Shown here: positions 1 to 64,000 of the stretch, one piece after another | Layout of the letters: each line of letters opens with the position of its first letter | Numbering within the stretch: the stretch's first letter is position 1 | NCBI GenBank assembly: GCA_030647775.1 | Contig: JAUSJC010000010.1 | Coordinates: 6,208-70,207 of the forward strand | From: Candidatus Curtissbacteria bacterium | Lineage (GTDB): Bacteria > Patescibacteriota > Microgenomatia > Curtissbacterales > GWA2-41-24 | Reading direction: 5' to 3' | DNA length: 64,000 nt | Program-made: the position numbers and the translations under genes | Notes under the pieces: generated by a model | Database searches by the model: none | The model's input: the letters and a program-made list of their open reading frames with translations, nothing else | What the model was told of the DNA's origin: nothing

Positions 1-409
1 TTAAAAGCAAACGGAGAAAATCCGCCTCCCTCTTTTTTTGTCTCGGCACATCATACATAACCACCCGCCATTTCCCATCCCAACTCTCCTTAAGCTTCAT
101 CTCTCCAAGTCGAAAATTTAAGACTTTTTTCTTACCTTTTTCGGTAATTTTAACCACTGGACCTTCCGATGTTGATGCAATCTCTACCAACTTCTGTAGT
201 TTCATTCTTGCCAGAAGCGCTCTTAACCTCCATAAATTAAACTTCTTCCACTCCAAATCATCTTCTTCCCTTGACTTTAAGAAAGGTTTGGCAACAAGCG
301 GCAGGACTGGGAATACCAATGAGACGGCAAGAAACGTTCCTGCACCGAGTAAAATCAAAACCTCTTTCACTCTAGGATCTGCTCTTTTGGTCAAATCTGT
401 TTTTTTCAC
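1..409 (-). CDS. Hypothetical protein, C-terminal part truncated by the window edge (reading frame open to position 1). Has an N-terminal hydrophobic segment and a C-terminal 'WDGKWRVVMYDVPRQKKREADFLRLL' motif resembling PaaX-family / Cas2-like folds. Not in the supplied ORF track.
   Basis: Manual reverse-complement translation of 1-478 gives an uninterrupted ~158-codon frame bounded upstream by a stop at 476-478. The only ATG is internal, so candidate starts are GTG 409 or GTG 421. Confidence 0.4.
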   Translation of the reverse strand, partial: MKKTDLTKRADPRVKEVLILLGAGTFLAVSLVFPVLPLVAKPFLKSREEDDLEWKKFNLWRLRALLARMKLQKLVEIASTSEGPVVKITEKGKKKVLNFRLGEMKLKESWDGKWRVVMYDVPRQKKREADFLRLLL

Positions 410-752
410 TACATTAACCACCGAATAAACTACACACGGCCTAAAGGCCGTGGTATTTTGATATTCACTCCTCGCTTATAATAAAGAGTATCACAAATTC
501 CGCCATAGCGAAAATTGTGTTAAGGATATTTATTGATTAAGATCAGGATTCAAAATAGGAATAGAGTAAAAACTACAAAAATACGTCGGGCAAGGATTTT
601 TCTCATGGGAGATTAAGCTCTAGATATTATAACCGACGCAAAGCGTCGGGTATATCAGAGGAGCGCCTTTGGCAGGCGCGAAACGCTGGCAAGGCGACCT
701 GCTGATATAACAATTTAACAATTCATCTCCCCAATGCTACACTGAAATTGAG

Positions 753-1892
753 ATGCTCTTGAAAATTTTCCTGTCAGTAATTCTTGGTCTCTTAACTTTC
801 ACAACTGTAATTCCAAAACCGTCTCTTGCTGCAGAAAGCGATCAATGCTCCTTTGAGACAAATCCCCCGGCAGACACATGGAATTCTGAAATGGATTATA
901 AAAATATATCTATTAGAATTGGCGCCGCTTTAGCACCAAAGACTAAATATTACGTGGTATACCGAAAATACAATGACACGTTTAAAAATATACGCATTGG
1001 TGAAGGCATAGCTAACGATCAAGGAATCATTGATTCATCCGATCCATCATTTAAATCTAATTACGACAAGGGAGTTTTAAGAGACTACATGGTAGCTCCG
1101 GGAACGCACAGTATTGTCATATTTGAAGGCCCTGGTACTAATAGCAAAATAATCTGTAGCAAAACTTATAAAATTCCGTATTTTGAAACATTGAAATGCA
1201 CAATCGAGGCAAATAAAACAGATAAAAGTTATGGACCCGGCGAAAAGGTTAGTTTCAAGGGCAAATTTTCCATTGAGAAATGGGATAAAACACAAATATC
1301 TTACGCAAATAAGAACATTTCGGTTCAACTTTTAAATAAAAAAGGTGACAGAACAGGCGACTATTATGACAACAACATCACAACAGATAGTAATGGTAAT
1401 TTCGAAATAAGCGATTCGGATAAAATTAAAACTCCTGCAATCACCAATAATGATATTGGTTGGTGGAAACTTAAGGCTGACGAAAAAGATGATATAGGCA
1501 AAAATAGAAGCAAAGAGGCCTGTTATGCTGATATCTATGTCTCCAAAAACCCTAACGAGCCGGTTTCCGGTTCCCCTCCAACTGGTGACGGCGGCAAAAA
1601 CCCTTGTATTAGTGGAACATGCCAAACTGCTCTTGGCCCAATCAAAACAGACCCGGCCGAATTCATTAAAACAATTCTTGGGATTGCCATCGGCCTAGCC
1701 GGCGGTATTGCCTTAATCTTTATGGTCATTGGCGCAATCAGAGTATTAATCTCTTCCGGCGACCAGCAAAAACTGACCGGCGGTAAAGACATGATCGTCG
1801 CCGCTGTTTCCGGTCTTCTGTTTTTGATTCTTTCCGTCCTTATATTAAGATTTATTGGAACAGGCCTCCTAGGAGGAGTCCCGGGACTTTAA
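753..1892 (+). CDS. Secreted protein with a large N-terminal extracellular domain fused to a C-terminal VirB2/TrbC-like pilin module (two hydrophobic helices around an 'SSGDQQKLTGGKD' loop).
   Basis: N-terminal signal peptide (MLLKIFLSVILGLLTFTTVIPKPSLAAE). The C-terminal ~90 aa share the TM-loop-TM architecture and 'ISSGD' loop of the five downstream pilin paralogs. Confidence 0.6.
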   Translation: MLLKIFLSVILGLLTFTTVIPKPSLAAESDQCSFETNPPADTWNSEMDYKNISIRIGAALAPKTKYYVVYRKYNDTFKNIRIGEGIANDQGIIDSSDPSFKSNYDKGVLRDYMVAPGTHSIVIFEGPGTNSKIICSKTYKIPYFETLKCTIEANKTDKSYGPGEKVSFKGKFSIEKWDKTQISYANKNISVQLLNKKGDRTGDYYDNNITTDSNGNFEISDSDKIKTPAITNNDIGWWKLKADEKDDIGKNRSKEACYADIYVSKNPNEPVSGSPPTGDGGKNPCISGTCQTALGPIKTDPAEFIKTILGIAIGLAGGIALIFMVIGAIRVLISSGDQQKLTGGKDMIVAAVSGLLFLILSVLILRFIGTGLLGGVPGL

Positions 1893-1893
1893 T

Positions 1894-2247
1894 ATGATCA
1901 ATTTTCAGCTTATTCCAAACGTTTATGCCGCCTGCGAAAGCTTTTCGAAGTGTCTCGAAGGAATTACAGTGCCAGGCTTAAAACCAGAGTTCAAGTCCGA
2001 AGGTCTTGTCGGTCAGCTCATCAGCACAATTCTCCCCATTGCCCTTGGCATCGGCGGCATGCTGACGGTTGTTTTTATAATTATCTCCGGCATCCAGTTT
2101 ATAACTTCCGGCGGCGATCCCAAAGGCGCGGCGTCCGCCAAAGACAGGCTCGTTTACGCCGTTATCGGCTTTATCGTCCTAATACTTGCCTACGCCGCTT
2201 TGCAAATTATAAGTGGGGTATTTTTAGGCAAAATCGGTATAGTTTAA
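1894..2247 (+). CDS. VirB2/TrbC-like T4SS pilin (117 aa).
   Basis: Signal-like N-terminus followed by TM1, an 'ITSGGDPKGAASAKDR' loop and TM2. Tightly packed with neighbours (stop and start 1 nt apart). Confidence 0.6.
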   Translation: MINFQLIPNVYAACESFSKCLEGITVPGLKPEFKSEGLVGQLISTILPIALGIGGMLTVVFIIISGIQFITSGGDPKGAASAKDRLVYAVIGFIVLILAYAALQIISGVFLGKIGIV

Positions 2248-2248
2248 A

Positions 2249-2818
2249 ATGAAGAATTTAATATTTATTATTTTTGCCGCTTTTTTGTTATCACTGTTTT
2301 TACCTGCAAGTTCCTTTGCCGATCAATGTCCTGCCGGATACAAACCAGATGCAGTAGATCTAGAAGGCATAAACACTTCTGTCTGCTCAAAAGATATACC
2401 TCCACCTTGCGATCCGGCCAAAGGAGAAGAAGATTTTTCGTTTACCGGAAGGAACATTTGTGTCGTCTCAACTATTAGCGGCCCGCCTGCACCTGCACCA
2501 CCAGGTCAACCCACCCAAGGCTCAACCAACTCCTTTGATATAAAAACAATCTTCCAACCTGCTAATCTCTTTGGCGATTTCGGCAACCTTTTAAGTTCCA
2601 TCGTCTCAATCCTTATTAGTGCTTCCTTCATAATCACCATTTTCTTTATCATCACAGGCGGCATTAAAATCGTTACCGCTTCCGGCGATATGAAAAAAAT
2701 CCAGGCGGCCCAAGGGACAATCACCTATGCTATTATTGGTTTAGTCGTAACTGTACTGGCTTTTGTCATTTTACAAGTCGTCCAGTACTTTTTCGGCGCC
2801 AATGTCGGAATTCTTTAA
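2249..2818 (+). CDS. VirB2/TrbC-like pilin paralog with an extended Pro-rich N-terminal region (189 aa).
   Basis: Signal peptide. The C-terminal 'ITGGIKIVTASGDMKKIQAAQGTITYAIIGLVV' helix-loop-helix matches its neighbours. Confidence 0.55.
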   Translation: MKNLIFIIFAAFLLSLFLPASSFADQCPAGYKPDAVDLEGINTSVCSKDIPPPCDPAKGEEDFSFTGRNICVVSTISGPPAPAPPGQPTQGSTNSFDIKTIFQPANLFGDFGNLLSSIVSILISASFIITIFFIITGGIKIVTASGDMKKIQAAQGTITYAIIGLVVTVLAFVILQVVQYFFGANVGIL

Positions 2819-3226
2819 ATGAAAAAGTCCGCAATCATTTTTGTTTCACTTTTCACTTTGACTTTGACTCTCAAATCTCCCGCCTTTGCTCAACTCGGCA
2901 CAATCAAACCGCCGGCAGACTTTAAAATCCCAACAGCCGACGCCAATCCTTCCGTGTTTGTCGCTACACTTGTTAGAAACGGCATTACTCTTCTCCTTGT
3001 CGCTTCCTTTGTTATCGCCCTAATCTGGATAATTTTAAACGGCCTGCGTTTTATCCTTGCCCAGGGGGACGAAAAAACTGTCGCCTCTGCCTGGACCCAG
3101 ATTTACTGGACGCTAATTGGTATGGTAATTATCATGGGCTCTTTTGCTATAATCAAAATGGTTGAAACATTTTTTGGTGTGTCAGTGCTATCTGCAGACT
3201 TGAAATTGCCGCATTTACCGCAGTAA
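2819..3226 (+). CDS. VirB2/TrbC-like pilin paralog (135 aa).
   Basis: Signal peptide 'AFA'. 'ILNGLRFILAQGDEKTVASAWTQIYWTLIGMVII' TM-loop-TM. Confidence 0.55.
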   Translation: MKKSAIIFVSLFTLTLTLKSPAFAQLGTIKPPADFKIPTADANPSVFVATLVRNGITLLLVASFVIALIWIILNGLRFILAQGDEKTVASAWTQIYWTLIGMVIIMGSFAIIKMVETFFGVSVLSADLKLPHLPQ

Positions 3227-3238
3227 AGGGGGTGAGAT

Positions 3239-3697
3239 TTGATGATAAAAATAATTAAAAATACTATCCGCTATATGTCACCGGTATTATTACTGCTGAC
3301 GATTCCGGCAATCGTTATGGCTCAAGCTCCCGCAACACTTCCCGGCGGCAATACTACAACCATAACTCAAACAAGTGGATCTATTCCTATCCCGACAGCT
3401 TTATCACAAACAGGTGACATTACTGTCGTCATTGGCGGCATCATTAGGTTTATTCTTGTTACCGCCTTCGTCATTGCCTTTATCATGCTTTTGGTCGGTG
3501 GCATCCGCTGGATCCTGGCAGGAGGAGATGAAAAAGCTGTCGAAAAGGCCAGGAACACAATAACGGCCGCCCTAATTGGTTTGGTAGTTGTCCTTGTTGC
3601 TTTTGCTCTTATCAGGTTAGTAGAGCTGTTTTTTGGCGTAAATATCATTTCCGGCCTGACGGTTCCAAGAATCAGTCCATTGCAAACACCACTGTAG
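3239..3697 (+). CDS. VirB2/TrbC-like pilin paralog (152 aa).
   Basis: Strong RBS (AGGGGGTGA) upstream. 'LVGGIRWILAGGDEKAVEKARNTITAALIGLVVV' TM-loop-TM. Confidence 0.55.
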   Translation: MMIKIIKNTIRYMSPVLLLLTIPAIVMAQAPATLPGGNTTTITQTSGSIPIPTALSQTGDITVVIGGIIRFILVTAFVIAFIMLLVGGIRWILAGGDEKAVEKARNTITAALIGLVVVLVAFALIRLVELFFGVNIISGLTVPRISPLQTPL

Positions 3698-3701
3698 GCC
3701 T

Positions 3702-4049
3702 ATGCCGCTTTTTATACTGATAACACTTTTTGCAGTAGTTTTTGTTGCGCCGGTTTATGCCCAAACACCTGCACCGCCGGCCCAGATTTCGAATATTGTT
3801 AACGTCCTGGAAAATATCATCAAACTTTTAGCTCCCGCGGCCGGCATCGCCTTTTTTATCATGCTTCTTGTCGGCGGCTATAAATTTATCACTTCCGGCG
3901 GCGACCCAAAGGCGGTCGGCTCCGCCCGCTCCACTTTAACTTATGCCGTCATCGGCATCATTTTAGTCGTCGCCTCCTGGCTAATCCTCCAGTTAATTGC
4001 CACCTTCACCGGCGCCGACGTCACAACCGTTACAATTCCTACGAAATAA
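3702..4049 (+). CDS. VirB2/TrbC-like pilin paralog (115 aa).
   Basis: 'LVGGYKFITSGGDPKAVGSARSTLTYAVIGIILVV' is nearly identical in its loop to the 1894 paralog. Confidence 0.6.
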   Translation: MPLFILITLFAVVFVAPVYAQTPAPPAQISNIVNVLENIIKLLAPAAGIAFFIMLLVGGYKFITSGGDPKAVGSARSTLTYAVIGIILVVASWLILQLIATFTGADVTTVTIPTK

Positions 4050-4095
4050 TTATCGGATCTTGGTATACTGATACTAATCAGGTTTCAGTCTGCCG

Positions 4096-6969
4096 ATGAA
4101 AAAACTCGCCGCCGTTTTTCTATTAGTCATCTTCTTTGGCGCTTCGATTATTGCGACCCCTCTCCAGGCAGGCCATAATCTCCCGGGAAGCCCCTACAAA
4201 AATCCAGACCCGGTAAGGGCCCCATATGGTGACCCCCTGTTCACGACCCAACTTACCAAAGTAACTATGAAACCGATTGAGAAGAAGCTCGAGGGTTTTG
4301 GATCAAACGGTCGCTATTCGGAAGCACAACAAGTAACTCTTGCACATACTTTTGATATTCCTGTTAATTTCGCTGAAGTTTCCGCAATATTCGCCAAATC
4401 TAACTCTGATTATCTGGAAGGCAAATTCCAAGACCAGGATCACCAAAACCAAAATCTGGTCAATTCAAACTCACAAAAATTTAATGAATTCTTTGGCCCC
4501 AGCCAAAAGCTTATGCCAAAAATTATGACAGATGAACTCAAGGTTGAATATATCAACTATGTCAAAGATCACGAGAACCTTCCGGAATACAAAACTAAAA
4601 TTACCGATATCGAAGGCAAAAATTCCAAAACCGTTAGTGATCTGGTGTCCCAATTTGGGATACCAGATTCATCAAAAATCGGATCCGATACATGGGGAAA
4701 ATATTGGGCTAAAATTCCGACAGCTTTTTCTCAACCATATTCCGGGTTTATGGTATTTAGAGTTGTTGACGGTAATAAGGAAAATGACCAAATATTAAAA
4801 CAAGGCACTTGCCCTGATAACGAAAACAACGACAGTCGAATGATTGATTTTGTTCTTCCGGAATATTTCCGGACTGCGGCAACCGCCAACGAATTAAATA
4901 AAATAATTCTCCCGAAAGCAGCCCAATCCGCGCAAAAAAACTTTTTAAAGGAGGCCGTTTCCGGTGTTATTAATAACCTCTCGCCGTTCAAAGATTCCGC
5001 TATTTCTAAAACTTTAGAAAAATTCTTAAGAAGAAGCTTCAATAATCTGAACCCTGTCAAAATTGTTTATGCGCAGACATCGGAGGAAGAGTTACCCCCC
5101 GAACTCCCACCAGAACTCCTACCTTACCGGGAACAATGCCATGCGCCAACGGAATTTCAACTAAAAGATAACCCGGGTTCTGGCCCTTTTTACTCTCTCC
5201 CGGAATTATCGGTACTTATCCCTACCCACCCCCCGCAACTCAATCCCCTTGTTTTTACTAAGAGAAAAAATCCCCAGCGCACAAAAGACCCGGTAACCGG
5301 GGAGAGCTGCAACAATATAGATACTCCCCGCAAAATAGACAACGGTAAGTTTGTAAATTGTACTTTTAAAAAAATCTACGAAAGACAGCTTACAATCGCC
5401 ACGCCAGAGGACGCCCAAGCTCTCGGATGGGATTACTGCACAGAAGGTAAAGATTTGGACGGTAATCCAAGTGGTGTTTCTACATGCTACTTAACTGTAA
5501 GAGTTTACCCGATCTTTTACGTTCCATGGCTTTCGTCAATTTGGAACGATACGGTTTACTCGGACAAAAATGATCCGGCTATTATCTCCGGTGCCCAAGA
5601 AACCGGCCGGCCGGGAATCTTCGGTCTATTTACATCCCAAGGGACAGAAAACTTTATATTCCCGGATGGCAAAAATTTGCCTAGCTTAGAAGATGGCTCG
5701 CGCGATATTAAACAACGTTTTATCGGCGCGGTCGATTGCAACAAGGAATTTATCAAAAATTTTGCTCTGTTACCAAAAGCCCTGCAAGGAAATGGCACAA
5801 GCGGGTGCAATCTAAAAACAAGTAATCTGCCCGGAACCCCAGGCGCCTCGGGTACGCTTGATTTCTATGTTAAATATGGCGACACAAGCATTATTCCGAA
5901 AGACCCCGAAGCAATTAAAAAACTCGCCAACAGTTCGTGGCCGGACAACAACACCAACAGATGGGATTATGTTGTGGACAAATGCGCTTCAAATGGTATC
6001 AGCCCCGCTTTCTGCATCGCCATATGGTGGAAAGAAGGTGGTTTTGGCGGCCTGCTCCCGGGAGGAGGCCGCGCCAATAGCGAATTCGGCTGTTTCCCCG
6101 GCGGCAACACCAACCTTAAAGTCAACTTTGAAGATAGTCTAAACTGCTTTGTAAAATTTACCGCCCAGGAACACCCATACAATCCTCAAAACCCTTATGG
6201 CTCATTTTACGATTGGGTTAAATACTTTTGCGGGCCTTTTTCAAAAGGCTTGTGTACACATGACGATGACGTAAGTAAAGAACACCCAAATTTTCTGCCA
6301 GTTTTAGAAAGTGTTTATAATTCTGTTGCGCCCGGCCAAATTATTTTTGTTTCCAACCCCAACCCGGGCAATCCGGGAACCACTCCGGTTCCCATCGCCG
6401 ATGAACTCTTCAACTTCAAAACAGGTGATAAAGACTGGACCGCTCCGGAGAAAGCGGCAATGAGCCAGACCGCAGGGGTTGCGAATAAATCAGCTGTCTG
6501 GAAAACTCTTGTCTTTGCCGCGGGCAAAATCAATCTACGCAGAGGTACCACAGACCCCGAATGCCCGGATACCTGCTCTGGTTTAGCGCAAGATCCAAAC
6601 ACGCTTCTGATTCGCGACCCCTTCTTCGACCACCCGTCAAGAACTCTCTCCGGCCAAGTTTTTATTATGACTCACGAACTCGCCCATATAATTCAATACC
6701 GCAACCCGTCAATCCTCAATCAGTACAAAAGTAGTGAGGCTTACAAAGAGTTCGAAGATAAAGGCGTAATCAGAAGTTATTTCCTCTGTCCCAACGTAAA
6801 ACCCGGACACTTCTGTGCCAACGGGGTGACGGCGGAAAATGAGGACTATGGGGAAATGGCTGGAAATTATGTCGCGGATCGCGATAGCTATCTGGTGGAC
6901 TTCCCCACAGAGTACCCGCAACACTATAAATTCGCCCAAGATGTATTGTTTGGAGGAACAACATTTTAG
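4096..6969 (+). CDS. Large secreted multidomain protein (957 aa) with a C-terminal HEXXH zinc-metallopeptidase-like motif and a possible lysozyme/SLT-like motif.
   Basis: Signal peptide. 'VFIMTHELAHIIQY' (HEXXH) near the C-terminus. 'SPAFCIAIWWKEGGFGG' loosely resembles the SLT catalytic Glu region. Cys-rich. Confidence 0.6.
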   Translation: MKKLAAVFLLVIFFGASIIATPLQAGHNLPGSPYKNPDPVRAPYGDPLFTTQLTKVTMKPIEKKLEGFGSNGRYSEAQQVTLAHTFDIPVNFAEVSAIFAKSNSDYLEGKFQDQDHQNQNLVNSNSQKFNEFFGPSQKLMPKIMTDELKVEYINYVKDHENLPEYKTKITDIEGKNSKTVSDLVSQFGIPDSSKIGSDTWGKYWAKIPTAFSQPYSGFMVFRVVDGNKENDQILKQGTCPDNENNDSRMIDFVLPEYFRTAATANELNKIILPKAAQSAQKNFLKEAVSGVINNLSPFKDSAISKTLEKFLRRSFNNLNPVKIVYAQTSEEELPPELPPELLPYREQCHAPTEFQLKDNPGSGPFYSLPELSVLIPTHPPQLNPLVFTKRKNPQRTKDPVTGESCNNIDTPRKIDNGKFVNCTFKKIYERQLTIATPEDAQALGWDYCTEGKDLDGNPSGVSTCYLTVRVYPIFYVPWLSSIWNDTVYSDKNDPAIISGAQETGRPGIFGLFTSQGTENFIFPDGKNLPSLEDGSRDIKQRFIGAVDCNKEFIKNFALLPKALQGNGTSGCNLKTSNLPGTPGASGTLDFYVKYGDTSIIPKDPEAIKKLANSSWPDNNTNRWDYVVDKCASNGISPAFCIAIWWKEGGFGGLLPGGGRANSEFGCFPGGNTNLKVNFEDSLNCFVKFTAQEHPYNPQNPYGSFYDWVKYFCGPFSKGLCTHDDDVSKEHPNFLPVLESVYNSVAPGQIIFVSNPNPGNPGTTPVPIADELFNFKTGDKDWTAPEKAAMSQTAGVANKSAVWKTLVFAAGKINLRRGTTDPECPDTCSGLAQDPNTLLIRDPFFDHPSRTLSGQVFIMTHELAHIIQYRNPSILNQYKSSEAYKEFEDKGVIRSYFLCPNVKPGHFCANGVTAENEDYGEMAGNYVADRDSYLVDFPTEYPQHYKFAQDVLFGGTTF

Positions 6970-6972
6970 TTT

Positions 6973-7320
6973 ATGGACGAAACAAACCGCCTGCAAGAAT
7001 CCAGAAGAATCGCTCTCCCGCTTGCTATTGTCATTGGAATTATTCTTTTAATCTCAATGGTTATAATCTTCGGGGTCCTAAATAAGAAAAGCCCTCCGCC
7101 GGGCTCTCAAACCCGCGAAAAGGTTATTTTAAACCTGCCCCGTCTTACTGCCGACTATTCGATTGTCTACGGAGAAAGAACAGACCATATTTACATCAAC
7201 CTGATTAACGAACCGTACGACCAAAACTATCAAAAGGCCATCAAATGGCTAAAGGACCAGGGCGCGGATATTGAAGAGCTAAATATCCAGGTTACTCCCG
7301 AACAGGCCCTTGACAACTAA
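6973..7320 (+). CDS. Small bitopic membrane protein, hypothetical.
   Basis: Single N-terminal TM (LPLAIVIGIILLISMVIIFGVL). Start lies 4 nt after the preceding stop. Confidence 0.45.
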   Translation: MDETNRLQESRRIALPLAIVIGIILLISMVIIFGVLNKKSPPPGSQTREKVILNLPRLTADYSIVYGERTDHIYINLINEPYDQNYQKAIKWLKDQGADIEELNIQVTPEQALDN

Positions 7321-7360
7321 CGCGCCAATTTCACGGACTTATCCCTCAAAGCAAGTAGAC

Positions 7361-7450
7361 TGTCATCCTCAACTTGATTGAGGATCAGATTCTCGCAGTT
7401 TACCCTGAAATGGATTCCCGCTTTCGCGGGAATGACAATTGAAGGGCGAG
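7361..7450. repeat. Two adjacent hairpins of the 'GTCATYC-stem-loop-stem-GAATC' REP-like family (family C), in opposite orientations.
   Basis: 'gtcaTCCTCAActtgaTTGAGGAtcagattc' and 'gattcccgctttcgcgggaatgac'. The same frame-and-loop design (loop 'cttga') recurs at 28995. Confidence 0.45.
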
Positions 7451-7701
7451 AATGACACTTGTTGTGAAAGGATAAATACCGATTTCACCATCTTGCTCCC
7501 GGTATCTCCCAATGTTAATCTAAATCTACATTCTTAAGCTCCGAAGTCTGTGACTCGCCCTTCCGTAACTTTACGTGAAGGAGGGAATTCAGACACTGTA
7601 CCGCAACCGTCATAGTCGGGTCGAAGGCTTAAGAAGTAAAAATCAGTCCTCGTGTTAAGGACATGCTTTGGCAAACCTTCTCGAGGCGAGGAGGTTTTTT
7701 G

Positions 7702-8838
7702 ATGGCCGAGCGAACCGCAGTTTTAGATAGACATATACCACCATTCGAAGGATCGCCGATCCCCGAAGCACAGCTTGGCTATAACATCCGCTTTGACCGC
7801 CAGGATTATCAAACCCTCGCATCCCAAAGGCCATATCTTTCTCCCCAAGAATTCCAAAGACGCTCCGATCAGCTAGATCTTCGAACCACACACAACCTCC
7901 AAACAATGCTTGGCGAACGTTTCACCGTCGAAATTTCCAAAGTTGAGTATCATCTTATCTCGGGGCAGCTACAAAACCCAGACCACGACGAACCGTTTTT
8001 AGAAATTATCAAACGCGGCCAAAAATTCCGCCAAGAACATGGCTCAAAAGAAATACCCCGTGAAGCGGCGGAAGCCGAAGGTTTTGCTAAGGTTCAAGAA
8101 ATACTAAATACCAGATATACAGAGCCATGCGATCCTAAAGGGCCTAACCAGATACCAGATATTAAAGTCATCGTTGTCTCCCCGCGCGGCCCGAAAGGCT
8201 CAATTTACCAGCACAATTTTTATGACGTTTACTCCCGAAGTTATGATGGCGCAATTACTATGTCCCGCTATACGTCAAAACTTTCTTACGAAGAATTTTA
8301 TCAATCTGCCCGATCAATCGACCCATTATTGAACCTATCCCAAAACCCTACCGACGCCGAATTTTTGGCAAATCCGCTAATCACCTATCAGTCTTTGGAC
8401 CAAATCCAGAAAATCTTTTGCCCACAAGAAAAAGTGATGACGCAAAAAGAATATCAAATGCTGCTCGAAACGTGCGGGTTTTTATTTACAACCTACATAA
8501 ACTGTCTTATAAATGGCTCACCGTTGGCAGAAATCCAAAAAGTCTATAACACCCTATTAAACTTTGCGGATGTTTGGCCAAATACCGTACCAATGCAAAA
8601 CACGGATCAGATTATTTCTCATTACGGAATACTACCGGTTCGCGTTGTCGCCGCCGGCTGCGGTATTCAAAGCGGCTCGGACTCACAAAATTACTCTTCC
8701 TGGTCTGTCGCCGAATTTGGCAAATGGTTTACGTGTCCTAAATGCAACTACGAAGCAACGGGCCCTGTTGGCAATACTTGCCCTGGCTGTGGATTGACAA
8801 AAGAAGAATTTGCCAAAGAATCCCTCGTTTGCGCCTAA
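7702..8838 (+). CDS. Hypothetical protein with a C-terminal zinc ribbon (CPKCN...CPGCG).
   Basis: ATG at 7702 is preceded by GAGGAGG at optimal spacing; the track's upstream start at 7663 lacks an RBS. C-terminal CxxC-x17-CxxC. Confidence 0.55.
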   Translation: MAERTAVLDRHIPPFEGSPIPEAQLGYNIRFDRQDYQTLASQRPYLSPQEFQRRSDQLDLRTTHNLQTMLGERFTVEISKVEYHLISGQLQNPDHDEPFLEIIKRGQKFRQEHGSKEIPREAAEAEGFAKVQEILNTRYTEPCDPKGPNQIPDIKVIVVSPRGPKGSIYQHNFYDVYSRSYDGAITMSRYTSKLSYEEFYQSARSIDPLLNLSQNPTDAEFLANPLITYQSLDQIQKIFCPQEKVMTQKEYQMLLETCGFLFTTYINCLINGSPLAEIQKVYNTLLNFADVWPNTVPMQNTDQIISHYGILPVRVVAAGCGIQSGSDSQNYSSWSVAEFGKWFTCPKCNYEATGPVGNTCPGCGLTKEEFAKESLVCA

Positions 8839-8880
8839 TTTGACGCCAGCCAACTTTCCCCCTAATATGGAATTAGCTGT

Positions 8881-8962
8881 CGGGTTATTGGGCTGTTGGG
8901 ACATTAGGCTATTAGGAAGAGAGCACCTACCTAATCACCCACTAACCTAAAAACCTAATCGG
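8881..8962. repeat. Imperfect palindromic intergenic element, family A (TTGGG/TTAGG half then CCTAA half).
   Basis: 'ttattgggctgttgggacattaggctattagg ... cctaatcacccactaacctaaaaacctaatc'. Related copies at 14841, 15250, 27436 and 29630. Confidence 0.45.
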
Positions 8963-8968
8963 TCTGCA

Positions 8969-10465
8969 ATGAAAACTGTCCTTATAAAAATATCTTCAAT
9001 TCTTTTTATCTTTTTGTTCCTGACAATCGCATTTACTCCTCTCGCTCAAGCTCAAACATCGAAATGCACCCCGTCTGCAGATCTCAAAAATAACACCATT
9101 GACGCTATTAACCAATGCGCCATTGAAAGCGGTGCTTTTGATGATAAAATTTTTAATCTCAACCAAATTGCCGGCACAGTCGATAGCTTAAGTACTCTAT
9201 TAACCGGCCAATCTCAACTCCACCCGGCAACAAACAGCATCACCGCAGACGCCGGAGCGCTCACGGCTTCCGGAAAACTTATTGCCAGCCTTTATTCCAT
9301 TCCTCCCGTCTCCGGAGTCCAATATTTTGCACAACAAATTCAAAAATTTAACCCTGTCCAACCAGCTTATGCCCAAACATCTGCCGGAATCGGTTTTAAC
9401 GCACTATCACCGGTTCAAGATGTCTGGGCCGCTTTCAGGAATTTCTCTTACGTCGGCTTCGTCCTTGTCTTTATCGTCATCGGTTTTATGATTATGTTTC
9501 GCTCTAAAATTTCTCCGCAGGCCGTCGCCACCATCCAAGATTCACTGCCAAGAATTGTTGTCGCCCTCATCCTTGTCACCTTCAGCTACGCTATCGTCGG
9601 GTTGATGATTGATTTAATGTTCGTCCTCTTAAACGTTACAATTAACGCTTTAGGTGCTGCTGGCCTTACAACCGCCAATGCAGAAAAAGTAACCAACTCA
9701 AATGTCTTTAGCGTTGTCATGGGTTCACAAAAAGACATTTTTGGTGCGGTATTTGAAGCCGTTTCCGGCATTATTAAAAATGTATTTGATAATAATTGGT
9801 TAACTAAAATAATCGGGGTTCTCGGAGGATCAATTTTTGGGGTCATAGCAGGAATTGCCATGCTCTTTGTGATGTTCCGAATCTTTATAATGCTTTTGAT
9901 GTCCTACATAAGTATCATCATACTGACTATATTTGCTCCTTTTATATTACTTTTCCATGCCCTGCCCGGCAATAACGGCGCTAAAGAATGGTTCAAACAA
10001 GTAGGAGCCAACGTCGCCGTTTTCCCGACAGTTGCCTTAATGTTTATTTTGGCAGGGATGTTAAGCGGTATAGCATCACTCGGAGGCACAGCTGGCAGCC
10101 AGTTTAGTTCTGGTAACGTGGGGCAATTCCCTCTCCTTTCCGGGGGATTAGGACTTACAAATATCGGCAGTCTCATTGGTTTGGGTATTTTATTCATGAC
10201 ACCCGGAGCAGCAAAGATGGTTAAAGAAAGATTGGGAGTTAAAGAGGGTGCAATCGGAGCAGGCGGAGCCATGGCCGGTGCAGCTCTTGGCGCCGGAGCC
10301 GGCGCACTTGGCAGACCATTTGGTGCCGCTATCAACCCTGTCAGGCAATCACTCTCCTATCAATATGGGGCTGGAATGGCACAAAGAATCGGCAGATTTA
10401 CTGGTAAAACCGATAAAACCTCAACACCAAGCGAAGCAGAAGTAGAAGCAACCCAACGTTCTTAA
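8969..10465 (+). CDS. Polytopic membrane protein, VirB6/TrbL-like candidate (498 aa).
   Basis: Signal peptide, ~150-aa exported domain, at least five TM segments, and a Gly/Ala-rich hydrophilic tail, as in VirB6/TrbL. Lies within the T4SS-like locus. Confidence 0.5.
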   Translation: MKTVLIKISSILFIFLFLTIAFTPLAQAQTSKCTPSADLKNNTIDAINQCAIESGAFDDKIFNLNQIAGTVDSLSTLLTGQSQLHPATNSITADAGALTASGKLIASLYSIPPVSGVQYFAQQIQKFNPVQPAYAQTSAGIGFNALSPVQDVWAAFRNFSYVGFVLVFIVIGFMIMFRSKISPQAVATIQDSLPRIVVALILVTFSYAIVGLMIDLMFVLLNVTINALGAAGLTTANAEKVTNSNVFSVVMGSQKDIFGAVFEAVSGIIKNVFDNNWLTKIIGVLGGSIFGVIAGIAMLFVMFRIFIMLLMSYISIIILTIFAPFILLFHALPGNNGAKEWFKQVGANVAVFPTVALMFILAGMLSGIASLGGTAGSQFSSGNVGQFPLLSGGLGLTNIGSLIGLGILFMTPGAAKMVKERLGVKEGAIGAGGAMAGAALGAGAGALGRPFGAAINPVRQSLSYQYGAGMAQRIGRFTGKTDKTSTPSEAEVEATQRS

Positions 10466-10473
10466 AACCGGGA

Positions 10474-13400
10474 CTATTTCCCTGAAACCTGCGCGCTGGA
10501 TTGGCTAAAGACCCCTTTAAATAGCGCCCATAAGAAAACTAAAAAGAAAGGCATCAAGTTGCTCGGCTTTTTTAGTTCACTCCCCATCACCCGGATCATT
10601 TCCAGATATTCCTTCAAAGTCCTGATCGGTACTATACCGGGAATCCCAGCAAGCTTTAAATATTTCTCTTTCATTCTCTCCGCGTCCTTGTGGTCTAACC
10701 GGTTTGTAGCGGCAGACACATCAAGTATCTGTTCAATTTCCGCCGAAGGCATATTATATTCACGTCCCCACCAGTCTTTCCAATGCTTGCCCATCTCCTG
10801 ATGCATTGGAACCAGTAACTTCATCCACGGATGCATTCTTATCTCACGGGTTGAATAGAACATCTTACGGTTATTAATGCCCATAAAAGTTTTGGTATCG
10901 GGACTGTTTAAATACGTCTGGCAAGCGTCTGCCGCGAAATACTTCTTCGTTTCTTTTCTGTCTGTCCACCAGTCTCCCATATTGTATTTAATAATATTTG
11001 TTTTCTCATTACTAAAAACCTCGCTCCAGCTAATATTTTGAAAAGTTAACTCCCCGTCATCTACTAACTCCTCGAGTGCAACTCCCCTTACCCAACCCCT
11101 ATCATTGGAATCACCACCCTCCCAGTTATTATCTAAGCTTTTACCGCCATTCCACTTTCCAATGTCGAGCTTACGCCCGTTATCGATATTCTTCATCCTG
11201 TCTGCAACTACATTCGCAAAACGTCTACTGGGGATACCAGGCCTTGCAACAACCAGCTTGTTTGCAATACCAGCATCAACATCATCATCCATTCGCAGCT
11301 TGTCATTGATAAGTTTAATAAGTAAGCGGTTATTGCCCAGTATTCCGCGCCTTCTGCCAAGCATATGTTTCGTTAATATGTAGTTGGCGTCCCTTGGCCT
11401 GCCTCTTACCTCATTTTGTAAAAATTCACCATAATGGTCTACCATCCTGCCAAACCAAACATCCGAATAATTGTTAAAAACAAAAGCCCCAAGCTTTTTT
11501 CTGCTCCTGCCATTATCATCCTTAAACCATTCTCCCTTTTTTTTGTCTCTATCCCATATCCTTATGCCGTCATAATCGGAAAACCCTCCCAATGTCCAAG
11601 TTACGTTGTAACCGTTATTAATAACCTGATCCAAAAGCCCCGCCTGAAGAAATTCGTCAATCTTATCACCCGATAAGCCCATTCCACCCAATCTGGTTTT
11701 AAGCGCATCAAGCAGGTCTTTCTTTCTCGTCCTTAAATAATGATAATCAGGGTCTGTTTCCTTATAACCGTGAGCACCCAGTAAAGTAGTCTCTCGATAC
11801 CAATCCAAAACAACTTTTTCCGCATTGCTAGGTTTAGCCCAGTATTCATTTATTGCATCATCGCTGGCGCCAACCCCAATTTTTTTCTTTACATAACCCT
11901 TTATCTCATCCCTTAATCGATTAAGTTCACCACGATCGACTACTGCCGATTTATCAAAAAGGTTCTTAATCTCTTCCGGCACGGTAACAAAATCTGTAGT
12001 TATATCTACTAAAGTCAGGCCTTCGACAAGATTCATCTGTGCCCTTTCCTTTGAAAACCGCTCAAAATAAACCTTCATCGCAACATCCAGTAAGTTAAAC
12101 TTTTCCGTCTCGTAAACCGGATTTCCACTGGCATCAACAATAGGATTACCAGCGGCATCTTTTTTCTGAATTCGGGAAACGAAATCATCCCCGTTATGAT
12201 CTTGAAAAAACCTGTCGAAAAAGATTTTAAAAGTATCATCCTTCCATAAGTTATTGCCAGCAATCGCTTCAAGCACTTTATCCGGATCCATCGCGTGCCC
12301 CTCCATAGTCAGGCGCAGAGAATAAATCGCAATAACCGCGTCTCTTAATTCATCTATTTTCATTTTCAGCTCCATCGCCTCCTTCTTTTCCTTTCCTGTT
12401 AAAGTTTCAACGGGTATCGCGTCAGAAATTTGGGTGATTACTTGTCTCACCCGACTAACTTCTTCCTGCGTCGAATTACCCGATTCCAACCGCCTGAAAT
12501 TGTTTTGCACATTCTTCATTGAGTCTTGCCAGTCTTTTGGGATACCGTATTCTGACTCTCTAACAATATTCAATCTGACACCCTCAAAAGTCGTCGAGGC
12601 TCTCCATTCCAGAAGCCCTTCAGCCCCCGCCACAGCTGGACGGCTTTTTGCGTACTCATAAAGCTGATAGTCAAAATCAGGCAGATGAATATTACCGATA
12701 CTAAGAGACCCCTCCAACTCTTTAATTTTGATGTCAAGAGGGTTAAAAAGACGCGCCCTTACCCCCGGCCCCAAAGCCTGAGCCCTCCCTCGAAGGGCCT
12801 CATCCATCTCTTTGGATAACTTTTTAAGATCATCTCTTCTAGCTTTGGGTACAATGCTGTCCAAAATTGCTTGTCTCGGGGTCCCTTTTGCTAAAATCTC
12901 ATGAGTTTCAATAGCATTCCCCAAGTTCTTTACAAAACGGTACCCGTCACCTCCAACCGTAGCTAGCCTTCTTGCTTCGATAAATTGGAAATCGAGAACC
13001 TCCCTCCGTGCATCAACAGCATCCACCTGAATTATCGTCAGGGGCCCAATAAGTGAAGTCTTAACGAGTAATTCCTGTATTATCTTCTCCGTAGAACCCA
13101 GCTTGACTAAACGAGCCATAATTCTCCCTTTAGCAACTCCAAACTCAGCATCAAATGCAACAGTGTCAGCCATTATCCTTTGTATGGATTTCAATGTCTC
13201 TAGCTGTAAAAGGTTGTAATCAACCAAGGAGTCCCTGTAGCTTTCATAGTCCATACGTCTCATCTCCATCATGTCTCCCAAACGCTTCTCATAATCTGAA
13301 TAAAAATCTTCAAATTTCCGAAATATTTCAGGCCTATCATCGCTCGAGCCTAACGCTCCACGCATCTCCATATCATCTAATATTCCAAGCCTCCTATGAA

Positions 13401-14598
13401 GCTCTTCAACTTGGTCTGGACCCAAAGCAGCTGTTGTTGCACCGAATACTGTACCCCCTCCGGCAATTGCTGGAACAATCCGCATACCATTCTCCTCCGC
13501 CCAAGCTAACCGCTCATTCCTGCCCATCCCACCCCAAATATCCGGTGTCTCCAAACGCTTATCGACCCCTGCCCCCTTAAAAAATCTATTGATGTCACCA
13601 ACAACATCTTCGCTTTTATAAAGTGGATAATTGACAGCAACATATTTTCCACCTTCTGTTTCGTAAACTTCAGCGTTTGTATTAGGATCAATAAATCTCA
13701 ATTTAAAATCAGGATCAACCTCACCTGCAGGAAAAGCGGTCGTGTTGGATATTCCGCGACTGTTTAATAAATCCATCTTTTTGACTGGATCATCCCTGTC
13801 CCACGTATCGGGAAGTTTTACATTGACCCCTTGCGCTGTCAAGGCCGCCTCCGCAAGCTCCCTGGGCATATTCCATAGATGAGGATACGTTCCGACAATC
13901 TTCGGCCTTTCTCCGGTGGTATCTTCCTCCTTCGCTACTTTTCTTCCCCTATGTATCTCTTCCGCCTCGACGGCACCAACCACAACTCTTTTCCCAACTT
14001 TCTCCCTTGTCAAAGTCTCTTCTTCAAGATCTCTGGCTTTCTCGATCTTCAAACGGGCTAAGTCCTCTTCAACTTTTCTTTCTTTTGTTCCGGCACGGGC
14101 TTCGAAATCCTCATTCGCTGGTTCGGCAATATCCACATCCTCTTCACGCATAACCCCCTGGGCTTCAACCACAATATCGGCAGAGGACATCTTATCGACT
14201 TCTTCAAGCATATATCCCCTTTCCAAAAGAATGTCCTTAAGCCGCTTAAATTTCTCGTAAGGAACCGCAACTTGCCCATCGCCATCCCTCAACTCTGCTA
14301 GAATTTCTGCAGCCGCTTTTGCATCTTTAAACGGTAATTTTACTGGTTGTTTGTTTGGGGTTGGCTTTTCGTCCGACTTATAAGTTGCCGGTTTGGATTC
14401 TCCCCCCTGTCGACTTTTTTCTTCTTCGCTTTGCCTAGGAGATTTTTTGGCTCCCTTTTTATCGGCCTCCTTTTTGCCCTCATCTGTTCTCCTTTTCTTC
14501 TCGTTATCCAAACGGCGCTGCTCTCTTTTTTGTTCCTCGTCTCTTCCTGGGGTTTCTTCTGGCATATTCATATTATATCCAAAACTTGCTTCCGACAT
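10474..14598 (-). CDS. Giant orphan protein (~1374 aa) with a Lys/Glu/Arg-rich low-complexity N-terminus and a hydrophobic C-terminal tail. No recognisable catalytic motif.
   Basis: Single uninterrupted frame. ATG at 14598 is preceded by AAGGAAG; the track start at 14631 is a GTG. No Walker A or relaxase HxH motifs seen. Confidence 0.6.
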   Translation of the reverse strand: MSEASFGYNMNMPEETPGRDEEQKREQRRLDNEKKRRTDEGKKEADKKGAKKSPRQSEEEKSRQGGESKPATYKSDEKPTPNKQPVKLPFKDAKAAAEILAELRDGDGQVAVPYEKFKRLKDILLERGYMLEEVDKMSSADIVVEAQGVMREEDVDIAEPANEDFEARAGTKERKVEEDLARLKIEKARDLEEETLTREKVGKRVVVGAVEAEEIHRGRKVAKEEDTTGERPKIVGTYPHLWNMPRELAEAALTAQGVNVKLPDTWDRDDPVKKMDLLNSRGISNTTAFPAGEVDPDFKLRFIDPNTNAEVYETEGGKYVAVNYPLYKSEDVVGDINRFFKGAGVDKRLETPDIWGGMGRNERLAWAEENGMRIVPAIAGGGTVFGATTAALGPDQVEELHRRLGILDDMEMRGALGSSDDRPEIFRKFEDFYSDYEKRLGDMMEMRRMDYESYRDSLVDYNLLQLETLKSIQRIMADTVAFDAEFGVAKGRIMARLVKLGSTEKIIQELLVKTSLIGPLTIIQVDAVDARREVLDFQFIEARRLATVGGDGYRFVKNLGNAIETHEILAKGTPRQAILDSIVPKARRDDLKKLSKEMDEALRGRAQALGPGVRARLFNPLDIKIKELEGSLSIGNIHLPDFDYQLYEYAKSRPAVAGAEGLLEWRASTTFEGVRLNIVRESEYGIPKDWQDSMKNVQNNFRRLESGNSTQEEVSRVRQVITQISDAIPVETLTGKEKKEAMELKMKIDELRDAVIAIYSLRLTMEGHAMDPDKVLEAIAGNNLWKDDTFKIFFDRFFQDHNGDDFVSRIQKKDAAGNPIVDASGNPVYETEKFNLLDVAMKVYFERFSKERAQMNLVEGLTLVDITTDFVTVPEEIKNLFDKSAVVDRGELNRLRDEIKGYVKKKIGVGASDDAINEYWAKPSNAEKVVLDWYRETTLLGAHGYKETDPDYHYLRTRKKDLLDALKTRLGGMGLSGDKIDEFLQAGLLDQVINNGYNVTWTLGGFSDYDGIRIWDRDKKKGEWFKDDNGRSRKKLGAFVFNNYSDVWFGRMVDHYGEFLQNEVRGRPRDANYILTKHMLGRRRGILGNNRLLIKLINDKLRMDDDVDAGIANKLVVARPGIPSRRFANVVADRMKNIDNGRKLDIGKWNGGKSLDNNWEGGDSNDRGWVRGVALEELVDDGELTFQNISWSEVFSNEKTNIIKYNMGDWWTDRKETKKYFAADACQTYLNSPDTKTFMGINNRKMFYSTREIRMHPWMKLLVPMHQEMGKHWKDWWGREYNMPSAEIEQILDVSAATNRLDHKDAERMKEKYLKLAGIPGIVPIRTLKEYLEMIRVMGSELKKPSNLMPFFLVFLWALFKGVFSQSSAQVSGK

Positions 14599-14840
14599 AC
14601 AATCTTCCTTTCTATCGCCAATTATAATCACCTACCCTATAGTTGCTTGACTTTAACCTGACAGCCAATCTGACAATTTTGTCAGACGCTAAAAGCTAAA
14701 CGACAAACGACTAAGACAAGATAAAAATCAGTATTAATTTTCATGGTCAGTGTGAAAATCTGGGCCTATTTTGAGGCTAGATATTTCCACTTCTCTGCTC
14801 TTGTTTCATATGTTATGGTAACTTTGGTGACAAAGTTACC

Positions 14841-14913
14841 AGGCTATTGGGTACTTAGGTAATTAGGTTATTGGGAGACTAACCAAACAACCCAAAGACC
14901 TAAAAGCCTAATC
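14841..14913. repeat. Family A palindromic element immediately upstream of the four-helix-bundle gene.
   Basis: 'ggctattgggtacttaggtaattaggttattggg agact aaccaaacaacccaaagacctaaaagcctaatcgcc'. Confidence 0.45.
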
Positions 14914-14925
14914 GCCATTTCAAAA

Positions 14926-15318
14926 ATGGGTGATTTTACAAAACTTATTATTTGGCAAAAAGCTCACGATCTAACAATTAAGGTCTACGCTTTAACAAAA
15001 AAGCTACCTAAAACCGAAGATTATAGCTTGAAATCGCAATTGAGACGAGCTGCAGTCTCCTGTGAGTCAAACATTGCCGAAGGAGAAACCAGATACACTG
15101 ACGCAGCAAAAATCAACTTCTTTGTAGATTCAAGGTCATCCGGTGCAGAAGTTCAAAGTCAGTTGATGATTATGCGTGACGTTTATCCAGAATTATCAGA
15201 AGAATCCGAAGCATTACGTTTGGAATACGAAGATTTTTGCAAACAAACCAACAGCCTAATTTCGTTTAGAAGAAAATCTAACCTAATATCCCAAAATCCA
15301 AAAAACCTAACAGCCTAA
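14926..15318 (+). CDS. Four-helix-bundle protein (family formerly called 23S rRNA intervening-sequence protein).
   Basis: 'IWQKAHDLTIKVYALTKKLPKTEDYSLKSQLRRAAVSCESNIAEGE' matches the TIGR02436-type signature. Its 3' end is built from a family-A CCTAA half-repeat. Confidence 0.75.
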   Translation: MGDFTKLIIWQKAHDLTIKVYALTKKLPKTEDYSLKSQLRRAAVSCESNIAEGETRYTDAAKINFFVDSRSSGAEVQSQLMIMRDVYPELSEESEALRLEYEDFCKQTNSLISFRRKSNLISQNPKNLTA

Positions 15319-16826
15319 TGAACCAACACCCTGTCCCGCAGCATATCGCCTCTTTCGAATTTAAGCTTTTTGGCAACCTTACCATCCGCCAATTTGTCGC
15401 TCTTTCCATTCCAATGTCTGTTGCCGCCCTTATTTTCTTTTCCCCGGGCCCAACCATCATCCGCTTTCCATTTTCCATCTTCTTCGCCGGCCTCGGCCTG
15501 TTTGCCGCTCTTGTCCCGGTCCAGGGACGCCCTTTTGATAAATGGGTCGTTGCCTTCACGAGGGCCATCCTTTCACCAACCCAAAGGGTTTGGGTTAAAG
15601 AAGCCAAAATCCCGCAGTTTTTAAATATCATCATAAACCAGCCCAAACACCCCAATGAGCCCCCCCAACCCATTACCTTTCAGGACCGCCAAAGGCTTTC
15701 CCAGTACTTGAGATCACTCCCCAAATCCACAGTTTCGCCTCTGGATGTTAGAGAACAGCAGGCCATCGAAAAGCTCGGCCTCGTTCCTCCGGTGCAGGGC
15801 TTGCCCTCCGAAGCTTTAGCGAAGGAGGGCAAACTTCCCCCTTCAATCCTTTGGACAACTGCCGGCCCCAAGACCAAACAGGCGTTCGTCCAAACTACCG
15901 AACCGATCTTGGAAGAACGGTTCCAGGGAATTATGCCCCAAGCCTTACCCCAAATAACTCCGCTTGGAAAACCGGCAACCGCCGTTAGAATCAGCCCCCA
16001 CGCTAAACCGTATGCCCTGCCCGGCCTGGAAAAAAGGCTCGCCGAAAAACAAATTCTCGTTTCCCCCACGCTTCAGCTGGCTTCAAACACCAACTTTTCT
16101 ATTGAAAACATCATTCCTATCCCCGGCAAACATGTCAGGCTTCTGCACGGTCTTACCAAAAGCCGCACGCGAAAACTCCATTTTGCCCCGCCGAAGAATT
16201 TCAATCTTGCCAATCTGCCGGTGCGCGGCGAAGCAAGATTCGAAGTCTCCGAAGAATTGAAAAAACGCTTCCAATTTAATGAACCGGCACTCCAGCCTAT
16301 ACCCCAAGCCCAAGAAACCCCGGTGCAAACACCGAAAATCGAAGTTGAACCGCAACGCGCGTCCGCTCACCAGGCGCCAAGGCCGCCGAAACAAAATCAA
16401 TTTGTTCCCAGACCGCAAACAGCTCACTTCACTGCCCAAAACGCCACGCTAAAACAGGAAGAATCCGAACGTGCAGATTCGCAAATGACCATTCGGGGCC
16501 AAAAGGTTGACGGCACCAAATCTGCTTCTATTTTAGAAAGGGCCCGTATTATCCCTTTAACAAACACCCCCAATGTTCTCTCCGGCTTGGTTTCCGATGC
16601 CGCCGGTATTCCTCTTGAAGGCGCAATCATTACTGTCCGCGACCAAAGCGGCATACCGGTTCGCGCCTTAAAAACCAATAAGCTTGGCCAGTTTCTTTCA
16701 ACAACTCCTCTTATAAGCGGCGTTTATTCTTTGGAAATTGAGCACACAAACGCCCGTTTTGAACCAATCACCATTAATCTTATCGGCAACATTGTGGTAC
16801 CACTGGAGATTAAAGCCAAAGGATGA
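15318..16826 (+). CDS. PrgI-like (VirB3-analogous) T4SS membrane protein with a ~380-aa C-terminal extension.
   Basis: N-terminal 'FEFKLFGNLTIRQFVALSIPMSVAALIFF ... FFAGLGLFAALVPVQGRPFDKWV' gives two TM helices typical of the PrgI family. Lies just upstream of virB4. Confidence 0.5.
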   Translation: MNQHPVPQHIASFEFKLFGNLTIRQFVALSIPMSVAALIFFSPGPTIIRFPFSIFFAGLGLFAALVPVQGRPFDKWVVAFTRAILSPTQRVWVKEAKIPQFLNIIINQPKHPNEPPQPITFQDRQRLSQYLRSLPKSTVSPLDVREQQAIEKLGLVPPVQGLPSEALAKEGKLPPSILWTTAGPKTKQAFVQTTEPILEERFQGIMPQALPQITPLGKPATAVRISPHAKPYALPGLEKRLAEKQILVSPTLQLASNTNFSIENIIPIPGKHVRLLHGLTKSRTRKLHFAPPKNFNLANLPVRGEARFEVSEELKKRFQFNEPALQPIPQAQETPVQTPKIEVEPQRASAHQAPRPPKQNQFVPRPQTAHFTAQNATLKQEESERADSQMTIRGQKVDGTKSASILERARIIPLTNTPNVLSGLVSDAAGIPLEGAIITVRDQSGIPVRALKTNKLGQFLSTTPLISGVYSLEIEHTNARFEPITINLIGNIVVPLEIKAKG

Positions 16827-17803
16827 AAATCATGTCACAAACTCCTAAAACTAAAGCTTCAACCCAACAGCACCTTGATGTCGAAGATATCACCGAAGAC
16901 TTGGTCATTTTAAAAACCGGCTGGGTGGCCATGGTCATGTCGACAACTGCCATCAATTTCGACCTTCTTTCTGAAGCCGAACAAGACGCTACAATCTATG
17001 CTTTCGGCGCCTTTTTGAATTCGCTCACTTTCCCGCTTGAAGTATTAATTAGAAGTAAAAAAGCCGACATTACCTCTTACTTCCAAAGCCTTGAGGAAGC
17101 CCAGCGCATTCAGCCTAACCCTGATCTTAAAAGGCAAATCCAAAAATATCAGGAGTTTATTCAGGCAACCGTCCAGCAAAAAACAGTTTTGGATAAAAGG
17201 TTCTATTTAATCATTAATTATTCCCCGCTTGGGCCCGAGTTTAAAGGCTTCGGCAAAAATAGCCAAAACCCAAAGAGTAAGGCCCAGCTTATCCAAACTG
17301 CCAAAAGCGCTCTTTCCCCGAAGCGCGACCATGTTATCAAACAAACCGCCAGGCTTGGTATTAATACCCGCCAGCTCATGTCGCAGGAATTGATCGAACT
17401 TTTTTATGATATTTATAACCCGGCCCCAACCGGCACTCAAAGGGTTATTTTGGATGCCGCCTCGTACACTACCCCGCTGGTAGAACCGGCAATCGCCAAC
17501 CCCACGCCGGCATCAGGGCCGGCTGTCGAACAGGAACTTACCAATATTAATAGACCGCAAGCAGGTGAAATAGTAACTCAGCAGGAAACAAATCTGCGAC
17601 CCGTACCGCCAGCCTCGACGCCCGCTTCGACGCGAGGCGAGCTAGGCGGGTCAGCCTCGGCTCAAGGCGGGCCGCCTCCGACGCAGGCTCCACCTGTACC
17701 CCAGCCGGCACAATATGTCACCGCTGCACCGACCCAAGCCGAGCCGCAAGCCGTGGCCCCAAACCCTAACCCAATTCAGGAAACTGGAGGTAACAACCAA
17801 TGA
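16823..17803 (+). CDS. Hypothetical T4SS-associated protein with a Pro/Ala-rich C-terminus, translationally coupled to virB4.
   Basis: ATGA overlaps at both ends. No TM segment. Sits between the PrgI-like gene and virB4. Confidence 0.5.
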   Translation: MKIMSQTPKTKASTQQHLDVEDITEDLVILKTGWVAMVMSTTAINFDLLSEAEQDATIYAFGAFLNSLTFPLEVLIRSKKADITSYFQSLEEAQRIQPNPDLKRQIQKYQEFIQATVQQKTVLDKRFYLIINYSPLGPEFKGFGKNSQNPKSKAQLIQTAKSALSPKRDHVIKQTARLGINTRQLMSQELIELFYDIYNPAPTGTQRVILDAASYTTPLVEPAIANPTPASGPAVEQELTNINRPQAGEIVTQQETNLRPVPPASTPASTRGELGGSASAQGGPPPTQAPPVPQPAQYVTAAPTQAEPQAVAPNPNPIQETGGNNQ

Positions 17804-19620
17804 AGTTTTTCCCTGATATCTTTGGTAAAAAACCGCAAGCCGCCGCCAATCTTTCCGATCAGGAAAGCGGCTGGGCCCAAACGCTGGCAACCGGATCGGT
17901 TTCAGTCCAGGATATCATCGCCCCTCCGGCCATAGAAGTTGATTTCGATTTCATTAAAATCGGCGCCTATTATTACCGCACCCTTTTTGTCATCGGCTAC
18001 CCCCGGTTTGTCGAGGCAAACTGGCTCTCCCCCTTAATTAACTTTGAGCACACATTGGAAATTGCTCTCTACTCTTATCCGGTCGAGGCCAAAGGCGTCC
18101 TTGACGACTTAAAGCGCAAAATGACCGAAATGGAGGCAACCATTGCTACCGATATCCAGCACGGGCACCTAATCGACCCGGCTGTCCAGGCTGCGCTAGA
18201 AGATGCCCAGATGCTTCAGGAAGAACTGGTCAAAGGCGCCGAAAGGTTCTTTCAGTTTGGCCTTTATGTCACTGTCCCGGCACAATCCAAAGAAGAACTC
18301 GATGAAGTCACCAAGCAAGTCGAATCAACGCTTGGCTCCCTGCTTCTTGTCCCAAAACACGCCTCACTGCAGCAGGAAGATGCTTTTAAAACCACCCTCC
18401 CGCAAGGTACCGACCACATTTATATCACCAGGAATATGGATACCACTTCCCTGGCCACAACTTTCCCTTTTGTCTCCTCATCGCTAACCTCCAATTCCGG
18501 CATCATGTACGGCATCAATGAGCATAACGGCTCATTGGTAATTTTCGACCGTTTTAGCCAGGAAAACGCCAATTCCGTAATCTTTGCCAAATCCGGCGCC
18601 GGCAAATCTTATCTGGTTAAACTCGAAGCCCTCCGTTCCCTCATGTTTGGCACCGAAGTCATTGTCATCGACCCCGAAGAAGAATATAAAACCCTTTGCC
18701 AGGCAATCGGCGGCGAGTTAATCAGCTTTAACTTCTCATCTGAAGCCAAAATCAACCCTTTCGACCTTTCCGGAATCTATGAAGAAGGCGAAAACGAACT
18801 GGGCTTAAAAATCCTTTCCCTCCACGGGCTTTTTAAAATAATCATGGGCAATCTTACCCCTTCGGAAGATGCCCTCCTTGACCGTGCGCTGGTTGCCACC
18901 TATAAAGCCAAAGGCATCACCCCCGATCCGGCTACCCAGCAAAACGAACCGCCTTTGATGGAAGACCTCTATAAAGTTTTAATTGGTATGGAAGAGTCAA
19001 CCGCCAAGGGCCTTGCCGACAGGATTGAAAGATTCGTTAAGGGCTCACTAGTTGGCATCTTCAACCAGCAAAGCAATATCGATATCAAAAATACCTTCAC
19101 CGTTTTTTCGATTAAAGACCTGGAAAACGAACTTCGCCCCATTGCTATGTACTTAATTTTGGATTTCATCTGGACCAAGGTCAAAAATGATATCAGGAAA
19201 CGGCTTCTAATAGTCGACGAGGCCTGGTACTTAATGCAGTATCCGGACAGCGCTTCATTTATGTACGGCATCGCCAAACGCGCCAGAAAGTATTACCTTG
19301 GCTTAACGACAATCACCCAGGATGTCGAAGATTTTCTAACCACCGACTACGGCCGCGCTATCGTTACCAACTCAAGTATCCAGATTCTTCTTAAACAATC
19401 CCCGGCGGCCATCGACCAGGTCGCCGATACTTTTTACCTTTCCGAGGGCGAAAAGCATCTTCTCCTTTCTGCCGATATTGGGGAAGGCATCTTTTTTGCC
19501 GGCCCCAACCATGTTGCCATCAGGATTGTGGCTTCAGACGATGAGCATGCCCTCGTAACCACTAATCCAAAGGAACTCCAGGAGATGGCCAAAGCCCAAG
19601 AACTCCAAAAGCAATTTTAA
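17800..19620 (+). CDS. virB4: VirB4/TrbE-family T4SS ATPase (606 aa, short Gram-positive/CPR type).
   Basis: Walker A 'IFAKSGAGKSYLV' and Walker B 'RLLIVDEAWYLM'. N-terminal 'IEVDFDFIKIGAYYYRTLFVIGYPRFVEANWL' resembles the VirB4 N-domain. Confidence 0.8.
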   Translation: MKFFPDIFGKKPQAAANLSDQESGWAQTLATGSVSVQDIIAPPAIEVDFDFIKIGAYYYRTLFVIGYPRFVEANWLSPLINFEHTLEIALYSYPVEAKGVLDDLKRKMTEMEATIATDIQHGHLIDPAVQAALEDAQMLQEELVKGAERFFQFGLYVTVPAQSKEELDEVTKQVESTLGSLLLVPKHASLQQEDAFKTTLPQGTDHIYITRNMDTTSLATTFPFVSSSLTSNSGIMYGINEHNGSLVIFDRFSQENANSVIFAKSGAGKSYLVKLEALRSLMFGTEVIVIDPEEEYKTLCQAIGGELISFNFSSEAKINPFDLSGIYEEGENELGLKILSLHGLFKIIMGNLTPSEDALLDRALVATYKAKGITPDPATQQNEPPLMEDLYKVLIGMEESTAKGLADRIERFVKGSLVGIFNQQSNIDIKNTFTVFSIKDLENELRPIAMYLILDFIWTKVKNDIRKRLLIVDEAWYLMQYPDSASFMYGIAKRARKYYLGLTTITQDVEDFLTTDYGRAIVTNSSIQILLKQSPAAIDQVADTFYLSEGEKHLLLSADIGEGIFFAGPNHVAIRIVASDDEHALVTTNPKELQEMAKAQELQKQF

Positions 19621-19624
19621 AATC

Positions 19625-19715
19625 GCTAAACGCTAATCGACTAAAGACTAACGCAAACATTAACCCTTCGTCGTTAGTCGTTCGCCTGCCTTGCCGGCAG
19701 GCAGGTCGTTCGTCA
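19625..19715. repeat. Family B element: GACTAAAGACTAACG arms around a 'gcctgccttgccggcaggcagg' palindrome.
   Basis: A 36-nt core is identical to 40943-40978. Related arms at 53644 and 57843. Confidence 0.5.
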
Positions 19716-19737
19716 AATGTTATATTGGTATTAACCC

Positions 19738-22734
19738 ATGCCTGTATCTGCGCCACCAAAAAACAAACCCGGCGGCCTTGCCGTCTTGGCCGAAATCGAA
19801 GTCATCGAGCCGGAGTTAAAAAGACACCGCCGGGAATTTAGCCGGCAATTTTCATCCAGCCTTAGCCCAAAAATCCCCGCAATCCTTTCCGCCGTCGGTA
19901 TAGAAAATCCGCCTTCACCACAAGTATCATCAAATCTTGTTACCCAAACAGTACACCAATCACTTGAAAATGTCGGCAAAATCCAGTCCACGGCACAATT
20001 GCAGCAAGTAGTTACCGATGCTCTCACTCAAAGCGTCATCAGCCAAGAAGGAATATCCGGAGGAAAAGCGGCAGACCAAGTCTATGAAAAAATGCAGGAA
20101 CCGGCGGCGGAAGTTGTTGCCGAAAATCAAAAAGGATTGGAAGAAGAAGCCGTGCTTGCCAATATTGCCCAGATTGCCAGCCTCCAAAAGCCAAACTCCG
20201 AAACAACCGCAATCATCAGAGACGAAGTCGAATCGGTAGTTGAATCCGAGGATCCTCTCATGCCCCCCCAAGAACTCGACCAGCTAATATCAAGTGTCGA
20301 AACTTATTTGGAAAGAGGCAGAAAAAATTTAAATACGGAGCTTGCCAGTGTCACGGAGGAAAATCTCCCATCACTAGAAAAGTTTCAGGAAATCAAAAAC
20401 AAAGCCCACGACCAAACCATCTCGCAGCTTGGCGATACCCAAATCGGGAACGTCAATCTAAAAGAACTTGCTTCGGACATTGGGGCAGAACTGGGGCTCA
20501 AACCTCTCAACGGGAACCAGGCCGACAAATTCGGTTTGGGTTTTGCCGAACCTACCTCAAATACTTTTAAAACCCGAAGCCTCGAGGGCCAAAGCATGGG
20601 GCTGAGACTTGCCTCAAGCACAAAAAATCAGGAAAAAGCCATTCTAGCGCTGACTGCCCATGACGGCCAAAAGATGGGGGAGGCCCAGAGAAATCCAAGG
20701 CTGCGGGAATTTAGTTTTTTCAAAAAGGCTAAAAGTTTTCCCTCGAAAAAATCAGGTGAGATGGCAAAATACGCTAACCACTTTCAGGGGTTCCCGGGCG
20801 GGCTCAACAGGGCTTCCCAAACCGCCTGGCGTTCGATCTTTGCCTATTTAAACCGCTACCCCGGTATTTTTGTACCCCAAAGTATTTTAAATGACCGCGT
20901 CCTTGTTTCTGGAGGTATCGGCGCGCTTTCTCGAGGATCCGGCAGCTTTTCGTTTGGTAATGTTGTCTCCGGCACCCGGGGCCTGACTTCCGGTTTAAAA
21001 AGCGCTATTGGGTTCGGAAAAGGGGCAAAAGGAGTAGTTATGGCCGGCAAACTTGCCTTTGGGGCTTCCAACCCCGCCGGCTGGGCCATGCTTGCCGCCC
21101 AAGCCCTGCCATTTTTGAAAAAACATGCCGCAAAGATTATTGCCGGCGCAATCGGTCTGGGAATGCTTCTGCTTCTAATGCTCTTAAAATTACTTGCAAA
21201 GCTGGCGGCTATCGCCGCCGGCGCGGCAACCGGTGCGGTAATTGGAGCCGTTCTAGGTTTTGGCCTACCCGGGGCCATCATCGGTGCAATTATTGGCGCC
21301 GGCGTCGGCTGGATAGTTAGTAACTGGGCCGTACCCGTAGCTAATTTCGTCGGCTCGGTTTTCTCCGGCTTGGGAAGCGCCGCTTCTTCGGTAGGGCTGG
21401 CGATCAATTCCCTCGGCTCGGCTATTGTTTCCGGCGCCGGCTCCGTTTTAAGCGGCGCACTAGGAGTTCTCGGTGGTTCCGCTAACTTTGTCATGAGCCT
21501 CGGCAGTCTTTCCATCCCCGCCGGTGCCGTCTTTGCCCCTCTTGCAATCGGAATCGGTGCGGTTGGTATTGGCGGAATTCTCGTTGGCACCATCACCGCC
21601 ACCAGCTTTTTCAATTCAACAAATGAGGGGGCTGTTACTGTCCCGCCTCCCGGCGCGTCAATCGGCAACTGGCCGACTGATGGATTAGTCACCCAAGGAC
21701 CCCAAGGGTCAGCCTCTCATAAGAACATTTTTGACGGGTCAAAAGCAGAGGCAATGGATATAGCTAACGTCGCTTCCCCCCCAGTCTTTTCCACAATTAA
21801 CGGCCTTGTCAAAACCATCTTTTTCTGTTCGAAAAATAACAGTTGCAACAGTGGGTATGGAAATTATGTAGAAGTCGCCGACAGCGCAAAATCTTTCAGC
21901 ATCCTCTACGGTCATCTAAGCTCAATCGACGTGTCTCAAGGAGCCCCGATTACCCCTAATTCAAAATTGGGGATAATGGGTAATAATGGAAACTCAACCG
22001 CTACCCATCTTCATTGGGAATTTCGCGGCATTGGTTTGGCCCCTCCAAATATTCCCCAGACTATCACTCCGCCAAACTGCGATACGCCATCAATTCCCTG
22101 CAACCCCGCCTATGTCACCCGCGACCCCAACTTCAAAGGATCGCCATACTGGTTTCTCTTGGATAGGCTAAACAAAAAAGAATACCTATATCAAGGCGTC
22201 CCCGGCGACAAAGGTAAAAGCCAGCTCGTCAAAACCTTTGCTGTAAATCCGATGAAGGTTAACCCGGGAATTCCTGGCGGGATTGAAGATACAATAATAA
22301 AACCCGGGGAACCCGGATATCTTCAGCGCTGGGGACACCCTACCCCCCTGCCTCAAAAAGTCGGCAGAGAGTATTGGACATTTACCGGTGTAAACCCAAA
22401 TGATCCCGGTATTCCGGGAGGTAAATTTTTAATTCTGGACGTCCCTCCCAGCGGAACAGGCTGCACTAACCCTGACCCAAACAATAAGGAGTGTGGTGGT
22501 CCGGTACCCTATATCGAGTGCGGACCAAATAGAGACGAGCAGTGTAACTGGGGAGGCAAAAGTGGGCAGTTCGGCCTCCACGGAGTAGATGCCACCCATA
22601 CCCTGGAAGACACAGGCAGTCAGGGATGCGTTAGACATAGCACGGAGGATATGGATTTCCTTTGGAATTTACTACATGACGAAATTCCCAAAAACCGGGG
22701 ACAAATCCGTTACTATATTCAAGATGGGGTCTAA
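19738..22734 (+). CDS. Cell-wall hydrolase candidate (998 aa): soluble N-domain, then a Gly/Ala-rich polytopic membrane region, then a C-terminal M23/LytM metallopeptidase domain.
   Basis: 'GYGNYVEVADS...YGHLSSIDVSQGAPI...GIMGNNGNSTATHLHWEF' is the M23 signature. The central ~140 aa are hydrophobic and Gly-rich. Start codon is uncertain. Confidence 0.7.
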   Translation: MPVSAPPKNKPGGLAVLAEIEVIEPELKRHRREFSRQFSSSLSPKIPAILSAVGIENPPSPQVSSNLVTQTVHQSLENVGKIQSTAQLQQVVTDALTQSVISQEGISGGKAADQVYEKMQEPAAEVVAENQKGLEEEAVLANIAQIASLQKPNSETTAIIRDEVESVVESEDPLMPPQELDQLISSVETYLERGRKNLNTELASVTEENLPSLEKFQEIKNKAHDQTISQLGDTQIGNVNLKELASDIGAELGLKPLNGNQADKFGLGFAEPTSNTFKTRSLEGQSMGLRLASSTKNQEKAILALTAHDGQKMGEAQRNPRLREFSFFKKAKSFPSKKSGEMAKYANHFQGFPGGLNRASQTAWRSIFAYLNRYPGIFVPQSILNDRVLVSGGIGALSRGSGSFSFGNVVSGTRGLTSGLKSAIGFGKGAKGVVMAGKLAFGASNPAGWAMLAAQALPFLKKHAAKIIAGAIGLGMLLLLMLLKLLAKLAAIAAGAATGAVIGAVLGFGLPGAIIGAIIGAGVGWIVSNWAVPVANFVGSVFSGLGSAASSVGLAINSLGSAIVSGAGSVLSGALGVLGGSANFVMSLGSLSIPAGAVFAPLAIGIGAVGIGGILVGTITATSFFNSTNEGAVTVPPPGASIGNWPTDGLVTQGPQGSASHKNIFDGSKAEAMDIANVASPPVFSTINGLVKTIFFCSKNNSCNSGYGNYVEVADSAKSFSILYGHLSSIDVSQGAPITPNSKLGIMGNNGNSTATHLHWEFRGIGLAPPNIPQTITPPNCDTPSIPCNPAYVTRDPNFKGSPYWFLLDRLNKKEYLYQGVPGDKGKSQLVKTFAVNPMKVNPGIPGGIEDTIIKPGEPGYLQRWGHPTPLPQKVGREYWTFTGVNPNDPGIPGGKFLILDVPPSGTGCTNPDPNNKECGGPVPYIECGPNRDEQCNWGGKSGQFGLHGVDATHTLEDTGSQGCVRHSTEDMDFLWNLLHDEIPKNRGQIRYYIQDGV

Positions 22735-23790
22735 ATGAAATTATCAGATTTTTCGCCAACACCTAAAAAGATTCTGGCTACCTTGGCCACTATTCTGCTT
22801 CTCATTGGCCTGACCATTCTAATATTTTTAAGATACCAGTCCTCCAATAAAGAGACTCCTCCGGTAGTTATCCCCGGGCCGACTATCGTTCTGCCGCCGG
22901 ATGTTGCCAAACCGAAAATCGCCAACATTTCTTTTCAGTTTAAAGACCCCAGCCTTCCGGATAAGGTTAACGTCTACAAAGTGAACTACACGCTTGATGG
23001 CAAATTTGCAAATCAAGTTGCCGCAACTTTTTCGTTTCAAAATCAGCCAGAAACAACCAATGACGCACAAGGGAATACCACCATGACTTGGGAAAACCCC
23101 GGCGGCAGTGAAAGATTAAGTATTACTCTCGAAAACGGACTCGTACAGTACACTGCTTCTCCCACACATGGCAAGCCAGACATCGGCCAGCCGCCGCTGC
23201 CAACCATTACCTCAAAGGAACAAGCGGCTATTTTAGCCAACAGTTTTTTAAGAAACCATAACTTGCTTGCTCCGGGCCTATCCCCATCGACAGTTCTCCC
23301 GTTCATATCTTCAGAGGGTAAATACATAAATCTGGTAGCTGACCTGTCCAAGGCAAAACTTTTTCAGGTTAATTTTTCTGCCACCCTGGGGAACAATAGG
23401 ATTTACTACCAATTTGCAAACGACGCACCTGTTAGCGTCTGGCTTGATAATTTCCAATCGCCAACCAAAGTTGTCTACCAATACCCAATCCCGCTTACCG
23501 AAAAACCAACACAGAAACCAATTATTACAATCGATCAAGCAAAAAGTAAATTAGAACAAGGGGAAGGAACAATTGTCAATTTCGAACCAGGAATCCCCGA
23601 CCCGAAAAGCACGGAAGCAATGCAGTCGGCAACTTTAACAGACGCCCAGCTAGCCTACTTTGATGATAGTAGATCCGGTTTTCTCCAGCCGATTTTGGTA
23701 TTTAAGGGCGAAGCAATCTATCCAAAAGCAGGTAAACTACCAATTACTATTTATTTGCCAGCGCAGACAACTCAACCAACAAATAACTAA
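22735..23790 (+). CDS. Membrane-anchored exported protein, hypothetical; last gene of the plus-strand block.
   Basis: N-terminal TM (ILATLATILLLIGLTILIFL). Start lies 1 nt after the preceding stop. Confidence 0.5.
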   Translation: MKLSDFSPTPKKILATLATILLLIGLTILIFLRYQSSNKETPPVVIPGPTIVLPPDVAKPKIANISFQFKDPSLPDKVNVYKVNYTLDGKFANQVAATFSFQNQPETTNDAQGNTTMTWENPGGSERLSITLENGLVQYTASPTHGKPDIGQPPLPTITSKEQAAILANSFLRNHNLLAPGLSPSTVLPFISSEGKYINLVADLSKAKLFQVNFSATLGNNRIYYQFANDAPVSVWLDNFQSPTKVVYQYPIPLTEKPTQKPIITIDQAKSKLEQGEGTIVNFEPGIPDPKSTEAMQSATLTDAQLAYFDDSRSGFLQPILVFKGEAIYPKAGKLPITIYLPAQTTQPTNN

Positions 23791-24086
23791 TAATTCCTAA
23801 ACTTTATTTTAAAAACAACTCTCCCCCCGAGGGCTTTATTAATGTCCTTTATCAGCCCGCCAGCGCGCATTAAAAGTTCTGTCCGCGCCAGTCCCTGCAC
23901 CTTTACGGTTAACTCCCCATTTTTGAAACTGGTTGCCTTGGCGCTCTCTATTGCCTCTTTCGGCAAATCGGGAGTCGCCAAAAGCACATCACCAAAAGCT
24001 CTCCTTACAAAAAGTGCGAACATTGCCTCACTCGTTTTTGAATGGCGCGGTAGATTTCTGATTAATTTATCAATAGAGGTGAACAC
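23787..24086 (-). CDS. DUF721/DciA-like small protein next to dnaN.
   Basis: 99 aa. 'FKNGELTVKVQGLARTELLMRAGGLIKDINKALGGRVVFKIKF' fits the DUF721 pattern. Conserved dnaA-dnaN neighbourhood. Confidence 0.45.
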   Translation of the reverse strand: MFTSIDKLIRNLPRHSKTSEAMFALFVRRAFGDVLLATPDLPKEAIESAKATSFKNGELTVKVQGLARTELLMRAGGLIKDINKALGGRVVFKIKFRNY

Positions 24087-24159
24087 ACCCCTAGTATAGG
24101 GGAATAAATACCAATTTCAAATGTCAAATTTCAAATAATTGGATATTGGAAATTAGAAA

Positions 24160-24182
24160 TTGGAAATTCCAGAGCTTTAGCT
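24160..24182 (-). terminator. Hairpin overlapping the dnaN stop, followed on the minus strand by tandem AATTTCC heptamers.
   Basis: 'tccagagctttagctctgga'. No canonical U-tract, so weak. Confidence 0.3.
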
Positions 24183-25364
24183 CTGGAGTCTAACCGGCAT
24201 GATGATGTGGAAAAACTTTTCTTCTGGCAAAACTCCGGTTAATTTCCCGGGGTTTAAACTTTCAACCATCTCAAAATTAACTTCCTCGTCTTCAATAACC
24301 CCCAAGGCTTCCAGCAAATAACGGTAATTAAAAGCTATTTCTCCGCCGGCACCGGAAAGTTCAATCCCTATTTGCCCATTTCCGGAACCAACCTGGGCCG
24401 CCCCCGCTGAAACATTAAGTGATTGGGCTTTGGCGCCTCCGCCGGCTGGCGGATTCCCCGCCTGCCTGCCGGCAGGCATGGCTTCAAATTTTAAGCGCAA
24501 AATGCTTCCGGAATCTCTTGCAAAAATTGAGGCAATACGAACCACCTTAATAAACTCTTCTTTATTCACCCTTGCATGGCTCACAAAACTGGCCGGTATT
24601 ACTTTTTGCCAGTTGGGGAATTCTCCCTCAATAAGCCTCGATGTAAACTCAACTTCCCCCATCTTAAAACTTATTTGATTCAACCCTTCCGCCACCACAA
24701 TATCGATTACTCCTTCTTTGGCTCCTTCACCCCCAAGTTCACCACCAATTTTGGCAGCTTCCAAAATTGCCCTTGCCGGTACCACAATCTTGATACCCAA
24801 AGGGGGCGCCTCCAAAACCTTAACTTCATCAAAGCTCAACCTGTACCCGTCCGTTGCCACCATTGCCACTTTCCCTCCGCTAAATTCACACAAAACTCCG
24901 GTCAAAATTGGCCTTCCTTCGTCCTGTGCGGCCGCAAAAGCGACACGTGCTGCGGCTTTCGAAAAAACATCGGCCCCTATTTTTATTTTGTGCCCCCCCT
25001 CAATTTTGGGTATCGCCGGGAATTCCTCTGCCGCGATGGTTGCAAACCTTGCCTCGTATCCTTTTGTTAAAATCTGCACCTCTTCCCCTAATTTTTCAAA
25101 AACCACATCCCCCTCTTGCGGCAATTGGGAAATAAATTCCTGAAGCATCTTCCCCGAAAGGGTTACTTTCCCCTCGGCTTCCACCTCTCCCGCTATCGTG
25201 ACCTTCGTCGCTGTTTCCAAATTCGTCGAAAGGACCTCTATTTTACTTTTTGTTGCACTTATCAGGAGATTGGAAAGAATTGGTAAATTTGCCTTCACTA
25301 GGAGAGATTTGCCCGCAAGGAGCAGGGCGAGAGACATGTCTTTTTGTGAAACCGTGAACTTCAT
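24177..25364 (-). CDS. dnaN: DNA polymerase III beta sliding clamp.
   Basis: 'MKFTVSQKDMSLALLLAGKSL', 'ATDGYRLS'. Contains a ~25-aa Gly-rich insertion (PAGRQAGNPPAGGGAKAQ...). Confidence 0.85.
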   Translation of the reverse strand: MKFTVSQKDMSLALLLAGKSLLVKANLPILSNLLISATKSKIEVLSTNLETATKVTIAGEVEAEGKVTLSGKMLQEFISQLPQEGDVVFEKLGEEVQILTKGYEARFATIAAEEFPAIPKIEGGHKIKIGADVFSKAAARVAFAAAQDEGRPILTGVLCEFSGGKVAMVATDGYRLSFDEVKVLEAPPLGIKIVVPARAILEAAKIGGELGGEGAKEGVIDIVVAEGLNQISFKMGEVEFTSRLIEGEFPNWQKVIPASFVSHARVNKEEFIKVVRIASIFARDSGSILRLKFEAMPAGRQAGNPPAGGGAKAQSLNVSAGAAQVGSGNGQIGIELSGAGGEIAFNYRYLLEALGVIEDEEVNFEMVESLNPGKLTGVLPEEKFFHIIMPVRLQS

Positions 25365-25399
25365 TTATGTGGGGACAGATTAAAAAGAAGATCGCAAGC

Positions 25400-25659
25400 T
25401 CTACCAGTTAATTGTGATTATAATCTCAATCCTCACTTATGTCTACCAGTTATCCCCAATTCTAAAAGAAAAATTAAATACTTTAATTACTATTCAAATA
25501 AGTAGTAGTAATTATAAAAGGGTTGTTATGTTGAAAGACAGCCATTTGCCAAAGGCAAATTGTTGTGTATTTCATATGTTTAAAACCGGCCCAAAATAGT
25601 TAATAAAAAAATTAAATTGTGGACAAGCCATTAAAATTAGTGGATAAATTATTAGTAAA
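25400..25659. promoter_or_regulatory. AT-rich dnaN-dnaA intergenic region with DnaA-box-like 9-mers (oriC half / DUE candidate).
   Basis: 'ttatcccca' (25450-25458), 'tgtggacaa' (25617-25625), 'agtggataa' (25640-25648). Strongly AT-rich. Confidence 0.45.
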
Positions 25660-27012
25660 TTAGTTGGAAGAAATCGCAGTTGTTAGTCTTAAAATTTCAT
25701 CGTTTTTAATTTGGTTGAGGCAAAGATTTTCAACCCTTTCGATCCCATGGATAATAGTGGAATGATCCCTGCCGCCCAAAATGTCACCAATTGTCGACAA
25801 AGGCAAACCCAGTTGCTTTCTAAGGAGATACATTAAAGTTTGTCTTGCCTCAACAAGCCGGGATTTTCGGGAGGGACCGCACAAATCATCGCTTGAAACC
25901 TTAAAATGCCGGGAAACGATATCCATAATTTTCCCGGGAGTTACGATGGGGGAATTAAGGTTGGTATCTCGGCCGATAGCCGCCCTTACTTCTTCAAGGT
26001 CAACCCTGCCGCCCGAAAGTTTGGAAAGTGCTAAAACGGAAACAAGAGAACCCTCAAGCTCTCTTGCACCTCCCCGGCAGCGTTCGGCCAGATAATGGAT
26101 GATTGAAGAGTCCAAAGAAATTCCCTTCTCCTTAGATTTGGAGGTAAGTATTGCCGTTTTCATCTCTAAATCAGGAAAAGTTATCCCGCACGCCATACCG
26201 CCCAAAAACCTAGAAACTAATCTGTCCTTAAGCCTGGCAATTTCTTTGGGATGGCGGTCGGATGCCAGAACTATTTGTTTGCCCGAAAGATGAAGTTCAT
26301 CAAAGGTATAGAAAAATTCATCCTGAGTACTTTCTTTACCGGCGAAAAATTGAATATCGTCGACCAAAAGCACATCGGCGCTTCTGTATTTGGATCTAAA
26401 AGCCTGTTGGGTTTTGTTATTCAAAGATTCAATATAGTCGTTGGTAAACCTTTCGGCCGAAACATAAAGGATCTTTGCATTGACGGTTTTTACTAGCACT
26501 TCGTTGCCGATTGCCTGTAGGAGATGCGTCTTCCCCACACCGGTTGGGCCGTGGATTAAAAGAGGGTTGTAAAGTGAACCAAGGCTGGTAGTCGCCTGGG
26601 TTGCCGCCAAATATGCCAAATTGTTAGAACCGCCGACAACAAAATTTTCAAACGTGTGGGATATTGAAAGCGTGTCCGGGCTTTTTGATTTAGTAATGAA
26701 ATCAAGCGGCCTGCCGGAGAATAAAGGACCATTCTTGGTCGGTGGAGTCTTTTCTTTCTGGCTGACGACAAAAATAACCGAGAGTTTTTTGTAGTTTAAG
26801 GTTTTGGCGCTTTTCAAAATAACTTCCCTGTACCGGTTTTCTATCTGTTCCCTGACAAAGCTATTCCTCACCCCGACAACCAACAGGTCGCGTCCCTCCT
26901 CGCTTTTTAAATCCAGAACAAAAGTTCCCGAAAACCACGTTTTAAAAGTAGACGTTGAGACTTGAGTTTTAAAGTTGGAAAGAATGTTGTTCCAGATTTT
27001 TTGGCCTGACAC
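25660..27012 (-). CDS. dnaA: Chromosomal replication initiator DnaA.
   Basis: Walker A 'GPTGVGKTHLL', 'LLVDDIQFFAGKESTQDEFF', C-terminal 'DHSTIIHGIERV' DNA-binding signature. Confidence 0.9.
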   Translation of the reverse strand: MSGQKIWNNILSNFKTQVSTSTFKTWFSGTFVLDLKSEEGRDLLVVGVRNSFVREQIENRYREVILKSAKTLNYKKLSVIFVVSQKEKTPPTKNGPLFSGRPLDFITKSKSPDTLSISHTFENFVVGGSNNLAYLAATQATTSLGSLYNPLLIHGPTGVGKTHLLQAIGNEVLVKTVNAKILYVSAERFTNDYIESLNNKTQQAFRSKYRSADVLLVDDIQFFAGKESTQDEFFYTFDELHLSGKQIVLASDRHPKEIARLKDRLVSRFLGGMACGITFPDLEMKTAILTSKSKEKGISLDSSIIHYLAERCRGGARELEGSLVSVLALSKLSGGRVDLEEVRAAIGRDTNLNSPIVTPGKIMDIVSRHFKVSSDDLCGPSRKSRLVEARQTLMYLLRKQLGLPLSTIGDILGGRDHSTIIHGIERVENLCLNQIKNDEILRLTTAISSN

Positions 27013-27552
27013 GATAATAGTACCTTTCTAAAAAGTATTGTGCAGGCTGTAAGTCCTAGTCTGTCGGCAGGCAGAGTAGGATTGAAAATCCTGGTCCGTG
27101 GCAGACGGAGAAGGGCGAAAGTCCTAAGTGCAGTCAAAGGGCTTGCCGGGGGCTGAATCCGGGTAGAGCGAAGATCTAATTCACCCCGCTTAGCGGGGCG
27201 AGGGATCAATTTTTCGAGAACTTGAAAATAAGCTCTCTTCTTTTTGGCTCGCAAACTATATTTGCAAAACTTTTCCACAATTGTCAAGCAGTCAAAAATT
27301 TTGTTGAAAACTAAATATTTTACTGCGCAGACCCCGTCAATTCGCTCCTTGAGCCGTGTATGAATAATACTGAAAAGGCGAAAGGTAAGAATGAGTGGGG
27401 TCAAGGACGCAAAATTATTGTGGATAACCCTCTTTGGGCTATTAGGAATTTAGGCAGTTGGGTTATTAAGGATGAAACTAAATCTTGCTAAAATCCCCGG
27501 TTTCCTGATATCCTAATGGCCTAATAACCCAAAAACCTAATAACCTAATCAT
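27013..27552. promoter_or_regulatory. dnaA upstream / rpmH upstream region with DnaA boxes (oriC candidate) and a GC-rich structured segment.
   Basis: Perfect box TGTGGATAA (27419-27427, reverse complement of TTATCCACA). One-mismatch 'ttttccaca' (27271-27279). Followed by a family-A element (27436-27550). Confidence 0.5.
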
Positions 27553-27690
27553 ATGCCGAAACGAACTTATCAACCGAAAAAAAGAAAAAGGGCAAAAACT
27601 CACGGTTTTCGAGTCAGGATGCGCACGACTGACGGCAGGTCAGTGTTAAAACGCCGAAGAGCCAAAAAACGTGTAAAACTTACAGTTTAA
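27553..27690 (+). CDS. rpmH: 50S ribosomal protein L34.
   Basis: Manual translation gives [45 protein letters not shown]. Below the ORF-track size cutoff. Confidence 0.85.
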
Positions 27691-27694
27691 ACCA

Positions 27695-27958
27695 TTGGAA
27701 CAAAAAGCTTTAAAAATTCCGGGTGAAGATTTCACCTTGATAATCAAAAAAGGGGTACCAAAAACAGTAATCGTCATAAGCAAAAAAGTTGCCAAATTAG
27801 CAGTAGATAGAAATAGGATCAGACGGCTTTTCAAAGAGGCTCTAAGGAGTTTGAATTTTAAGGGTCAGACAACGGTTATAGTCAAAAAAAATATCGCCCA
27901 GTACAAAAAAGAACAAGTACAAAAAGCTTTAGAAAAATTGCTCACCAAATATGTCTAA
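27695..27958 (+). CDS. rnpA: Ribonuclease P protein component (short form).
   Basis: Position directly after rpmH. 'RNRIRRLFKEA' motif. 87 aa, basic. Confidence 0.65.
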   Translation: MEQKALKIPGEDFTLIIKKGVPKTVIVISKKVAKLAVDRNRIRRLFKEALRSLNFKGQTTVIVKKNIAQYKKEQVQKALEKLLTKYV

Positions 27959-28160
27959 AAAAATCGCCAGAATCATCTTCTTCATCTACCAAGGTGTAAC
28001 TAGATCAAACACCAGATCTTGCCGCTTTACACCGACCTGCTCGAAGTACGCTCTTGACGCCATCGAGAAGTATGGAGGAGTCCATGGATCATACCTTGCC
28101 ATAAGAAGGGTTCTCGCCTGTCATCCATTTTCCAGGCGTCCCTTTTATGACCCAGCCTAA
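27951..28160 (+). CDS. yidD: Membrane protein insertion efficiency factor YidD.
   Basis: 'CRFTPTCSKYALDAIEKYG...LAIRRVLACHPFS'. Confidence 0.85.
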   Translation: MSKKIARIIFFIYQGVTRSNTRSCRFTPTCSKYALDAIEKYGGVHGSYLAIRRVLACHPFSRRPFYDPA

Positions 28161-28165
28161 AACCC

Positions 28166-28987
28166 ATGAACCCATACGATACTTTCTTATTCAACCCGAT
28201 CCTTAATCTCTTAATAGCAATCTATACTTTTTTGCACGCGCTTTCGATTCCAGGAGCACTTGGGCTATCAATAATTATTCTCTCCGCTGGAATCAGGCTT
28301 GTCCTTTGGCCGTTAACATCAGTGCAGCTTAGAAGCACCCAAAAAATGGCAGCTCTCAAACCGCATCTGGACAGGATTAAAATCGATCATGGCCACGATA
28401 AAGTGCGTCACCAGCAGGAGGTTAGCAAGCTTTACAAAGAACACGGCGTTAATCCTTTGGCTGGTTGTTTGCCTCTTCTTGTACAAATGCCGTTTTTTAT
28501 TGGGCTCTACAATGTTTTGGATAAGGCCTTGCAGTTTAATAATGCCAACTTTATAGGTTCGATAAACAGCCATCTTTATTCAACCTCCCTTTACCTTACC
28601 ACCAAACCAGACACTTCCTTTTTGGGTATCTCCCTCTCTACCCGCCCCAACGAATGGGCGCATGTAGGTTTTATCATTTTAGCTATCCCCCTTATCACGG
28701 GACTGCTCCAATTTGTCCAGTCAAAGATGCTTACACCGCAGGTGTCGCCCACCGCTATCAAAAAGAGCGGCGATAAAAAAGCCAGCACGGAAGACACCAT
28801 GTCCCAAGTCCAGTCCCAAATGACTTATCTTATGCCGGTTATGATTGCTTTCTTTTCATATGGTTTTGCCGTTGGCCTCTCCCTCTACTGGAATACATTC
28901 ACCATTATTGGTATCATCCAGCAATATATAATCTCCGGTCCCGGAGCCTTGAATAAATATCTGCCGAAGAGATTACAGAAAATTTAA
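28166..28987 (+). CDS. yidC: Membrane protein insertase YidC (short Gram-positive type).
   Basis: 'LWPLT...MAALKP...LYKEHGVNPLAGCLPLLVQMPFFIGLY'. Confidence 0.85.
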   Translation: MNPYDTFLFNPILNLLIAIYTFLHALSIPGALGLSIIILSAGIRLVLWPLTSVQLRSTQKMAALKPHLDRIKIDHGHDKVRHQQEVSKLYKEHGVNPLAGCLPLLVQMPFFIGLYNVLDKALQFNNANFIGSINSHLYSTSLYLTTKPDTSFLGISLSTRPNEWAHVGFIILAIPLITGLLQFVQSKMLTPQVSPTAIKKSGDKKASTEDTMSQVQSQMTYLMPVMIAFFSYGFAVGLSLYWNTFTIIGIIQQYIISGPGALNKYLPKRLQKI

Positions 28988-28994
28988 GATGCTA

Positions 28995-29062
28995 CCTCTG
29001 TCATTCCGGACTTGATCCGGAATCTATACGTTTGGCAAGATCCTGAACCAAGCCTTCGAGGC
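28995..29062. repeat. Family C hairpin element downstream of yidC.
   Basis: 'tgtcaTTCCGGActtgaTCCGGAAtc' plus a second GC-rich stem 'ggccgtgagccctcaggcc'. Confidence 0.4.
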
Positions 29063-29063
29063 C

Positions 29064-29627
29064 GTGAGCCCTCAGGCCGAATCGGTTCAGGATGACGGTG
29101 AGAAGAAGTGTCAAAATAAAGTTATGACAAAACTAAAGTTGGACGAAAATTTCGTAGCGGAAAACGTCAGGCAAATCATCGAAATGCTCGGCGTTTCGGC
29201 AACCGCCGAAGTTTCTAAAGAAGAAGACACTTTAGGCCCGCAGTCCGAAGGACGAGGACCGCATGGCCCTGTATACGTCGTGGATATTAGCTCCGAAGAC
29301 TCATCTCTTCTAATAGGCAAACACGGTGCCAACCTCGAAAGCCTGCAGTTTATTCTTGCCGTCCGCCTCAAAACTTTAACCGGTCAGGACGATTTTGAAA
29401 TTTTTGTTGACGTGGACAATTTTCGCAGGCAAAAAGAAGACCGTTTAGAAAAAATGGCCCGCCAGATCGCCGAAAAAGTCGGCCAAACCGGCAATCCGGA
29501 GCCCCTCTATGATTTATCTCCGTCAGAACGCCGCCTCATCCACACAATTCTTACCGATAATCCGCAAGTCACCACGATTTCTGAAGGCGAAGGCATTGAC
29601 CGTCACCTAATCATAAAACCTAAGTAA
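29064..29627 (+). CDS. jag: Jag/KhpB-like RNA-binding protein (KH + R3H domains).
   Basis: 'IGKHGANLESLQFILAV' (KH). C-terminal 'LSPSERRLIHTILTDNPQVTTISEGEG' (R3H). Start is either GTG 29064 or ATG 29124. Confidence 0.7.
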   Translation: MSPQAESVQDDGEKKCQNKVMTKLKLDENFVAENVRQIIEMLGVSATAEVSKEEDTLGPQSEGRGPHGPVYVVDISSEDSSLLIGKHGANLESLQFILAVRLKTLTGQDDFEIFVDVDNFRRQKEDRLEKMARQIAEKVGQTGNPEPLYDLSPSERRLIHTILTDNPQVTTISEGEGIDRHLIIKPK

Positions 29628-29629
29628 TT

Positions 29630-29700
29630 AGGTATTAGCACTTAGAGCTTAGTAATCCGCAAACTAACCTCTAACCTCTAATAGCTAATGGCTTAAAAAC
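29630..29700. repeat. Degenerate family-A-like element (TTAGG/CTAACCTCTAAC).
   Basis: 'cctaagtaattaggtattagcacttag ... ctaacctctaacctctaatagctaatgg'. The 'ctaacctctaacc' part is also found inside tsaD at ~44230. Confidence 0.3.
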
Positions 29701-29702
29701 TT

Positions 29703-30938
29703 ATGGCCAAATCAGATTTTCTCTTTTTGCTAGTTTTAGCAAGTATTCCTATCCAGCTCGGCCGCCACTTTTTCTTCCCCTACTCGTACGTTCTTGGCTT
29801 GCCTATCGATTACCGCGCCCTCACAATTTATGTTTCCGATATTTTTGTAATTTTGTATCTGGCTGCGTTCTTTTGGGAGAACCGAACCAAGATAAAATCA
29901 ATCTACAAGAGTTACAAAACCATTATCAATATAATTGCCGCCTTTAACGCTTATCTTTTTATAAGTTCACTATTATTTTCCCTTTCGGGACAAGCTTCGC
30001 TGGTTTTTGTTGCGAAGATAATCATTTTCAGTTTGCTGGGAATTGCGTCGGCCGTAAGCTTCTCGCGAAAAACCACGCTTAAGCCGGGCATTTTAATCCT
30101 CAAAATCGCCATGGTTCTGGAATCGCTAGTCCTCTTGGCGCAGTTCATCCTCCAGCGGTCAATCGGTTTAGGAATTTTAGGTGAACGGACTTTCGATACA
30201 ACAACACCATCAATAGCTCATGTTGAACTTTTTGGTAACCAGCTCCTTCGTCCCTACGGCACTTTTCCGCACCCTAATGTTGCCGCCGCCTTTTTGGTTT
30301 TCGGATTAATATTGCTTTTGGGGTCAAATCGAATCAAAAAACCAAAATTAGACCAAATGGCGCTTCTCTTTGCCGCCGCCGGACTCATCGCAACTTTTTC
30401 CAAATCAGCCTTCGCGGCAATCGCCGTTGCTCTTGGGATAATCTTTGCCAAGAAAAAAGTATTTTTGATTTTAGTCCTCGCCCTTTTGGCCATAGGAATT
30501 TTAATTCTCAAAAATACTTCCGATTCTTCTCTCCCGACCATTTCCGAACGCATGGTTCTCATCCAAAAAAGCCTGGATATCTCTCTCCTCAACCCGGCCT
30601 TCGGTGTCGGGGCCAATAATTTTATTTTGGAGCTTTCGAAGGCGAACCTATTTTCCGTTAGCCAAATCCGCCTGCTCCAGCCGGTCCACAATATATTTTT
30701 CTTAATCCTGGCCGAAAACGGCATCATCGGCCTCCTGCTTTTTACGGCGCTTTTGTTTGTTGTCTTAAAATCCGTCAATACCAAAACCAAACTTGCCCTT
30801 TTCGTATCGATCCTAATCTTCGGCAGTGTCGACCATTTTCTCTGGACGCTCCAGCAGGGCCAGCTCCTCCTCTGGCTCTCAATCGGCTATATCCTCAGTT
30901 CTTCTCCTTTCATCGCGAGGAGCGAAGCGACGAAGTGA
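29703..30938 (+). CDS. O-antigen ligase (Wzy_C)-like polytopic membrane protein.
   Basis: ~10 TM segments with a central large loop. Neighbours are a Wzx flippase and a Wzz-like protein. Confidence 0.5.
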   Translation: MAKSDFLFLLVLASIPIQLGRHFFFPYSYVLGLPIDYRALTIYVSDIFVILYLAAFFWENRTKIKSIYKSYKTIINIIAAFNAYLFISSLLFSLSGQASLVFVAKIIIFSLLGIASAVSFSRKTTLKPGILILKIAMVLESLVLLAQFILQRSIGLGILGERTFDTTTPSIAHVELFGNQLLRPYGTFPHPNVAAAFLVFGLILLLGSNRIKKPKLDQMALLFAAAGLIATFSKSAFAAIAVALGIIFAKKKVFLILVLALLAIGILILKNTSDSSLPTISERMVLIQKSLDISLLNPAFGVGANNFILELSKANLFSVSQIRLLQPVHNIFFLILAENGIIGLLLFTALLFVVLKSVNTKTKLALFVSILIFGSVDHFLWTLQQGQLLLWLSIGYILSSSPFIARSEATK

Positions 30939-30939
30939 T

Positions 30940-31015
30940 CTAAAACACGTCATTCTGGGGAGTGGAACGACTCCAGAATCCCTCACAGCAGATTCTGGAC
31001 CCGACATCACTAAAG
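30940..31015. repeat. Family C hairpin element, copy 1 of the 'gtcattctggggagtgRaacgactccagaatc...cagattctggac' element.
   Basis: Near-identical copy at 33103-33170. Confidence 0.5.
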
Positions 31016-31159
31016 TTAAGACGGGCAGGCAAGCTCGAACAATAAAATCCTCTATTCTTCGAACGAAGTGAGAAGTTCTCCTGTAACAATGTAGCAATTT
31101 AACAGATGAAGCGAATTTTGAGCGAAGATCAAAGAACCACGGTCTTTAGGGGCGGATAT

Positions 31160-31399
31160 CTATTGCCAGTTAAAAACCGGTACTCTAATAATAGTTTGGG
31201 CTTTGACTTTTTCCGCCGCTTGTTTTTTTACAAGAGTGTCAAGCTTTTTGGAAATTTCGGCACTATAGTATCTTTCACCACATTGACTGCAGACTTCGAT
31301 CGGGACATTCTTGACCACAAAAAGTTTATCCCCCCACCTGAAGTCCACATCAACGATTTTAATTTCAGTTTTTCCTTTACAAAAATAACAACTAGACAC
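31160..31399 (-). CDS. YgiT-type (MqsA-like) zinc-finger antitoxin candidate.
   Basis: 'CYFCKGK...CSQCGERYY' double CxxC. Overlaps the upstream DUF4258 gene by 8 nt. Confidence 0.6.
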   Translation of the reverse strand: MSSCYFCKGKTEIKIVDVDFRWGDKLFVVKNVPIEVCSQCGERYYSAEISKKLDTLVKKQAAEKVKAQTIIRVPVFNWQ

Positions 31400-31712
31400 G
31401 GTTTTTCAACTCCTTTGCTCTTTTCTTAAAATTTATCCAAGTAGGCGGTTTCGGTCTATAGACAGTAACAAGCAGCAATCTGCTGTTTCTTTTACCGCAA
31501 ACTACGTGGAGCGGTTTATCGCCAAGCTTGCCTGCTACAAGACAACTTTCGCCTCTGGGGTCGCTTGGATACTCTTCTATTATACTACCTTCGAGAAGAC
31601 ACTGTTCTATTTCAGCTACAGTGATTTGCTCTTCCTGCCTTTCTCTATGGGCATGACTTGAAAGATCATATTCCTGATTCAAAACCTTCTTCCTTATGAA
31701 GGAAATTTTCAT
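31392..31712 (-). CDS. DUF4258-family toxin candidate.
   Basis: 'SIIEEYPSDPRGESCLVAGKLGDKPLHVVCGKRNSRLLLVTVYRPKPPTW' matches the DUF4258 consensus. Confidence 0.65.
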   Translation of the reverse strand: MKISFIRKKVLNQEYDLSSHAHRERQEEQITVAEIEQCLLEGSIIEEYPSDPRGESCLVAGKLGDKPLHVVCGKRNSRLLLVTVYRPKPPTWINFKKRAKELKNRV

Positions 31713-31757
31713 ATTGGCATTTTAGCAGAAAATTCATCTTCCAGGTTTTTGGTAGCA

Positions 31758-31831
31758 TCGACCATTTTCTCTGGACGCTCCAGCAGGGCCAGCTCCTCCT
31801 CTGGTTCTCGCTAGGTTATATTTTAAGTTCG
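31758..31831. repeat. Duplicated 3' fragment of the O-antigen-ligase-like gene; direct repeat of 30828-30901.
   Basis: 52 nt identical ('cgaccattttctctggacgctccagcagggccagctcctcctctgg'), then diverged. Confidence 0.65.
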
Positions 31832-31864
31832 CAAAAATCCCATCCAAGCTGATATATTAACCTC

Positions 31865-33208
31865 GTGGTCAAAAAGGTTTTTTATAACGTAGCCTCACAG
31901 GTTTTTGGCAAAGGCTTAACAGCTTCAGCGACTTTCATCGTTACCATCTTAATTTCCCGTGCTCTTGGTGAAACCGGCTACGGTGATTTTACAAAAATTG
32001 CTGTTTTCGTCGGCTATTTTTATACTCTCGCCGATTTCGGCCTCAACTCAATCTATATAAAAATTGCCGACGACAAGAACCAAATCAGCCTTTTAAAAAC
32101 CCTGCTTGGCACACGTCTTTTGATGGCGGTAAGTCTGGCAACCATTGCAAGTGCCATCGGCTTTTTAGTTCCCTATAATCCGGCAACCGCCACCGGTTTC
32201 TCTCCGCTGGTCAAAATCGGCATTGCCATAGCGTCTCTTACTATCATCACTCAAGCCGCTTACACCACTTCAAATGCCCTTTTCCAGAAAAAGCTGCGCT
32301 ATGATCTTTCGACAATTGCCGTTGCCACGGGAGCGATCGCTGTTCTTATCGGCACACTTTTGGTAACGGTTATGGGCGGCGGCGTTCTTGCCTACACTGC
32401 AATTTATGTAATCCAGGGCATCGTCAATGTGATAGTTGCCTACTTTTTTATCCGCAAACTAACCGGGCTGAAAGTTGTGCCAAAGTTTTTAAAAGAGGAC
32501 GCTAAAAAAATAATTTCAGGCGCCTGGCCGGTTGGTATTGCCTTAATCTTAAACCTCATTTATTTTAGAATCGACGTTTTTATTCTTTCCAATTTCAGAT
32601 CAAGCGCCGAAGTCGGGGTCTACGGCCTTGCCTACCAGTTTTTCGAAGCGGCGCTGACAGTTCCCATCTTTTTTGCCAACAGCATCTATCCGCCGCTGTC
32701 CCAGCTTGCCTCAAAAAACTACGGGGAATTTAAGTCGAAAGTTAATTTCTGGCTTTTGACGTTAACAGGGATATCTATCCTGCTCGTGATATTTTTGGAG
32801 GTCATCGCCAATTTTATCCCGTTCATTTATCAAGGCCGTTTTATGGGCTCGGTCCTCTCTCTTAAGATTCTTGCCCTCGGCATGCCCTTTTTCTTTGCCT
32901 CCGCCCTTCTTTGGCACACGCTCATAATTTTTGGCAGGCAAAAATTTCTAATTTTAATTTATGGCATTGGTGCCGCCTTTAATTTAATTGCCAACTTAAT
33001 TTTTATACCTCAATATGGCTACATGGCTGCAACCGTCATCACGGTTATATCCGAAGCCCTCGTTCTTGCTCTTCTTGCCGTTGCGTACAGGTATTTCTCT
33101 AATAAGAAACCTGTCATTCTGGGGAGTGAAACGACTCCAGAATCCACAAGAAAACAGATTCTGGACAAGTCTTTCGACCCCGAGCTCAAGACCGAGGGGC
33201 CAGAATGA
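31865..33208 (+). CDS. Polysaccharide biosynthesis protein / Wzx-type oligosaccharide flippase.
   Basis: 'MVKKVFYNVASQVFGKGLTASATFIVTILISRALG'. ~12 TM segments. The C-terminal 30 aa are encoded by a family-C repeat copy. Confidence 0.6.
   Translation: MVKKVFYNVASQVFGKGLTASATFIVTILISRALGETGYGDFTKIAVFVGYFYTLADFGLNSIYIKIADDKNQISLLKTLLGTRLLMAVSLATIASAIGFLVPYNPATATGFSPLVKIGIAIASLTIITQAAYTTSNALFQKKLRYDLSTIAVATGAIAVLIGTLLVTVMGGGVLAYTAIYVIQGIVNVIVAYFFIRKLTGLKVVPKFLKEDAKKIISGAWPVGIALILNLIYFRIDVFILSNFRSSAEVGVYGLAYQFFEAALTVPIFFANSIYPPLSQLASKNYGEFKSKVNFWLLTLTGISILLVIFLEVIANFIPFIYQGRFMGSVLSLKILALGMPFFFASALLWHTLIIFGRQKFLILIYGIGAAFNLIANLIFIPQYGYMAATVITVISEALVLALLAVAYRYFSNKKPVILGSETTPESTRKQILDKSFDPELKTEGPE
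33103..33170. repeat. Family C hairpin element, copy 2, embedded in frame at the 3' end of the flippase CDS.
   Basis: 'cctgtcattctggggagtgaaacgactccagaatcc...cagattctggac'. Confidence 0.5.
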
Positions 33209-33642
33209 CAAGTGGTAAACGATCAACAATGAACGATGAACCAATAACTATTTTTACCGACGGCGGTTCCCGCGGTAATCCCGGCCAAGCTGCTTATGGC
33301 TTTGTCGTCAAGACAGGTGGTAAAAACGTCAAAGAGGCCGGCGGCATACTCGGCGTTGCAACCAACAACTTTGCCGAGTATACTGCCGTCATTCGCGCCC
33401 TTGAATACGCTAAAGAGAAATTTGCGGGTCGCGACATCAAGTTTTATATGGATTCGAACCTTGTCGCTTCCCAGCTTTCCGGCCTTTTCAAAATCAAAAA
33501 TGCCGTCATTCGCGAACTCGTCTTTAAAGTCCGCCAGCTCGAATCAAGCTTCGGTCAGATCACCTACACCCATGTGCCCAGAGAAAAAAATAAAGAGGCC
33601 GATGCCCAGGTGAACCTTGCCCTTGATCAGGACTTAAGATAA
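33205..33642 (+). CDS. rnhA: Ribonuclease HI.
   Basis: 'ITIFTDGGSRGNPGQAAYGFVV', 'FAEYTAVIRALEYA', 'YMDSNLV', 'HVPREKNKEADAQVNLAL'. Confidence 0.8.
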   Translation: MTSGKRSTMNDEPITIFTDGGSRGNPGQAAYGFVVKTGGKNVKEAGGILGVATNNFAEYTAVIRALEYAKEKFAGRDIKFYMDSNLVASQLSGLFKIKNAVIRELVFKVRQLESSFGQITYTHVPREKNKEADAQVNLALDQDLR

Positions 33643-33647
33643 AACCA

Positions 33648-34232
33648 ATGGAACTACGCCAGTACATCGCAGTAATCAAAAAAAATATTCTGATTAGCGT
33701 CGTCGCTACGGTTTTGGGTGCTGTTGTTGCTTTCTATTTCTCTCTAAATTTCCAAGCAGGCTATAAATTTGAGCAAACATTTTTTCTTTCGAGTTTACGA
33801 GAAACAAGCACTCTTATATCGCCGCAAGAAACATCGGCAGATACCCCTCAAAACAGCTATTATAGCCTCGAAAAGGCCCGCGACTTTACAGATTCCGCCG
33901 TGGCTATTTTGCAAAGCCCCGATTTCACAGGCAGCCTGGACACCAAAGGGTCAGTGGCCGCGAGAAAACTTGCCCCCCAAGTTATTAAAATCACGACCAT
34001 AGAGGGAGATCGCCAGTCGGCAAAAAGCGCAATGGGGAAAGTCGCAAGTTCTTTCAACGCGAAAATTAAAGAGCTTCAGCCAAGCTCAACTCTCCAGATA
34101 AATACGATCGGCAAAGTTCCCGATCCCGAGCCGGCAGGACCATCTTCCAAAATCGTCTTGGCTTTCGGCGCGGCTTTCGGTTTTGTCGTTTCACTGATAG
34201 CGATCGGTCTCAAAACATACTTCAGGCTTTAA
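33648..34232 (+). CDS. Wzz/polysaccharide co-polymerase-like protein (N- and C-terminal TM segments).
   Basis: TM at residues ~15-35 and ~165-185, with a soluble middle. Confidence 0.4.
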   Translation: MELRQYIAVIKKNILISVVATVLGAVVAFYFSLNFQAGYKFEQTFFLSSLRETSTLISPQETSADTPQNSYYSLEKARDFTDSAVAILQSPDFTGSLDTKGSVAARKLAPQVIKITTIEGDRQSAKSAMGKVASSFNAKIKELQPSSTLQINTIGKVPDPEPAGPSSKIVLAFGAAFGFVVSLIAIGLKTYFRL

Positions 34233-34236
34233 ACCC

Positions 34237-34335
34237 CAAGCCAATCCTGTCATTCCGAGGGAGCGAAAGAATCTCATCGATAGATTGCGGAGCTTGTCCT
34301 GAGCGGAGCGAAGGATCTCTTCTCGCAATGACATA
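34237..34335. repeat. Family C-related hairpins ('gtcattccgagggagcgaaagaatctc ... gagcggagcgaaggatctc ... gcaatgacat').
   Basis: Shares the GTCATTC/GAATC frame and the recurrent 'gagcgaag' core. Confidence 0.35.
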
Positions 34336-34394
34336 GAGACGACCGATTGCCCTTAAAGTGACATCATTGTAAGATTTATGCAGCCGTTTCTAAC

Positions 34395-37304
34395 ATGGAA
34401 AATTCTGCCACCCAAAAAGTTCAAGTATTAATTACCGATGTCGGTAACTATCTTGGCCACCAACTGGCGAAATCCTTGCTTTCTTCCGGCGCGCAGGTGT
34501 TTGGCCTTGCAAAGAGCCACACCCAAGAAGAACTTTTGGGTCAAAAAGATTTTACCCTCTTGGAGCTTGATCTCGCCCAGCCTCTCCCGGCCCACCTTCC
34601 AAAATTTGACCTTGCCTTTTTTATTTCTCACGACCAGAGTCCATTTACGCCCGGCCTTTCGGCTATGCCGCATTTTTCAACTGCCCTTTCCAACATTCTT
34701 ACACTCTCCCATCTAAACCAAATCAAGGTCATACTTACCCTCCCGATCACAACAGACCCGGAAATTTATGATTATTTGGCCAAAACAGAGGAGGAAAGGC
34801 AAAAGCTTACGGTTTTCTTGCTCGGCGATGTTTACGGTCCGGGTTTGGATTTAAAATCTTCCGAAAAGCTGGCCAACCTGATTTCCCAGGCCGTTTATTC
34901 CAACAAGGTAATTTTAGAAAATGAAGGCCTCGATACGATTTACCCCGCTTACATTTCCGATATTATTTCGGCTCTCGCCAAATTTGCCACAAGCGAAAGT
35001 TATGATTCCCGAAAAGTCCATATCGTCTCCGGCGGTCCAATGACAACGCTTTCTGTGGGCTACGAAATCCAAAAAGCGGCAAGACTTATTCTAGGTAAAG
35101 AAGTGGATCTCTTTTTCGCGGGCCTTGGCCCATCTTCTCCAACACCCCAGCAAATTATTAAATCTTATGACCAGAGCTTCCTTCCGATAGTCGGTCTGGC
35201 TGAAGGGTTAGCGCAAACTTTTGACTATTTTGCCAAAGAGAAAAGACCGGCGCTCCATCACTTCGTGCATCACCCGCCAAGCCAACCGGTTCAAGTGGCG
35301 CCAGAAAAACCTCGAGGCATCCTAAAAGATATTACTGCAAAAATCCCCCACCACGGCATAAAAAGAACCTCAAAACCAAATCGCAAAAAAATCGGCATGG
35401 TTTTGGGGGCGATTATTCTCCTTTTCATAGCCAAAACCGGCCTCGATGTTTTCTTGGGAATTTCCCGTCTCGAATCTGCCGGAAGTGCGATAGCGTCCGG
35501 TGATTTTAAAAAAGCCCAAAACAGCTCTGCCGCTGCCGCCGGTTCTTTCAAAAACGCCCGCGGAGAAATCGGCTTAATTTTGTCACCTTTTTCCCTTATC
35601 TTCCCCCAAAAAACTCAAAGTATTGATCTCACCTTCGACGCAATAGAAAATTCCTCCACTGCCCTGTCTCATTTGGCCGAAGGGGCTTCCCAGCTTGGCA
35701 TGAACCTTTCGATCGTTTCCCAAAAAGACGCCCGCCCGCCAACGACTGATGCCCCGCCTGACTTCGAGTTGACGAAGTCAAGTCGGGCAGGCGTAGGCAA
35801 TGTCGGGCAGGTTAAAGCCGACGGGTTGGATCTTGAGTCTCCGCAGGTAGATTTTAGGTCTGCATTTTTTGCATCCTCCCGCGCCCAGGAGCTGGCAAAA
35901 AAAGCCAAAGCCGCGAGCCCTTTTCCCTCAAAAATTGAAGCGATCAGGCAAGCGGCGGCAGATTTGAACAGCGTAAGCCAATCGGCCTTTGACCTTTCTA
36001 ATTTGATTGTTGATTTAGTAGGCCAAGCAGGGCCTAAATCTTATTTACTTCTTCTGGAAAATAATACCGAACTGCGCCCGGGCGGCGGTTTTATTGGCAA
36101 TATCGGCACGATCGACTTCGAGGCTGGCCGCCTGAAAAATATTTCGGTGGACGATGTCTATAACGTCGATGGCCAATTGAAAGAAAAAATTACTCCACCC
36201 GTGCAAATCAAAGAAAAACTGGGGGCAGACCGATTTTATCTTCGCGATTCCGGCTGGAGTCCGGATTTTCAGCTGAATTCCCAAATTGCCCGTGATTTTT
36301 TCAAAAAAGAAACCGGTAAAAACGTTGACGGAGTAATTAGTTTAGACTTGACCTTTATGCAAAAAATTTTGGGGAAAACCGGCCCCGTCAAACTTTCCGA
36401 TTTCAACGAAGAAATTTCAGCCGCAAATCTCTTTGAGCGGGGCGAGTACTACAGCGAAGTTGGTTTTTTCCCGGGTTCGACCCAAAAACGTGATTTTTTT
36501 GGTGCCCTTGCGCGGACTCTTATAAATCGCACCCTGTCGAGTTTAAATGCCAAAGACCAGACCAAAGATAAAATTTCGATGCTCTCATTAATTGAAGTTT
36601 TCAAAGAAGGTCTTGCTCAAAAGCACGTTATGTTTACTTTCGATAGCCCCGGTCTTGCCGCTTATGTTCGCACCCACGGCTGGAATCGGCCAATTCCTCC
36701 CGCAACTTTTAACCCCGGTGACGATACCGGGCAAACGCGCGATTTTCTGGCGCTTTCCGAAGCCAACCTTGGTGCCAACAAAGCTAATCGCTTCATCGAC
36801 CGCAAAATTTCCTACGAGATGACAATCGGCCGCGACGCCGATTTGGTTGCCAACCTTAAAATCATCTATACCAATAATTCCCAGGCCGATACCTGGCCTG
36901 CCGGCAAATACGTTAACTTTCTTAGGGTCTATACTCCGGGCCTAATTACCCTGCTTTCTGTCAACGGATCCGACAAAATTGATCCGAAAGCTGTCCAGGT
37001 GAGTACGCTTGGCAACCTCTCATCAATTTCAACTTATGTCGAAGTTCCCATTAAATCGACGAAAGAGATAACTTTCTCTTACCGCCTCCCCAAAAGCATA
37101 AAATTAGAAACTGCGCCCGTTTATAATCTCTACGTCCAAAAGCAGCCCGGTACGTTAGAGGATCCGTTTGAATTTAAATTCAACCTCCCCGGCTATCTTG
37201 TTACCAAATCGGTAAATGGTCAGGATCAAAACACTCAAAACCTAAACATCAAAACCAATCTGCTGGTAGACCGTGAGTTCAAAGTAGAAGTCGCGAAGAA
37301 ATAA
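34395..37304 (+). CDS. Fusion protein: degenerate NAD-dependent epimerase/dehydratase-like N-domain, TM segment, then a DUF4012-like exported domain.
   Basis: Rossmann-like 'VLITDVGNYLGHQLAKSLLSSGAQVFGL'. TM 'IGMVLGAIILLFIA'. 'LLLLENNTELRPGGGFIGNIG' is the DUF4012 hallmark. Confidence 0.5.
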   Translation: MENSATQKVQVLITDVGNYLGHQLAKSLLSSGAQVFGLAKSHTQEELLGQKDFTLLELDLAQPLPAHLPKFDLAFFISHDQSPFTPGLSAMPHFSTALSNILTLSHLNQIKVILTLPITTDPEIYDYLAKTEEERQKLTVFLLGDVYGPGLDLKSSEKLANLISQAVYSNKVILENEGLDTIYPAYISDIISALAKFATSESYDSRKVHIVSGGPMTTLSVGYEIQKAARLILGKEVDLFFAGLGPSSPTPQQIIKSYDQSFLPIVGLAEGLAQTFDYFAKEKRPALHHFVHHPPSQPVQVAPEKPRGILKDITAKIPHHGIKRTSKPNRKKIGMVLGAIILLFIAKTGLDVFLGISRLESAGSAIASGDFKKAQNSSAAAAGSFKNARGEIGLILSPFSLIFPQKTQSIDLTFDAIENSSTALSHLAEGASQLGMNLSIVSQKDARPPTTDAPPDFELTKSSRAGVGNVGQVKADGLDLESPQVDFRSAFFASSRAQELAKKAKAASPFPSKIEAIRQAAADLNSVSQSAFDLSNLIVDLVGQAGPKSYLLLLENNTELRPGGGFIGNIGTIDFEAGRLKNISVDDVYNVDGQLKEKITPPVQIKEKLGADRFYLRDSGWSPDFQLNSQIARDFFKKETGKNVDGVISLDLTFMQKILGKTGPVKLSDFNEEISAANLFERGEYYSEVGFFPGSTQKRDFFGALARTLINRTLSSLNAKDQTKDKISMLSLIEVFKEGLAQKHVMFTFDSPGLAAYVRTHGWNRPIPPATFNPGDDTGQTRDFLALSEANLGANKANRFIDRKISYEMTIGRDADLVANLKIIYTNNSQADTWPAGKYVNFLRVYTPGLITLLSVNGSDKIDPKAVQVSTLGNLSSISTYVEVPIKSTKEITFSYRLPKSIKLETAPVYNLYVQKQPGTLEDPFEFKFNLPGYLVTKSVNGQDQNTQNLNIKTNLLVDREFKVEVAKK

Positions 37305-39158
37305 TTAACGGTTTTCTGTGGTTATCGATTTGATGGATTGGGACGCTATCGACCCGAAAAGCATCAAAAGAAGCAATAAGATACCTTTACCGCCTAATTT
37401 ACTCAAAAGCTCTTTGGTATCTTTGGCACCCATTTCTTCCTTCCGTTCATTAATTTCTGCTTTAATATCCGGCTTCTTTTCAGCCTCTGCCAATATGGCA
37501 TTTGCTCCCCACTCACTCCCCGCAATAATTTCTGCCTCATCCTCGGTAATTCCCTCGGTGTTAGTTTTTGCCCGTATCAATTCCCCGACAACTTTCGGCC
37601 CTAGCTGGGCGACCGATTCGGGATTGGCAACTACTCCTTCGATTTCTTCGTCGGTTAAAATTCTCTCACCTGTTGCCGGGTCAGTGGCTTTATTTAGCGC
37701 ACTTTTAACAAGCGGACCCATTTTTTCTGATTGCGCCAGACCAACAAAATCCTTATGGATTCCTTCGCTGTCATATTTTCCCGGCACCAACTTTTCCCCG
37801 CCAAAGTAGCCTGCAAATAAACCTTCTGGTACCCCTGCCGCATTGTCACCACCCCTAAAAATACCATGAACTTTTCTCGCCGGCCCTCGTTCATATTTTT
37901 TCTTAATTCCGGCAAGTAGAGCCTTCTGTATTTTATCCTGGCTGTTTGCAATCCCTTCCTCAAGCATCTTGCTCCAAGTCTGTTCTGCCAAATTAATTTT
38001 TCCCGAAAGATAATTGTAAGTAGCGTCTGTGATTATATTTTGCAAACCATCTACGAACTGTTCTTCCGCTTGTTTTCTGCCGACTAAAGTAATTTCCAAC
38101 TCGCTTGCAGCCAAAGAAAAATCCCTTATCGCATCATCGAGGCCCCCTTGTAAATCAATCCGCTTAGCTTCTATTTGGCCTTTTCTCTCATAAAGATGCG
38201 CCTTTTCTCTTTCTAAAACCTCTTTTTTTGCTAGCTTACTCCTTGTGGAAGCGAGTTCTCTACGATAGCGATCCGCCTCTTGTCTTTTTTGGGCAAGCTG
38301 CTCCGTTATCTGCGTTGCGTCCTTACCCTTTATAAGCATTCCTAGTTGTAAATTTTCCAGATTTTTTACGTCAGTCCTTGCTTCCTCATACATTACTTGC
38401 GTTTCGTCAAGACTTGCCTGCAAGGCTGGGGCTTCTGCTTCGAGATTTCTAAGCTCCGTTAGCTTCGCACCCACTTTTCCGTTGCGGTCTTCAAACTGCT
38501 CTATTTGAATGTCAACACTTTCTCTTTCTCCGCTAGCCCTCGCCACCTCTGCTTCAGCACTCTCCCTCTTCGTCTTCGCATTTTTCGATTTTTCGCGGGC
38601 ATCCCCGGCGTTAACATTGATCAATCGATCCTTACTGGTCGCCTCTGCGTGACTATCGCGGACTTGGGACAAAAAGTCCGGATCTTTCATTAGCAGCGAA
38701 ACCTCGCTGTTTATTTCTTGATCGTTCAGGCTTTCCCATCTCGATTTCAATTCCGGCACAGCTTCCACCAACCCCCGGACAGATTGGACTGCAACTCTCC
38801 TCTGGTCAGTAGTCAAACCATCAACACCTTTTTCTATTAGTGCCTCTGCTAGATCGTTAAATTTTTTCGCCTCGTCAAACTTTCTTTGTTGCTCGGTACT
38901 TCTCTGAACCGAGCCATCCTCATTTAGCTCTCCCGAAATATTTTTATCTATTATTTTTTGGGAATCGGCTTTATTGACCGGGCGAGTCTGCTCGAGGGAC
39001 TGTAAAATTGTATGAGGATCTTCGTTAGCCATTCGCTCTCGTAGGGCTTTAGCTTGCTTTACTTCGGCAGATTCTTGCCCTTGAGCATTTTCCGTTTTGC
39101 GGATAACCGCTTCCGCAATCACCGGTTTTGCTTCAGCTAGGCTTGGAGGGGTAGGCAT
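37305..39158 (-). CDS. Long coiled-coil protein with a C-terminal tail anchor.
   Basis: Glu/Lys/Gln-rich heptad-like sequence throughout. C-terminal 'GILLLLLMLFGSIAS'. Confidence 0.5.
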   Translation of the reverse strand: MPTPPSLAEAKPVIAEAVIRKTENAQGQESAEVKQAKALRERMANEDPHTILQSLEQTRPVNKADSQKIIDKNISGELNEDGSVQRSTEQQRKFDEAKKFNDLAEALIEKGVDGLTTDQRRVAVQSVRGLVEAVPELKSRWESLNDQEINSEVSLLMKDPDFLSQVRDSHAEATSKDRLINVNAGDAREKSKNAKTKRESAEAEVARASGERESVDIQIEQFEDRNGKVGAKLTELRNLEAEAPALQASLDETQVMYEEARTDVKNLENLQLGMLIKGKDATQITEQLAQKRQEADRYRRELASTRSKLAKKEVLEREKAHLYERKGQIEAKRIDLQGGLDDAIRDFSLAASELEITLVGRKQAEEQFVDGLQNIITDATYNYLSGKINLAEQTWSKMLEEGIANSQDKIQKALLAGIKKKYERGPARKVHGIFRGGDNAAGVPEGLFAGYFGGEKLVPGKYDSEGIHKDFVGLAQSEKMGPLVKSALNKATDPATGERILTDEEIEGVVANPESVAQLGPKVVGELIRAKTNTEGITEDEAEIIAGSEWGANAILAEAEKKPDIKAEINERKEEMGAKDTKELLSKLGGKGILLLLLMLFGSIASQSIKSITTENR

Positions 39159-39159
39159 T

Positions 39160-39498
39160 TTAGGATTTAGTAACTGTTTTCGCTAGGCTGATTGCTTCTT
39201 CCACATTGCCGCTTTTGGCAAGATTCAAAACTTGTTCTTCTATTTTATCTTCATGCGCTTCTTGTACCTCTCCCTTTTCAAGGAGCGCCAAATTCTGGAA
39301 AATTGGCCATTTGGAAGAAAGATCAGTCAAAAATTTCATCACTTGTTCGTGGGTCATAACGTTCTCGAGTCCCGAGAGCACAAAACCGGCTATCGTCGGC
39401 AACTCGTCGCTCGTAAGTTTGTTGTCTTCAAGGCCGTCGATTATTTGCTCAAGAATTTTTCTCTCTAACTCTTTCTTGTGCTGGTCGTTTATATCCAT
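39160..39498 (-). CDS. Small acidic hypothetical protein.
   Basis: ORF only. Start lies 2 nt after the upstream stop. Confidence 0.4.
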   Translation of the reverse strand: MDINDQHKKELERKILEQIIDGLEDNKLTSDELPTIAGFVLSGLENVMTHEQVMKFLTDLSSKWPIFQNLALLEKGEVQEAHEDKIEEQVLNLAKSGNVEEAISLAKTVTKS

Positions 39499-39580
39499 AT
39501 ATCCATTTTTAACGTTTAAAGGTTTAAAGTCAATTTAAACTGTTTGACCGAGGGTAATAAAATTTGTTACCATTCCCTTC

Positions 39581-40354
39581 ATGGAACAAGTTCCGCTTAC
39601 AGCTCAAAAAAGGACAGTCCTCGGCCGCAAGGTTAAAACCCTTCGTAAAGAAGGCATAATTCCTGCTCACGTCTTCGGCCACAAAATTCCCACCGAGCAT
39701 ATCCAAATTAAAGCTGTCGATTTTTCCAAAGTTTTTGAAAAAGTCGGGGAAACCGGTATTATCGATCTAGCCGTCGATGGCGCCAAAAAACCGGTTATGG
39801 TCAAAGGCGTCCAGATCCACCCGGTAACAGACCAGATCCTCCACGTTGATTTTTACCAAGTTAATCTTGCGGAAAAAGTTAAAGTTAACGTTCCGCTGGA
39901 AATAGTAAGCGAAGCCCCGGCCATCGAAAAGAAACTCGGGCTTCTTCTTACACCAATTACCGAAATTGAGGTCGAAGCCCTTCCGGCAGATATCCCGGAA
40001 AGCATTGAAGTTGATATTTCTAATTTGGCGGCAGTCGGCGACGAAATTAAAGTCAAAGACCTTAAAGTCGACCGTGCCAAAGTCGAAATTATTACGGACG
40101 AGGAACTTATTGTCGTCCAGATCGGTGAACTGGTCACCAAAGAGATGGAAGCAGTCGAAGCCGAAATGGAAGCGGAAGCCGCCGCAACCGTAGAGACGGC
40201 AGAAGGTGCTGAAGTACCAGCCGAAGGCACCCAAGCCCCTGAAGGGGGAACCGCCGAAGGTGAATCCAAAGAAAAGCCGGAAGCTGTGGGCCCGCAGGAA
40301 ACTCCAAAGGTCGAAGACCCTGAGCGAAGTCGAAGGGAAGAAAAGAAAGACTAG
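39581..40354 (+). CDS. rplY: 50S ribosomal protein L25 / general stress protein Ctc form, with an acidic C-terminal extension.
   Basis: 'LTAQKRTVLGRKVKTLRKEGIIPAHVFG...IHPVTDQILHVDFYQV'. Confidence 0.85.
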   Translation: MEQVPLTAQKRTVLGRKVKTLRKEGIIPAHVFGHKIPTEHIQIKAVDFSKVFEKVGETGIIDLAVDGAKKPVMVKGVQIHPVTDQILHVDFYQVNLAEKVKVNVPLEIVSEAPAIEKKLGLLLTPITEIEVEALPADIPESIEVDISNLAAVGDEIKVKDLKVDRAKVEIITDEELIVVQIGELVTKEMEAVEAEMEAEAAATVETAEGAEVPAEGTQAPEGGTAEGESKEKPEAVGPQETPKVEDPERSRREEKKD

Positions 40355-40356
40355 AC

Positions 40357-40887
40357 TTAGAGCTTTTTGGCAAGTTCACTTGCCTTTTGTCTGGCGTCAT
40401 TCGCCAAATTAGTTTCCCCTTGATATTCATAAAGAGTCGCAAGCTCTGCCCACGCTTTTTGGTAGTCGGGTCTTACCGCCAAAATCTCCCGTAGTTTCGC
40501 TATTTCCTCTCCAAGATTACTTGATTTTGCCCCAAGCGCGCCGTAAAAGCTCAAAGCATAGGCATTTGTCGGGTCGAAATTTAGTACTGTTAAAAGCTGC
40601 TTCCTCGCCTCCTCTATTTGATTTTTATTTTCCAGCTCCCCCACGTATTGAAGTCTTAAATTAACATCCTGTGGTACTTTCTCGACCATCTTCGAAAGCG
40701 ATAAAGCCCTAGGGGCAGGTTTCGGTCCGTTCACTGCAAAGGCAATAGACGCTCCAAGAATCAAAAGTATTAAAACTATGCGGGCCAGCCCGCTAATAAT
40801 TGCACCTTGAGGCGTCTTTGGATAGAAGAGAAAGCCGAAAGGCAAAATATTGCGGGGAATGTTGCGGTAAATTTGCGTGAATTGCAT
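40357..40887 (-). CDS. TPR-repeat protein with an N-terminal TM segment.
   Basis: TM 'IVLILLILGASIAFAV'. TPR-like 'AYALSFYGALGAKSSNLGEEIAKL...AWAELATLYEYQGE'. Confidence 0.5.
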   Translation of the reverse strand: MQFTQIYRNIPRNILPFGFLFYPKTPQGAIISGLARIVLILLILGASIAFAVNGPKPAPRALSLSKMVEKVPQDVNLRLQYVGELENKNQIEEARKQLLTVLNFDPTNAYALSFYGALGAKSSNLGEEIAKLREILAVRPDYQKAWAELATLYEYQGETNLANDARQKASELAKKL

Positions 40888-40892
40888 GCCAA

Positions 40893-40988
40893 AAGACTAA
40901 AGTCTAACGACTAACGTCGAAAATTATTATAACAACAACATTAGTCTTTAGTCGTTCGCCTGCCTTGCCGGCAGGCAGGTCGTTAGTC
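40893..40988. repeat. Family B element (GACTAAAGTCTAACGACTAACG ... palindrome 'gcctgccttgccggcaggcagg').
   Basis: Core identical to 19684-19705. Sits between a convergent/divergent gene pair. Confidence 0.5.
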
Positions 40989-40991
40989 ATC

Positions 40992-43139
40992 TTACGCGGG
41001 CCACTCCTCCAACATAATCGACTCTTTCTTCACATCAAACTTTTGATATATTTCCTCCGTCACAAACGGCATGAATGGGTGCAACATAATGAGAAGCTGC
41101 TTTAAGATATGCTCCAAAATCGGCTGGGCCTCTTCTCTTCTTGCTTTACTTTTTTCAATATAAATATCGGCAAATTTATGCCAGGTAAATTCGTACAGCG
41201 CCTCGACTGCCAAATGCAGTTCGAGATTGTCTAAGTGTTTGGTAACCGCTTTTATTAGGTCTTGAAGCTCCTTTTCAATAAGCGCATCTTCCTCGTGTGA
41301 TAAATTTTTAGTTTGCTTTGAATTTGCGGGCTTTAACTCCAATATAAATTTAGTTACATTCCGAAGCTTCGTCCCAAAATTACGGTAATTCTTGCCGCGC
41401 TCGTCTAAAATCGCCTTAGAAACACGGCCGTCTCTCCCGGGCACGCTGTATGTGTAAAGCGCCATTCTTGTTGCGTCCACTCCCCATTTCTCAATCAGAT
41501 ACATCGGTTCAATCCCATTGCCAAGAGATTTGGAAAATTTTCTTCCCTCTAGATCTCTTAGCATTCCATGGAAAAACATGGTTTTAAAAGGAATCTGGTC
41601 GGTGAAGTGCACGGAAAGCATGATCATTCTGGCAATCCACAAAAATTTAATTTCCGGCGCGCTGATTTCAAAATCCCACGGATAATATTTGACCAGCTCT
41701 GGATCAAATCCAGCTTTTTGATCGTGGGGTTTACCATCCGAAGCCTTGGCGAAGGATGGCCACCCCAAAGTTGACATCGGCCAAAGCCCCGAAGAAAACC
41801 ACGTGTCCAAAACTTGCTCGTCCTGCACCCAATCTTCCCCGGGCGAATCTAAACTCACTTTTATCTCATCCCCGCGGTACCAAACCGGAATTCTGTGCCC
41901 CCACCAGAGGCTTCTGGAAATACACCAATCGTGGATATTTTCCAGCCACCCGCTTAAAATCTTTGCATAATTTTTTGGCAAGAACCTGATTTCGTTTGCC
42001 TTGATAGTTTTAATGGCTTCTTTGGCAAGATTCCCCACTTTCACAAACCATTCTTCCGAAATCAAAGGTTCCACAACACTTCTGCACCTTTCACAAACAG
42101 CAACAGAATGCTTGTAGTCCTCTTCCTTAACCAGGCTCCCATTTTTCCTTAACTCTAAAAGCACTTGTTGTCGGGCCTCGTCAACTTTTAAGTCAAACAA
42201 GGGCGCCGCAAGCATAGTGGTTTTACCATCCTTCCCAATAACTTGAAGAACCTCCAGGTCATGATCTTTACCAATTGCGTAATCTAATAAATCATGTCCC
42301 GGGGTAATCTTTAATGCGCCGGTCCCAAGCTCTTTTTCTACTCGACTATCCTCAATAATTGGAATTGATCTGGGCCCCGACAGAGATAAAATAGAAATAG
42401 GGGTTAAAGCTTTTTTCCCGACATACTTTTTGTATTTTGGATGGCCTGGATAGATTGCAATTGCAGTGTCCGCAAAAATAGTTTCTGGTCTTGTCGTAGC
42501 GATTTCTATATACTCATTTTTTGTTCCTTCTACTAAGTACTTAACAAAATAGAGCTTTTCTTTTCTTTCCTCATACTCTACCTCCGCATTTTCTATCGCA
42601 GTCCTATCTTTAGGACACCACTGGACGATATACGGCCCTTTATAAATGAGGCCTTTGTCGTAGAAAGTTTTGAACTCTTCAAAAACAGCTTGCCTTGGAC
42701 CGTCGTCTAGTGTAAATACTTCCCTCTTCCAGTCGGCCGAAAGCCCCATCATCCGCCAACTGCGCCAGACCGATTTATAAATTTCTTCTTTAAATTCCCA
42801 AGCTTTTTCCAACCACTTTTCCCGTCCCAACTTTTGTTTGGAAAGGTCATCTTTTTGCAGCTTTTTTTCAAACGTCGCTTCAAACTGGATGCCGGCATGA
42901 TCCACTCCGGGCAAAAGTAAAACATCAAATCCCTGAAACCTTTTAAACCTGGCAATTGCATCTAAAATCGAATGCTGCATCACGTGGCCCAGGTGAAGTT
43001 CGCCGGTTAAATTTGGCGGCGGTATTAAAAGAGAGAAACTTTTTTTTGAAGAAGTTGGATCTGCAGAAAAATATTTTTTCTTTTCCCAAAAGTCGTAGAT
43101 TTCTTTTTCGTTTTTAAAATTATTTTTTATAGTTTTCAT
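40992..43139 (-). CDS. valS: Valyl-tRNA synthetase (reduced size).
   Basis: 'PPPNLTGELHLGHVMQH' (HIGH). 'GVDHAGI'. 'KFSKSLGN' (KMSKS). ATG start at 43139 chosen. Confidence 0.8.
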   Translation of the reverse strand: MKTIKNNFKNEKEIYDFWEKKKYFSADPTSSKKSFSLLIPPPNLTGELHLGHVMQHSILDAIARFKRFQGFDVLLLPGVDHAGIQFEATFEKKLQKDDLSKQKLGREKWLEKAWEFKEEIYKSVWRSWRMMGLSADWKREVFTLDDGPRQAVFEEFKTFYDKGLIYKGPYIVQWCPKDRTAIENAEVEYEERKEKLYFVKYLVEGTKNEYIEIATTRPETIFADTAIAIYPGHPKYKKYVGKKALTPISILSLSGPRSIPIIEDSRVEKELGTGALKITPGHDLLDYAIGKDHDLEVLQVIGKDGKTTMLAAPLFDLKVDEARQQVLLELRKNGSLVKEEDYKHSVAVCERCRSVVEPLISEEWFVKVGNLAKEAIKTIKANEIRFLPKNYAKILSGWLENIHDWCISRSLWWGHRIPVWYRGDEIKVSLDSPGEDWVQDEQVLDTWFSSGLWPMSTLGWPSFAKASDGKPHDQKAGFDPELVKYYPWDFEISAPEIKFLWIARMIMLSVHFTDQIPFKTMFFHGMLRDLEGRKFSKSLGNGIEPMYLIEKWGVDATRMALYTYSVPGRDGRVSKAILDERGKNYRNFGTKLRNVTKFILELKPANSKQTKNLSHEEDALIEKELQDLIKAVTKHLDNLELHLAVEALYEFTWHKFADIYIEKSKARREEAQPILEHILKQLLIMLHPFMPFVTEEIYQKFDVKKESIMLEEWPA

Positions 43140-43414
43140 AGTTGCACACACTACTGTCTACTTTTCCTTTCACGTGTTGGCAATTCATTACTCGTGCCCC
43201 CACGTGCAAAGATTTTGTCAAAATCAGAGTCGGGCTTGCCCCGTTAAAAGTTTGGTGTTTTTAGCTCACTATTCTTCGAGTTTTTTTAAAACCCGATCTT
43301 TCAGAGTAGCCATTTTCCCCAATTCTTTTGACGGGGTGGATAACTTAATTATCACCAAGACTTAGTTTCAATTATGTCAGAAAAATTAGTAGATGTTAAA
43401 TGTCGCGGTGGTTT

Positions 43415-43759
43415 CTAAATGATTCCAGATGATTCTAGAAATCTTTTTGAAGAATCAAAAGAGATACGTCCCGTTTCGTCCATCTCCCTGACCACGCCCA
43501 AAGCTTCATTGATACCAGGCCTTGTGTCAACTATCACCGAAGAATCAATGATAAATTCGGCAGCTTGCAGAACCATCAGATCAAATCTTTCTCTGATAGT
43601 TTTCGCGCAACCTTCAACAAGACCTGGGGGAATTATTCTTCCTAAAACTAACGTCCCGATCCTTTCCGTTTCGCAGCTGAGCCCGAATAACCGTTGACGG
43701 AATTCAGTAACAAAAGGGTCAGTATTAACGTTTCTTTCTACGCTTGCCATGTCCAACAA
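43415..43759 (-). CDS. Hypothetical protein.
   Basis: ORF only. Sits between valS and tsaD. Confidence 0.35.
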   Translation of the reverse strand: MLDMASVERNVNTDPFVTEFRQRLFGLSCETERIGTLVLGRIIPPGLVEGCAKTIRERFDLMVLQAAEFIIDSSVIVDTRPGINEALGVVREMDETGRISFDSSKRFLESSGII

Positions 43760-43822
43760 AAAACGGGAGCTGATCCCGATGCAGGTAAATTAAATCCCAA
43801 AACAATATCCTTGTCAAATTTT

Positions 43823-44905
43823 TTAGAAATGAAGCCCCGGATTTGCACGAAGTGTTAACGGATCAACCAAATTTTTTTCATAGAAACCAGCCGCGGCAAT
43901 CATGGCTCCGTTATCAATAGACAATGATTTAGGTGGAAAGAAAATCTTGATACGATTTTTCTTTCCCGCTTCCTCCATTTTTTCGCGAAGGACACTATTT
44001 GCCGCGACGCCGCCGCCAACGACTATTGACTGCGCAGAAAATTGCTTGGCCGCAGCCAAAGTTTTCTTTACTAGAATATCCGTCACTGCCTCCTGAAACT
44101 CGTACGCAATCGCTCCAACCTTTACCCTTTCCCCTTCATCCTTTACCCTATTTACGACCGCCGTCTTTATCCCGGAAAATGAAAAATCAAAATCACCTGA
44201 TCCTGCCATCGGCCTCGGTAATTTAAACTTACTAACCTCTAACCCCTGATGGCTAGTGGCTAATAGTTCTATCTCCGGTCCTCCGGGATATCCTAGCCCA
44301 AGCATTCTTGCCACTTTATCAAACGCTTCTCCGGCCGAATCATCTCTTGTCCCGCCGAGCCATTTGAAGTCGCCACGTTTTTCCATCAAGATCAAGTCAG
44401 TGTGGCCGCCGGAAACAACAAGAGCAATCAATGGGAACTTAGGTAAATTTGGAATTTGCCTGCCCGCCAGTGCCAAGCTTTGGCAGGCGGGGAATTTGGA
44501 ATTGAGACGTTTTTGTTCCAAAAAAGGAGTTTCAACTGGCATCAGCCAATTGGCATAGATGTGTCCGACTAAGTGGTTAACCCCAATCAAAGGTTTATTC
44601 CATGCAAGCGCCAACGCTCTTGCCGTTTCTGTTCCAATCAAAAGTGAACCGATCAGCCCCGGGCCGTAAGCAATGGCGATTGCGTCAAGCTCTTGACACC
44701 TGACACCTGACACCTGACACGCTTCACCGATCATTGGAATGATTACTTTAATCTGTTCCCTCGCGGCTACTTCGGGCACAATACCGCCATATTTTTCGTG
44801 CATTGCGGCAGACGAAGCAACAATATTAGAAAGGATCTTTCTTCCATCCTCCACTATTGCTGCGCTTGTTTCATCACAAGTCGATTCAATGCCTAAAATT
44901 AACAT
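43823..44905 (-). CDS. tsaD: tRNA N6-threonylcarbamoyladenosine synthase TsaD (Kae1/Gcp).
   Basis: 'LGIESTCDETSAAIV', 'HLVGHIYANWL', 'VSGGHT'. Carries an in-frame 7-mer tandem repeat and an A-like repeat insertion. Confidence 0.85.
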   Translation of the reverse strand: MLILGIESTCDETSAAIVEDGRKILSNIVASSAAMHEKYGGIVPEVAAREQIKVIIPMIGEACQVSGVRCQELDAIAIAYGPGLIGSLLIGTETARALALAWNKPLIGVNHLVGHIYANWLMPVETPFLEQKRLNSKFPACQSLALAGRQIPNLPKFPLIALVVSGGHTDLILMEKRGDFKWLGGTRDDSAGEAFDKVARMLGLGYPGGPEIELLATSHQGLEVSKFKLPRPMAGSGDFDFSFSGIKTAVVNRVKDEGERVKVGAIAYEFQEAVTDILVKKTLAAAKQFSAQSIVVGGGVAANSVLREKMEEAGKKNRIKIFFPPKSLSIDNGAMIAAAGFYEKNLVDPLTLRANPGLHF

Positions 44906-45414
44906 CAGAGCTCAAAGTTTACACTATCACCGATTTGGAGATTATTGGCGTTGGTAATTCCGGCATTGAGTTCTAGAACGTATTTAGAATTACCACTGGG
45001 CCGATATACCGTTAGCTGGCTGTCCTTTTTACCTGGTTCCGGCAGGGCGCTTTGGACTATATAAACTACCTTCTTATTCTCATCTATCCAAATAATATCG
45101 ATTGGGAATTTCATATCCTTCATCCATATTGCCCAACTGCCGCTGTCGTCAAACACAAAAAGCGTACCCCTGCTTATTTCCAGTCCGTCCCTTCCCGCTA
45201 AACCCTTTTTCCTTTGGTCGGCATTTTTGGCAATATCAGCTTCTATGTTTAAGCCTTTAATACTTACTGTAGTTGTTTTCTTCTGGGTTTGGGAACTTGC
45301 ACTTGAAGTGGCTTGGCCGCGGAAAAGGCTAGAAGTTGAAAATGAACCTCCAAAGACCAAAAGGCCGACGACAAGCAAGAAAAGTCCCAGGATTATGGCT
45401 AGATCTTTCTTCAT
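44905..45414 (-). CDS. DUF192 domain protein.
   Basis: 'RGTLFVFDDSGSWAIWMKDMKFPIDIIWIDENKKVVYI'. ATG at 45414 is preceded by AGGAA. Confidence 0.65.
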   Translation of the reverse strand: MKKDLAIILGLFLLVVGLLVFGGSFSTSSLFRGQATSSASSQTQKKTTTVSIKGLNIEADIAKNADQRKKGLAGRDGLEISRGTLFVFDDSGSWAIWMKDMKFPIDIIWIDENKKVVYIVQSALPEPGKKDSQLTVYRPSGNSKYVLELNAGITNANNLQIGDSVNFEL

Positions 45415-47252
45415 GTTCCTACTAAGTATACCGCCTGCCAAGGGCGGTAATACGACTTAAATACATCGTCCGAGATTAGCTTATCATCTTTGTAAACCTT
45501 CCGGGTAAAAAGCGAATCTGCTCCCTGTGCGGAAAAATCTACTTGTTTTATAACGCCTTTTGGCAAAGTTGGATCATCCTGATACTTATCTTCCGGTGCA
45601 GGTTTTATATTCGTTATGACAGGATCTGAAACGTCAACTTTCCTCCCGTCGAGAGTTCCGTAAATATCAATTTCCAGCTTTGAGTTGGCCGGATCCATCA
45701 CCGCCTGCACTAAAATATAATGGCTGGTGTCATTTTTAAAAGCAAAATCCACACCGGGAGACCAAACCGTTGCGTCCAGCCCCGGCTTAAATCCTCCCTG
45801 TTCATAATACCCAACCCGATAAGCATGGGCAGTTCTTGAAACAATCGGCAAACCCGAATTTAAAGCCGCCCTAAAAAGAGTCGTCGAAACCTGGCAAATT
45901 CCACCGCCGTCATCAAGCACCGTTCTACCGCCGGAGATTATATACGCTTGCCGGAAGCCGGTTGCGGCCGAAACCTCACCGACAGTCTTATTGAATGAAA
46001 AAATATCTCCCGGCGCCACGATTGTTCCTGACACACGGGATGCACCCAGCCCGATATTGTTAACACGGTTGGCAATTGAACCGGCAAAATACGATATTCC
46101 CCTGCCGATCAGTTCACGGATGCCGTAGGAGTTTATCTCGCTGCTATCGGTTCGCGCGCGAGTTACAGCCACCGGAAGCGGAATTTGAATATCGCCTTCA
46201 CTATTCAAATCATCGACAGAAACCTTAGAAAGAATCAGCTTACGTGTCGCTTCAACATTAACTTTTTGGCCGTCAATAGCCGGTGAGAACTCACTCACCT
46301 TTCCATTGGCAAACTTAAGGGTCGCGTCTACCGTCGGCCTATCAACATCAGCCGTGATTTTCCCCAAAAATCCGTCAAGCATTTTTTCGTCGACAACCAC
46401 GTTAAGAATCGGTGCATCTGAATCTACCAGGCTTATATCGGAAAACGTAATTTTATTGCCCCCAAACTTCACTTCCTCGACATAGCCTTTTTCGTGGCCC
46501 AAAGGATAAAACCTTAAAATTTTAAGAAGGTCGCTGTCCCCCAGTCTCCACGCGCCGTACCCATAAGTTAGGGTAATTTTTGAATTGACAAGCACTTGGA
46601 CTTTGGAAAAAGCCTTCGAAGCCGCTTGAGCATCGATTTTAGGCGAAGCATCAATAAGCATTACTTCAATGGGTGAGCTTTGCAAACTCTCAACCCTTTG
46701 CACGATATCGGCAGTTAGTTTCCCCCGGTCGACGACGGTTCCCGTCTGCTGGGGTAAAATTGCCAAATGACCGTCTTGATATGCAATTGTTGCGTCTCGG
46801 GGCTGTTTTTCAATCTCGGAAAACTTAGAGTCTAGGAAATTAGCAAATTGGTTGAAATCTAGCCTATAATATGGAGTGAGTTGTGTTTTTAAGAATATTG
46901 CCCCGATTTTTTGTTTTAAGTTTTCGTAAAAATCCGCGGTTCTTCCTCCGTTATAAACCGAATTTAAAGTTTTTTCGGAATCTAGACTAATCCCGACTTC
47001 GGCAGGTTTTACTTCCAGCGTCTTGCCGTTTATTTCAAAGATAATAGGGGAGTTATCAAAATCATCCAAGCTCTTTGAAATTAAACCGAAGGCAGATACC
47101 CTATCTTTTCCGCCTAGGTTTTGTGTACCGATGTATGTATTGGGAAGAATTTTGTCTAAATAAGTGAAGTTATAAATAAAAAAGACCGCAAGCCCAAGTA
47201 AAGCAAAAAACGTACTTTTTCGTTGTTTTAATCCAAGCTTTGCCACATCCAA
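45411..47252 (-). CDS. VanW-family protein with an N-terminal TM segment.
   Basis: 'GGGICQVSTTLFRAALNSGLPIVSRTAHAY'. Confidence 0.7.
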   Translation of the reverse strand: MDVAKLGLKQRKSTFFALLGLAVFFIYNFTYLDKILPNTYIGTQNLGGKDRVSAFGLISKSLDDFDNSPIIFEINGKTLEVKPAEVGISLDSEKTLNSVYNGGRTADFYENLKQKIGAIFLKTQLTPYYRLDFNQFANFLDSKFSEIEKQPRDATIAYQDGHLAILPQQTGTVVDRGKLTADIVQRVESLQSSPIEVMLIDASPKIDAQAASKAFSKVQVLVNSKITLTYGYGAWRLGDSDLLKILRFYPLGHEKGYVEEVKFGGNKITFSDISLVDSDAPILNVVVDEKMLDGFLGKITADVDRPTVDATLKFANGKVSEFSPAIDGQKVNVEATRKLILSKVSVDDLNSEGDIQIPLPVAVTRARTDSSEINSYGIRELIGRGISYFAGSIANRVNNIGLGASRVSGTIVAPGDIFSFNKTVGEVSAATGFRQAYIISGGRTVLDDGGGICQVSTTLFRAALNSGLPIVSRTAHAYRVGYYEQGGFKPGLDATVWSPGVDFAFKNDTSHYILVQAVMDPANSKLEIDIYGTLDGRKVDVSDPVITNIKPAPEDKYQDDPTLPKGVIKQVDFSAQGADSLFTRKVYKDDKLISDDVFKSYYRPWQAVYLVGT

Positions 47253-47316
47253 GATATGATATCATAGAGCTTGAGATAGGGCGCTATAAAACGCCTCTTG
47301 TTCGCGTACAAAAAGC

Positions 47317-48636
47317 TTGGTACAACTAAACATGCCCATGTTAAAACGAATCTTCGCTTCTGCACTAATTATCGCAGTCCCTTTGGTGCTTTCTGCCTGC
47401 TCGCTTTTACCGGGCGGAGGCGCAACCAAAGCAGTAACCATCAAAGTCTGGGGTCTCTGGGAATCTTCAACGACCATGAGCAGAATAATCAGCGATTACA
47501 AGAAAGTTAAACCCGATGTCACTATTATCTACGAGAAAAAAGCGCCCCAGCAATATCGCGAAAGTTTACAAAACCAGATTCAATCCGCTAAAGGCCCCGA
47601 CGTCTTCATTTTCCATAATACTTGGACCCCAATGCTCTCTGGGGAATTGGCGCCTGTGCCGTCAAGTGTTATCACGGGTTCTGATTTTTCCAAAAATTAC
47701 TACCCCACAGCCAGTACTGATCTTAAGAGTCCGGCCAAAAAACTTGTTGGCATTCCCATGGAAATCGATGGTCTTGCCCTTTACTATAATGCGGACATTT
47801 TTAATGCCGCCGGCATAACCTCGGCACCCACAACCTGGCCCGAGTTAGCCCAGGATGCAGCCAAAGTTACGGTTAAAGATACCGCAGGCAATATTAAAAC
47901 CGCGGGTGTTGCTATTGGTACCGCCTCAAATATCGATCATTTCTCCGATATTTTGGGGATGATGGTTTTGCAAAATAGGGGAGACCTCAAAAACCCAACC
48001 GAAAAAGCATCGGCCGACGCGCTTGATTACTATGTCAATTTTGCCAAGGGTCCAAACCGCGTTTGGGATGAAATGATGCCTGCTTCAACTGTTGCTTTTG
48101 CCGGCGGCAATCTGGCTATGTATTTTGCCCCCAGCTGGCGCGCCATCGAAATCAAAAACGCCAACCCGCTTTTAAACTTTAAAGTTGCACCGGTGCCGCA
48201 GCTCAAACTGGATGAGAAAAAAGTAGGCTGGGCCAGCTACTGGGCTGTTGGCGTCTCCGCTAAAAGCCCAAACCAATCTGAAGCCTGGAATTTTGTGAAA
48301 TACCTAACCCAGGAGCAGACGCTTATTACACTTTACAACCAGGCAGCCCAAACCCCCGGCCGAATTTTCGGTGAGCCCTACCCACGGGTTTCAATGGGGC
48401 CAAAACTCGCCTCCGACCCTATACTCGGAGCCTATATTGAGAGCGCCCCTTCGATGCGCTCATTCCCGATGGCCTCATTTACTTGGGATAATGGGCTGAA
48501 TGATCAAATAATCAAGGCGTATGAAGATGCTATTAATGCCACGATAGGCGGAACACCGGCATCAACTGCCTTGCAGACTACCGCCAAAAACGTCCAAAAC
48601 ATTTTAAGTCGGTACTCGACCCCTGCCCCAAAATAA
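47317..48636 (+). CDS. ABC transporter extracellular solute-binding lipoprotein (sugar-type).
   Basis: Lipobox 'VLSACSL'. Family-1 SBP-like sequence. Confidence 0.65.
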   Translation: MVQLNMPMLKRIFASALIIAVPLVLSACSLLPGGGATKAVTIKVWGLWESSTTMSRIISDYKKVKPDVTIIYEKKAPQQYRESLQNQIQSAKGPDVFIFHNTWTPMLSGELAPVPSSVITGSDFSKNYYPTASTDLKSPAKKLVGIPMEIDGLALYYNADIFNAAGITSAPTTWPELAQDAAKVTVKDTAGNIKTAGVAIGTASNIDHFSDILGMMVLQNRGDLKNPTEKASADALDYYVNFAKGPNRVWDEMMPASTVAFAGGNLAMYFAPSWRAIEIKNANPLLNFKVAPVPQLKLDEKKVGWASYWAVGVSAKSPNQSEAWNFVKYLTQEQTLITLYNQAAQTPGRIFGEPYPRVSMGPKLASDPILGAYIESAPSMRSFPMASFTWDNGLNDQIIKAYEDAINATIGGTPASTALQTTAKNVQNILSRYSTPAPK

Positions 48637-48643
48637 CTACCAG

Positions 48644-49429
48644 TCAGTTAGGGAGAGGTCGCAAAGCGCCGGAAAACCCGAATCTAGAAAAATGCTCATC
48701 TCTAAGATTTTCCAGTTTGTCAAACGGCGAAGTCAGTTTATAGAAATCACCCGCAAAATATAAAGCTACCAAGTTTTTCCCCATGTTGTGATAGTACCCT
48801 TCAGCATTAAGGGCTTCAAGCGCACTTCTGTGAAGAAATGTTTCGCCTCCGCTTAACCTGCGGCGGATATTATCTAAGAAAGAAATGGAAGGAACTATTC
48901 TAGGAATAGTAGGGTGAAGCAAGGCAAAAGACGAGTCTGGCTGCCAAAGCGTTGCTGAGTATCCAATCGCAGGCTCTTTCATACTGACCGCAAGTACCAT
49001 ACCATTGAGCCTATTTGGAATCTCTTTCCCCCAAAACTCGTAATTGCCGCCAGTTATAAGAGGATTAGGGAAATGGTCAGAAGAGCCGTCACTATTTAAT
49101 TGGGTCGGGAAAGATTGCCAGTTAGGGTGAGTATGAAAGGATATAAAGGGGTAATGATAACCATTCAGAGCACTTCTGATTGGGTTTTCAAAATCCGCAT
49201 CAATGGAGTCAGAATCACCTCTGCTTACTTTAGTTAAAGCATAAGAATCGTGGCCAATGGTTTTAAAAACCACAAAACCTGCCTCGCGACCTGTGAGCTT
49301 AGTAATCTTTATCGCTGTCGCCACTCTCCGCCTATATTCATAAGACTCCAGTAAAGAACGAAAAGTTGCGCCGTCAACGACCTCTCTTATCTCTTGGGAT
49401 TCTAAAATAGAGCTCGACTCTTTGCCCAT
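48644..49429 (-). CDS. Hypothetical protein.
   Basis: ORF only. 'SFHTHPNW' is a near-JAMM motif but incomplete. Confidence 0.4.
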   Translation of the reverse strand: MGKESSSILESQEIREVVDGATFRSLLESYEYRRRVATAIKITKLTGREAGFVVFKTIGHDSYALTKVSRGDSDSIDADFENPIRSALNGYHYPFISFHTHPNWQSFPTQLNSDGSSDHFPNPLITGGNYEFWGKEIPNRLNGMVLAVSMKEPAIGYSATLWQPDSSFALLHPTIPRIVPSISFLDNIRRRLSGGETFLHRSALEALNAEGYYHNMGKNLVALYFAGDFYKLTSPFDKLENLRDEHFSRFGFSGALRPLPN

Positions 49430-49487
49430 TATTTAGCTTTTATTTTAAACGGTGTATAGTCTATCATAATCGCGTTGCAATCTAGCC

Positions 49488-50396
49488 ATGAGCTTAGAGA
49501 AAGCTGTTTTATCGACCCTAACATACCACGGTATCTTTGATTATCCCCTGACAAAAGAAGAAATCTACAAGTATCAAATAGGAGAGACTGCAAGCCGTAA
49601 AAAAATTGAAAAAGCTATCCACAGTTTAGTAGAAAATAAAAAAATCGCTACTAAAAACAATCTTTACTATTTAAAAGGTAGGGGAAAGATAGTTAACCTA
49701 CGCACCAGAAGAAAAAAGTATTCTTTCTTAAAACTTAAAAAAGCCCGCTTCTTTGCCAATATCTTAAAACTTATCCCGACTGTTAAACTGGTCGCCGTCT
49801 CCGGCGCCCTTGCCATGGAAAACGCCCAGAAAAACGATGATATTGATCTGGTCATTATTACAGCCAGAAACACTCTATGGAGTACACGGCTTTTGGCAAA
49901 TATTCTCCTCCAGCCTTTCCGACGCAAAGCGGGCTGGCCCCATATAAAAAATAAAGCTTGCCTAAATTTATTTATCGAGCAGTCTAGCCTCAAAATCCGG
50001 ACTCAGAATTTATATACTGCCCACGAAGTTGCCCAAATGCGGCCTTTGTGGCAAAGGCAAAATGCTTACACCAGCTTCCTAAAAGCCAACTCTTGGGTAA
50101 AAACTTTCCTTCCTAATTGGGAACCACCCTCCGCCGACTCAACTTTTACTTTTCCACATTTCCTGCCGCCTGTCTTGCCCCTCGAAGCTTTAGCGAAGTG
50201 GGGCCAGCTTGCATATATGAAGAAAAAAGTCACCACCGAAAAAATAGGGAAGTATCAGTTATTTTTTCATCCCCGAAACACGGAGGAATTGGTATTAAAG
50301 GAATATATCAAGAGGCTCAATATGCTAGACAATCGGTATTCACGAAAGGGAACTTCCCTGCAATCCTCGTCGAGTAAAACTCGACTGCGGGTCTAA
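49488..50396 (+). CDS. Nucleotidyltransferase-fold protein candidate.
   Basis: 'VAVSGALAMENAQKNDDIDLVII' resembles the Pol-beta NTase GS...D.D motif. Confidence 0.4.
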   Translation: MSLEKAVLSTLTYHGIFDYPLTKEEIYKYQIGETASRKKIEKAIHSLVENKKIATKNNLYYLKGRGKIVNLRTRRKKYSFLKLKKARFFANILKLIPTVKLVAVSGALAMENAQKNDDIDLVIITARNTLWSTRLLANILLQPFRRKAGWPHIKNKACLNLFIEQSSLKIRTQNLYTAHEVAQMRPLWQRQNAYTSFLKANSWVKTFLPNWEPPSADSTFTFPHFLPPVLPLEALAKWGQLAYMKKKVTTEKIGKYQLFFHPRNTEELVLKEYIKRLNMLDNRYSRKGTSLQSSSSKTRLRV

Positions 50397-50602
50397 TGGG
50401 GAACATCAGCTCTTCTTCCACCCCAAAGACACCCAAGAATGGGTTTTGAAAACTTATGTAAAAAATTGTCAAAAATTACTTAATTGACATCTGTATCAAG
50501 TTTTTGAGATAATTCTGGCGGGCACCCCATGTGGGTGCATGTCCTCCGAAGCTTTTAGCGAAGGAGGATTTTTTAGATCAACCCCATAAACTGTCCAAAT
50601 TT

Positions 50603-52228
50603 ATGGCGCGAACAAAAGTTATATTTGTGTCTGGCGGCGTAATTTCCGGAATCGGGAAGGGGATTGCCGCCTCTTCTATCGCCCTCCTTCTAAAATCCCG
50701 CGGCTTCTCGGTTACCATCATCAAGGCTGATCCCTACCTGAACCACGACGCCGGCACCCTAAACCCCATCGAGCACGGTGAAGTTTTTGTTTTGGATGAC
50801 GGCATGGAATGCGACCAGGACCTGGGCAATTACGAGCGCTTTTTAGACCAAAGCCTCAATGCCACCAACTACATGACCACCGGCCAAATCTTCAAGACCA
50901 TAATCGACCGGGAACGCGCTCTGGGCTATGGCGGCAAAACCGTCGAATTTTTCCAGCACCCGCCGGAGGAGATCATCGACCGCATTTTTGCCTGTGCCAA
51001 GAAAAACCGCGCCGAAATTGTCGTTTTCGAAGTCGGCGGCACAGTCGGGGAATATCAAAACATGCTTTACTTGGAGGCCAACAGGCTTCTCAAACTCAAA
51101 CACCCGCGTGACATTTTGCACGTTCACTTAACTTACTTGCCGATTCCGTCGTCTTTGGGCGAAATGAAGTCGAAACCCGCCCAGATGTCTATTCAGCAGC
51201 TGGCTTCTTCCGGTATCATTGCCGATTTTGTCCTGGCCCGCGCGCAAGTAGCTGTGGACGAGCGCCGCAAGGAAAAAATTGCTATCGCCTGCGGCCTTTC
51301 CCCCGAAGATATCATTTCGGCTCCGGACGTTGAAAATATTTATCAAGTGCCTTTAAATTTTGAAAACCAGGGCCTTTCCGACAAAATTCTCAAGAAGCTG
51401 AACACTAAACCCAGGAGAAGCGACCTTTCCGAATGGAAAGTAATGGTCAACCGCGCGCTGACTGCGCCCAAAACAGCCAAAATTGCCATGGTCGGCAAAT
51501 ATTTCTCGACCGGCGATTTTACCCTTTCCGATGCCTATCTTTCCGTCATCGAATCCATAAAGCACGCCGCGGCCATGCACGATATCAAACCCAGAATGGT
51601 TTGGATCGACAGCGCCCAAATCGAAGAAGAAGGCGCTAAAATGCTGGCGGGCTACGACGGCATTGTTGTCCCCGGCGGCTACGGGTCGCGCGCCGTTGAA
51701 GGCATTGTCCAGGCGATTAAATTCGCCCGCGAAAATAATATCCCGTATTTTGGCCTCTGCTACGGCATGCAGCAGGCCGCCGTTGAATTTGCCAGAAACG
51801 TTTTAGGCTTCAAAGATGCCAATACCACGGAAATTGACCCTAAAACCAAACATCCGATAATCCACGTCATGGAATCGCAAAAGGATAAAGTTGAAAACAA
51901 ACACTTCGGCGGCACCCAGCGTCTGGGTGCCTGGGAATGGAAAGGGAAGGCCGGCACCAAATATGCCAAAGCCTATGGGAAGTTGACCGGTTCCGAACGC
52001 CACCGCCACCGCTATGAATTCAACAACAGCTACCGCGACATTTTTGAAAAAAACGGCATGCAAATCGCCGCAACGACCAAAGACAACAAACTTGTCGAAG
52101 CATTGGAGCTCAAAAACCACCCCTTCTTCATCGGTACCCAGTTCCATCCCGAACTTAAATCCCGCCCGCTCCACCCTCATCCTCTCTACATGGCTTTCAT
52201 GAAAGCGGTAAGTAAGGCTAAGAATTGA
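50603..52228 (+). CDS. pyrG: CTP synthase.
   Basis: 'KVIFVSGGVISGIGKGIAASSIALLL', 'DPYLNHDAGTLNP', GATase 'GLCYGMQ'. ATG at 50603 chosen; the track's 5' extension includes a repeat element. Confidence 0.9.
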   Translation: MARTKVIFVSGGVISGIGKGIAASSIALLLKSRGFSVTIIKADPYLNHDAGTLNPIEHGEVFVLDDGMECDQDLGNYERFLDQSLNATNYMTTGQIFKTIIDRERALGYGGKTVEFFQHPPEEIIDRIFACAKKNRAEIVVFEVGGTVGEYQNMLYLEANRLLKLKHPRDILHVHLTYLPIPSSLGEMKSKPAQMSIQQLASSGIIADFVLARAQVAVDERRKEKIAIACGLSPEDIISAPDVENIYQVPLNFENQGLSDKILKKLNTKPRRSDLSEWKVMVNRALTAPKTAKIAMVGKYFSTGDFTLSDAYLSVIESIKHAAAMHDIKPRMVWIDSAQIEEEGAKMLAGYDGIVVPGGYGSRAVEGIVQAIKFARENNIPYFGLCYGMQQAAVEFARNVLGFKDANTTEIDPKTKHPIIHVMESQKDKVENKHFGGTQRLGAWEWKGKAGTKYAKAYGKLTGSERHRHRYEFNNSYRDIFEKNGMQIAATTKDNKLVEALELKNHPFFIGTQFHPELKSRPLHPHPLYMAFMKAVSKAKN

Positions 52229-52251
52229 CTTTTTAGTTCTAAGAGAGTTTA

Positions 52252-52560
52252 ATGCCAACAATGGAAAGATTTAGGCTTGTTGGAGAGGATGGTTGGCCGG
52301 GTGAGATTAAACGTACATCTGACGAAATTAAAAGAAGCCTTTTTAATGGCACCATCCGTACAGGCTCATTGGCAGCAGGAGCAGTATCGCTAAGTGTTCT
52401 TGAAGCCCCGCCACTTATTTCGTGGGGAATGGTCGCAGCTGGTGTTGTTACCGCTCTATATATGGAGGTCAAACTTAAGTATCTTGAGGATCTTCGCGAA
52501 GACCTGATAGAAATAAATAGAGAAACGAGATTGCCAATGGGCGTTCGAGCTCATCGCTAA
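52252..52560 (+). CDS. Hypothetical protein.
   Basis: ORF only. Confidence 0.3.
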   Translation: MPTMERFRLVGEDGWPGEIKRTSDEIKRSLFNGTIRTGSLAAGAVSLSVLEAPPLISWGMVAAGVVTALYMEVKLKYLEDLREDLIEINRETRLPMGVRAHR

Positions 52561-52651
52561 ACCCTTGACAACAGTTAAATTTTTGCAAACTTCATTAACA
52601 AAATAGCCTCATACCGTTGACAACTGTATATTTTTAGAATATACTTCAAAA

Positions 52652-52960
52652 GTGAAGATATTATCGGAGCCAATCACATTTGACTGGGATAAAAGTAATA
52701 TCGACAAAAACTTAATAAAACATGGTGTAACTTATCAGGAGACTGAAGAAGTATTTGGCAATCAACCATTATTACTAAATGTTGACAGCAAACATTCAGA
52801 CTTGGAAATTAGATATCAAGTACTCGGAAAAACAAGCAAAAATAGGCTATTATTTGTATCTTTTACAATAAGAAATCAAAAAGTCAGACCAATATCCTTT
52901 AGAGATATGAGTAAAAAAGAAAGGAGGGTATATGAAAAAAAGACTAAAAACAGTTCCTAA
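52652..52960 (+). CDS. brnT: BrnT-family (DUF497) toxin.
   Basis: 'ITFDWDKSNIDKNLIKHGVTYQETEEVF...HSDLEIRYQVLGKT...RPISFRDMSKKERRVY'. Confidence 0.65.
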   Translation: MKILSEPITFDWDKSNIDKNLIKHGVTYQETEEVFGNQPLLLNVDSKHSDLEIRYQVLGKTSKNRLLFVSFTIRNQKVRPISFRDMSKKERRVYEKKTKNSS

Positions 52961-53207
52961 ATTTAAAAATGAAGATGAAGAAAGGGAGTTTTGGGCGAAT
53001 GCTGATTCTACGGAATACTTTGACTGGTCTAAAGCACAGGAAGTAATCTTTCCCAATCTCAAGCCTTCAACTGAGTCGATCTCTCTAAGATTACCAGAGT
53101 ATCTTTTAGCGAGAATTAAAGAATTAGCCAACAAAAAAGATGTACCGTACCAATCCTTAATGAAAATCTTTTTGGCCGAAAGGGTAGGGCAGGAACTAAA
53201 AAAATAA
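52932..53207 (+). CDS. brnA: BrnA-family antitoxin.
   Basis: Overlaps brnT. 'ISLRLPEYLLARIKELANKKDVPYQSLMKIFLAERV'. Confidence 0.6.
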   Translation: MKKRLKTVPKFKNEDEEREFWANADSTEYFDWSKAQEVIFPNLKPSTESISLRLPEYLLARIKELANKKDVPYQSLMKIFLAERVGQELKK

Positions 53208-53358
53208 ACCTGCACCCTTCGGGCTTGACAAAGCCTAAATTTTTGTTATTATACTAGCAGTCGTAAGCAACAAGTGCTTGCGTTTTTTAAAAGAATTGCT
53301 TATAATCCTGCTCTAACCAATCTAACAATTTAACAATATAGCAATATAACAATTTACG

Positions 53359-53643
53359 ATGTTAAAACCACTCGCCGGATACGTCCTTATAGAACCTGCT
53401 CCCAAAGAAACTAAAACCGCCTCCGGCATTTATTTACCGGAATCTGCCGACGAAAAACCTCAAGAAGGCAAAGTCATTGCCACGGGCGATGCAATCTACG
53501 ATCACGGCAAAGAAGTCACCTCACCTGTCAAAGTAGGGGACAAAGTCGTCTACAAAAAATGGGGCGGCAATGAAGTTAAAGTCGAAGGCCGCGAAATGCT
53601 GCTTATCAAATTCGAAGACTTAATGGCCGTCGTAACGAAATGA
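53359..53643 (+). CDS. groES: Co-chaperonin GroES.
   Basis: 'LKPLAGYVLIEPAPKETKTASGIYLPESA...GKVIATG'. Confidence 0.9.
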   Translation: MLKPLAGYVLIEPAPKETKTASGIYLPESADEKPQEGKVIATGDAIYDHGKEVTSPVKVGDKVVYKKWGGNEVKVEGREMLLIKFEDLMAVVTK

Positions 53644-53700
53644 CTAAAGACGAAAGACTAACGTCTAAAGCTTTAGTCGATAGTCATTAGACAAAACAAA
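53644..53700. repeat. Family B arm copy between groES and groEL.
   Basis: 'tgactaaagacgaaagactaacgtctaaagctttagtcgatagtca'. Confidence 0.4.
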
Positions 53701-53704
53701 GAAA

Positions 53705-55336
53705 ATGGCAAAGCAGATTATATACGCAGAAGAAGCAAGAACCAAACTAAAGGCCGGCGTCGATAAACTCGCCGCCGCCGTAGCAACTACTCTGGGCCCC
53801 AAAGGTAGAAATGTCGCCTTAGACAAGAAATGGGGGGCTCCAAGCGTTATCCATGACGGCGTCACCGTTGCCAAAGAAATCGAACTCGAAGACCCGTTTG
53901 AAAACATGGGCGCTTCCTTAGTTAAAGAAGCAGCCTCCAAAACCAGCGATGTTGCCGGCGACGGTACAACTACGGCCACTGTTCTCGCCCAGGCCATTGT
54001 CGAAGAAGGCCTCAAGAATATTACAGCCGGTGCCAACCCTATGATTCTCCGCTACGGCGTTGAAAAAGCAACAGATGCAGTTGTGCAAGAGCTCAAAAAG
54101 ATGGCCAAAAAAGTTGCCGACCAGGGTGAAATTGAAAAAATCGCCACCATTTCGGCAGCCTCTTCGGAAATTGGCAAATTAATTGCCGATGCTCTCCATA
54201 AAGTTGGCTCCGATGGTGTAATCACCGTCGAAGAAGGCAAGGGTCTTGATCTTTCAGTCGAATACAAAGAAGGCATGGAATTTGACCGTGGTTTTGCTTC
54301 TGCTTACTTTGTTACCGATCCGGACAAAATGCAGTCTGTCATAGAAGACGCCCACATTCTAATCACCGACCAAAAAGTCGCTTCAATGAGTGATTTGGTT
54401 GAGTTCTTAAATAATTTCGTCAAAGTTTCCAAAAACCTAGTCATTATTGCCGACGAAGTTGAAGGTGAAGCTTTGGCAACACTGGTTGTTAACAAACTGC
54501 GCGGAGCCATCAACATTCTGGCCGTCAAAGCTCCCGGTTTTGGCGACAGACGCAAGGAAATGCTCGAGGATATCGCCATTTTGACAGGTGGTACGGTTAT
54601 TTCCGAAGACATGGGCCGCAAACTCGAATCAGTTACCGTTGACGACCTTGGGAAAGCAGACAGAATCGTTGCCGACAAAGACAATACCATTATAGTTGGC
54701 GGTAAAGGTTCAAGAGCGGCTCTTGATGCCCGCATCAAACAAATTAGAAACGAAATTTCATCTACCGACAGCGATTTTGACCGCGAAAAGGCAGAGGAAC
54801 GTTTAGCCAAACTTTCCGGCGGAGTAGCCGTTATTAATGTCGGTGCCGCCACCGAAGTCGAGATGAAAGACAAAAAAGAAAGGGTCGATGATGCTGTCCA
54901 CGCCACCAAAGCTGCTGTCGAAGAGGGCTATGTTGTTGGAGGGGGAGTTGCCCTAATTCGTGCCGCAAAAGCCCTGGAAAAGATGATCCAGGCCGCAGCT
55001 CAAACAGACGAAAAAATCGGTATGGAAATAGTCCGCCAGGCCTTGGGAAAACCTTTGGCCATGATTGCTAAAAATGCCGGAGTCGATGCCGGCTGGGCCG
55101 TTAAAGAAGTTGAAAAGGCCACAGGCAATATCGGCCTCAATGCTCTAACAGGTAAATTTGAAGATTTAGTCGTTGCCGGAGTAATCGATCCGGTCAAAGT
55201 AACCCGCTCTGCAATCCAAAACGCCGCCTCCGTCGCCATGATGATCTTAACTACAGAAGCCTTAGTTACCGATCTCCCGGAAAAGACCCCTCCGTCAGCT
55301 GGTGGAATGCCCTCCGGCGGCATGGGTGAATATTAA
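53705..55336 (+). CDS. groEL: Chaperonin GroEL.
   Basis: '[36 protein letters not shown]', C-terminal '[11 protein letters not shown]'. Confidence 0.95.
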
Positions 55337-55584
55337 TCCTCGTCTGCGATAATCCTCGAAAGTTGATAAGTGATAAATACAGCCAAAAGTGTAATCAGAA
55401 GTGCGTAGAGTAGCTTGGACACAACACCTGCGCCTGAAGGCAAATATCTATCCACATATTCGCGAACTATTGCCTGTATCGCCTCGTTCCATGCCAAAGC
55501 TGCCACCAGCCCAAACCCGGAAGTCGAAAGGGTAATCATCTGTCTTAATAATTCGCGAGTTAGCTTTTTGTTCTTTTTAGCCAT
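55333..55584 (-). CDS. Small membrane protein, hypothetical.
   Basis: 83 aa, two hydrophobic helices. Convergent with groEL. Confidence 0.45.
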
Positions 55585-55590
55585 TTTTGG

Positions 55591-56217
55591 TTATTTCAAA
55601 ACGATTTTGATCCTGCCGGTACTGACATTGGCAGACCAGTCGGTTATATCCGTTTTAGCTTGAATAATGTATGTATTTTGTCCCGGATCTAAACTGACGC
55701 CTGGAGAAACCAAAAGTATGCCGGTTCCGGAAGTGGTCGCCAGTTCGCTATTCCAGACCGGATGGCCGCCTGTCTTGTTATAAAGCTGTACATAAGCCTT
55801 ACCATTACCTCCTGTCACTGAAACATTAGCCTCAAAATTAACACTTTGGATCCCCGCGTACTTCGAAGAATCAATAGTAACTTCCGCTCCGGGTATATTG
55901 GCATAAGTGCGGCTATTGGTTGACCCACTGCCGACCGGTATAAAAATTTCCTTCTGGGCAGTCTGCACAATTGTTTGCTGGCCAGCGTTATTAGCCGGAG
56001 GAGTAGATGAAACTTGGGAACCGGTAGTTTGAGGGCTTGGTAGCGGAGAAGGCGTAGGCGCTGGTGTCGGTTTGAGGTCAACCGTCCTTGCCTCTTGCTT
56101 TGCACCCTCATTTTTAAACGTTAAATAATTTAGGTAGACAAGGTCAAAAAGCGCTACCGCCAAAATAGCAATGCCGATTTTTGCCAAAATTTTTGAAAGC
56201 AGTGAAGAATTATCCAT
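55591..56217 (-). CDS. Exported protein with an N-terminal TM segment and a Pro/Thr-rich linker, hypothetical.
   Basis: 'IAILAVALFDLVYL' TM, then 'PTPAPTPSPLPSP'. Confidence 0.5.
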   Translation of the reverse strand: MDNSSLLSKILAKIGIAILAVALFDLVYLNYLTFKNEGAKQEARTVDLKPTPAPTPSPLPSPQTTGSQVSSTPPANNAGQQTIVQTAQKEIFIPVGSGSTNSRTYANIPGAEVTIDSSKYAGIQSVNFEANVSVTGGNGKAYVQLYNKTGGHPVWNSELATTSGTGILLVSPGVSLDPGQNTYIIQAKTDITDWSANVSTGRIKIVLK

Positions 56218-56353
56218 ACTTTCTCATATTATCAAAGTTTACATCATATTCTTCGAGCGAAGCGAGAAGTAAGTTCTCACATACGTTCGAACAATACTTG
56301 GGTTAAGTCCTATGTTAAACTAGGGCTAACAATCAACAATCATCAATTACTCC

Positions 56354-56851
56354 ATGAATATCAAACCACCCTCCGCTAGCCAAAGGAAAAGGCTGGCCAA
56401 ACTTTTAGGCAGTGGGGAAGAAGTAATCTATGTTACTTCGATTGGTACCCGCTACTTCTGGATAAAAGTTCTCACAACCTTACCGTTGGCTTTTCTTATC
56501 ATCGGCCTCCCAAAGCTTGGCAATATTATAAGGATGCGCCAATCATATACTTATGCCATCACCAACAGGCGTTTTTTGATAATCAGGGGTATACTTACCA
56601 GGAAAATCGTCACCGCTCCACTAGGCGCCATCACCCACATTACGGTCGAACAATCTTTTATTCAGCGTCTTTTTTACAATACCGGCCATTTGGTAATAAT
56701 CACCGCCGGCTTTGACCAAAGGGAAATTGTAATCGAACATATTGCCGACCCCGTCAGATTCAAAATTCTAATAGAGGATTTAACCGCAAAATTGGATAAC
56801 CAAAAAGATGAAGAGGAACCCCAAACAAAGCTTCGCGCTCTTTCGCTCTAG
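56354..56851 (+). CDS. Bacterial PH-domain (bPH_2, YdbS/YdbT-like) membrane protein.
   Basis: 'YFWIKVLTTLPLAFLIIGL...YAITNRRFLIIRGILTRKIVTAPLGAITHITVEQSF'. Confidence 0.55.
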   Translation: MNIKPPSASQRKRLAKLLGSGEEVIYVTSIGTRYFWIKVLTTLPLAFLIIGLPKLGNIIRMRQSYTYAITNRRFLIIRGILTRKIVTAPLGAITHITVEQSFIQRLFYNTGHLVIITAGFDQREIVIEHIADPVRFKILIEDLTAKLDNQKDEEEPQTKLRALSL

Positions 56852-56868
56852 TTTAAATCTTAGTCCGT

Positions 56869-57558
56869 TTACTTAGGTAATATCCCCGAAGGGTCAACAT
56901 AAATATCGTTATCAATAATTTCCATGTGGACGTGGGCACCGGTTGTTCTGCCTGTTAAGCCGACTGTACCGATTTGGGTTTTGCCGTCAACCTTATTGCC
57001 GACGCCGACATCAATTCTACCCATGTGGGAATAAGTACTCTTTAAGCCGTCACCGTGGTCAATAATAACCATATTCCCGTGGCCGTCGTAAACCATGCCT
57101 GCAAAGACAACCGTTCCCTCACCAATTGAGTGGATTGGAGTTCCAAGCGGCGCGGCAATGTCATTGGCCCTGTGGTAAAAGCTAAATCCTTGAGAGATAT
57201 ACCCGTCAGCCGGTTTATAGAATTCAAATGGGGATTTATGGGCCGAAATTTCCTGGTCAATATCAATTTGGGGTACAGGACTGTCGAGAGCCTGGGCGAC
57301 TAAAATCTTCTGGCCGCCGATGACAACATCCGCTCGCCTCGCATTAAGATAGTCGGCAGCCGGCGAAGCAACCGCAAACAAAAGAGCCAAAACGACAATT
57401 AATTTGGCGAATAGTCTGGCCCTTGGCCTGATCTTAATCTGTGTATGGGTAAATAAAAGGCCAAGTCGAACCGTCTCGCGGGCCTCCATGCGTTGGACCT
57501 TTTTGAAATTCCTTTTAAGTTTTCTCAGTTGTCTGATCATGTATTTGTATCTCCCCAC
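56869..57558 (-). CDS. M23-family peptidase.
   Basis: 'YHRANDIAAPLGTPIHSIGEGTVVFAGM...GNMVIIDHGDGLKSTYSHMG...GLTGRTTGAHVHMEI'. Confidence 0.8.
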   Translation of the reverse strand: MGRYKYMIRQLRKLKRNFKKVQRMEARETVRLGLLFTHTQIKIRPRARLFAKLIVVLALLFAVASPAADYLNARRADVVIGGQKILVAQALDSPVPQIDIDQEISAHKSPFEFYKPADGYISQGFSFYHRANDIAAPLGTPIHSIGEGTVVFAGMVYDGHGNMVIIDHGDGLKSTYSHMGRIDVGVGNKVDGKTQIGTVGLTGRTTGAHVHMEIIDNDIYVDPSGILPK

Positions 57559-57827
57559 TAAAAGTCCCTATAAATTTTTCTGGGGGACTAGGGTCAAAAG
57601 ACCCATAGTGGAGAATTACAAGTGGGAAGTATAGCAAAAATATAAGTGAAAGTCAAGTTATAACGCCAACTAGAATAAGACCCATAGTTTATGAGCGGTC
57701 TATCAATTTTGATCTGTTCTTGCGCCAAACGAAGTCGAAATGTTACCTTTAGATAACGAAACGCTATTTAAACATCGATTTAAATAGTGTGTAGTTATCG
57801 CAAGGAAGCGTTACTTCCTTAAAGCCA

Positions 57828-58700
57828 ATGCCTCTTAAAGCGCTTAACGCTGAACGACTAAAGACTAAAGCCAAAGCTAGCCTAAAAACTCTTGCGTTTG
57901 TCGTTAGTCTTTCGTCCTTAGTCATACTTTTATCCGGCTGTAGTGCTGTCGGCTTCAATAAACCGGCCGCCTTGCAAATAACTTCAAAGCCGGAAGCCTC
58001 GGTTTTTCTGGACGGCAAGCATGTCGGTAAAACCCCGTTTTTCTCCGATCAGCTCAAAAGCGGTAAACACAGCCTTAAAATTACCGTATCCGAAGCCAGC
58101 TTTGTAGATGAGGTCAATCTCACTTCAGGCACGCTGACCGTGGTTAACCGTGATCTTGCACCAAGTTTCTTGGCTCAAGCCGGCGAAACCCTCTATCTCT
58201 TGCCTGGCAAGCACGGCCTTTTCATAACCTCAATGCCCCCGGAAGCAGATGCTACAGTCGACGGTAAGCTTGTTGGCCGTACACCGGTTCTTATGAGCAA
58301 TATCGGAGAGGGTGACCATAAAGTACTTATAACCAAAGATGGCTACATCAGCCGTGAATTTGCCATAAAAACCACCTCCCAATATCAACTCTCGGCTCAA
58401 GTAACCCTAGCTTCGCAGGAAGCTAAGAATATTGCCGAAGGTAATGTTCCGTCACCCCAGCCTCAAATAGCCAGAGTCGAGATTACCGATACGCCTCAGG
58501 GGTTTCTGAGGGTCAGGCAGGATGCATCGATAGATTCGGCGGAGATAGGCCGGGTCAAAACAGGCGATCAGCTTGATATTGTCCGGGAAACAGCGGATTG
58601 GATCAAGGTCAAGTTCCCTGCCCGCAATGCTTCGCAAAGCGATGCAGGCGGGCAAGGGAAACAAGGCTGGATTTCCGCCCAGTACACAAAGAAGATTTAA
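57828..58700 (+). CDS. Lipoprotein with two PEGA domains and a C-terminal SH3b-like domain.
   Basis: Lipobox 'LLSGCSA'. 'VFLDGKHVGKTPF' and 'ATVDGKLVGRTPV'. The 5' end overlaps a family-B repeat copy. Confidence 0.55.
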   Translation: MPLKALNAERLKTKAKASLKTLAFVVSLSSLVILLSGCSAVGFNKPAALQITSKPEASVFLDGKHVGKTPFFSDQLKSGKHSLKITVSEASFVDEVNLTSGTLTVVNRDLAPSFLAQAGETLYLLPGKHGLFITSMPPEADATVDGKLVGRTPVLMSNIGEGDHKVLITKDGYISREFAIKTTSQYQLSAQVTLASQEAKNIAEGNVPSPQPQIARVEITDTPQGFLRVRQDASIDSAEIGRVKTGDQLDIVRETADWIKVKFPARNASQSDAGGQGKQGWISAQYTKKI

Positions 58701-58864
58701 ATTGAAAATTGTAAATTTAAAATTGAAAATTTATATCAGCCTTGCTGAAAACTTCGACATTCATGTCGAAGATGAAAGCAAAGGATGATACATACTTCTC
58801 AATAGGCGGTTTTCAGCAATCTGATGTAAACTGGTTTTAAGCATGAGAAGTTTATAGTTAACCT

Positions 58865-59404
58865 ATGGTTACTAAATCTATATCTAAGCTAATTGACCAA
58901 GCCATTTTACCGACGGCCATACTAATTATCGGTAAAATGGGCGGCCTTTTCTTAACCGTCTATTTCCTGCGTCTTGATTTCATCGTCCGGCCGGCAAGCT
59001 TCCTAAAAATCCTTCCAACAGTCCACTTTCCGGATCCCCAGTCATACATCTTGGCGGAAAACTATTCGAATTTAGCCATGTTCACCCTAGCCTCTCTAGG
59101 CACGATTTTTGTTATCACCCGTGCCCATTTCCTGCACGAAAGCCACATCTCGCCCACGCTTCAGGCGAAACTGGCCAGGCTTAATTTGGAAGTCTTGATC
59201 GCTTCCAGTTACAAGCTTTATCACCAGGCGGCTATTTGGTTAACGTTTCTTTGGCTTTCAACGGCCTTTTTAGTGCTCTCGACCATACTAAATATTACTT
59301 ATCCCCAAATTTCGATTATTGCCTTCATAGTCGCGGCTAATTTTTCCTGGGTTTTTGCCCTTGATGTTGAAAAGGAACTGGAGATCCAAAGAGGCCAAAT
59401 ATGA
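58865..59404 (+). CDS. Polytopic membrane protein, hypothetical.
   Basis: Four hydrophobic segments. Confidence 0.45.
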   Translation: MVTKSISKLIDQAILPTAILIIGKMGGLFLTVYFLRLDFIVRPASFLKILPTVHFPDPQSYILAENYSNLAMFTLASLGTIFVITRAHFLHESHISPTLQAKLARLNLEVLIASSYKLYHQAAIWLTFLWLSTAFLVLSTILNITYPQISIIAFIVAANFSWVFALDVEKELEIQRGQI

Positions 59405-59931
59405 AAGCGCGTCACCTGCTTTTTGCCCCCGCTAATTTTTTCGCCGTACTGGTTTTGGCAGCGCTTATCATAAGCCCCTTTTACTTCGCCAAAAATTTCG
59501 CCAAGGTCGAAGATCCTGAGCAAGCTACAGCCCTGAGCTCGTCGAAGGGTCGAAGGGCCGAAGGTATTGAGCGCAGTCGAAATATCGCCGGAGTCCAAAC
59601 TGTTGCCCCGCTCAAGCTGGAGTTTAGGACGGAAAATTTCCCCAATCTCGCCTTCTCTCAAAACAAGGACAAATACCAAGTGTCCTTTACAAAAGTTGGT
59701 CCAACCCAGGCGTATTTAGGCATAGGGGTTTTGACAAATCAGACCGACACTAAACGCATTTATGAGATAGAAACCCAAAGCCGGACAAAAGTTTTCTTCG
59801 GCCAAAATATTGAAGAGCAAAAAGATCAAATATCACTTGGTGCCGGTGCGTCAACAGCCGTAAGCATCTTTTCGCCGCAAGAAGCTTCAGCCTCGAGCCA
59901 AACGGTAGAATTTAAGATCCAAACACCATAA
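59401..59931 (+). CDS. Exported protein with an N-terminal TM segment, hypothetical.
   Basis: ATGA overlap with the upstream gene. Confidence 0.45.
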   Translation: MKARHLLFAPANFFAVLVLAALIISPFYFAKNFAKVEDPEQATALSSSKGRRAEGIERSRNIAGVQTVAPLKLEFRTENFPNLAFSQNKDKYQVSFTKVGPTQAYLGIGVLTNQTDTKRIYEIETQSRTKVFFGQNIEEQKDQISLGAGASTAVSIFSPQEASASSQTVEFKIQTP

Positions 59932-59988
59932 ACAAAAAATCAGGCTTGACATTATTTAATGTTGTAACGCATTGTGTTACAATAAAGT

Positions 59989-60276
59989 GTGATCAGTATC
60001 CACAAACTTGTCTGGGACTGGTGGAATATAGCCCATATTGCCAGACACAGTGTTACTGCGGAAGAAGTAGAACAAGTTTGTCATATTGATCCAGTTGTAC
60101 AAAAAGGCAAAAAAGGCAGGCTGCTTGTTTTTGGCCCAACGGAAACCGGCAGAATTCTAGCAGTGATTCTTGACCAGGAAGAAGAAAAAGGAGTGTACTA
60201 TCCAATAACAGCGTATAAAGCGAGTAAAAAACTAGAAAAAGTATATTTAAATCAAAAAGGAGGTGATGACAAATGA
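59989..60276 (+). CDS. BrnT-like (DUF497) toxin, second copy, diverged.
   Basis: 'LVWDWWNIAHIARHSVTAEEVEQV...KGRLLVFGPTETGRILAVIL'. Paired with a downstream RHH antitoxin. Confidence 0.5.
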   Translation: MISIHKLVWDWWNIAHIARHSVTAEEVEQVCHIDPVVQKGKKGRLLVFGPTETGRILAVILDQEEEKGVYYPITAYKASKKLEKVYLNQKGGDDK

Positions 60277-60539
60277 CCCAAAAGAAAAAAACAATACCTA
60301 ATTTTAAAAGCCGTGAAGAAGAAGCAAAATTCTTTGACACCCATGACATGGCCGATTATCAACACGAATTTAAAACTGTGAAGGTAAAATTTGCCAAAAA
60401 TCTCTCGGAAGGTATTACAATTCGATTCGATAAACCTACCTTAGAAAAACTTCGGGAACTCGCCCATGAGAAAGGCTTAGGGCCAACAACGCTAGCTAGG
60501 ATGTGGTTACTGGAGAAACTCCAAGCGCATAGAGCTTAA
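60273..60539 (+). CDS. BrnA-like antitoxin, second copy.
   Basis: 'ITIRFDKPTLEKLRELAHEKGLGPTTLARMWLLEKL'. ATGA overlap with the toxin gene. Confidence 0.55.
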   Translation: MTQKKKTIPNFKSREEEAKFFDTHDMADYQHEFKTVKVKFAKNLSEGITIRFDKPTLEKLRELAHEKGLGPTTLARMWLLEKLQAHRA

Positions 60540-60663
60540 AATCCAACCACAATAGAAAAAAAGGTTTCCTGCTCGCAGCTGCTCCCAGGATCTTCGGCAA
60601 CGTTTCGCCTCGACCTCGACTTTTCGCGCAATTCAAATTGAAAGTGCTAGAATTAGCCCGCTT

Positions 60664-61365
60664 ATGAATCTCATCCGCGACGATATTTTAAGCTACCGCG
60701 AAATGTGTGACGCGGAAAACGTCCAAACTTTGCAAAGGGGAATGAACTTTAGGCTAAACCCAAAATATTCCGTTATTTTAATGTCTCAAAGAACAAACGC
60801 GCCTTATAAAGACAAAATTTATTCTGACGGAATAACTATCGAATACGAAGGTCACGATGTTTCAAAAAGGAGCTACGATCATTTTCCAAAACTAGAAGAC
60901 CAACCGGAAAAACTTCCGTCCGGCAAATTAACCCAAAATGGCCTATTCATCAAATCAGTCATAGACTTTAAAAACAATGACAAGGGCCCTGAGATTATAA
61001 AAGTTTACGAAAAAATAATGCCAGGCGTTTGGTCTTTAAAAGGTTTTTTCGACTTAATTGATTACAAAATTTTGCACGACGGGGAAAGAAATGTATACAG
61101 ATTCATTCTAAGATTAAAAAATAATGTCGATTTTGAGACTAACTATCAAATCATAGAACTGCAACATAACAGAATTATTCCTTCGGAAGTTAAAAAGGAA
61201 GTTTGGAAAAGAGACGGGGGAAAGTGTGTAATTTGTAAGGAAACAAAAAACCTTCACTTTGACCACGAACTACCATTTTCCAAAGGCGGAACAAGTCTAA
61301 CGGCAAAAAACGTCCGGCTGCTTTGCATGAAACACAACCTCCAAAAATCCGCAAAAATTGAATAA
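60664..61365 (+). CDS. HNH endonuclease with an unassigned ~170-aa N-terminal domain (architecture resembling modification-dependent type IV restriction or defence nucleases).
   Basis: C-terminal 'EVWKRDGGKCVICKETKNLHFDHELPFSKGGTSLTAKNVRLLCMKHNLQKS' (HNH). AT-rich island. Confidence 0.7.
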   Translation: MNLIRDDILSYREMCDAENVQTLQRGMNFRLNPKYSVILMSQRTNAPYKDKIYSDGITIEYEGHDVSKRSYDHFPKLEDQPEKLPSGKLTQNGLFIKSVIDFKNNDKGPEIIKVYEKIMPGVWSLKGFFDLIDYKILHDGERNVYRFILRLKNNVDFETNYQIIELQHNRIIPSEVKKEVWKRDGGKCVICKETKNLHFDHELPFSKGGTSLTAKNVRLLCMKHNLQKSAKIE

Positions 61366-61492
61366 ATAATTGACGTCCGAGTTTTCTTTGGGTATATTAA
61401 ATTTATTGCCCTACCTTTTGGTCTGGGCTTTTTTTTGAAATTTGTTATGAATAAACGAATAAAAAAGAAAATAAACTGTAAATGAAATACTC

Positions 61493-62869
61493 ATGATAAA
61501 ACTTGTTGACGATCTCGAATCCTTCAAGGATACATTTCCAAAAAATTTCTGGCTCAAAATAAGCAATCAATATCTTAAAATTCCCGAAAAACGAAATTAT
61601 AAAAAGATTATTGAGGAGGTGTATAAATCATTGAACAATCAAAATTATTATCCATCAAAGCCGTGTTATTACATTGATAAAAATAAGGGAAACGGGGTAC
61701 TCAGAAGAATACCTGTCTTGGAACTTAAAGACTATCTAGTTTATTTTTATTGTTTGAAAAAATTAGAAAGCAAACTAGCCATGAACCGCGTACCAAATAC
61801 ATATGGTGGTTGGTCGCTGGGCGGTTTAATTAGACAATCCGAAAAAGAAGAACTTAAACCTCTAACTGGAAATTTAACTTTAGATTGGTCCAATAATTCA
61901 TCTATTCCTACATTTAGTTACAACGAACGTGCATGGGTTCAGTATTATGGCGATTTCCAAAAAAATTTATATGCCCATCTAAATGAGATGCTAAGAAAAA
62001 ATGGCACCAAGTTTTTGATGGTAGTTAAGTTTGATATAGAAAAATTTTATGACTCTATCAGGTTGAATTTACTAGAAAAAAATATAAGGGCTATTTGTGA
62101 CACAAACCACACACCTATAGTTGATTTACTAATACATTTCTTAAAATACTGGAATAGAGACATCAACGGATATGATTCACAACAGACAGGCTTACCGCAA
62201 GATGCACTCGCTGACTGCTCAAGAATCCTTGCTAATTTCTACTTGCAAACGTATGACCAACAAATTTACGATTATACAAATAAAAATAAATCGCACTTCT
62301 TTAGGTATTCAGATGACCAAATTATCATAACTCAAAACTACCAGGAAGCGGAAAATTCACTACATAAAGCATCTATCGAACTCTCTAAGGTGGGTCTAAA
62401 TATTAATAAGGCAAAAGTATCGTACTTTACTCTGCAAGAATTAATTGATCACTTCTCTTTTAAAGAATTTAAGGCCCTTTCTGAGAATAAAAATAACTCT
62501 AAAACCTTACAAGAGGTAGCTGAAAGCTATCTAAATGCTGGGGAACTCACAAAAAAGGAACCGTTGCTTTACAAAATCTTGGATCAAGATTTATCAATTT
62601 TAAGACATGATTTACGAACTCGTTTACTCTCCGATTCTTATGAAAAAAAATTCATTACTATTTATTCGAACTCACATACTTTTTTTAGAATTTACAAGAA
62701 TCTAAAGGGTGAAGAAAAAGTAAGTTTTATTAAATACTTAGATGGTCTTTGTCAAGAAAATGAATTTACAGGTTTTCATTTTGAATTGTTAAACTTCTAT
62801 AGAGAAATCAAAAAGAATACACAGAAAGTCGAGAAAAGAATTAAGGGGTTGCAAGAAAAATGGAGTTAA
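61493..62869 (+). CDS. Reverse transcriptase (458 aa) with a ~150-aa helical C-terminal extension; candidate defence-associated or retron-like RT.
   Basis: RT motifs 1-2 'VLRRIPVLELKDYLVYFYCLKKL', A 'LMVVKFDIEKFYDSI', B' 'GLPQDALADCSRILANFYL', C 'FFRYSDDQII', D 'SKVGLNINKAK'. Confidence 0.8.
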   Translation: MIKLVDDLESFKDTFPKNFWLKISNQYLKIPEKRNYKKIIEEVYKSLNNQNYYPSKPCYYIDKNKGNGVLRRIPVLELKDYLVYFYCLKKLESKLAMNRVPNTYGGWSLGGLIRQSEKEELKPLTGNLTLDWSNNSSIPTFSYNERAWVQYYGDFQKNLYAHLNEMLRKNGTKFLMVVKFDIEKFYDSIRLNLLEKNIRAICDTNHTPIVDLLIHFLKYWNRDINGYDSQQTGLPQDALADCSRILANFYLQTYDQQIYDYTNKNKSHFFRYSDDQIIITQNYQEAENSLHKASIELSKVGLNINKAKVSYFTLQELIDHFSFKEFKALSENKNNSKTLQEVAESYLNAGELTKKEPLLYKILDQDLSILRHDLRTRLLSDSYEKKFITIYSNSHTFFRIYKNLKGEEKVSFIKYLDGLCQENEFTGFHFELLNFYREIKKNTQKVEKRIKGLQEKWS

Positions 62870-63039
62870 CTTGTTAACCAAATATACAAAACACCGCAAA
62901 CAATTCCAGCCGAGCAAAGAAAATGAATTCAGAATTTTGTATTATGGTTTGGCTGCAGTAGTAGATTCCGGAATTACTGTCGGGTTAAACACTTGCACTT
63001 CGGCAATATCTGTCACCTTAATAACATTGGCGGACCGGA

Positions 63040-64000
63040 TTACTGCAATAAACGCAGAAGTTTAGCCGGCAGAAATTGGCTGCCATAAATTATTACAAAA
63101 AGTAAAACTATCCAGCAAATTACCGTTATCAGAAGCGGCTTATCCGAAAGCAATACCCTTTCCGGCGATTCGCCCTCTTTTTTCTCATGAATCACATATA
63201 GATATCTCATTACCCCGTAAATTACAAAAGGCACCGTAGCCATCAGCCACTTGGAAGCTAAAAAGGTTCTTGGCAAATCGCCAAATAAAACCAAAACTTG
63301 CGGCCCCGCGGAGGGTGTTGGTTGGAAAAAGGTAAACATAGTGTAGGAAAACCAGGCGGTTGTCGCAAACATCACAGTCAGTGAATCCAAAAGCGACTCC
63401 GGATAATGCATCAAAATCGATCTGGTCCCCAGTGTTTTTCCTGACGCCAAAAGCAGGGTCCGTTCCGACCTTCTTTTACCAACCGCCAAAAATAAGGCCA
63501 GGGAAGCTACCGTCAGAATGAACCAGATGGTGACATGAGCGTCGATGAGAACCGCTCCCGCAAAAACCCTAAGTAAAAATCCGGACGCAATCGCCATCAC
63601 ATCCAGAAGGATTACCGATCTTAAAAATAGGGAATAGAATATTTGCAAAGTTGCGTAGGCAACCATTGCGACCGTAAAAAACACCGAAATTTTGCTGGCA
63701 ATTAAAACGGCAGCTCCTAAAAGTACAAAAGCGGCAAAAATCGCCACAGCGGGCTTGATTTTCCCGGCCGCGATCGGCCTTTTGCTTTTAAAGGGATGGG
63801 CTCTGTCTTTTTCAATATCGATGACGTCGTTAATTAAGTAGATCGCTGAAGTGACCACGCAAAAAATGCCAAAACCAAAAACAACAAGCCAAAATTTACC
63901 CGGGTTAAAAAATTCCCCTTCAAAAACCAGAGGGGCAAAAAGCGCTATATTTTTAAGCCATTGTCTTGGCCTTGCGGAGATAAAAAGCCATAGAGGGACG
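63040..64000 (-). CDS. UbiA-family prenyltransferase (decaprenyl-phosphate phosphoribosyltransferase-like); N-terminal part runs off the window (continues beyond 64000).
   Basis: 'YLINDVIDIEKDRAHPFKSKRPIAAG' (NDxxDxxxD). Manual upstream translation continues 'RPRQWLKNIALFAPLVFEG...' with no stop before the window end. Confidence 0.7.
   Translation of the reverse strand, partial: VPLWLFISARPRQWLKNIALFAPLVFEGEFFNPGKFWLVVFGFGIFCVVTSAIYLINDVIDIEKDRAHPFKSKRPIAAGKIKPAVAIFAAFVLLGAAVLIASKISVFFTVAMVAYATLQIFYSLFLRSVILLDVMAIASGFLLRVFAGAVLIDAHVTIWFILTVASLALFLAVGKRRSERTLLLASGKTLGTRSILMHYPESLLDSLTVMFATTAWFSYTMFTFFQPTPSAGPQVLVLFGDLPRTFLASKWLMATVPFVIYGVMRYLYVIHEKKEGESPERVLLSDKPLLITVICWIVLLFVIIYGSQFLPAKLLRLLQ

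Follow-up and report, generated by a model that had tools for sequence, protein, structure and literature searches.

A probable Patescibacteria-clade type IV secretion locus facing dnaN and dnaA in Candidatus Curtissbacteria, with a linked family of giant proteins

We analyzed a gene block at positions 753-23790 of a 64-kb window (the whole stretch of DNA under study) from Candidatus Curtissbacteria and found all of its ORFs at the coordinates of the first-pass annotation, which had described a type IV secretion system (T4SS)-like pilus locus of monoderm or CPR type (Table 1). That description was borne out by six PF18895 domains together with PrgI, TrsD, VirB4, and M23/YkuD proteins. For comparison with relatives, we kept 80 loci at 63-86% identity from 387 tblastn matches in GTDB genomes (the best, at 86%, from Curtissbacteria); by their record labels, these are nearly all Patescibacteria and mostly Microgenomatia, with a few evidently mislabelled MAGs. 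One gene is identical to a gene of a Curtissbacteria MAG, and an exact-sequence search with VirB4 gave no record. A promoter/terminator consensus scan of positions 1-16000 stayed at chance level, and hence we drew no operon boundaries.

Table 1. Features of the T4SS block and of the adjoining dnaN-dnaA side (GA, gathering score; TM, transmembrane helix).
Feature	Coordinates	Strand	Evidence or remark
Pilin-adhesin fusion, 379 aa	753-1892	+	PF18895 23.5 bits (below GA 26.6), residues 302-367
Five short VirB2-like pilin paralogues	1894-4049	+	PF18895; signal peptide and 2 TM each; 21-40% pairwise identity
Pilin	1894-2247	+	PF18895 45 bits (above GA)
Pilin	2249-2818	+	PF18895 29 bits (above GA)
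Pilin	2819-3226	+	PF18895 23.4 bits (just below GA); also TrbC 17.8
Pilin	3239-3697	+	PF18895 35 bits (above GA)
Pilin	3702-4049	+	PF18895 44 bits (above GA)
Secreted 957-aa protein	4096-6969	+	Signal peptide; single HELAH (HEXXH) at residue 860
Small bitopic membrane protein, 115 aa	6973-7320	+	One TM, 17-35
Cytoplasmic zinc-ribbon protein, 391 aa (378 aa from ATG 7702)	7663-8838	+	C-terminal CPKC...CPGC
Polytopic protein, 498 aa, candidate VirB6 analogue	8969-10465	+	Signal peptide and ~5 TM
Giant alpha-helical cytoplasmic protein, 1385 aa with the GTG start (probable start ATG 14598, 1374 aa)	10474-14631	-	New family
23S rRNA-IVP/Avd-like four-helix-bundle protein, 130 aa	14926-15318	+	PF05635 99.9 bits
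PrgI/VirB3-like membrane protein, 502 aa	15318-16826	+	PF12666 32.6 bits (GA 27), residues 5-91
TrsD-like protein, 326 aa	16823-17803	+	NF041427 TrsD E 9e-8; NF045975 E 5e-8
VirB4 ATPase, 606 aa, MPF_FATA-related	17800-19620	+	NF045971 388 bits (cutoff 325)
Wall-hydrolase fusion, 998 aa	19738-22734	+	PF01551 M23 56 bits, residues 671-764; PF03734 YkuD 23.4 bits (at GA), residues 877-979
Bitopic 351-aa protein (p351)	22735-23790	+	Abuts hydrolase gene; three extracytoplasmic alpha/beta modules, PepSY/YycI type
dnaN	24177-25364	-	Translation; Logan contig gene call with DNA_pol3_beta domains
dnaA	25660-27012	-	Translation
dnaA-rpmH intergenic region, classical oriC position	27013-27552		Perfect DnaA box 27419-27427; one-mismatch box 27271

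The block opens with six consecutive proteins carrying PF18895 (T4SS_pilin) at their C terminus, four of them above the gathering score. All six combine a signal-peptide-like N terminus with two C-terminal TM helices, show 18-40% mutual identity, and have in common the loop GG(I/Y)(R/K)..(T/L)..GD..K. In the first of them, a signal peptide precedes an extracellular region of ~280 aa, which is followed at the C terminus by a VirB2-like pilin domain (TM 308-326 and 347-365) that can be aligned with the five other pilins. The earlier assignment to VirB2/TrbC-like rather than Flp or sortase-dependent pilins was upheld, as PF18895 and TrbC were the only matches, with no Pfam match to Flp, type IV pilus, or sortase pilin families and no LPXTG motif in the six proteins. 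Pilin arrays have been published for Microgenomatia and Saccharimonadia (PMC12102498), and the present array matches them.

Next to the pilins lies the gene for the 957-aa protein, whose homologues likewise follow the pilin array in related loci (L026, L029, L048, L016, L032, L003, and L084-86). The protein has a conserved core at residues ~80-560 and a lysozyme/SLT-like motif region (AIWWKEGGFGG), and some homologues carry SLT-type motifs (ES...GPMQM) at the same C-terminal position; the C-terminal HELAH segment is particular to this copy and absent from the homologues. Of the "secreted HEXXH hydrolase" proposed earlier, we thus recovered the signal peptide and the HELAH motif, while the hydrolase part is a motif that finds no family match in Pfam or NCBIfam, and a lysozyme- or HEXXH-type role is our guess from these motifs. 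In 14 related loci, members of the 115-aa family are encoded 3' of a large gene for a secreted protein or a hydrolase. The zinc-ribbon protein, with CxxC pairs at residues 358 and 373 and a weak match to a rubrerythrin-type ribbon (E 0.07), has homologues confined to loci at the level of Curtissbacteria, where they precede the VirB6-like gene. PDB sequence and profile searches with the 957-, 391-, 351-, and 498-aa proteins and the giant returned no meaningful match, and a PHROG scan of the unassigned proteins gave none except an Avd-like one for the IVP protein.

The 498-aa protein proved polytopic, as described before, and matched, weakly, only membrane proteins from mycoplasma ICEs (MMCAP2_0566, E 1e-4; Mbov_0396, E 4e-3), with no Pfam match to TrbL/VirB6 in any of the 26 members of its family. 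The family is found at the same position in 29 of 81 loci. We regard it as a candidate VirB6 on the basis of its topology and the matches at E 1e-4, and a candidate that escapes the profiles agrees with the reported scarcity of VirB6 matches in Microgenomatia. The long PrgI-like protein of the first-pass annotation was confirmed by PF12666 above the gathering score; its other features are two TM helices, a linker rich in P and Q, and, at the C terminus, a CarboxypepD_reg-like beta-sandwich (PF13620, 28.8 bits). Its gene lies directly upstream of trsD-virB4 in 71/81 loci, and trsD is present in 73/81. The 326-aa protein, previously held to be unassignable, is identified by NCBIfam profiles as TrsD-like, that is, as the predicted N-terminal domain of a split VirB4, its gene being translationally coupled to virB4: the mycoplasma VirB4 model NF045975 is divided between TrsD (positions 95-278) and the VirB4 ORF (292-890). 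The NF041427 and NF045975 matches of the 326-aa protein are significant, yet below the curated whole-protein cutoffs. Its orthologue in the closest relative, L001, carries PF26593 TraC-like (Pfam), and BLASTP of the 326-aa protein against the VirB4 of the same locus found nothing. TrsD has already been reported as a component of the Patescibacteria T4SS (PMC12102498). The identity of the VirB4 ATPase was corroborated by NF045971 above its cutoff, by P-loop_TraG (PF19044, 92 bits), and by PDB 4ag5 (Thermoanaerobacter VirB4, E 2e-52); its Walker A motif, AKSGAGKS, is the only conserved one in the block, and VirB4 is the only P-loop ATPase there.

Downstream of virB4, the M23 cell-wall hydrolase fusion was recovered as annotated, with a cytoplasmic N-terminal half, a glycine-zipper TM cluster (467-616), an M23 endopeptidase domain with an HxH motif (HLH at residue 757), and a YkuD-like domain. 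We predict that it serves as a functional substitute for VirB1; in Southlakia, an essential peptidase and lysozyme are reported to be encoded downstream of virB4 (PMC12102498). For p351, a comparison with VirB8 folds had been proposed. The structure model (pLDDT 74) resembles a membrane-anchored tandem of PepSY/YycI-like modules, with no clear VirB8 (NTF2-like) fold. Compared with the YpeB, YycI, YycH, and PepSY envelope regulators, p351 has three modules, is encoded within the T4SS operon, and shows no sequence similarity, and its regulatory role as a partner of the hydrolase is putative, being proposed by structural analogy.

Between the VirB6-like gene and prgI, and invariably there, lies the opposite-strand gene of the giant protein. 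The earlier "unassignable antisense giant" is a real gene, and its family (~89 clusters) matches nothing in Pfam or the PDB, even though its structure was modeled with confidence. The protein has a K/E-rich disordered N terminus, invariant D, E, R, and N positions in its C-terminal half, and a conserved amphipathic C-terminal tail (...FLWxLFKGxFxQSQAQLAGK). A Walker A-like GKWNGGKS was dismissed, as it is not among the invariant or ≥90%-conserved columns of the family. When the giant itself was used as the query, all five retrieved loci (5/5) showed linkage to a T4SS. In more distant Microgenomatia (L016, L026, and L038), a large opposite-strand ORF that lacks a signal peptide and ends in a similar tail occupies the same slot, which hints at a general "cargo slot". 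A single universal giant family across distant loci is unproven, as local HMM iteration and hhalign gave no link: the best distant hhalign result (L026) reached a probability of 40% and E 3e-4 over the C terminus only, and some distant opposite-strand ORFs are plainly other proteins, such as an M23-like one in L070. The neighboring IVP gene, which also matches the PHROG "Avd protein of DGR" (E 2e-5), is absent from this place in L001, occurs elsewhere in the cluster in further loci, and is probably an inserted passenger rather than a part of the machine. A low-GC reverse transcriptase/HNH element lies elsewhere in the window; a DGR connecting this distant reverse transcriptase with the Avd-like gene was rejected, with no template/variable repeat pair found.

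On the other side of p351, dnaN and dnaA are convergent with the block, and the distance from virB4 downstream to dnaN is 4.6 kb. Past dnaA come rpmH-rnpA-yidD-yidC (rpmH start at 27553). The plus strand was C-rich across the block (GC skew -0.16; GC3 skew ~-0.3 irrespective of gene orientation), which is lagging-type rather than leading-type and fits the earlier claim of a head-on orientation. As the GC skew kept its sign across dnaA in this window, the placement next to oriC rests on gene order and the one perfect DnaA box. In 20 of 25 relatives, the GC skew was negative on the T4SS side and turned positive past dnaA.

Pfam searches of every ORF of at least 100 aa in the 64-kb window found no family match to VirD4/T4CP, to a relaxase, or to VirB9/10/11, in keeping with the absence of these components noted earlier; the linkage of a relaxase and VirD4/TcpA to mating-pair genes that marks a conjugative T4SS was thus not seen within the window. 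We conclude, with a probability of roughly 0.75, that the block is a chromosomal Patescibacteria-clade T4SS of Candidatus Curtissbacteria (Microgenomatia), derived from monoderm MPF_FATA systems and repurposed. The Patescibacteria (CPR) chromosomal T4SS/pilus cluster beside dnaA is an already described system: pilin arrays, the absence of a relaxase, and the site near dnaA have been published (Wang 2023; Quinonero-Coronel 2025), as has a class-wide description including the nearness to dnaA (PMC12102498). In these bacteria, the T4CP is usually encoded elsewhere M23/lysozyme proteins replace VirB1, and the system lies close to dnaA/dnaN (PMC10633639, PMC12102498, PMC12857230); VirD4-like T4CPs are commonly encoded far from virB4 (PMC12102498). 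The cited Southlakia reports describe the T4SS and its pilin array as essential for epibiotic growth, comEC as dispensable, and no recognisable T4CP or relaxase (PMC10633639, PMC12857230). With the Southlakia epibionticum system (SEML1_0006-0019) and the T4SSs of the 2025 survey, the Curtissbacteria locus shares PrgI/VirB3 and TrsD before VirB4, tandem divergent PF18895 pilins, a peptidase-type hydrolase downstream of virB4, the lack of a linked relaxase or T4CP, and a chromosomal position beside dnaA/dnaN. Relative to the cited portions of those accounts, the opposite-strand giant, the zinc-ribbon, PepSY/YycI-like, and 957-aa secreted proteins, and the 23S-IVP insert are extra, and the VirB6 candidate is too divergent for VirB6/TrbL profiles. 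What is new is the giant protein family, tightly linked to the locus and resembling no known family or fold.

The likeness to conjugative MPF_FATA systems (pCF10 Prg/Pcf, pIP501 Tra, CTn2/CD1110-type ICEs, and mycoplasma ICEs) extends to VirB4, which fits the CD1110-family model above cutoff, and to PrgI, TrsD, a multi-domain membrane-anchored wall hydrolase, and the lack of an outer-membrane core (VirB7/9/10). Unlike those systems, the locus lies off any mobile element, contains no relaxase or T4CP, encodes VirB2-like pilins where the Gram-positive systems have none, carries M23/YkuD in place of SLT/CHAP, and has no clear VirB8-like (PrgL/TraM) protein. Exporters without a T4CP, such as Bordetella Ptl and Brucella VirB, likewise work without a coupling protein, and there, signal-peptide substrates can enter from outside the membrane; the Sec-dependent 957-aa protein could be handled in this way. 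Those exporters, however, are diderm MPF_T systems with VirB7-11, and homology is limited to VirB4, VirB3, and VirB2.

From homology, we infer how such a machine may work. The six Sec-exported VirB2-like pilins, one fused to an adhesin-like domain, would enter the membrane via their two TM helices, and the split VirB4 (the TrsD-like N-domain plus the motor) would dock on the PrgI/VirB3-like and polytopic VirB6-like proteins, extract the pilins, and build a short pilus or conduit. The membrane-anchored M23+YkuD hydrolase would cut peptidoglycan of the cell's own wall, the host's, or both, partnered by p351 in analogy to YpeB-SleB and PepSY propeptides, and the secreted 957-aa protein with its lysozyme motif would probably share in this cutting. 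The machine would mediate contact-dependent exchange with a host bacterium, and because no relaxase or T4CP is linked to it, it probably carries protein and not conjugative DNA. The giant would act as a lineage-specific linked partner, either as a platform for membrane docking and recruitment or as a substrate, with its amphipathic tail suggesting a membrane seat. We infer its role purely from linkage; a new family found in no lineage beyond Curtissbacteria and their near relatives that forms a dedicated T4SS part, be it a translocated effector or a membrane-docked cytoplasmic platform replacing VirD4 in substrate recruitment, is a tentative proposal that we rate as possible rather than probable. 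Among Curtissbacteria, VirB4 is 81-86% identical, compared to 53-58% for DnaA, while identity drops to 21-35% in the fast-diverging giant, hydrolase, and p351, a pattern that fits an essential machine with host-facing parts. The giant's novel yet confidently modeled architecture, invariant residues, tail, strict placement, and fast divergence likewise fit a host-facing or substrate role.

Would a pilus alone suffice to explain the locus? Six divergent pilin paralogues, one with an adhesin-like domain, and the lack of a coupling protein could suit an adhesive, antigenically variable attachment pilus that translocates nothing, and other T4SSs can make pili with VirB4 alone. We nevertheless consider this improbable, given that the channel parts (PrgI and the VirB6-like protein) and two large wall hydrolases are kept, that a cytoplasmic giant is strictly linked to the cluster, and that Patescibacteria already adhere by type IV pili (PMC12857230). 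Import of DNA to feed or transform the cell, as in H. pylori ComB or archaeal Ced, appears somewhat less probable still. It would suit cells that cannot make nucleotides, ABY1-class loci adjoin comF, recG, and radA (PMC12102498), and the CedB and CedD models give weak matches to VirB4 (46 and 26 bits, far under their cutoffs), but this likeness amounts to generic VirB4 similarity, and no competence or recombination genes adjoin the present locus among the window ORFs. Furthermore, as Southlakia needs its T4SS but can do without comEC (PMC12857230), the essential role does not run via transformation.

The first-pass annotation had also suggested, from the head-on orientation, a horizontally acquired or inverted island beside the origin, which could be an ICE or its remnant. 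T4SS genes are ancestrally conjugative, the block is oriented against dnaA-dnaN, and the reverse transcriptase/HNH element attests to mobile DNA in the window, but the comparison with relatives speaks strongly the other way, leaving this origin very improbable. The order prgI-trsD-virB4(+) followed by dnaN(-) and dnaA(-) recurred in about 56 of 81 loci, spanning Curtiss-, Shapiro-, Woese-, Gottesman-, Chisholm-, and Amesbacteria and WWE3 (dnaN/dnaA are conserved neighbors of virB4 in 56-57/81), so that the T4SS facing dnaN/dnaA is conserved across Microgenomatia. The block's codon usage is native (r 0.82-0.87 against housekeeping genes), and its GC3 skew is the same as in the flanks, while the sign would be reversed had the block been inverted recently. 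The searches found no integrase, no relaxase, no T4CP, and no tRNA at its flanks (tRNA and Rfam scans of the window gave nothing), and vertical inheritance of VirB4 within the class has been reported (PMC12102498). The cluster is hence an old, vertically kept, head-on neighbor of dnaN-dnaA and no recent island.

Among T4SSs, only that of Patescibacteria is known to be essential to its owner's life. The Curtissbacteria locus adds no new principle to it and provides a well-resolved Microgenomatia example with several leads. Its conserved head-on placement by dnaA throughout the class is of note for studies of gene dosage and of replication-transcription conflict. The giant cytoplasmic family, strictly T4SS-linked and without known relatives, may supply the substrate or stand in for the coupling protein, and the conserved, putative PepSY/YycI-like partner, which sits where VirB8 is expected, could explain how a wall-lytic enzyme is restrained. 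Overall, a motor more conserved than DnaA, combined with fast-evolving surface and accessory parts, is the signature expected of a host-interaction machine.

Profile searches and ORF coordinates together recovered the T4SS/pilus gene content that the first-pass annotation had proposed for the block, which comprises 16 genes on the plus strand and one large gene on the minus strand. In Pfam searches six consecutive proteins proved to end in the CPR-type T4SS pilin domain PF18895, bearing out the proposed pilin array; in its first member, of 379 aa, the domain is fused to a long N-terminal region that is extracellular. Each of the six has a signal-peptide-like start and two C-terminal transmembrane helices, and they share a loop motif, yet their identity is only 18-40%. 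The PrgI-like protein and the VirB4 ATPase likewise held up in profile searches, VirB4 scoring above the cutoff curated for the monoderm CD1110-type model and matching the solved Thermoanaerobacter VirB4 with E 2e-52. The proposed M23 wall-hydrolase fusion is present and additionally carries a YkuD domain and a glycine-zipper membrane segment. The sizeable ORFs of the 64 kb yielded no VirD4/TcpA coupling protein, no relaxase and no VirB9/10/11, in line with the earlier failure to find a coupling protein or relaxase, and the sole genuine P-loop in the block is that of VirB4.

Features of the T4SS/pilus block and of its surroundings, in window coordinates
Position	Strand	Feature
753-23790		T4SS/pilus block
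4096-6969	+	secreted protein, 957 aa
7663-8838	+	Zn-ribbon protein, 391 aa
8969-10465	+	VirB6-like polytopic protein, 498 aa
10463-10476		convergent gene ends, stop codons 8 nt apart
10474-14631	-	giant protein, 1385 aa from GTG, or 1374 aa from ATG at 14598
14872-14920, 15279-15327, 27501-27557		A/C-rich repeats, 8-nt period (CCTAA / AACCTAAT type)
14926-15318	+	23S-rRNA-IVP/Avd-like protein, 130 aa
15318-16826	+	PrgI/VirB3-like protein
16823-17803	+	TrsD-like protein, 326 aa
17800-19620	+	VirB4 ATPase
19667-19715, 40941-40989		49-nt repeat, 94% identical, contains palindrome GCCTGCCTTGCCGGCAGGCAGG
19738-22734	+	M23/YkuD fusion
22735-23790	+	PepSY/YycI-like protein (by model), 351 aa
24177-25364	-	dnaN
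25660-27012	-	dnaA
27040-27200		GC-rich, many short inverted repeats, directly upstream of dnaA
30819-30901, 31748-31830		83-nt direct repeat, 86% identical
60664-61365		HNH endonuclease-like protein
61493-62869		reverse transcriptase (RVT_1, 51 bits)

Several proteins that had been called unassignable, or assigned from sequence features, could be placed more closely. The 326-aa protein upstream of VirB4 matches the TrsD model (E 9e-8), its orthologue in the closest relative (L001) is TraC-like in Pfam, and a TrsD-like gene lies upstream of virB4 in 73 of the 81 loci compared, so that it can no longer be counted as unassignable. On a full-length mycoplasma VirB4 model it covers positions 95-278 and the VirB4 ORF positions 292-890; because the two cover successive parts of one model, VirB4 is split into two translationally coupled genes. 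The 498-aa protein is polytopic, as had been noted, and gave weak matches to mycoplasma ICE membrane proteins, but none of 26 family members matched VirB6/TrbL, and a VirB6-like role is tentative. Equally tentative is the hydrolase identity of the 957-aa protein, in which the claimed signal peptide and a single HELAH motif are present but which matches no family; its conserved core recurs in proteins downstream of pilin arrays in other loci, several of these homologues have C-terminal motifs of the SLT or lysozyme type, and the HEXXH segment occurs in this copy only. The Zn-ribbon protein is cytoplasmic, with homologues limited to Curtissbacteria-level relatives.

The gene directly upstream of prgI encodes a 23S-rRNA-IVP/Avd-like four-helix bundle. 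It sits between the giant gene and prgI and is probably a passenger, as it is missing from that spot in the nearest relative, L001; similar copies lie at differing places in six other T4SS loci (L003, L008, L022, L035, L057 and L062). The A/C-rich repeats stand directly upstream of the start codons of this gene, prgI and rpmH, and could be a shared leader, a translation-initiation element or a regulator binding site. The 49-nt palindromic repeat resembles a REP/MITE element or a shared terminator hairpin; its first copy falls between virB4 and the hydrolase gene, and its second precedes the LeuRS region.

These features match published Patescibacteria T4SSs, and the central reading of a T4SS-like pilus locus is right but not new. 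Wang et al. 2023 (PMC10633639) showed a Saccharibacteria T4SS (genes 0006-0019, with an essential series of pilins) to be required for epibiotic growth; it has no recognisable coupling protein or relaxase. In their survey of 3,035 genomes, Quinonero-Coronel et al. 2025 (PMC12102498) report that the VirB4 proteins of Patescibacteria form a monophyletic clade within MPF_FATA; they also report TrsD, PrgI/VirB3 and VirB6 as components; arrays of 2-11 VirB2-like genes, especially in Microgenomatia; replacement of VirB1 by M23/lysozyme; relaxases that are almost absent and T4CP genes usually far from virB4; and, in Paceibacteria and Microgenomatia, T4SSs near dnaA/dnaN. A 2025 review treats the Patescibacteria systems as a recognised T4SS group (PMC12857230).

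We found the head-on orientation of the block to be reflected in its composition. Across the block the plus strand is rich in C, and GC3 skew is about -0.3 (plus-strand coordinates) from 1 to about 45 kb in either gene orientation, so that the coding strand of the block has lagging-strand composition, as the first-pass annotation had predicted; codon usage differs strongly between the strands of the window. The further proposal, that this orientation marks a horizontally acquired or inverted island, was not supported by comparison. A plus-strand virB4 facing minus-strand dnaN and dnaA recurs in about 56 of the 81 loci across many Microgenomatia lineages, and the arrangement is ancestral. Of those relatives, 25, all more distant Microgenomatia loci (L017-L078), extend 3 kb or more past dnaA; their skew averaged -0.11 on the side of the T4SS, rose past dnaA in 25/25 and changed sign in 20. 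In Microgenomatia as a class, the switch in skew is marked by dnaA, with the T4SS lying next to it in head-on orientation. Codon usage of the block correlates with that of the housekeeping genes at r 0.82-0.87, and that of the giant with other minus-strand genes at r 0.70. With an ancestral arrangement and native composition, recent acquisition or inversion is not supported. A true inversion, in contrast to the window, is found in the Curtissbacteria-level loci L003 and L013: there prgI-trsD-virB4 is flipped with respect to the segment of the pilin, VirB6-like and giant genes, and the strand of virB4 has a positive GC skew (+0.12 to +0.14).

The block had also been placed next to the replication origin. 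It does adjoin dnaN and dnaA, but window GC skew is -0.156 left of dnaA and -0.132 right of it up to 45 kb, so the segment 27013-45000 lacks the flip seen in the distant loci; the asymmetry between the strands does not weaken until past about 45 kb. Skew right of dnaA is mostly negative in close Curtissbacteria too, over about 2 kb of sequence. The missing flip suggests a displaced origin, or a rearrangement right of dnaA, in Curtissbacteria. The dnaA-rpmH spacer holds only one perfect DnaA box, and its GC-rich segment matched no Rfam family, even at a permissive threshold.

The window belongs to the chromosome of a Candidatus Curtissbacteria genome (Patescibacteria, class Microgenomatia), and outside the block it carries housekeeping genes (dnaN, dnaA, rpmH, yidC, LeuRS, TsaD, CTP synthase, GroEL and L25). 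The 83-nt direct repeat, with one copy at the 3' end of an O-antigen-ligase-like gene and the other upstream of a polysaccharide-synthesis gene at 31865, is probably the remnant of a partial gene duplication. At the right end, the HNH and reverse transcriptase genes form a low-GC segment (0.32-0.36 versus about 0.45 elsewhere) with codon usage unlike the rest (r 0.27-0.45), probably a mobile retroelement; it gave no group II intron RNA match in Rfam and no DGR-type template/variable repeat.

The antisense giant is a real gene. A 68% identical homologue occupies the same position on a groundwater contig, and HMMER, run exhaustively against 1.84 billion representatives, gathered a family of 89 clusters, nearly all of 1000-1400 aa. 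Its lack of a family assignment stands, since neither single sequences nor profiles matched Pfam, NCBIfam, PHROGs or PDB sequences. The N-terminus is disordered and K/E-rich, with no signal peptide; the C-terminal half contains invariant D/E/R/N/W residues and ends in a conserved amphipathic helix ('...QSQAQLAGK'). All Curtissbacteria-level loci with sufficient flanking sequence contain the gene, which converges on the VirB6-like gene and points away from prgI; in L003 and L013 it still adjoins the VirB6-like gene despite their rearranged prgI-virB4 segment. Searching metagenomes with the giant returned the same neighbours in 5/5 loci, and the linkage with the T4SS is strict. In the window, the gap between the VirB6-like and giant stop codons leaves no space for a terminator, and the opposing transcripts must therefore overlap or collide. 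In some of the more distant Microgenomatia loci this slot holds a large ORF on the opposite strand, and a few of these share the tail, although homology to the giant family could not be shown. The giant diverges fast, at 21-35% identity where VirB4 is 81-86% identical. VirB4 keeps this identity to Curtissbacteria MAGs (L001-L015) while DnaA and DnaN reach only 51-58%; the T4SS motor is either more constrained than core replication proteins or recently exchanged within the lineage.

Overall, we infer that the block encodes a contact-dependent envelope machine. Seated on a membrane platform of PrgI/VirB6-like proteins, the split VirB4 motor would build a variable VirB2-type pilus or conduit, while two wall-lytic proteins would open the peptidoglycan under control of the PepSY-like partner, a protein whose sequence is identical to that of Q7S45_02580 (NCBI) from a Curtissbacteria MAG. 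The substrate would more likely be protein than DNA, and the giant would be the best candidate for a cytoplasmic partner, or a cargo, specific to this lineage. What makes the locus noteworthy is mainly the family of the giant, together with the PepSY-like component and the pattern of conservation.

Follow-up and report, generated by a model that had tools for sequence, protein, structure and literature searches.

Six consecutive open reading frames on the + strand of a Candidatus Curtissbacteria MAG (Patescibacteria/CPR), at positions 753-4049 of the 64-kb stretch of DNA analyzed here as the window, raise the question of whether they encode the pilins of a T4SS and, if so, why there are six and why the first is so much larger than the others. 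T4SSs are already known in the tiny host-dependent Patescibacteria/CPR bacteria. The first-pass annotation had described six consecutive genes, each encoding a TM-loop-TM hairpin with a conserved loop, and this was borne out by the ORF listing, in which the genes are real, and by hydropathy analysis. In all six, the C-terminal part is a pair of long hydrophobic helices connected by a short loop, which reads ISSGDQQK, ITSGGDPK, VTASGDMK, ILAQGDEK, ILAGGDEK, and ITSGGDPK in genes 1-6, respectively. The intergenic gaps across the array are 1, 1, 0, 12, and 4 nt, so that the spacing of 1-5 nt originally noted holds for three gaps but not for those of 0 and 12 nt. Coordinates are collected in Table 1.

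Table 1. Features of the pilin array, of pilin 1, and of the surrounding T4SS locus (positions in the window)
Feature	Positions	Strand	Basis
Pilin 1, orthogroup 1, 379 aa	753-1892	+	ORF; PF18895 at residues 302-367, 23.5 bits
Pilin 2, orthogroup 2, 117 aa	1894-2247	+	PF18895, 45.2 bits
Pilin 3, orthogroup 3, 189 aa	2249-2818	+	PF18895, 29.1 bits
Pilin 4, orthogroup 4, 135 aa	2819-3226	+	PF18895, 23.4 bits; TrbC PF04956, E 0.004
Pilin 5, orthogroup 5, 152 aa	3239-3697	+	PF18895, 35.2 bits
Pilin 6, orthogroup 6, 115 aa	3702-4049	+	PF18895, 44.2 bits
Pilin 1 signal peptide, residues 1-26 (...PSLAA|ES)	753-830	+	Hydrophobic 1-23; inferred cleavage site
Pilin 1 tandem Ig-like ectodomain (modeled), residues ~30-141 and ~145-263	840-1541	+	All-beta AF2 model; Foldseek
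Pilin 1 junction motif NPC-x4-C-xTALG, residues 283-298	1599-1646	+	Just before helix 1; small beta-hairpin
Pilin 1 pilin module: helix 301-333, loop SSGDQQK, helix 338-373	1653-1871	+	PF18895; AF2 model
Secreted Cys-rich protein, 957 aa	4096-6969	+	Directly downstream of array; ORF listing
Polytopic membrane protein, 498 aa, candidate VirB6-like platform	8969-10465	+	Weak NF045848 and NF045889 matches (Mycoplasma ICE membrane proteins)
PrgI/VirB3-like	15318-16826	+	T4SS core; PF12666 PrgI
TrsD-like, 326 aa	16823-17803	+	T4SS core; TrsD NF041427
VirB4 ATPase	17800-19620	+	NF045971, 388 bits (cut-off 325); core shows TraG P-loop, AAA_10
Peptidoglycan hydrolase, 998 aa, M23 peptidase and YkuD, functionally VirB1-like	19738-22734	+	Domain matches
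dnaN/dnaA	24177-27012		Near T4SS core

When the entire 64 kb was searched with an HMM made from the short pilins, these six modules and no others were recovered; they scored 76-126 bits against this HMM, which includes the window's own sequences. PF18895 (T4SS_pilin) was matched by all six proteins, with genes 2, 3, 5, and 6 above the gathering cut-off of 26.6 bits and genes 1 and 4 just under it (23.5 and 23.4 bits, respectively; E about 6e-5), and precomputed PF18895 matches are present on many gene 1 orthologs. The cut-off of PF04956 (TrbC/VirB2), 27.9 bits, was not reached in the array, where gene 4 alone was matched (17.8 bits, E 0.004), yet precomputed PF04956 matches occur on many gene 6 orthologs, which implies a relation to TrbC/VirB2 at the superfamily level only. 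The equivalog model NF045849 was also matched by all six pilins, in each case below its curated cut-off of 40 bits (gene 2 best, at 34.8 bits, E 9.5e-9; the others 16-24 bits). A profile of the pilins found no solved pilin by sequence. The VirB2/TrbC-like identity first proposed is upheld by the PF18895 matches, by PF04956 in the gene 6 orthologs, and by the bona fide VirB4 encoded in the T4SS locus to which the array belongs, and the assignment of the six genes as encoding VirB2/TrbC-like T4SS pilins is supported.

Signal peptides were judged solely from hydropathy and AxA-like cleavage sites. By this measure a signal-peptide-like N terminus is present in five of the six pilins, and the earlier assignment of one to every member fails for gene 2, which starts MINFQLIPNVYAACESF... 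and has no N-terminal hydrophobic segment. A longer gene 2 can be discounted: 8 codons ahead of its ATG there is an in-frame stop, and the interval contains no start codon. Orthologs at positions 2-4 are often likewise without a signal peptide. Pilin 2 carries a conserved C-x5-C pair (C14, C20) ahead of helix 1; its orthologs in the related loci L003 and L009 place a signal peptide and ectodomain ahead of the same motif, and in L007 the ortholog combines a signal peptide with a dockerin-bearing extension and is without the motif. In pilin 3, a signal peptide is followed by an ~85-aa extension with four Cys (positions 27, 46, 54, and 71) and a Pro-rich linker, and then by the pilin module at 112-178; the extension is missing in the seven other genomes compared, where pilin 3 is leaderless and 100-112 aa long. 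Pilin 4, which groups with position-4 orthologs at 47-60% identity, consists of a signal peptide (...AFA|QLG), a short N-tail, and the pilin module. Pilin 5, the orthologs of which are 63-65% identical, may start at TTG 3239 (152 aa) or 3 nt later at ATG 3242 (151 aa), with a ribosome-binding-like site, GGGGGTGA, upstream. Pilin 6 comprises a signal peptide (...VYA|QT) and helices at 29-64 and 69-103 (AF2) flanking the loop TSGGDPK.

The array lies about 11-19 kb upstream of the genes for the PrgI/VirB3-like and TrsD-like proteins, VirB4, and the cell-wall hydrolase, and the 11 kb between the array and virB3/virB4 includes one gene of the opposite strand, encoding 1385 aa. No terminator-like site was found on the + strand between the array and the gene for the 957-aa protein. 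The first ~570 residues of this protein have conserved counterparts following the array in related loci, and the last ~390, which include an HExxH motif, are unmatched in the related loci compared; the protein as a whole has no match in Pfam, NCBIfam, or PDB. Conservation within the block is highest in the gene for the 498-aa membrane protein (52-63% identical in related loci). Neither a coupling protein (T4CP) nor a relaxase was found among the scanned ORFs of at least 110 aa in the 64 kb. Synteny of the array with T4SS genes was conserved in all related loci compared.

Arrays of VirB2-like pilins have been published for Patescibacteria (441 arrays of 2-11 genes (Quinonero-Coronel et al. 2025); see also Wang 2023), with pilins about 25% identical to each other and encoded near MPF-FATA-type virB4, and Microgenomatia, the class of Curtissbacteria, has been named as rich in them. 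By the published definition, the present locus is such an array, consisting of six tandem chromosomal genes with VirB4, PrgI, TrsD, and dnaN/dnaA nearby. It shares with the published arrays tandem PF18895/PF04956 genes near virB4, prgI, and trsD, proximity to dnaA, a monoderm MPF-FATA-type VirB4, and the lack of a relaxase. The array of Southlakia epibionticum (S. epibionticum) likewise has six members, the PF18895 pilins SEML1_0014-0019, and pilin subunits are described as essential for epibiotic growth (PMC10633639; PMC12857230), a requirement demonstrated by Tn-seq in this species only; the Tn-seq table lists SEML1_0016-0019 as essential (PMC10633639). By contrast, a large folded N-terminal ectodomain on a pilin is not mentioned in the literature surveyed (in the longest S. 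epibionticum pilin the module is at residues 115-180), nor are position-specific orthogroups, cassette-like replacement, or leaderless members.

A neighbor-joining tree of 36 modules resolved six clades, split by array position. Module identity between orthologs was 52-66%, compared with 26-28% between paralogs within a genome (within-genome mean 27.2%, maximum 37.9%). The order 1-2-3-4-5-6 recurs in 28 metagenome loci as well as in 8 related genomes, and most metagenome contigs with a truncated array end in a suffix of the 123456 order. The dN/dS of the modules, a check set beforehand, was 0.08-0.39, indicating purifying selection, and the six genes share no DNA repeats beyond one 24-nt stretch, giving no sign of recent duplication or gene conversion. 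These comparisons show the six to be ancient, non-interchangeable paralogs in a fixed order under purifying selection. The suggestion that the multiplicity serves antigenic diversification was thus contradicted: with six ancient orthogroups in the same order and dN/dS values in this range, it is neither recent nor antigenic, and the array is essential in a cultivated relative. Within each orthogroup, identity was 13-31% in the N-part and 21-48% in the C-tail, rising to 52-76% in the helices and 61-89% in the loop. Variable tails and a most conserved loop are as expected of a VirB2-type filament and fit the geometry of the F-pilus, in which the subunit has both termini on the exterior and its loop facing the lumen (Costa 2016, PMC5018250).

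The large first gene had been read as a pilin module appended to a Cys-containing secreted domain, and its architecture supports this: a signal peptide is followed by ~270 extracytoplasmic residues with six Cys and by the pilin module at 301-373. In the AF2 model (pLDDT 79.6), residues 2-19 at the N terminus are helical and residues 23-28 form a low-confidence linker. Foldseek searches with the ectodomain retrieved macroglobulin and Ig-type tandem beta-sandwiches (E 1e-5 to 1e-3), and on this model the ectodomain in the window comprises two Ig-like beta-sandwiches with three probable disulfides. Cys32/Cys135 and Cys149/Cys257 fall in alignment columns conserved within the ectodomain family. 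Only 11 relatives of the ectodomain were found among 1.84 billion representative proteins; 10 of these are 321-413 aa long and long-pilin-like, and 8 of the 10 align across most of the domain. The junction with the pilin module, modeled as strands at 289-292 and 295-298, is preserved: 23 sequences show no variation at N283, P284, C285, C290, T292, A293, or G295, and the NPC motif is found in 118 of 121 position-1 pilins. Pilin 1 is always a 235-512-aa form bearing an N-terminal ectodomain, and 114 of 118 homologs have an even Cys count.

The C-terminal module of pilin 1, its anchor, is about 70-88% identical among 120 homologs, but only about 5 of the 120 align with most of the N-domain. Grouping by sequence sorts the N-domains into 36 clusters that do not follow anchor divergence (anchor identity 68.6% within clusters and 67.3% between them). 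At the DNA level, the loci L010 and L011 are 80-97% identical across the modules, but in the stretch encoding the signal peptide and ectodomain of pilin 1 identity falls abruptly to 31-46%. The alignments indicate that, from one close relative to the next, the whole ectodomain is exchanged and the anchor kept. Diversification thus exists between strains and concerns the exposed N-terminal regions, most of all the pilin 1 ectodomain. The swappable Ig-like ectodomain on the first pilin is, in the literature surveyed on Patescibacteria T4SS pilins, undescribed, and it may determine the target of cell attachment.

The reading we prefer, to which we assign a probability of roughly 60%, is that the six genes constitute the complete VirB2-like pilin set of a chromosomal, non-conjugative Curtissbacteria T4SS, with pilin 1 as the likely host-contact subunit bearing an exchanged ectodomain. 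Once inserted in the cell membrane, the pilins would have their two termini on the outside and the GGDxK loop on the cytoplasmic side; five would enter via a Sec signal peptide and pilin 2 probably in the manner of a short-tailed YidC-type substrate. A VirB4-driven machine on a VirB6-like platform would then extract and stack them into a hetero-oligomeric pilus or stalk that crosses the wall towards the host cell, its loops lining the lumen and its N- and C-ends on the outer surface. We infer pilus formation for a group in which the literature surveyed reports no T4SS pilus and reviews call one a possibility. With two Ig-like domains on its outward-facing N terminus, pilin 1 would most likely contact the host and may be incorporated first, hence at the tip, in a system without VirB5; a tip-adhesin role for its ectodomain is plausible, and pilin 1 may function in adhesion. 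The ectodomain would be swapped as a cassette between strains, with the anchor retained.

A tentative and less probable alternative is that the proteins never form a filament and are membrane-resident channel parts, a VirB2-like collar or stalk base like that of wall-less or monoderm systems, with pilin 1 as a hairpin-anchored surface adhesin. Monoderm and Gram-positive T4SSs are described as normally pilus-less, and the exposure pattern fits a membrane protein with both ends outside equally well. The NF045849 model matched below cut-off by all six pilins represents the Mycoplasma ICE pilin-like protein (Mbov_0395), the 498-aa neighbor matches the models of the adjacent ICE membrane protein (Mbov_0396/MMCAP2_0566), VirB4 and the TrsD-like ORF match the Mbov_0397 model, the latter ORF matching both TrsD and the N-terminal part of the ICE VirB4, and both systems are MPF-FATA-type monoderm systems. 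All of these ICE matches are sub-cut-off (at most 34.8 bits versus 40 for the pilins), the ICEs have a single pilin-like copy rather than six, and they are conjugative, whereas the Curtissbacteria locus has neither relaxase nor coupling protein. Against this alternative, the best structural match is a polymerised pilin, a mere anchor would not readily account for six non-redundant paralogs, and at least SEML1_0016-0019 of the S. epibionticum array are listed as essential. The helix surfaces are also highly conserved, which suggests extensive protein-protein packing.

It is highly improbable that the array consists of recent, interchangeable variants serving antigenic variation or alternative host binding, an analogy with Bartonella Trw and Anaplasma VirB2 arrays that has been drawn in PMC12102498. 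Those arrays also have several tandem virB2-like genes, a T4SS without a coupling protein, and a proposed host-surface role, and the tandem layout, the low identity between copies, and the strain-level hypervariability of the exposed parts would suit such an origin. They are, however, lineage-specific amplifications thought to be antigenic or host-range variants, whereas the Curtissbacteria copies are ancient and ordered, in six position-specific orthogroups whose order is conserved in dozens of lineages. Recent lineage-specific tandem duplication is contradicted by this clustering by position across genomes, by the module dN/dS, and by the lack of shared repeats; the essentiality of the homologous six-pilin array in S. 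epibionticum argues against redundancy of the copies. That the proteins are unrelated two-helix membrane proteins (holin-like, ATP-synthase-c-like, or type IV pilus pilins), mislabeled through an annotation artefact, is scarcely credible. A hairpin of this kind is a generic fold, the structural matches include ATP synthase subunit c and histidine-kinase helices, and no solved pilin was found by sequence, but the consistent PF18895 matches, the PF04956 matches in orthologs, the conserved T4SS synteny, and the reported essentiality together with the T4SS in the cultivated relative all speak against this. Type IV pilus (T4P) pilins were rejected as candidates, the class III prepilin site (G|F/M-xxx-E) being absent from all six sequences, which have the C-terminal two-helix hairpin instead.

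The preferred reading, that of a complete pilin set, invites comparison with VirB2/TraA/TrbC and the F, pED208, and T pili. In common with these, the Curtissbacteria pilins are small proteins with two long hydrophobic helices and a short loop with a basic residue, preceded in five of the six by a leader-like N terminus, are encoded with VirB3-, VirB4-, and VirB6-type genes, and have a conservation pattern that fits termini outside and the loop in the lumen. In contrast to them, the system has no VirB5, VirB7-11, or outer-membrane complex and six different subunits instead of one, one of them leaderless and one with about 270 extra extracellular residues, and PF04956 similarity in the window is weak (E 0.004). 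In the structure search, the top fold match was a pilus subunit, with the Pyrobaculum pilin 8dft ranking 7th; the archaeal conjugation/Ced-type pilins (8dfu, Aeropyrum pernix; 8dft, Pyrobaculum calidifontis) are 13% identical at a Foldseek E-value that is not significant and differ in host domain and machinery. In diderm T4SSs, VirB5 serves as tip adhesin and nucleator. T2SS GspK and T4P tip complexes comprise an ordered set of minor pilins, one of which has a bulky globular domain that can be accommodated only at the tip. A conserved, ordered pilin-like set in which one member, pilin 1, has a large globular domain may resemble these by analogy; the likeness of pilin 1 to the GspK/T4P minor pilins and to VirB5 is functional only, with no homology.

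All six ORFs of the array end in the same way, with two long hydrophobic helices separated by a short G-D-x-x-K loop (the pilin module). An HMM built from the short pilins identified exactly six modules, these six, and no seventh within the 64-kb window; minus-strand ORFs within the array region were short, unsupported overlaps. The first-pass annotation had described six consecutive genes spaced by 1-5 nt, each with a signal peptide. The genes are indeed consecutive, but the measured gaps are 1, 1, 0, 12, and 4 nt, and a hydrophobic N-terminal segment was present in only five of the products, signal peptides being judged by hydropathy and cleavage sites inferred. The exception is pilin 2, whose N terminus (MINFQLIPNVYAACESF) contains no signal-peptide-like hydrophobic segment. 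Upstream extension of gene 2 was rejected because its reading frame is closed by a stop 8 codons before the ATG, and no start codon lies in that interval. Frameshift fusion to gene 1 as a source of a signal peptide was also discarded, since the spacing between genes 1 and 2 varies across genomes (+1, -4, +2, and +48 nt) and there is thus no conserved recoding signal. The only DNA repeat shared among the six genes was a 24-nt stretch within the helix 1 regions of genes 5 and 6.

Coordinates of the pilin array, neighbouring genes and related features (window positions unless another sequence is named)
Feature	Sequence	Position	Strand	Remarks
Pilin 1 ORF	window	753-1892	+	379 aa
Pilin 2 ORF	window	1894-2247	+	117 aa; position 2-4 ortholog group often without signal peptide
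Pilin 3 ORF	window	2249-2818	+	189 aa
Pilin 4 ORF	window	2819-3226	+	135 aa
Pilin 5 ORF	window	3239-3697	+	152 aa
Pilin 6 ORF	window	3702-4049	+	115 aa
Secreted protein	window	4096-6969		957 aa
Zinc-ribbon-like protein	window	7663-8838		391 aa
Polytopic membrane protein	window	8969-10465		498 aa
PF05635 gene	window	14926-15318
PrgI/VirB3-like	window	15318-16826
TrsD-like	window	16823-17803
VirB4	window	17800-19620		NF045971, 388 bits (cut-off 325)
Reverse transcriptase ORF (RVT_1) and the ORF before it	window	60664-62869
Upstream ORF	window	1-460	-	runs off window start
Hairpin	window	435-452		7 bp
Position 2-4 orthologs, often without signal peptide	L001	11092-12106
	L007	11323-12138
	L008	11162-12170
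	L009	11886-12620
	L010	2403-3070
PF05635 gene	L001	2710-2970
PF05635 gene	L009	11497-11865

A promoter scan yielded 11 matches, no more than the 12.4 expected by chance; a TG-extended one has its end 10 nt upstream of the gene 1 ATG. Rfam and tRNA scans of the window gave no matches. A perfect GC-rich hairpin with T-runs on both strands, resembling a bidirectional terminator, separates the pilin operon from the upstream ORF, which is 57% identical over 89 residues to a PaaX_M-domain protein of the related genome L001.

The Pfam family PF18895 (T4SS_pilin) was matched by all six proteins, with genes 2, 3, 5, and 6 above the gathering cut-off (26.6 bits) and genes 1 and 4 below it at 23.5 and 23.4 bits, respectively. 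Gene 4 also gave a weak TrbC/VirB2 match (PF04956, E 0.004), and PF04956 matches are found in precomputed tables for many gene 6 orthologs. A profile of 27 short pilins recovered no solved pilin among PDB sequences, matching only designed helical hairpins with GDPK loops. The AlphaFold2 model of gene 6 (pLDDT 86.2) consists of a signal helix and a hairpin (29-64/69-103), for which the best PDB match was the Aeropyrum pernix conjugation pilin 8dfu (Foldseek TM 0.71 on target, E 0.93). A protein 100% identical to pilin 6, MDO8487139.1, comes from a Candidatus Curtissbacteria MAG, and the gene 1 homologs are likewise from Curtissbacteria. The six proteins are very probably VirB2-like pilins of the Patescibacteria type IV secretion system (T4SS). 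Such systems are MPF-FATA-derived, often lie near dnaA, and are mostly without a relaxase (Quinonero-Coronel et al. 2025, PMC12102498). Epibiotic growth of Southlakia epibionticum requires an array of six PF18895 proteins (SEML1_0014-0019; Wang et al. 2023, PMC10633639), and a 2025 review speaks of a possible pilus made of six VirB2-like pilins that are conserved in structure but diverge in sequence (PMC12857230). As arrays of six PF18895-type pilins are already published, the core of the finding belongs to a known kind, and the window adds no new kind of system.

Downstream of the array are encoded, in order, the secreted protein, the polytopic membrane protein, and a 1385-aa protein on the opposite strand, followed by the T4SS core. 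Beyond VirB4 lie an M23+YkuD wall hydrolase, dnaN, dnaA, and yidC, and the remainder of the window comprises housekeeping genes. Neither a coupling protein nor a relaxase was found in the window, and PADLOC returned no matches for the unannotated neighbours. No gene of the block is better conserved than that of the polytopic membrane protein (52-63% identity across related loci), which is the best candidate for a VirB6-like platform; VirB6 homologs were reported to be scarce in Microgenomatia (PMC12102498). Sub-threshold matches to NF045849, a “pilin-like” family of Mycoplasma ICEs, were obtained from all six pilins. The polytopic protein matched families of adjacent Mycoplasma ICE membrane proteins, and the ICE ATPase was matched by the TrsD-like ORF and VirB4 (16823-19620). 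These sequence matches hint that a pilin-like gene is native to monoderm MPF-FATA systems, a class from which VirB2-like pilins are treated as absent in the same survey (PMC12102498).

The secreted protein directly after the array contains 18 Cys residues and had no match in Pfam, NCBIfam, PADLOC, or PDB; its residues 1-570 are kept after the array in most related loci (27-42%), and its last ∼390 residues, which contain HELAH (HExxH) and a WWKEGGFGG stretch, were unmatched in the related loci compared. The zinc-ribbon-like protein (C-terminal CxxC...CxxC motif, no signal peptide) is conserved at 28-42% in related loci between the array and the VirB6-like gene, and a family search gave no confident match (marginal DUF1563, 20.4 bits against a cut-off of 21). 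Directly ahead of prgI, within the T4SS genes, is a gene for a “23S rRNA intervening sequence protein” (PF05635); a copy in L009 interrupts the pilin array between pilins 2 and 3, and one is also listed in L001.

The multiplicity of the pilins is ancient as well as ordered. All eight related genomes or contigs (the window, L001, L003, L007, L008, L009, L010, and L011) carried six pilins in one common order that starts with the long pilin. A neighbour-joining tree of modules from six of these (the window, L001, L003, L007, L008, and L009) resolved six clean clades by position, with module identity of 52-66% between orthologs and 26-28% (maximum 38-45%) between paralogs within a genome. Using six orthogroup HMMs, the full order 1-2-3-4-5-6 was recovered in 28 of 80 metagenome loci, some of which derive from the same organisms as the eight genomes, and incomplete contigs mostly carried a suffix of this order. 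Other patterns, including eight-gene arrays, were confined to the most distant loci (∼52-55% identity to gene 6). The latter include L080/L082 (1-2-2-3-6-5-5-6), L087 (1-2-2-4-3-5-5-6), and L091, with apparent duplications of orthogroups 2, 5, and 6, assigned with Curtissbacteria HMMs and so perhaps imprecisely. A profile search of genome contigs with the gene 1 module found only 3 loci.

Antigenic or functional diversification had been proposed from the pilin multiplicity, with dN/dS among the six as a check. This ratio is not meaningful at 26-28% protein identity and was therefore taken between orthologs, giving module values of 0.08-0.39 (Nei-Gojobori). Position-specific orthogroups, fixed order, and these ratios do not fit antigenic variation by paralog choice. 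They do fit a division of roles among six subunits, which agrees with the array being essential in S. epibionticum.

Variation is concentrated elsewhere. The 84-aa C-terminal anchor of pilin 1 is about 70-88% identical across all 120 homologs, and only ∼5 of these homologs match the greater part of the 269-aa ectodomain (26-34% identity). A search of 1.84 billion representative proteins gave just 11 relatives of the ectodomain. Ten of these have 321-413 aa, like long pilins, eight aligning over most of the domain; in the eleventh (1365 aa), the match was limited to a 16-residue stretch that occurs 11 times. Clustering by sequence divided the ectodomains of 118 position-1 pilins into 36 clusters, and anchor identity did not depend on cluster membership (68.6% within clusters, 67.3% between). 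In the two closest contigs, L010 and L011, DNA identity is 80-97% across the pilin modules. At the signal peptide and ectodomain of pilin 1 it drops abruptly to 31-46%, and a drop is also seen in the N-terminal portions of pilins 4, 5, and 6. By sequence comparison, the pilin 1 ectodomain thus appears to behave as a cassette. For this domain dN/dS is not computable, the closest relatives carrying non-homologous domains.

The AlphaFold2 model of pilin 1 (pLDDT 79.6) shows a signal helix, β-sandwiches at ∼30-141 and 145-263, a small hairpin (289-298), and helices at 301-333 and 338-373. Foldseek returned only generic tandem Ig/macroglobulin-type sandwiches for the whole model, with no specific adhesin family among the matches. 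Pfam searches of 23 long pilins gave only marginal fn3, MG2, and Kre9 matches, and one relative is named NEW3 domain protein in UniRef. Conservation of the pairs Cys32/135, Cys149/257, and Cys285/290 suggests three disulfides; the N-domain Cys count is even in 114 of 118 homologs, and 118 of 121 position-1 pilins have the NPC-x(n)-C-xTA junction.

Within every orthogroup, the N-terminal part (13-31% identity) and the C-terminal tail (21-48%) are most variable, and the helices (52-76%) and loop (61-89%) are conserved. Pilins in the F and pED208 pili have both termini on the outer surface, with the loop between the helices facing the lumen (Costa et al. 2016, PMC5018250); variable ends with a conserved loop are thus the pattern predicted by VirB2-type assembly. 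In the likeliest mechanism, the pilins would insert N-out/C-out, be pulled out by the VirB4 machine on the VirB6-like platform, and stack into a hetero-oligomeric pilus or stalk through the wall. The Ig-like domains of pilin 1 would face outward, making it the host-contact subunit, and because the system is without VirB5 and pili grow from the base, pilin 1 may sit at the tip. We assign a probability of roughly 0.5 to a filament in which pilin 1 is the adhesin. Its main rival, a purely membrane-resident role, is rather unlikely. The conservation pattern fits a membrane-retained hairpin with both ends outside equally well.

Filament formation can be extended, tentatively, to a hetero-oligomer of six specialised VirB2-like subunits in which orthogroup 1 would be a pilin-anchored, cassette-swappable Ig-like receptor-binding subunit that replaces VirB5 as tip and nucleator and sets epibiont host range. 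VirB2-type pili described in the literature consulted consist of a single pilin, whereas this filament would contain six subunit types. If this is true, an arms race with host surfaces would have left its footprint in the sharp recombination boundaries where each pilin module begins.

A substantial fraction of uncultured bacterial diversity consists of Patescibacteria, which live attached to other cells. Their T4SS, with its pilin array, is among the few machines whose necessity for this lifestyle has been shown. The comparison provides three handles on it: a fixed six-subunit set of conserved order, a conserved core and loop as against hypervariable exposed ends, and one subunit with a folded surface domain exchanged among close relatives. 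If the ectodomain serves in host recognition, hosts of uncultured CPR lineages could be predicted or matched from it, and it could guide cryo-ET and genetics in cultivable Saccharibacteria.

Extra N-terminal domains are also found at other positions in other lineages, and pilin 3 of the window carries a 4-Cys extension absent from the seven other genomes compared. Large N-terminal regions also seem to be present on pilins 2, 3, or 4 in some lineages (L038, L045, L047, L049, L064, and L085), reaching ∼830-850 aa in orthogroup 2 and ∼446 aa in orthogroup 3, although ORF lengths in the metagenome loci were counted from the earliest start codon of the frame and may be too long. Pilin 2 of L007 carries a dockerin repeat. 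The signal peptide is often missing, at position 3 in seven, position 2 in five, and position 4 in four of eight genomes. Leaderless orthologs at positions 2 and 3 start at an apparent old cleavage site (M-x-x-YAA...), and those at position 4 start at the mature N terminus of orthologs that keep the signal peptide (...LAQ-x-GTI-x-PP). Where an ectodomain is present, so always is a signal peptide; short N-terminal tails might, at a guess, cross the membrane by a YidC-type route.

A diversity-generating retroelement, prompted by the reverse transcriptase ORF at 61.5 kb, was rejected as the source of hypervariability: this ORF is 57 kb away, and no template/variable repeats lie near. It partially resembles group II intron RT, Drt, and retron-type proteins, with every score far below its cut-off, and no intron RNA was found near it by Rfam. 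The ORF sits in a low-GC stretch at 60-64 kb (GC 0.36-0.38), and the ORF before it weakly resembles one part (positions 170-238 of 314) of the IscB endonuclease model.

Follow-up and report, generated by a model that had tools for sequence, protein, structure and literature searches.

Genomic context

The window, a 64,000-nucleotide stretch of a contig (JAUSJC010000010.1) from Candidatus Curtissbacteria, which are ultra-small and uncultivated, carries a complete open reading frame at positions 4096..6969 of the + strand, with an ATG start and 957 codons before the stop. The three-module protein it encodes is identical to the NCBI entry [quoted passage not shown], which lies on a 527-kb contig. 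A first-pass annotation, made from the sequence of the window, had placed this ORF in a pilus locus, and its neighbors agree. Immediately upstream, six genes for VirB2-like T4SS pilins follow one another with tiny gaps (753..4049, + strand) and probably form one operon with the ORF. PF18895 (T4SS_pilin) was found in all six, with three scores reaching the Pfam cut-off and three falling just under it, and several of these pilins have long N-terminal extensions. Genes for PrgI, for an ATPase of the VirB4/TraG type, and for an M23 fusion protein lie downstream of the ORF. No + strand terminator-like site was found between 3958 and the ORF in a promoter/terminator scan whose counts for the window were no higher than in shuffles. 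A 115-aa gene (6973..7320, + strand) starts 4 nt past the ORF stop; its product is 44% identical to that of the gene located 3′ of a related protein (P0003) in locus L005, marking it as a conserved partner.

According to Quinonero-Coronel et al. 2025 and Wang et al. 2023 (PMC12102498, PMC10633639), T4SS loci of Patescibacteria lie near dnaA and contain arrays of VirB2-like pilins. The window represents the same locus type: dnaA and dnaN are close by, PrgI and VirB4 are encoded, and divergent pilin genes stand in a tandem array. Neither the core family nor domains II and III, considered below, are described in the text available from these two reports. In a cultivated Saccharibacterium, the T4SS and its pilins are described as essential, with a function called completely unknown, in PMC10633639 and PMC11665869. 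Most pilin-array genomes have no recognizable VirB1 wall hydrolase, and VirB1 HMMs miss most pilin-bearing Patescibacteria, as stated in PMC12102498.

Domain architecture and core module

The first-pass annotation had also described a signal peptide and many cysteines, both of which were borne out. By inspection, residues 1-25 (MKKLAAVFLLVIFFGASIIATPLQA; 4096..4170, + strand), followed by Gly-His, show the n/h/c layout typical of a Sec signal peptide, with predicted cleavage before G26 and no lipobox Cys. The protein contains 18 Cys, and the signal peptide together with co-varying Cys pairs predicts an extracytoplasmic location. Family alignments and the structure model divide the protein into a core (module I) and two further domains (II and III) separated by Pro/Gly-rich linkers. 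Linker 1 (KTSNLPGTPGA; 5815..5847, + strand) is Pro/Gly/Thr-rich and has low pLDDT (model residues 1-10), and the core alignment stops just before it at C571. Linker 2 (SNPNPGNPGTTPVPIA; 6352..6399, + strand) is Pro/Gly-rich, with pLDDT down to 66 over model residues 181-190.

Single-sequence scans of the whole protein against Pfam, NCBIfam, and the PDB returned nothing above threshold, and neither catalytic domain is matched by any Pfam or NCBIfam model. Searches of PHROGs and of phage and plasmid sequences likewise gave no match, leaving an origin as a phage endolysin or from a plasmid without support. In most relatives, domains II and III occur apart from each other. The combination of core, II, and III was seen in a single instance, the 957-aa protein, across database and reference-genome searches. 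Each junction is nevertheless attested independently: core to II in P0003, and II to III in P0016, P0017, P0036, P0044, P0076, and P0077.

Module I (aa 26-573; 4171..5814, + strand) is a lineage-specific scaffold with conserved Cys. The core family is confined to Curtissbacteria/Microgenomates, and a profile search of 5.8 billion proteins yielded no further members. In all 15 members of the family the N-terminus is hydrophobic and closes with A-x-A-like residues. A VirB2-like pilin array directly precedes the core gene in the window, in L003 and L005, and in all of the informative reference-genome loci (12/12); a distant core homologue (P0015) does not adjoin pilins. About half of the family lacks any enzymatic module, so the core must have a function of its own, and it may tether the protein to the pilus or to the secretion machinery. 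In sister core proteins P0002, P0004, and P0005, and in 5 of 15 reference genomes, a different lysozyme/SLT-like module occupies the same C-terminal slot.

Domain II, a lysozyme-like module

Domain II (aa 585-752; 5848..6351, + strand) represents a family without a database model. Its structure was predicted with high confidence (pLDDT 90.4), and comparison of the model with known structures revealed an all-alpha lysozyme-like fold. The sequence AIWWKEGGFGG (aa 642-652; nt 6019-6051), which the first-pass annotation had likened to the catalytic Glu region of SLT enzymes, corresponds to the family consensus P-x-F-x-x-x-I-W-I-E-E-S-G-A. Glu647 (6034..6036, + strand), the predicted catalytic acid, is kept in 116/117 relatives, and W644 in all 117. 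In the model, E647 lies in helix 637-651, four residues before its C-terminal end. Within this W-W-K-E-G-G motif, position 646 is Lys, as opposed to Glu in 108/117 relatives, and E647 is followed by Gly-Gly in place of the Ser/Thr-Gly found in most relatives. Six relatives have Ala at position 646 and all retain E647, while a WWEEGGFGG subgroup has Gly at 648 throughout.

The resemblance to SLT does not extend to the sequence models. SLT (PF01464) has no match in the 957-aa protein at E<=1. Among 65 domain II relatives searched against Pfam, SLT was absent at E<=0.01, where one SLT_3 match appeared, and did not figure among the 25 families most often listed at E<=1; no lysozyme family recurred among the sub-threshold matches. 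Alignment of domain II to the SLT-like modules of sister core proteins with hhalign (probability 0.4%) showed no relationship; we therefore dropped the description "divergent SLT" in favor of "alternative lysozyme-like module". The closest known enzymes belong to GH73 (LytB, FlgJ, Acp, a C. difficile endolysin) and GH23 (g-type lysozyme, Slt70, MltE/F), although none of the GH73/GH23 sequence models matches domain II. Unlike these enzymes, domain II is rich in Cys, is disulfide-bonded, and carries an N-terminal motif of its own, [YF]-[GR]-D-[TS]-S. Pfam, a PDB profile search, and hhalign gave no sequence-level link to any characterized glycosidase. The fold and the conserved residues support assignment of domain II as a lysozyme-like glycosidase with E647 as its predicted catalytic acid. 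Of the pair first proposed, the peptidase stands as a predicted zinc peptidase and the muramidase, more broadly, as a putative lysozyme-like glycosidase.

Domain III, a gluzincin-type module

Domain III (aa 769-957; 6400..6966, + strand) belongs to a second family without a database model. The first-pass annotation had drawn attention to an HEXXH motif near the C-terminus, within THELAHIIQY (aa 859-868). Although about 1% of protein shuffles give HEXXH, HELAH (nt 6673..6687, + strand) is kept in 44-45/45 relatives, with H860, E861, and H864 retained in 44/45, 45/45, and 44/45, respectively. Given this conservation and that of the domain II Glu, both motifs are real. HELAH forms part of the active-site helix (model helix 277-295) and aligns to HEFGH of lethal factor (H686/E687/H690), with H860 and H864 as predicted zinc ligands and E861 as the predicted base. 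A candidate third ligand, sought downstream of the motif, is E916, 52 residues past H864 in a "glutamate helix" (model helix 339-352, aa 913-926). The segment E916-D-Y-G-E920 (6841..6855, + strand) aligns exactly to E735-F-F-A-E739 of lethal factor in the profile alignment, which makes E916 the predicted zinc ligand, opposite E735, and E920 a predicted second-shell Glu. The motif E-[DS]-[FY]-A-E is present in ~40/43 relatives, and E916 and E920 are each kept in 36/42; where the family E-x-x-A-E has Ala, the 957-aa protein has G919. In lethal factor and PPEP-1, a catalytic Tyr (Tyr728 and Tyr178, respectively) precedes the Glu ligand. Tyr895 (6778..6780, + strand), upstream of the glutamate helix and conserved in 40/45 relatives, is a candidate counterpart, but in the HMM alignment it does not pair with Tyr728.

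The domain III model has a zincin alpha/beta fold, with the edge strand of a beta-sheet followed by the active-site helix. Its nearest structures are lethal factor, PPEP-1, -2, and -3, and MtfA, at 9-19% identity (13-19% for PPEP). Domain III thus resembles MEROPS M34 (ATLF-like; lethal factor, PPEP-1/Zmp1, PPEP-2, PPEP-3) and MtfA (M90) in fold and zinc motifs, and differs from lethal factor and the PPEPs in its extra disulfide loops. A metzincin reading was rejected, as neither HEXXHXXGXXH/D nor a Met-turn is present; of the metzincin- or gluzincin-like fold initially anticipated, only the gluzincin alternative stands. The Pfam ATLF model gave no match at E<1, and DUF6782 (E 0.25) was the sole Pfam family at E<=1. 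Searched against the PDB, the family profile matched lethal factor with an E-value of only 0.006 and PPEP-1 with one of 0.058. Modeling and alignment together support domain III as a gluzincin-type zinc endopeptidase in which H860, H864, and E916 would bind zinc and E861 would act as base.

The top sequence-profile match of domain III was PDB 9urd (E 1.6e-4; also 4l7a), a [quoted passage not shown] from Bacteroidota, with HEXXH and E-D-F-x-E aligned. Unlike the 957-aa protein, it is a lipoprotein with a link to SusCD-type import and another N-terminal half. Since it is likewise uncharacterized, it offers no clue to the substrate of domain III. The nearest structures cleave proteins (MAPKKs, adhesins) rather than peptidoglycan, and a wall-peptide substrate is therefore not implied. 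PPEPs have been reported from Firmicutes only (PMC8610288), whereas the domain III family occurs in CPR metagenome proteins. The same paper sets out what determines Pro-Pro cleavage by PPEPs, the S-loop and the residues in contact with proline.

The II+III cassette in other CPR bacteria

Outside Curtissbacteria, II+III or II alone is joined to a TM segment and M23 in P0016, P0017, and P0020, and occurs without M23 in P0044. T4SS pilin genes are present on all five contigs that encode these four proteins (L001, L002, L006-L008), and PrgI on three of the five. M23 was found in 16-17/65 domain II relatives and 7/38 domain III relatives. Five relatives contain a pilin domain within the same polypeptide, and in some of them domain II is fused directly to the pilin. 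The protein cluster of P0049 falls in Ca. Spechtbacteria. A scan of species-representative genomes with the cassette alignment (A3) gave no relative that could be confirmed, and the taxonomic range of the cassette accordingly refers to metagenome proteins only. In the window, the cassette is single-copy, in keeping with the initial view that this hydrolase is distinct from the M23 fusion at 19738.

Functional interpretation

The secreted bifunctional hydrolase first proposed gains support from the predicted folds and the conservation of catalytic residues. In our view the protein is quite probably a secreted envelope hydrolase with two enzymatic domains that belongs to the T4SS/pilin locus, whatever its target. 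That it acts on the cell's own wall, as an accessory enzyme in assembly of the T4SS/pilus, we propose tentatively, at slightly under even odds. In the proposed mechanism, Sec would export the protein as an accessory enzyme of the Curtissbacteria T4SS/VirB2-like pilus operon, and the ~550-aa core, whose coding sequence follows the last pilin gene of the array, would place it at the pilus or secretion apparatus. Domain II would cut glycan via Glu647, domain III would cut a peptide or protein component via its H860/H864/E916 zinc site and E861 base, and both domains together would open the cell envelope locally. As described in PMC12102498 and references therein, VirB1, PrgK, and TraG open the wall locally for machine assembly in other type IV systems. 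The 957-aa protein is a plausible candidate for the wall hydrolase that goes undetected in most pilin-bearing Patescibacteria.

PrgK (pCF10), TraG (pIP501), and VirB1 (diderms) share with the 957-aa protein a T4SS locus and export. Like PrgK and TraG, it pairs a lysozyme-like, putatively glycan-cutting domain with a peptidase domain, and the LytM/M23-type domain of PrgK recalls the membrane-anchored M23 carriers of the cassette in other CPR bacteria. The 957-aa protein differs from them in that domain II falls outside the SLT/VirB1 family by sequence, the peptidase is a lethal-factor/PPEP-like gluzincin rather than CHAP or M23, and in Curtissbacteria the cassette is carried by a soluble protein of the pilin operon that has a 550-aa core and, unlike PrgK/TraG, no membrane anchor. 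We know of no earlier description of a secretion locus in which a lethal-factor-like protease is paired with wall hydrolases. Two unannotated families of catalytic domains emerge from our analysis, one lysozyme-like and the other a lethal-factor/PPEP-like zinc protease, and both recur in T4SS loci joined to M23, pilins, or a pilin-operon scaffold. Both families are testable candidates for the undetected wall hydrolase or for host-directed effectors, with E647 and H860, E861, H864, and E916 as predicted catalytic residues for mutagenesis, and profiles of domains II and III could improve CPR genome annotation.

A host-directed role, which differs from own-wall cutting in its target alone, is possible but doubtful. 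Here the core, as a putative binder of the VirB2-like pilus, at its tip or along its shaft, would present the cassette to the host envelope, where it would open the wall or strip surface proteins for attachment, feeding, or injection. Consistent with such a role, the carrier is a soluble, secreted product of the gene that closes the pilin array rather than a membrane-anchored M23 protein, the direct fusion of domain II to pilin occurs in some relatives, and the C-terminal module can be exchanged, much like that of polymorphic effectors. Domain III is also similar to secreted toxins and surface-protein proteases (PMC8610288), and CPR bacteria are host-dependent epibionts for which effector delivery by the T4SS has been speculated (PMC11665869). 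Against it, the cassette in most other CPR bacteria sits on an N-terminal membrane anchor with M23, as in the self-wall hydrolases PrgK and TraG, and a brief look beside the ORF revealed no evident immunity-like gene. In a more specific and unlikely version, an enzyme-armed pilus, the core would be a pilus-tip or pilus-associated adaptor for interchangeable envelope-cutting warheads aimed at the host surface, namely the lysozyme-like domain and lethal-factor-like protease in the window and SLT/lysozyme-like modules in sister species. If true, the T4SS of Patescibacteria would gain a defined task, to attack the host or to tap it.

Own-wall cutting was also weighed against the processing of surface proteins, which appears decidedly improbable. 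PPEPs, which rank among the nearest structures, cleave bacterial surface adhesins (PMC8610288), and domain III might similarly mature, release, or detach pilins or adhesins of its own cell by cleaving them, with domain II as a wall-binding or wall-opening helper. The ORF is co-oriented with the six pilin genes, and the long N-terminal extensions of several of these pilins fit this proposal. However, the identity to PPEPs is low, M23, a wall peptidase, is a frequent partner of domain III, and domain III, being missing from most pilin loci, cannot be a general pilin maturase.

It is very unlikely that one or both domains are inactive and serve as carbohydrate- or peptide-binding modules tethering the core to the wall. 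K646 where nearly all relatives have the first Glu of the E-E pair, G648 in place of Ser/Thr, and G919 in place of Ala would fit such a loss of activity, but E647, W644, H860, E861, H864, E916, E920, and Y895 are all kept; as noted above, the Ala646 relatives also retain E647, and the whole WWEEGGFGG subgroup shares Gly at 648. Finally, given the singleton architecture and the shuffle frequency of HEXXH, the motifs might be thought to have arisen by chance in a secreted protein of some other kind, or the ORF to be a chimera made in assembly, but this reading is refuted for practical purposes by motifs that are near-invariant in >40 and >110 relatives within confidently folded domains, by the independently attested junctions, and by a reading frame that runs uninterrupted on the 527-kb contig.

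Results and Discussion

The ORF at 4096–6969 (+) is real, with an ATG start and 957 codons, and the deposited MAG of a Candidatus Curtissbacteria bacterium encodes an identical, hypothetical protein on a 527-kb contig, which places the window on a CPR/Patescibacteria chromosome. The protein matched no curated family among Pfam, NCBIfam and PDB sequences. The first-pass annotation had described a secreted, cysteine-rich protein with an HEXXH motif and a possible lysozyme-like Glu motif, and these features are all present. By inspection, the N-terminus is Sec-like, MKK leading into 17 hydrophobic residues and then TPLQA/GH, with no lipobox in the signal peptide; there are 18 Cys residues, and AIWWKEGGFGG and THELAHIIQY lie at residues 642–652 and 859–868, respectively. 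Homologue searches revealed a modular build, in which a core (module I, residues 26–573) is followed by domain II (585–752) and domain III (769–957), both set off by Pro/Gly-rich linkers.

Six T4SS_pilin genes (753–4049), all matching PF18895 (three meet the Pfam cut-off and three score slightly under it), lie immediately upstream on the same strand. The majority of the 15 protein clusters that share module I are stand-alone proteins of 540–590 aa, and a profile search with this module found no further members. A scan of species-representative genomes located it in 15, and most of these carry the label Ca. Curtissbacteria or Microgenomates. The core gene sits directly 3′ of a 4–6-gene pilin array, on the same strand, in 12 of the 12 reference-genome loci having upstream DNA, and the same order recurs in the window and in two related loci (L003, L005); the exception is P0015, a distant core member with pilin genes absent nearby. 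The core, we infer, serves the pilin operon as a dedicated component.

The C-terminal slot of the core is empty in about half of the family. It holds domain II in one homologue (P0003, in L005) and domains II and III in the window protein. An alternative module of 130–190 aa occupies it in P0002, P0004, P0005 and 5 of the 15 reference genomes, bearing E-S-G-[FYN]-N-P-N and A-W-G-L-[FY]-Q-M-G motifs and sub-threshold Pfam matches to SLT or phage-lysozyme. Used as a profile, this module matched C-type lysozymes and nothing else, in an alignment that takes in the Glu35 region (E 0.01–0.1, ~148 sequences), and hhalign found it unrelated to domain II. That one position on one scaffold can take either of two distinct lysozyme-like modules suggests that it is meant for a glycan hydrolase. 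A further core homologue (L020, 4408–8997; 1530 aa) has a ~620-aa internal insertion of repeat-like sequence and ends in a different C-terminal module.

An AlphaFold 2 model of residues 575–957, built from a 58-sequence alignment, was confident (mean pLDDT 90.4, pTM 0.81). For domain III, Foldseek against the PDB ranked anthrax lethal factor and Clostridioides difficile PPEP-1 first (probability 1.0; TM 0.56, normalised on PPEP-1). The family profile retrieved the Bacteroidota "zinc metallohydrolase lipoprotein" 9urd (E 1.6e-4), lethal factor (E 0.006) and PPEP-1 (E 0.058). The profile alignment sets H-E-x-x-H opposite HEFGH of lethal factor and E-D-F-A-E opposite E735-F-F-A-E739, where E735 is the third zinc ligand of lethal factor. 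The counterparts are H860, E861, H864, E916 and E920, the last two on a model helix spanning 913–926, making E916 the predicted third ligand that the first-pass annotation had proposed seeking downstream of HEXXH. Among domain III relatives, H860 is conserved in 44/45, E861 in 45/45, H864 in 44/45, Y895 in 40/45, and E916 and E920 each in 36/42. An HEXXH arises by chance in ~1% of shuffles of the protein, an origin ruled out here by this conservation. A metzincin was also rejected, the extended motif being absent (the sequence runs HELAHIIQYRN). All three checks put forward in the first-pass annotation thus came out in its favour. Domain III is thus a predicted gluzincin resembling lethal factor and PPEP, and because it does not match the Pfam ATLF model, we class it as a new family, of lethal-factor/PPEP-like fold, rather than as an M34 member.

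In the structural comparison, domain II scored 8.6 with GH73 LytB, 7.9 with the C. difficile endolysin glucosaminidase, 7.0 with both g-type lysozyme and MltF, 6.4 with FlgJ and 6.3 with Slt70. At the sequence level, nothing tied it to SLT, GH73 or another model. The model-based assignment of a lysozyme-like fold is solid. Across 117 relatives (consensus P-x-F-x-x-x-I-W-I-E-E-S-G-A), W644 is invariant, E647 is present in 116 and E646 in 108; the W-W-K-E-G-G of the window protein retains the more conserved Glu, E647, the candidate catalytic acid, close to the C-terminal end of a model helix (637–651). The domain may act as a muramidase, a glucosaminidase or a lytic transglycosylase. C666 and C684 are co-present in 98 domain II sequences, and C712 and C720 occur together in 48, are jointly missing from 50 and disagree in 7; by this covariation both pairs behave as disulfides, which fits an exported protein.

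Among 1.84 billion representative proteins, a search with a II+III cassette profile picked out 209 relatives. The two domains occur apart in many architectures and together in P0016, P0017, P0036, P0044, P0076 and P0077. Peptidase_M23 is a partner in 16–17/65 domain II and 7/38 domain III relatives, and Ig-like DUF7507 (4/65 and 5/38) and DUF11 (4/65 and 2/38) also recur. A T4SS pilin shares the polypeptide with domain II in five proteins (3–4/65 by Pfam, 5 by phmmer); none was seen with domain III. In P0103, P0114 and P0126, an N-terminal pilin domain and long helical linker precede domain II and a C-terminal M23 peptidase, and these are therefore wall hydrolases built onto a pilin-like membrane anchor.

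T4SS pilin genes are on 5/5 contigs examined for P0016, P0017, P0020 and P0044, and PrgI on 3/5; the genes flanking these proteins have homologues in the window, at 8969 and 22735. The latter (22735–23790) is a homologue of the downstream neighbour of TM+M23+II(+III) proteins in other CPR. From this flanking-gene homology, the window M23 protein at 19738 fills the slot held elsewhere by M23+II(+III). In this Curtissbacteria genome, the cassette is carried by the core protein instead of the M23 protein; it is single-copy in the window, in line with the earlier view of two distinct hydrolases.

Downstream of the ORF follow a PrgI-like gene, a VirB4/TraG-type ATPase, the 998-aa M23+YkuD fusion, dnaN and dnaA. 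The locus is of the type described for Patescibacteria by Quinonero-Coronel et al. 2025 (PMC12102498), who report monoderm-type T4SSs, often near dnaA, and tandem arrays of 2–11 divergent VirB2-like pilins, especially common in Microgenomatia. According to that study, VirB1 is undetected in most pilin-bearing genomes, and other glycosidases are suggested for its role. For the sole genetically tractable relative, PMC10633639 and PMC11665869 describe the T4SS and pilins as essential and their function as unknown.

We regard as established the module boundaries, folds, conservation of the predicted catalytic residues and export signals, as well as the repeated fusion of the cassette domains with wall peptidases or pilins and the fixed position in the T4SS/pilin locus. 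The protein would be exported and tethered by its core to the pilus or secretion apparatus; domain II would cut glycan strands of a cell envelope via Glu647, and domain III, with zinc bound by H860, H864 and E916 and with E861 acting as the base, would cut a peptide or protein component. We tentatively favor a VirB1/PrgK-like role, in which the cell's own wall is remodelled locally to let the T4SS or pilus assemble, for which the membrane-anchored M23 carriers in other CPR argue. A soluble carrier at the end of a pilin array and a toxin- or adhesin-protease-like fold point instead to host or surface-protein targets; a host-directed role seems less likely, and it is improbable that the cell's own surface proteins are processed in the manner of PPEPs. 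Inactivity or other roles account for what is left.

Multidomain wall hydrolases associated with T4SSs are already a known kind. What is new is two catalytic domain families without a database model, a secretion locus that pairs wall hydrolases with a lethal-factor/PPEP-like gluzincin, and a Curtissbacteria-specific pilin-operon scaffold with swappable lysozyme-like modules. The evidence so far compels no surprising mechanism; it provides concrete candidates and residues for the question of Patescibacteria T4SS function and VirB1 replacement.

Several other features of the locus were observed. The first pilin (753–1892, +; 379 aa) has a ~290-aa N-terminal extension before its C-terminal pilin domain, and reference loci repeat this layout of one long pilin, then five short. 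Two ORFs, of 498 aa (8969–10465, +) and 1385 aa (10474–14631, −), have no Pfam match yet are conserved across related T4SS loci; the former is homologous to a gene flanking M23-cassette proteins in L001, L002, L006 and L007. A 130-aa "23S rRNA-intervening-sequence protein" (14926–15318, +; PF05635, E 1e-28) is encoded just upstream of the PrgI-like gene, inside the locus. The 998-aa protein (19738–22734, +) carries a glycine zipper besides its Peptidase_M23 and YkuD L,D-transpeptidase-like domains. Over nearly all of the window (1–64000), to either side of dnaN (24177–25364, −) and dnaA (25660–27012, −), the + strand has a negative GC skew, whose sign does not change at the presumed origin; the title of one paper (PMC7143001) mentions an unusual disparity in strand composition for a Microgenomates genome. 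In a related T4SS locus, a BrnT/CopG-type toxin–antitoxin pair (L002, 1409–1985) lies between the PrgI gene and large genes of unknown kind. SpoIID (PF08486) and DUF5657 (PF18901) genes recur beside pilin arrays in L003, L006 and L007 and may be further conserved parts of the T4SS/pilin system.
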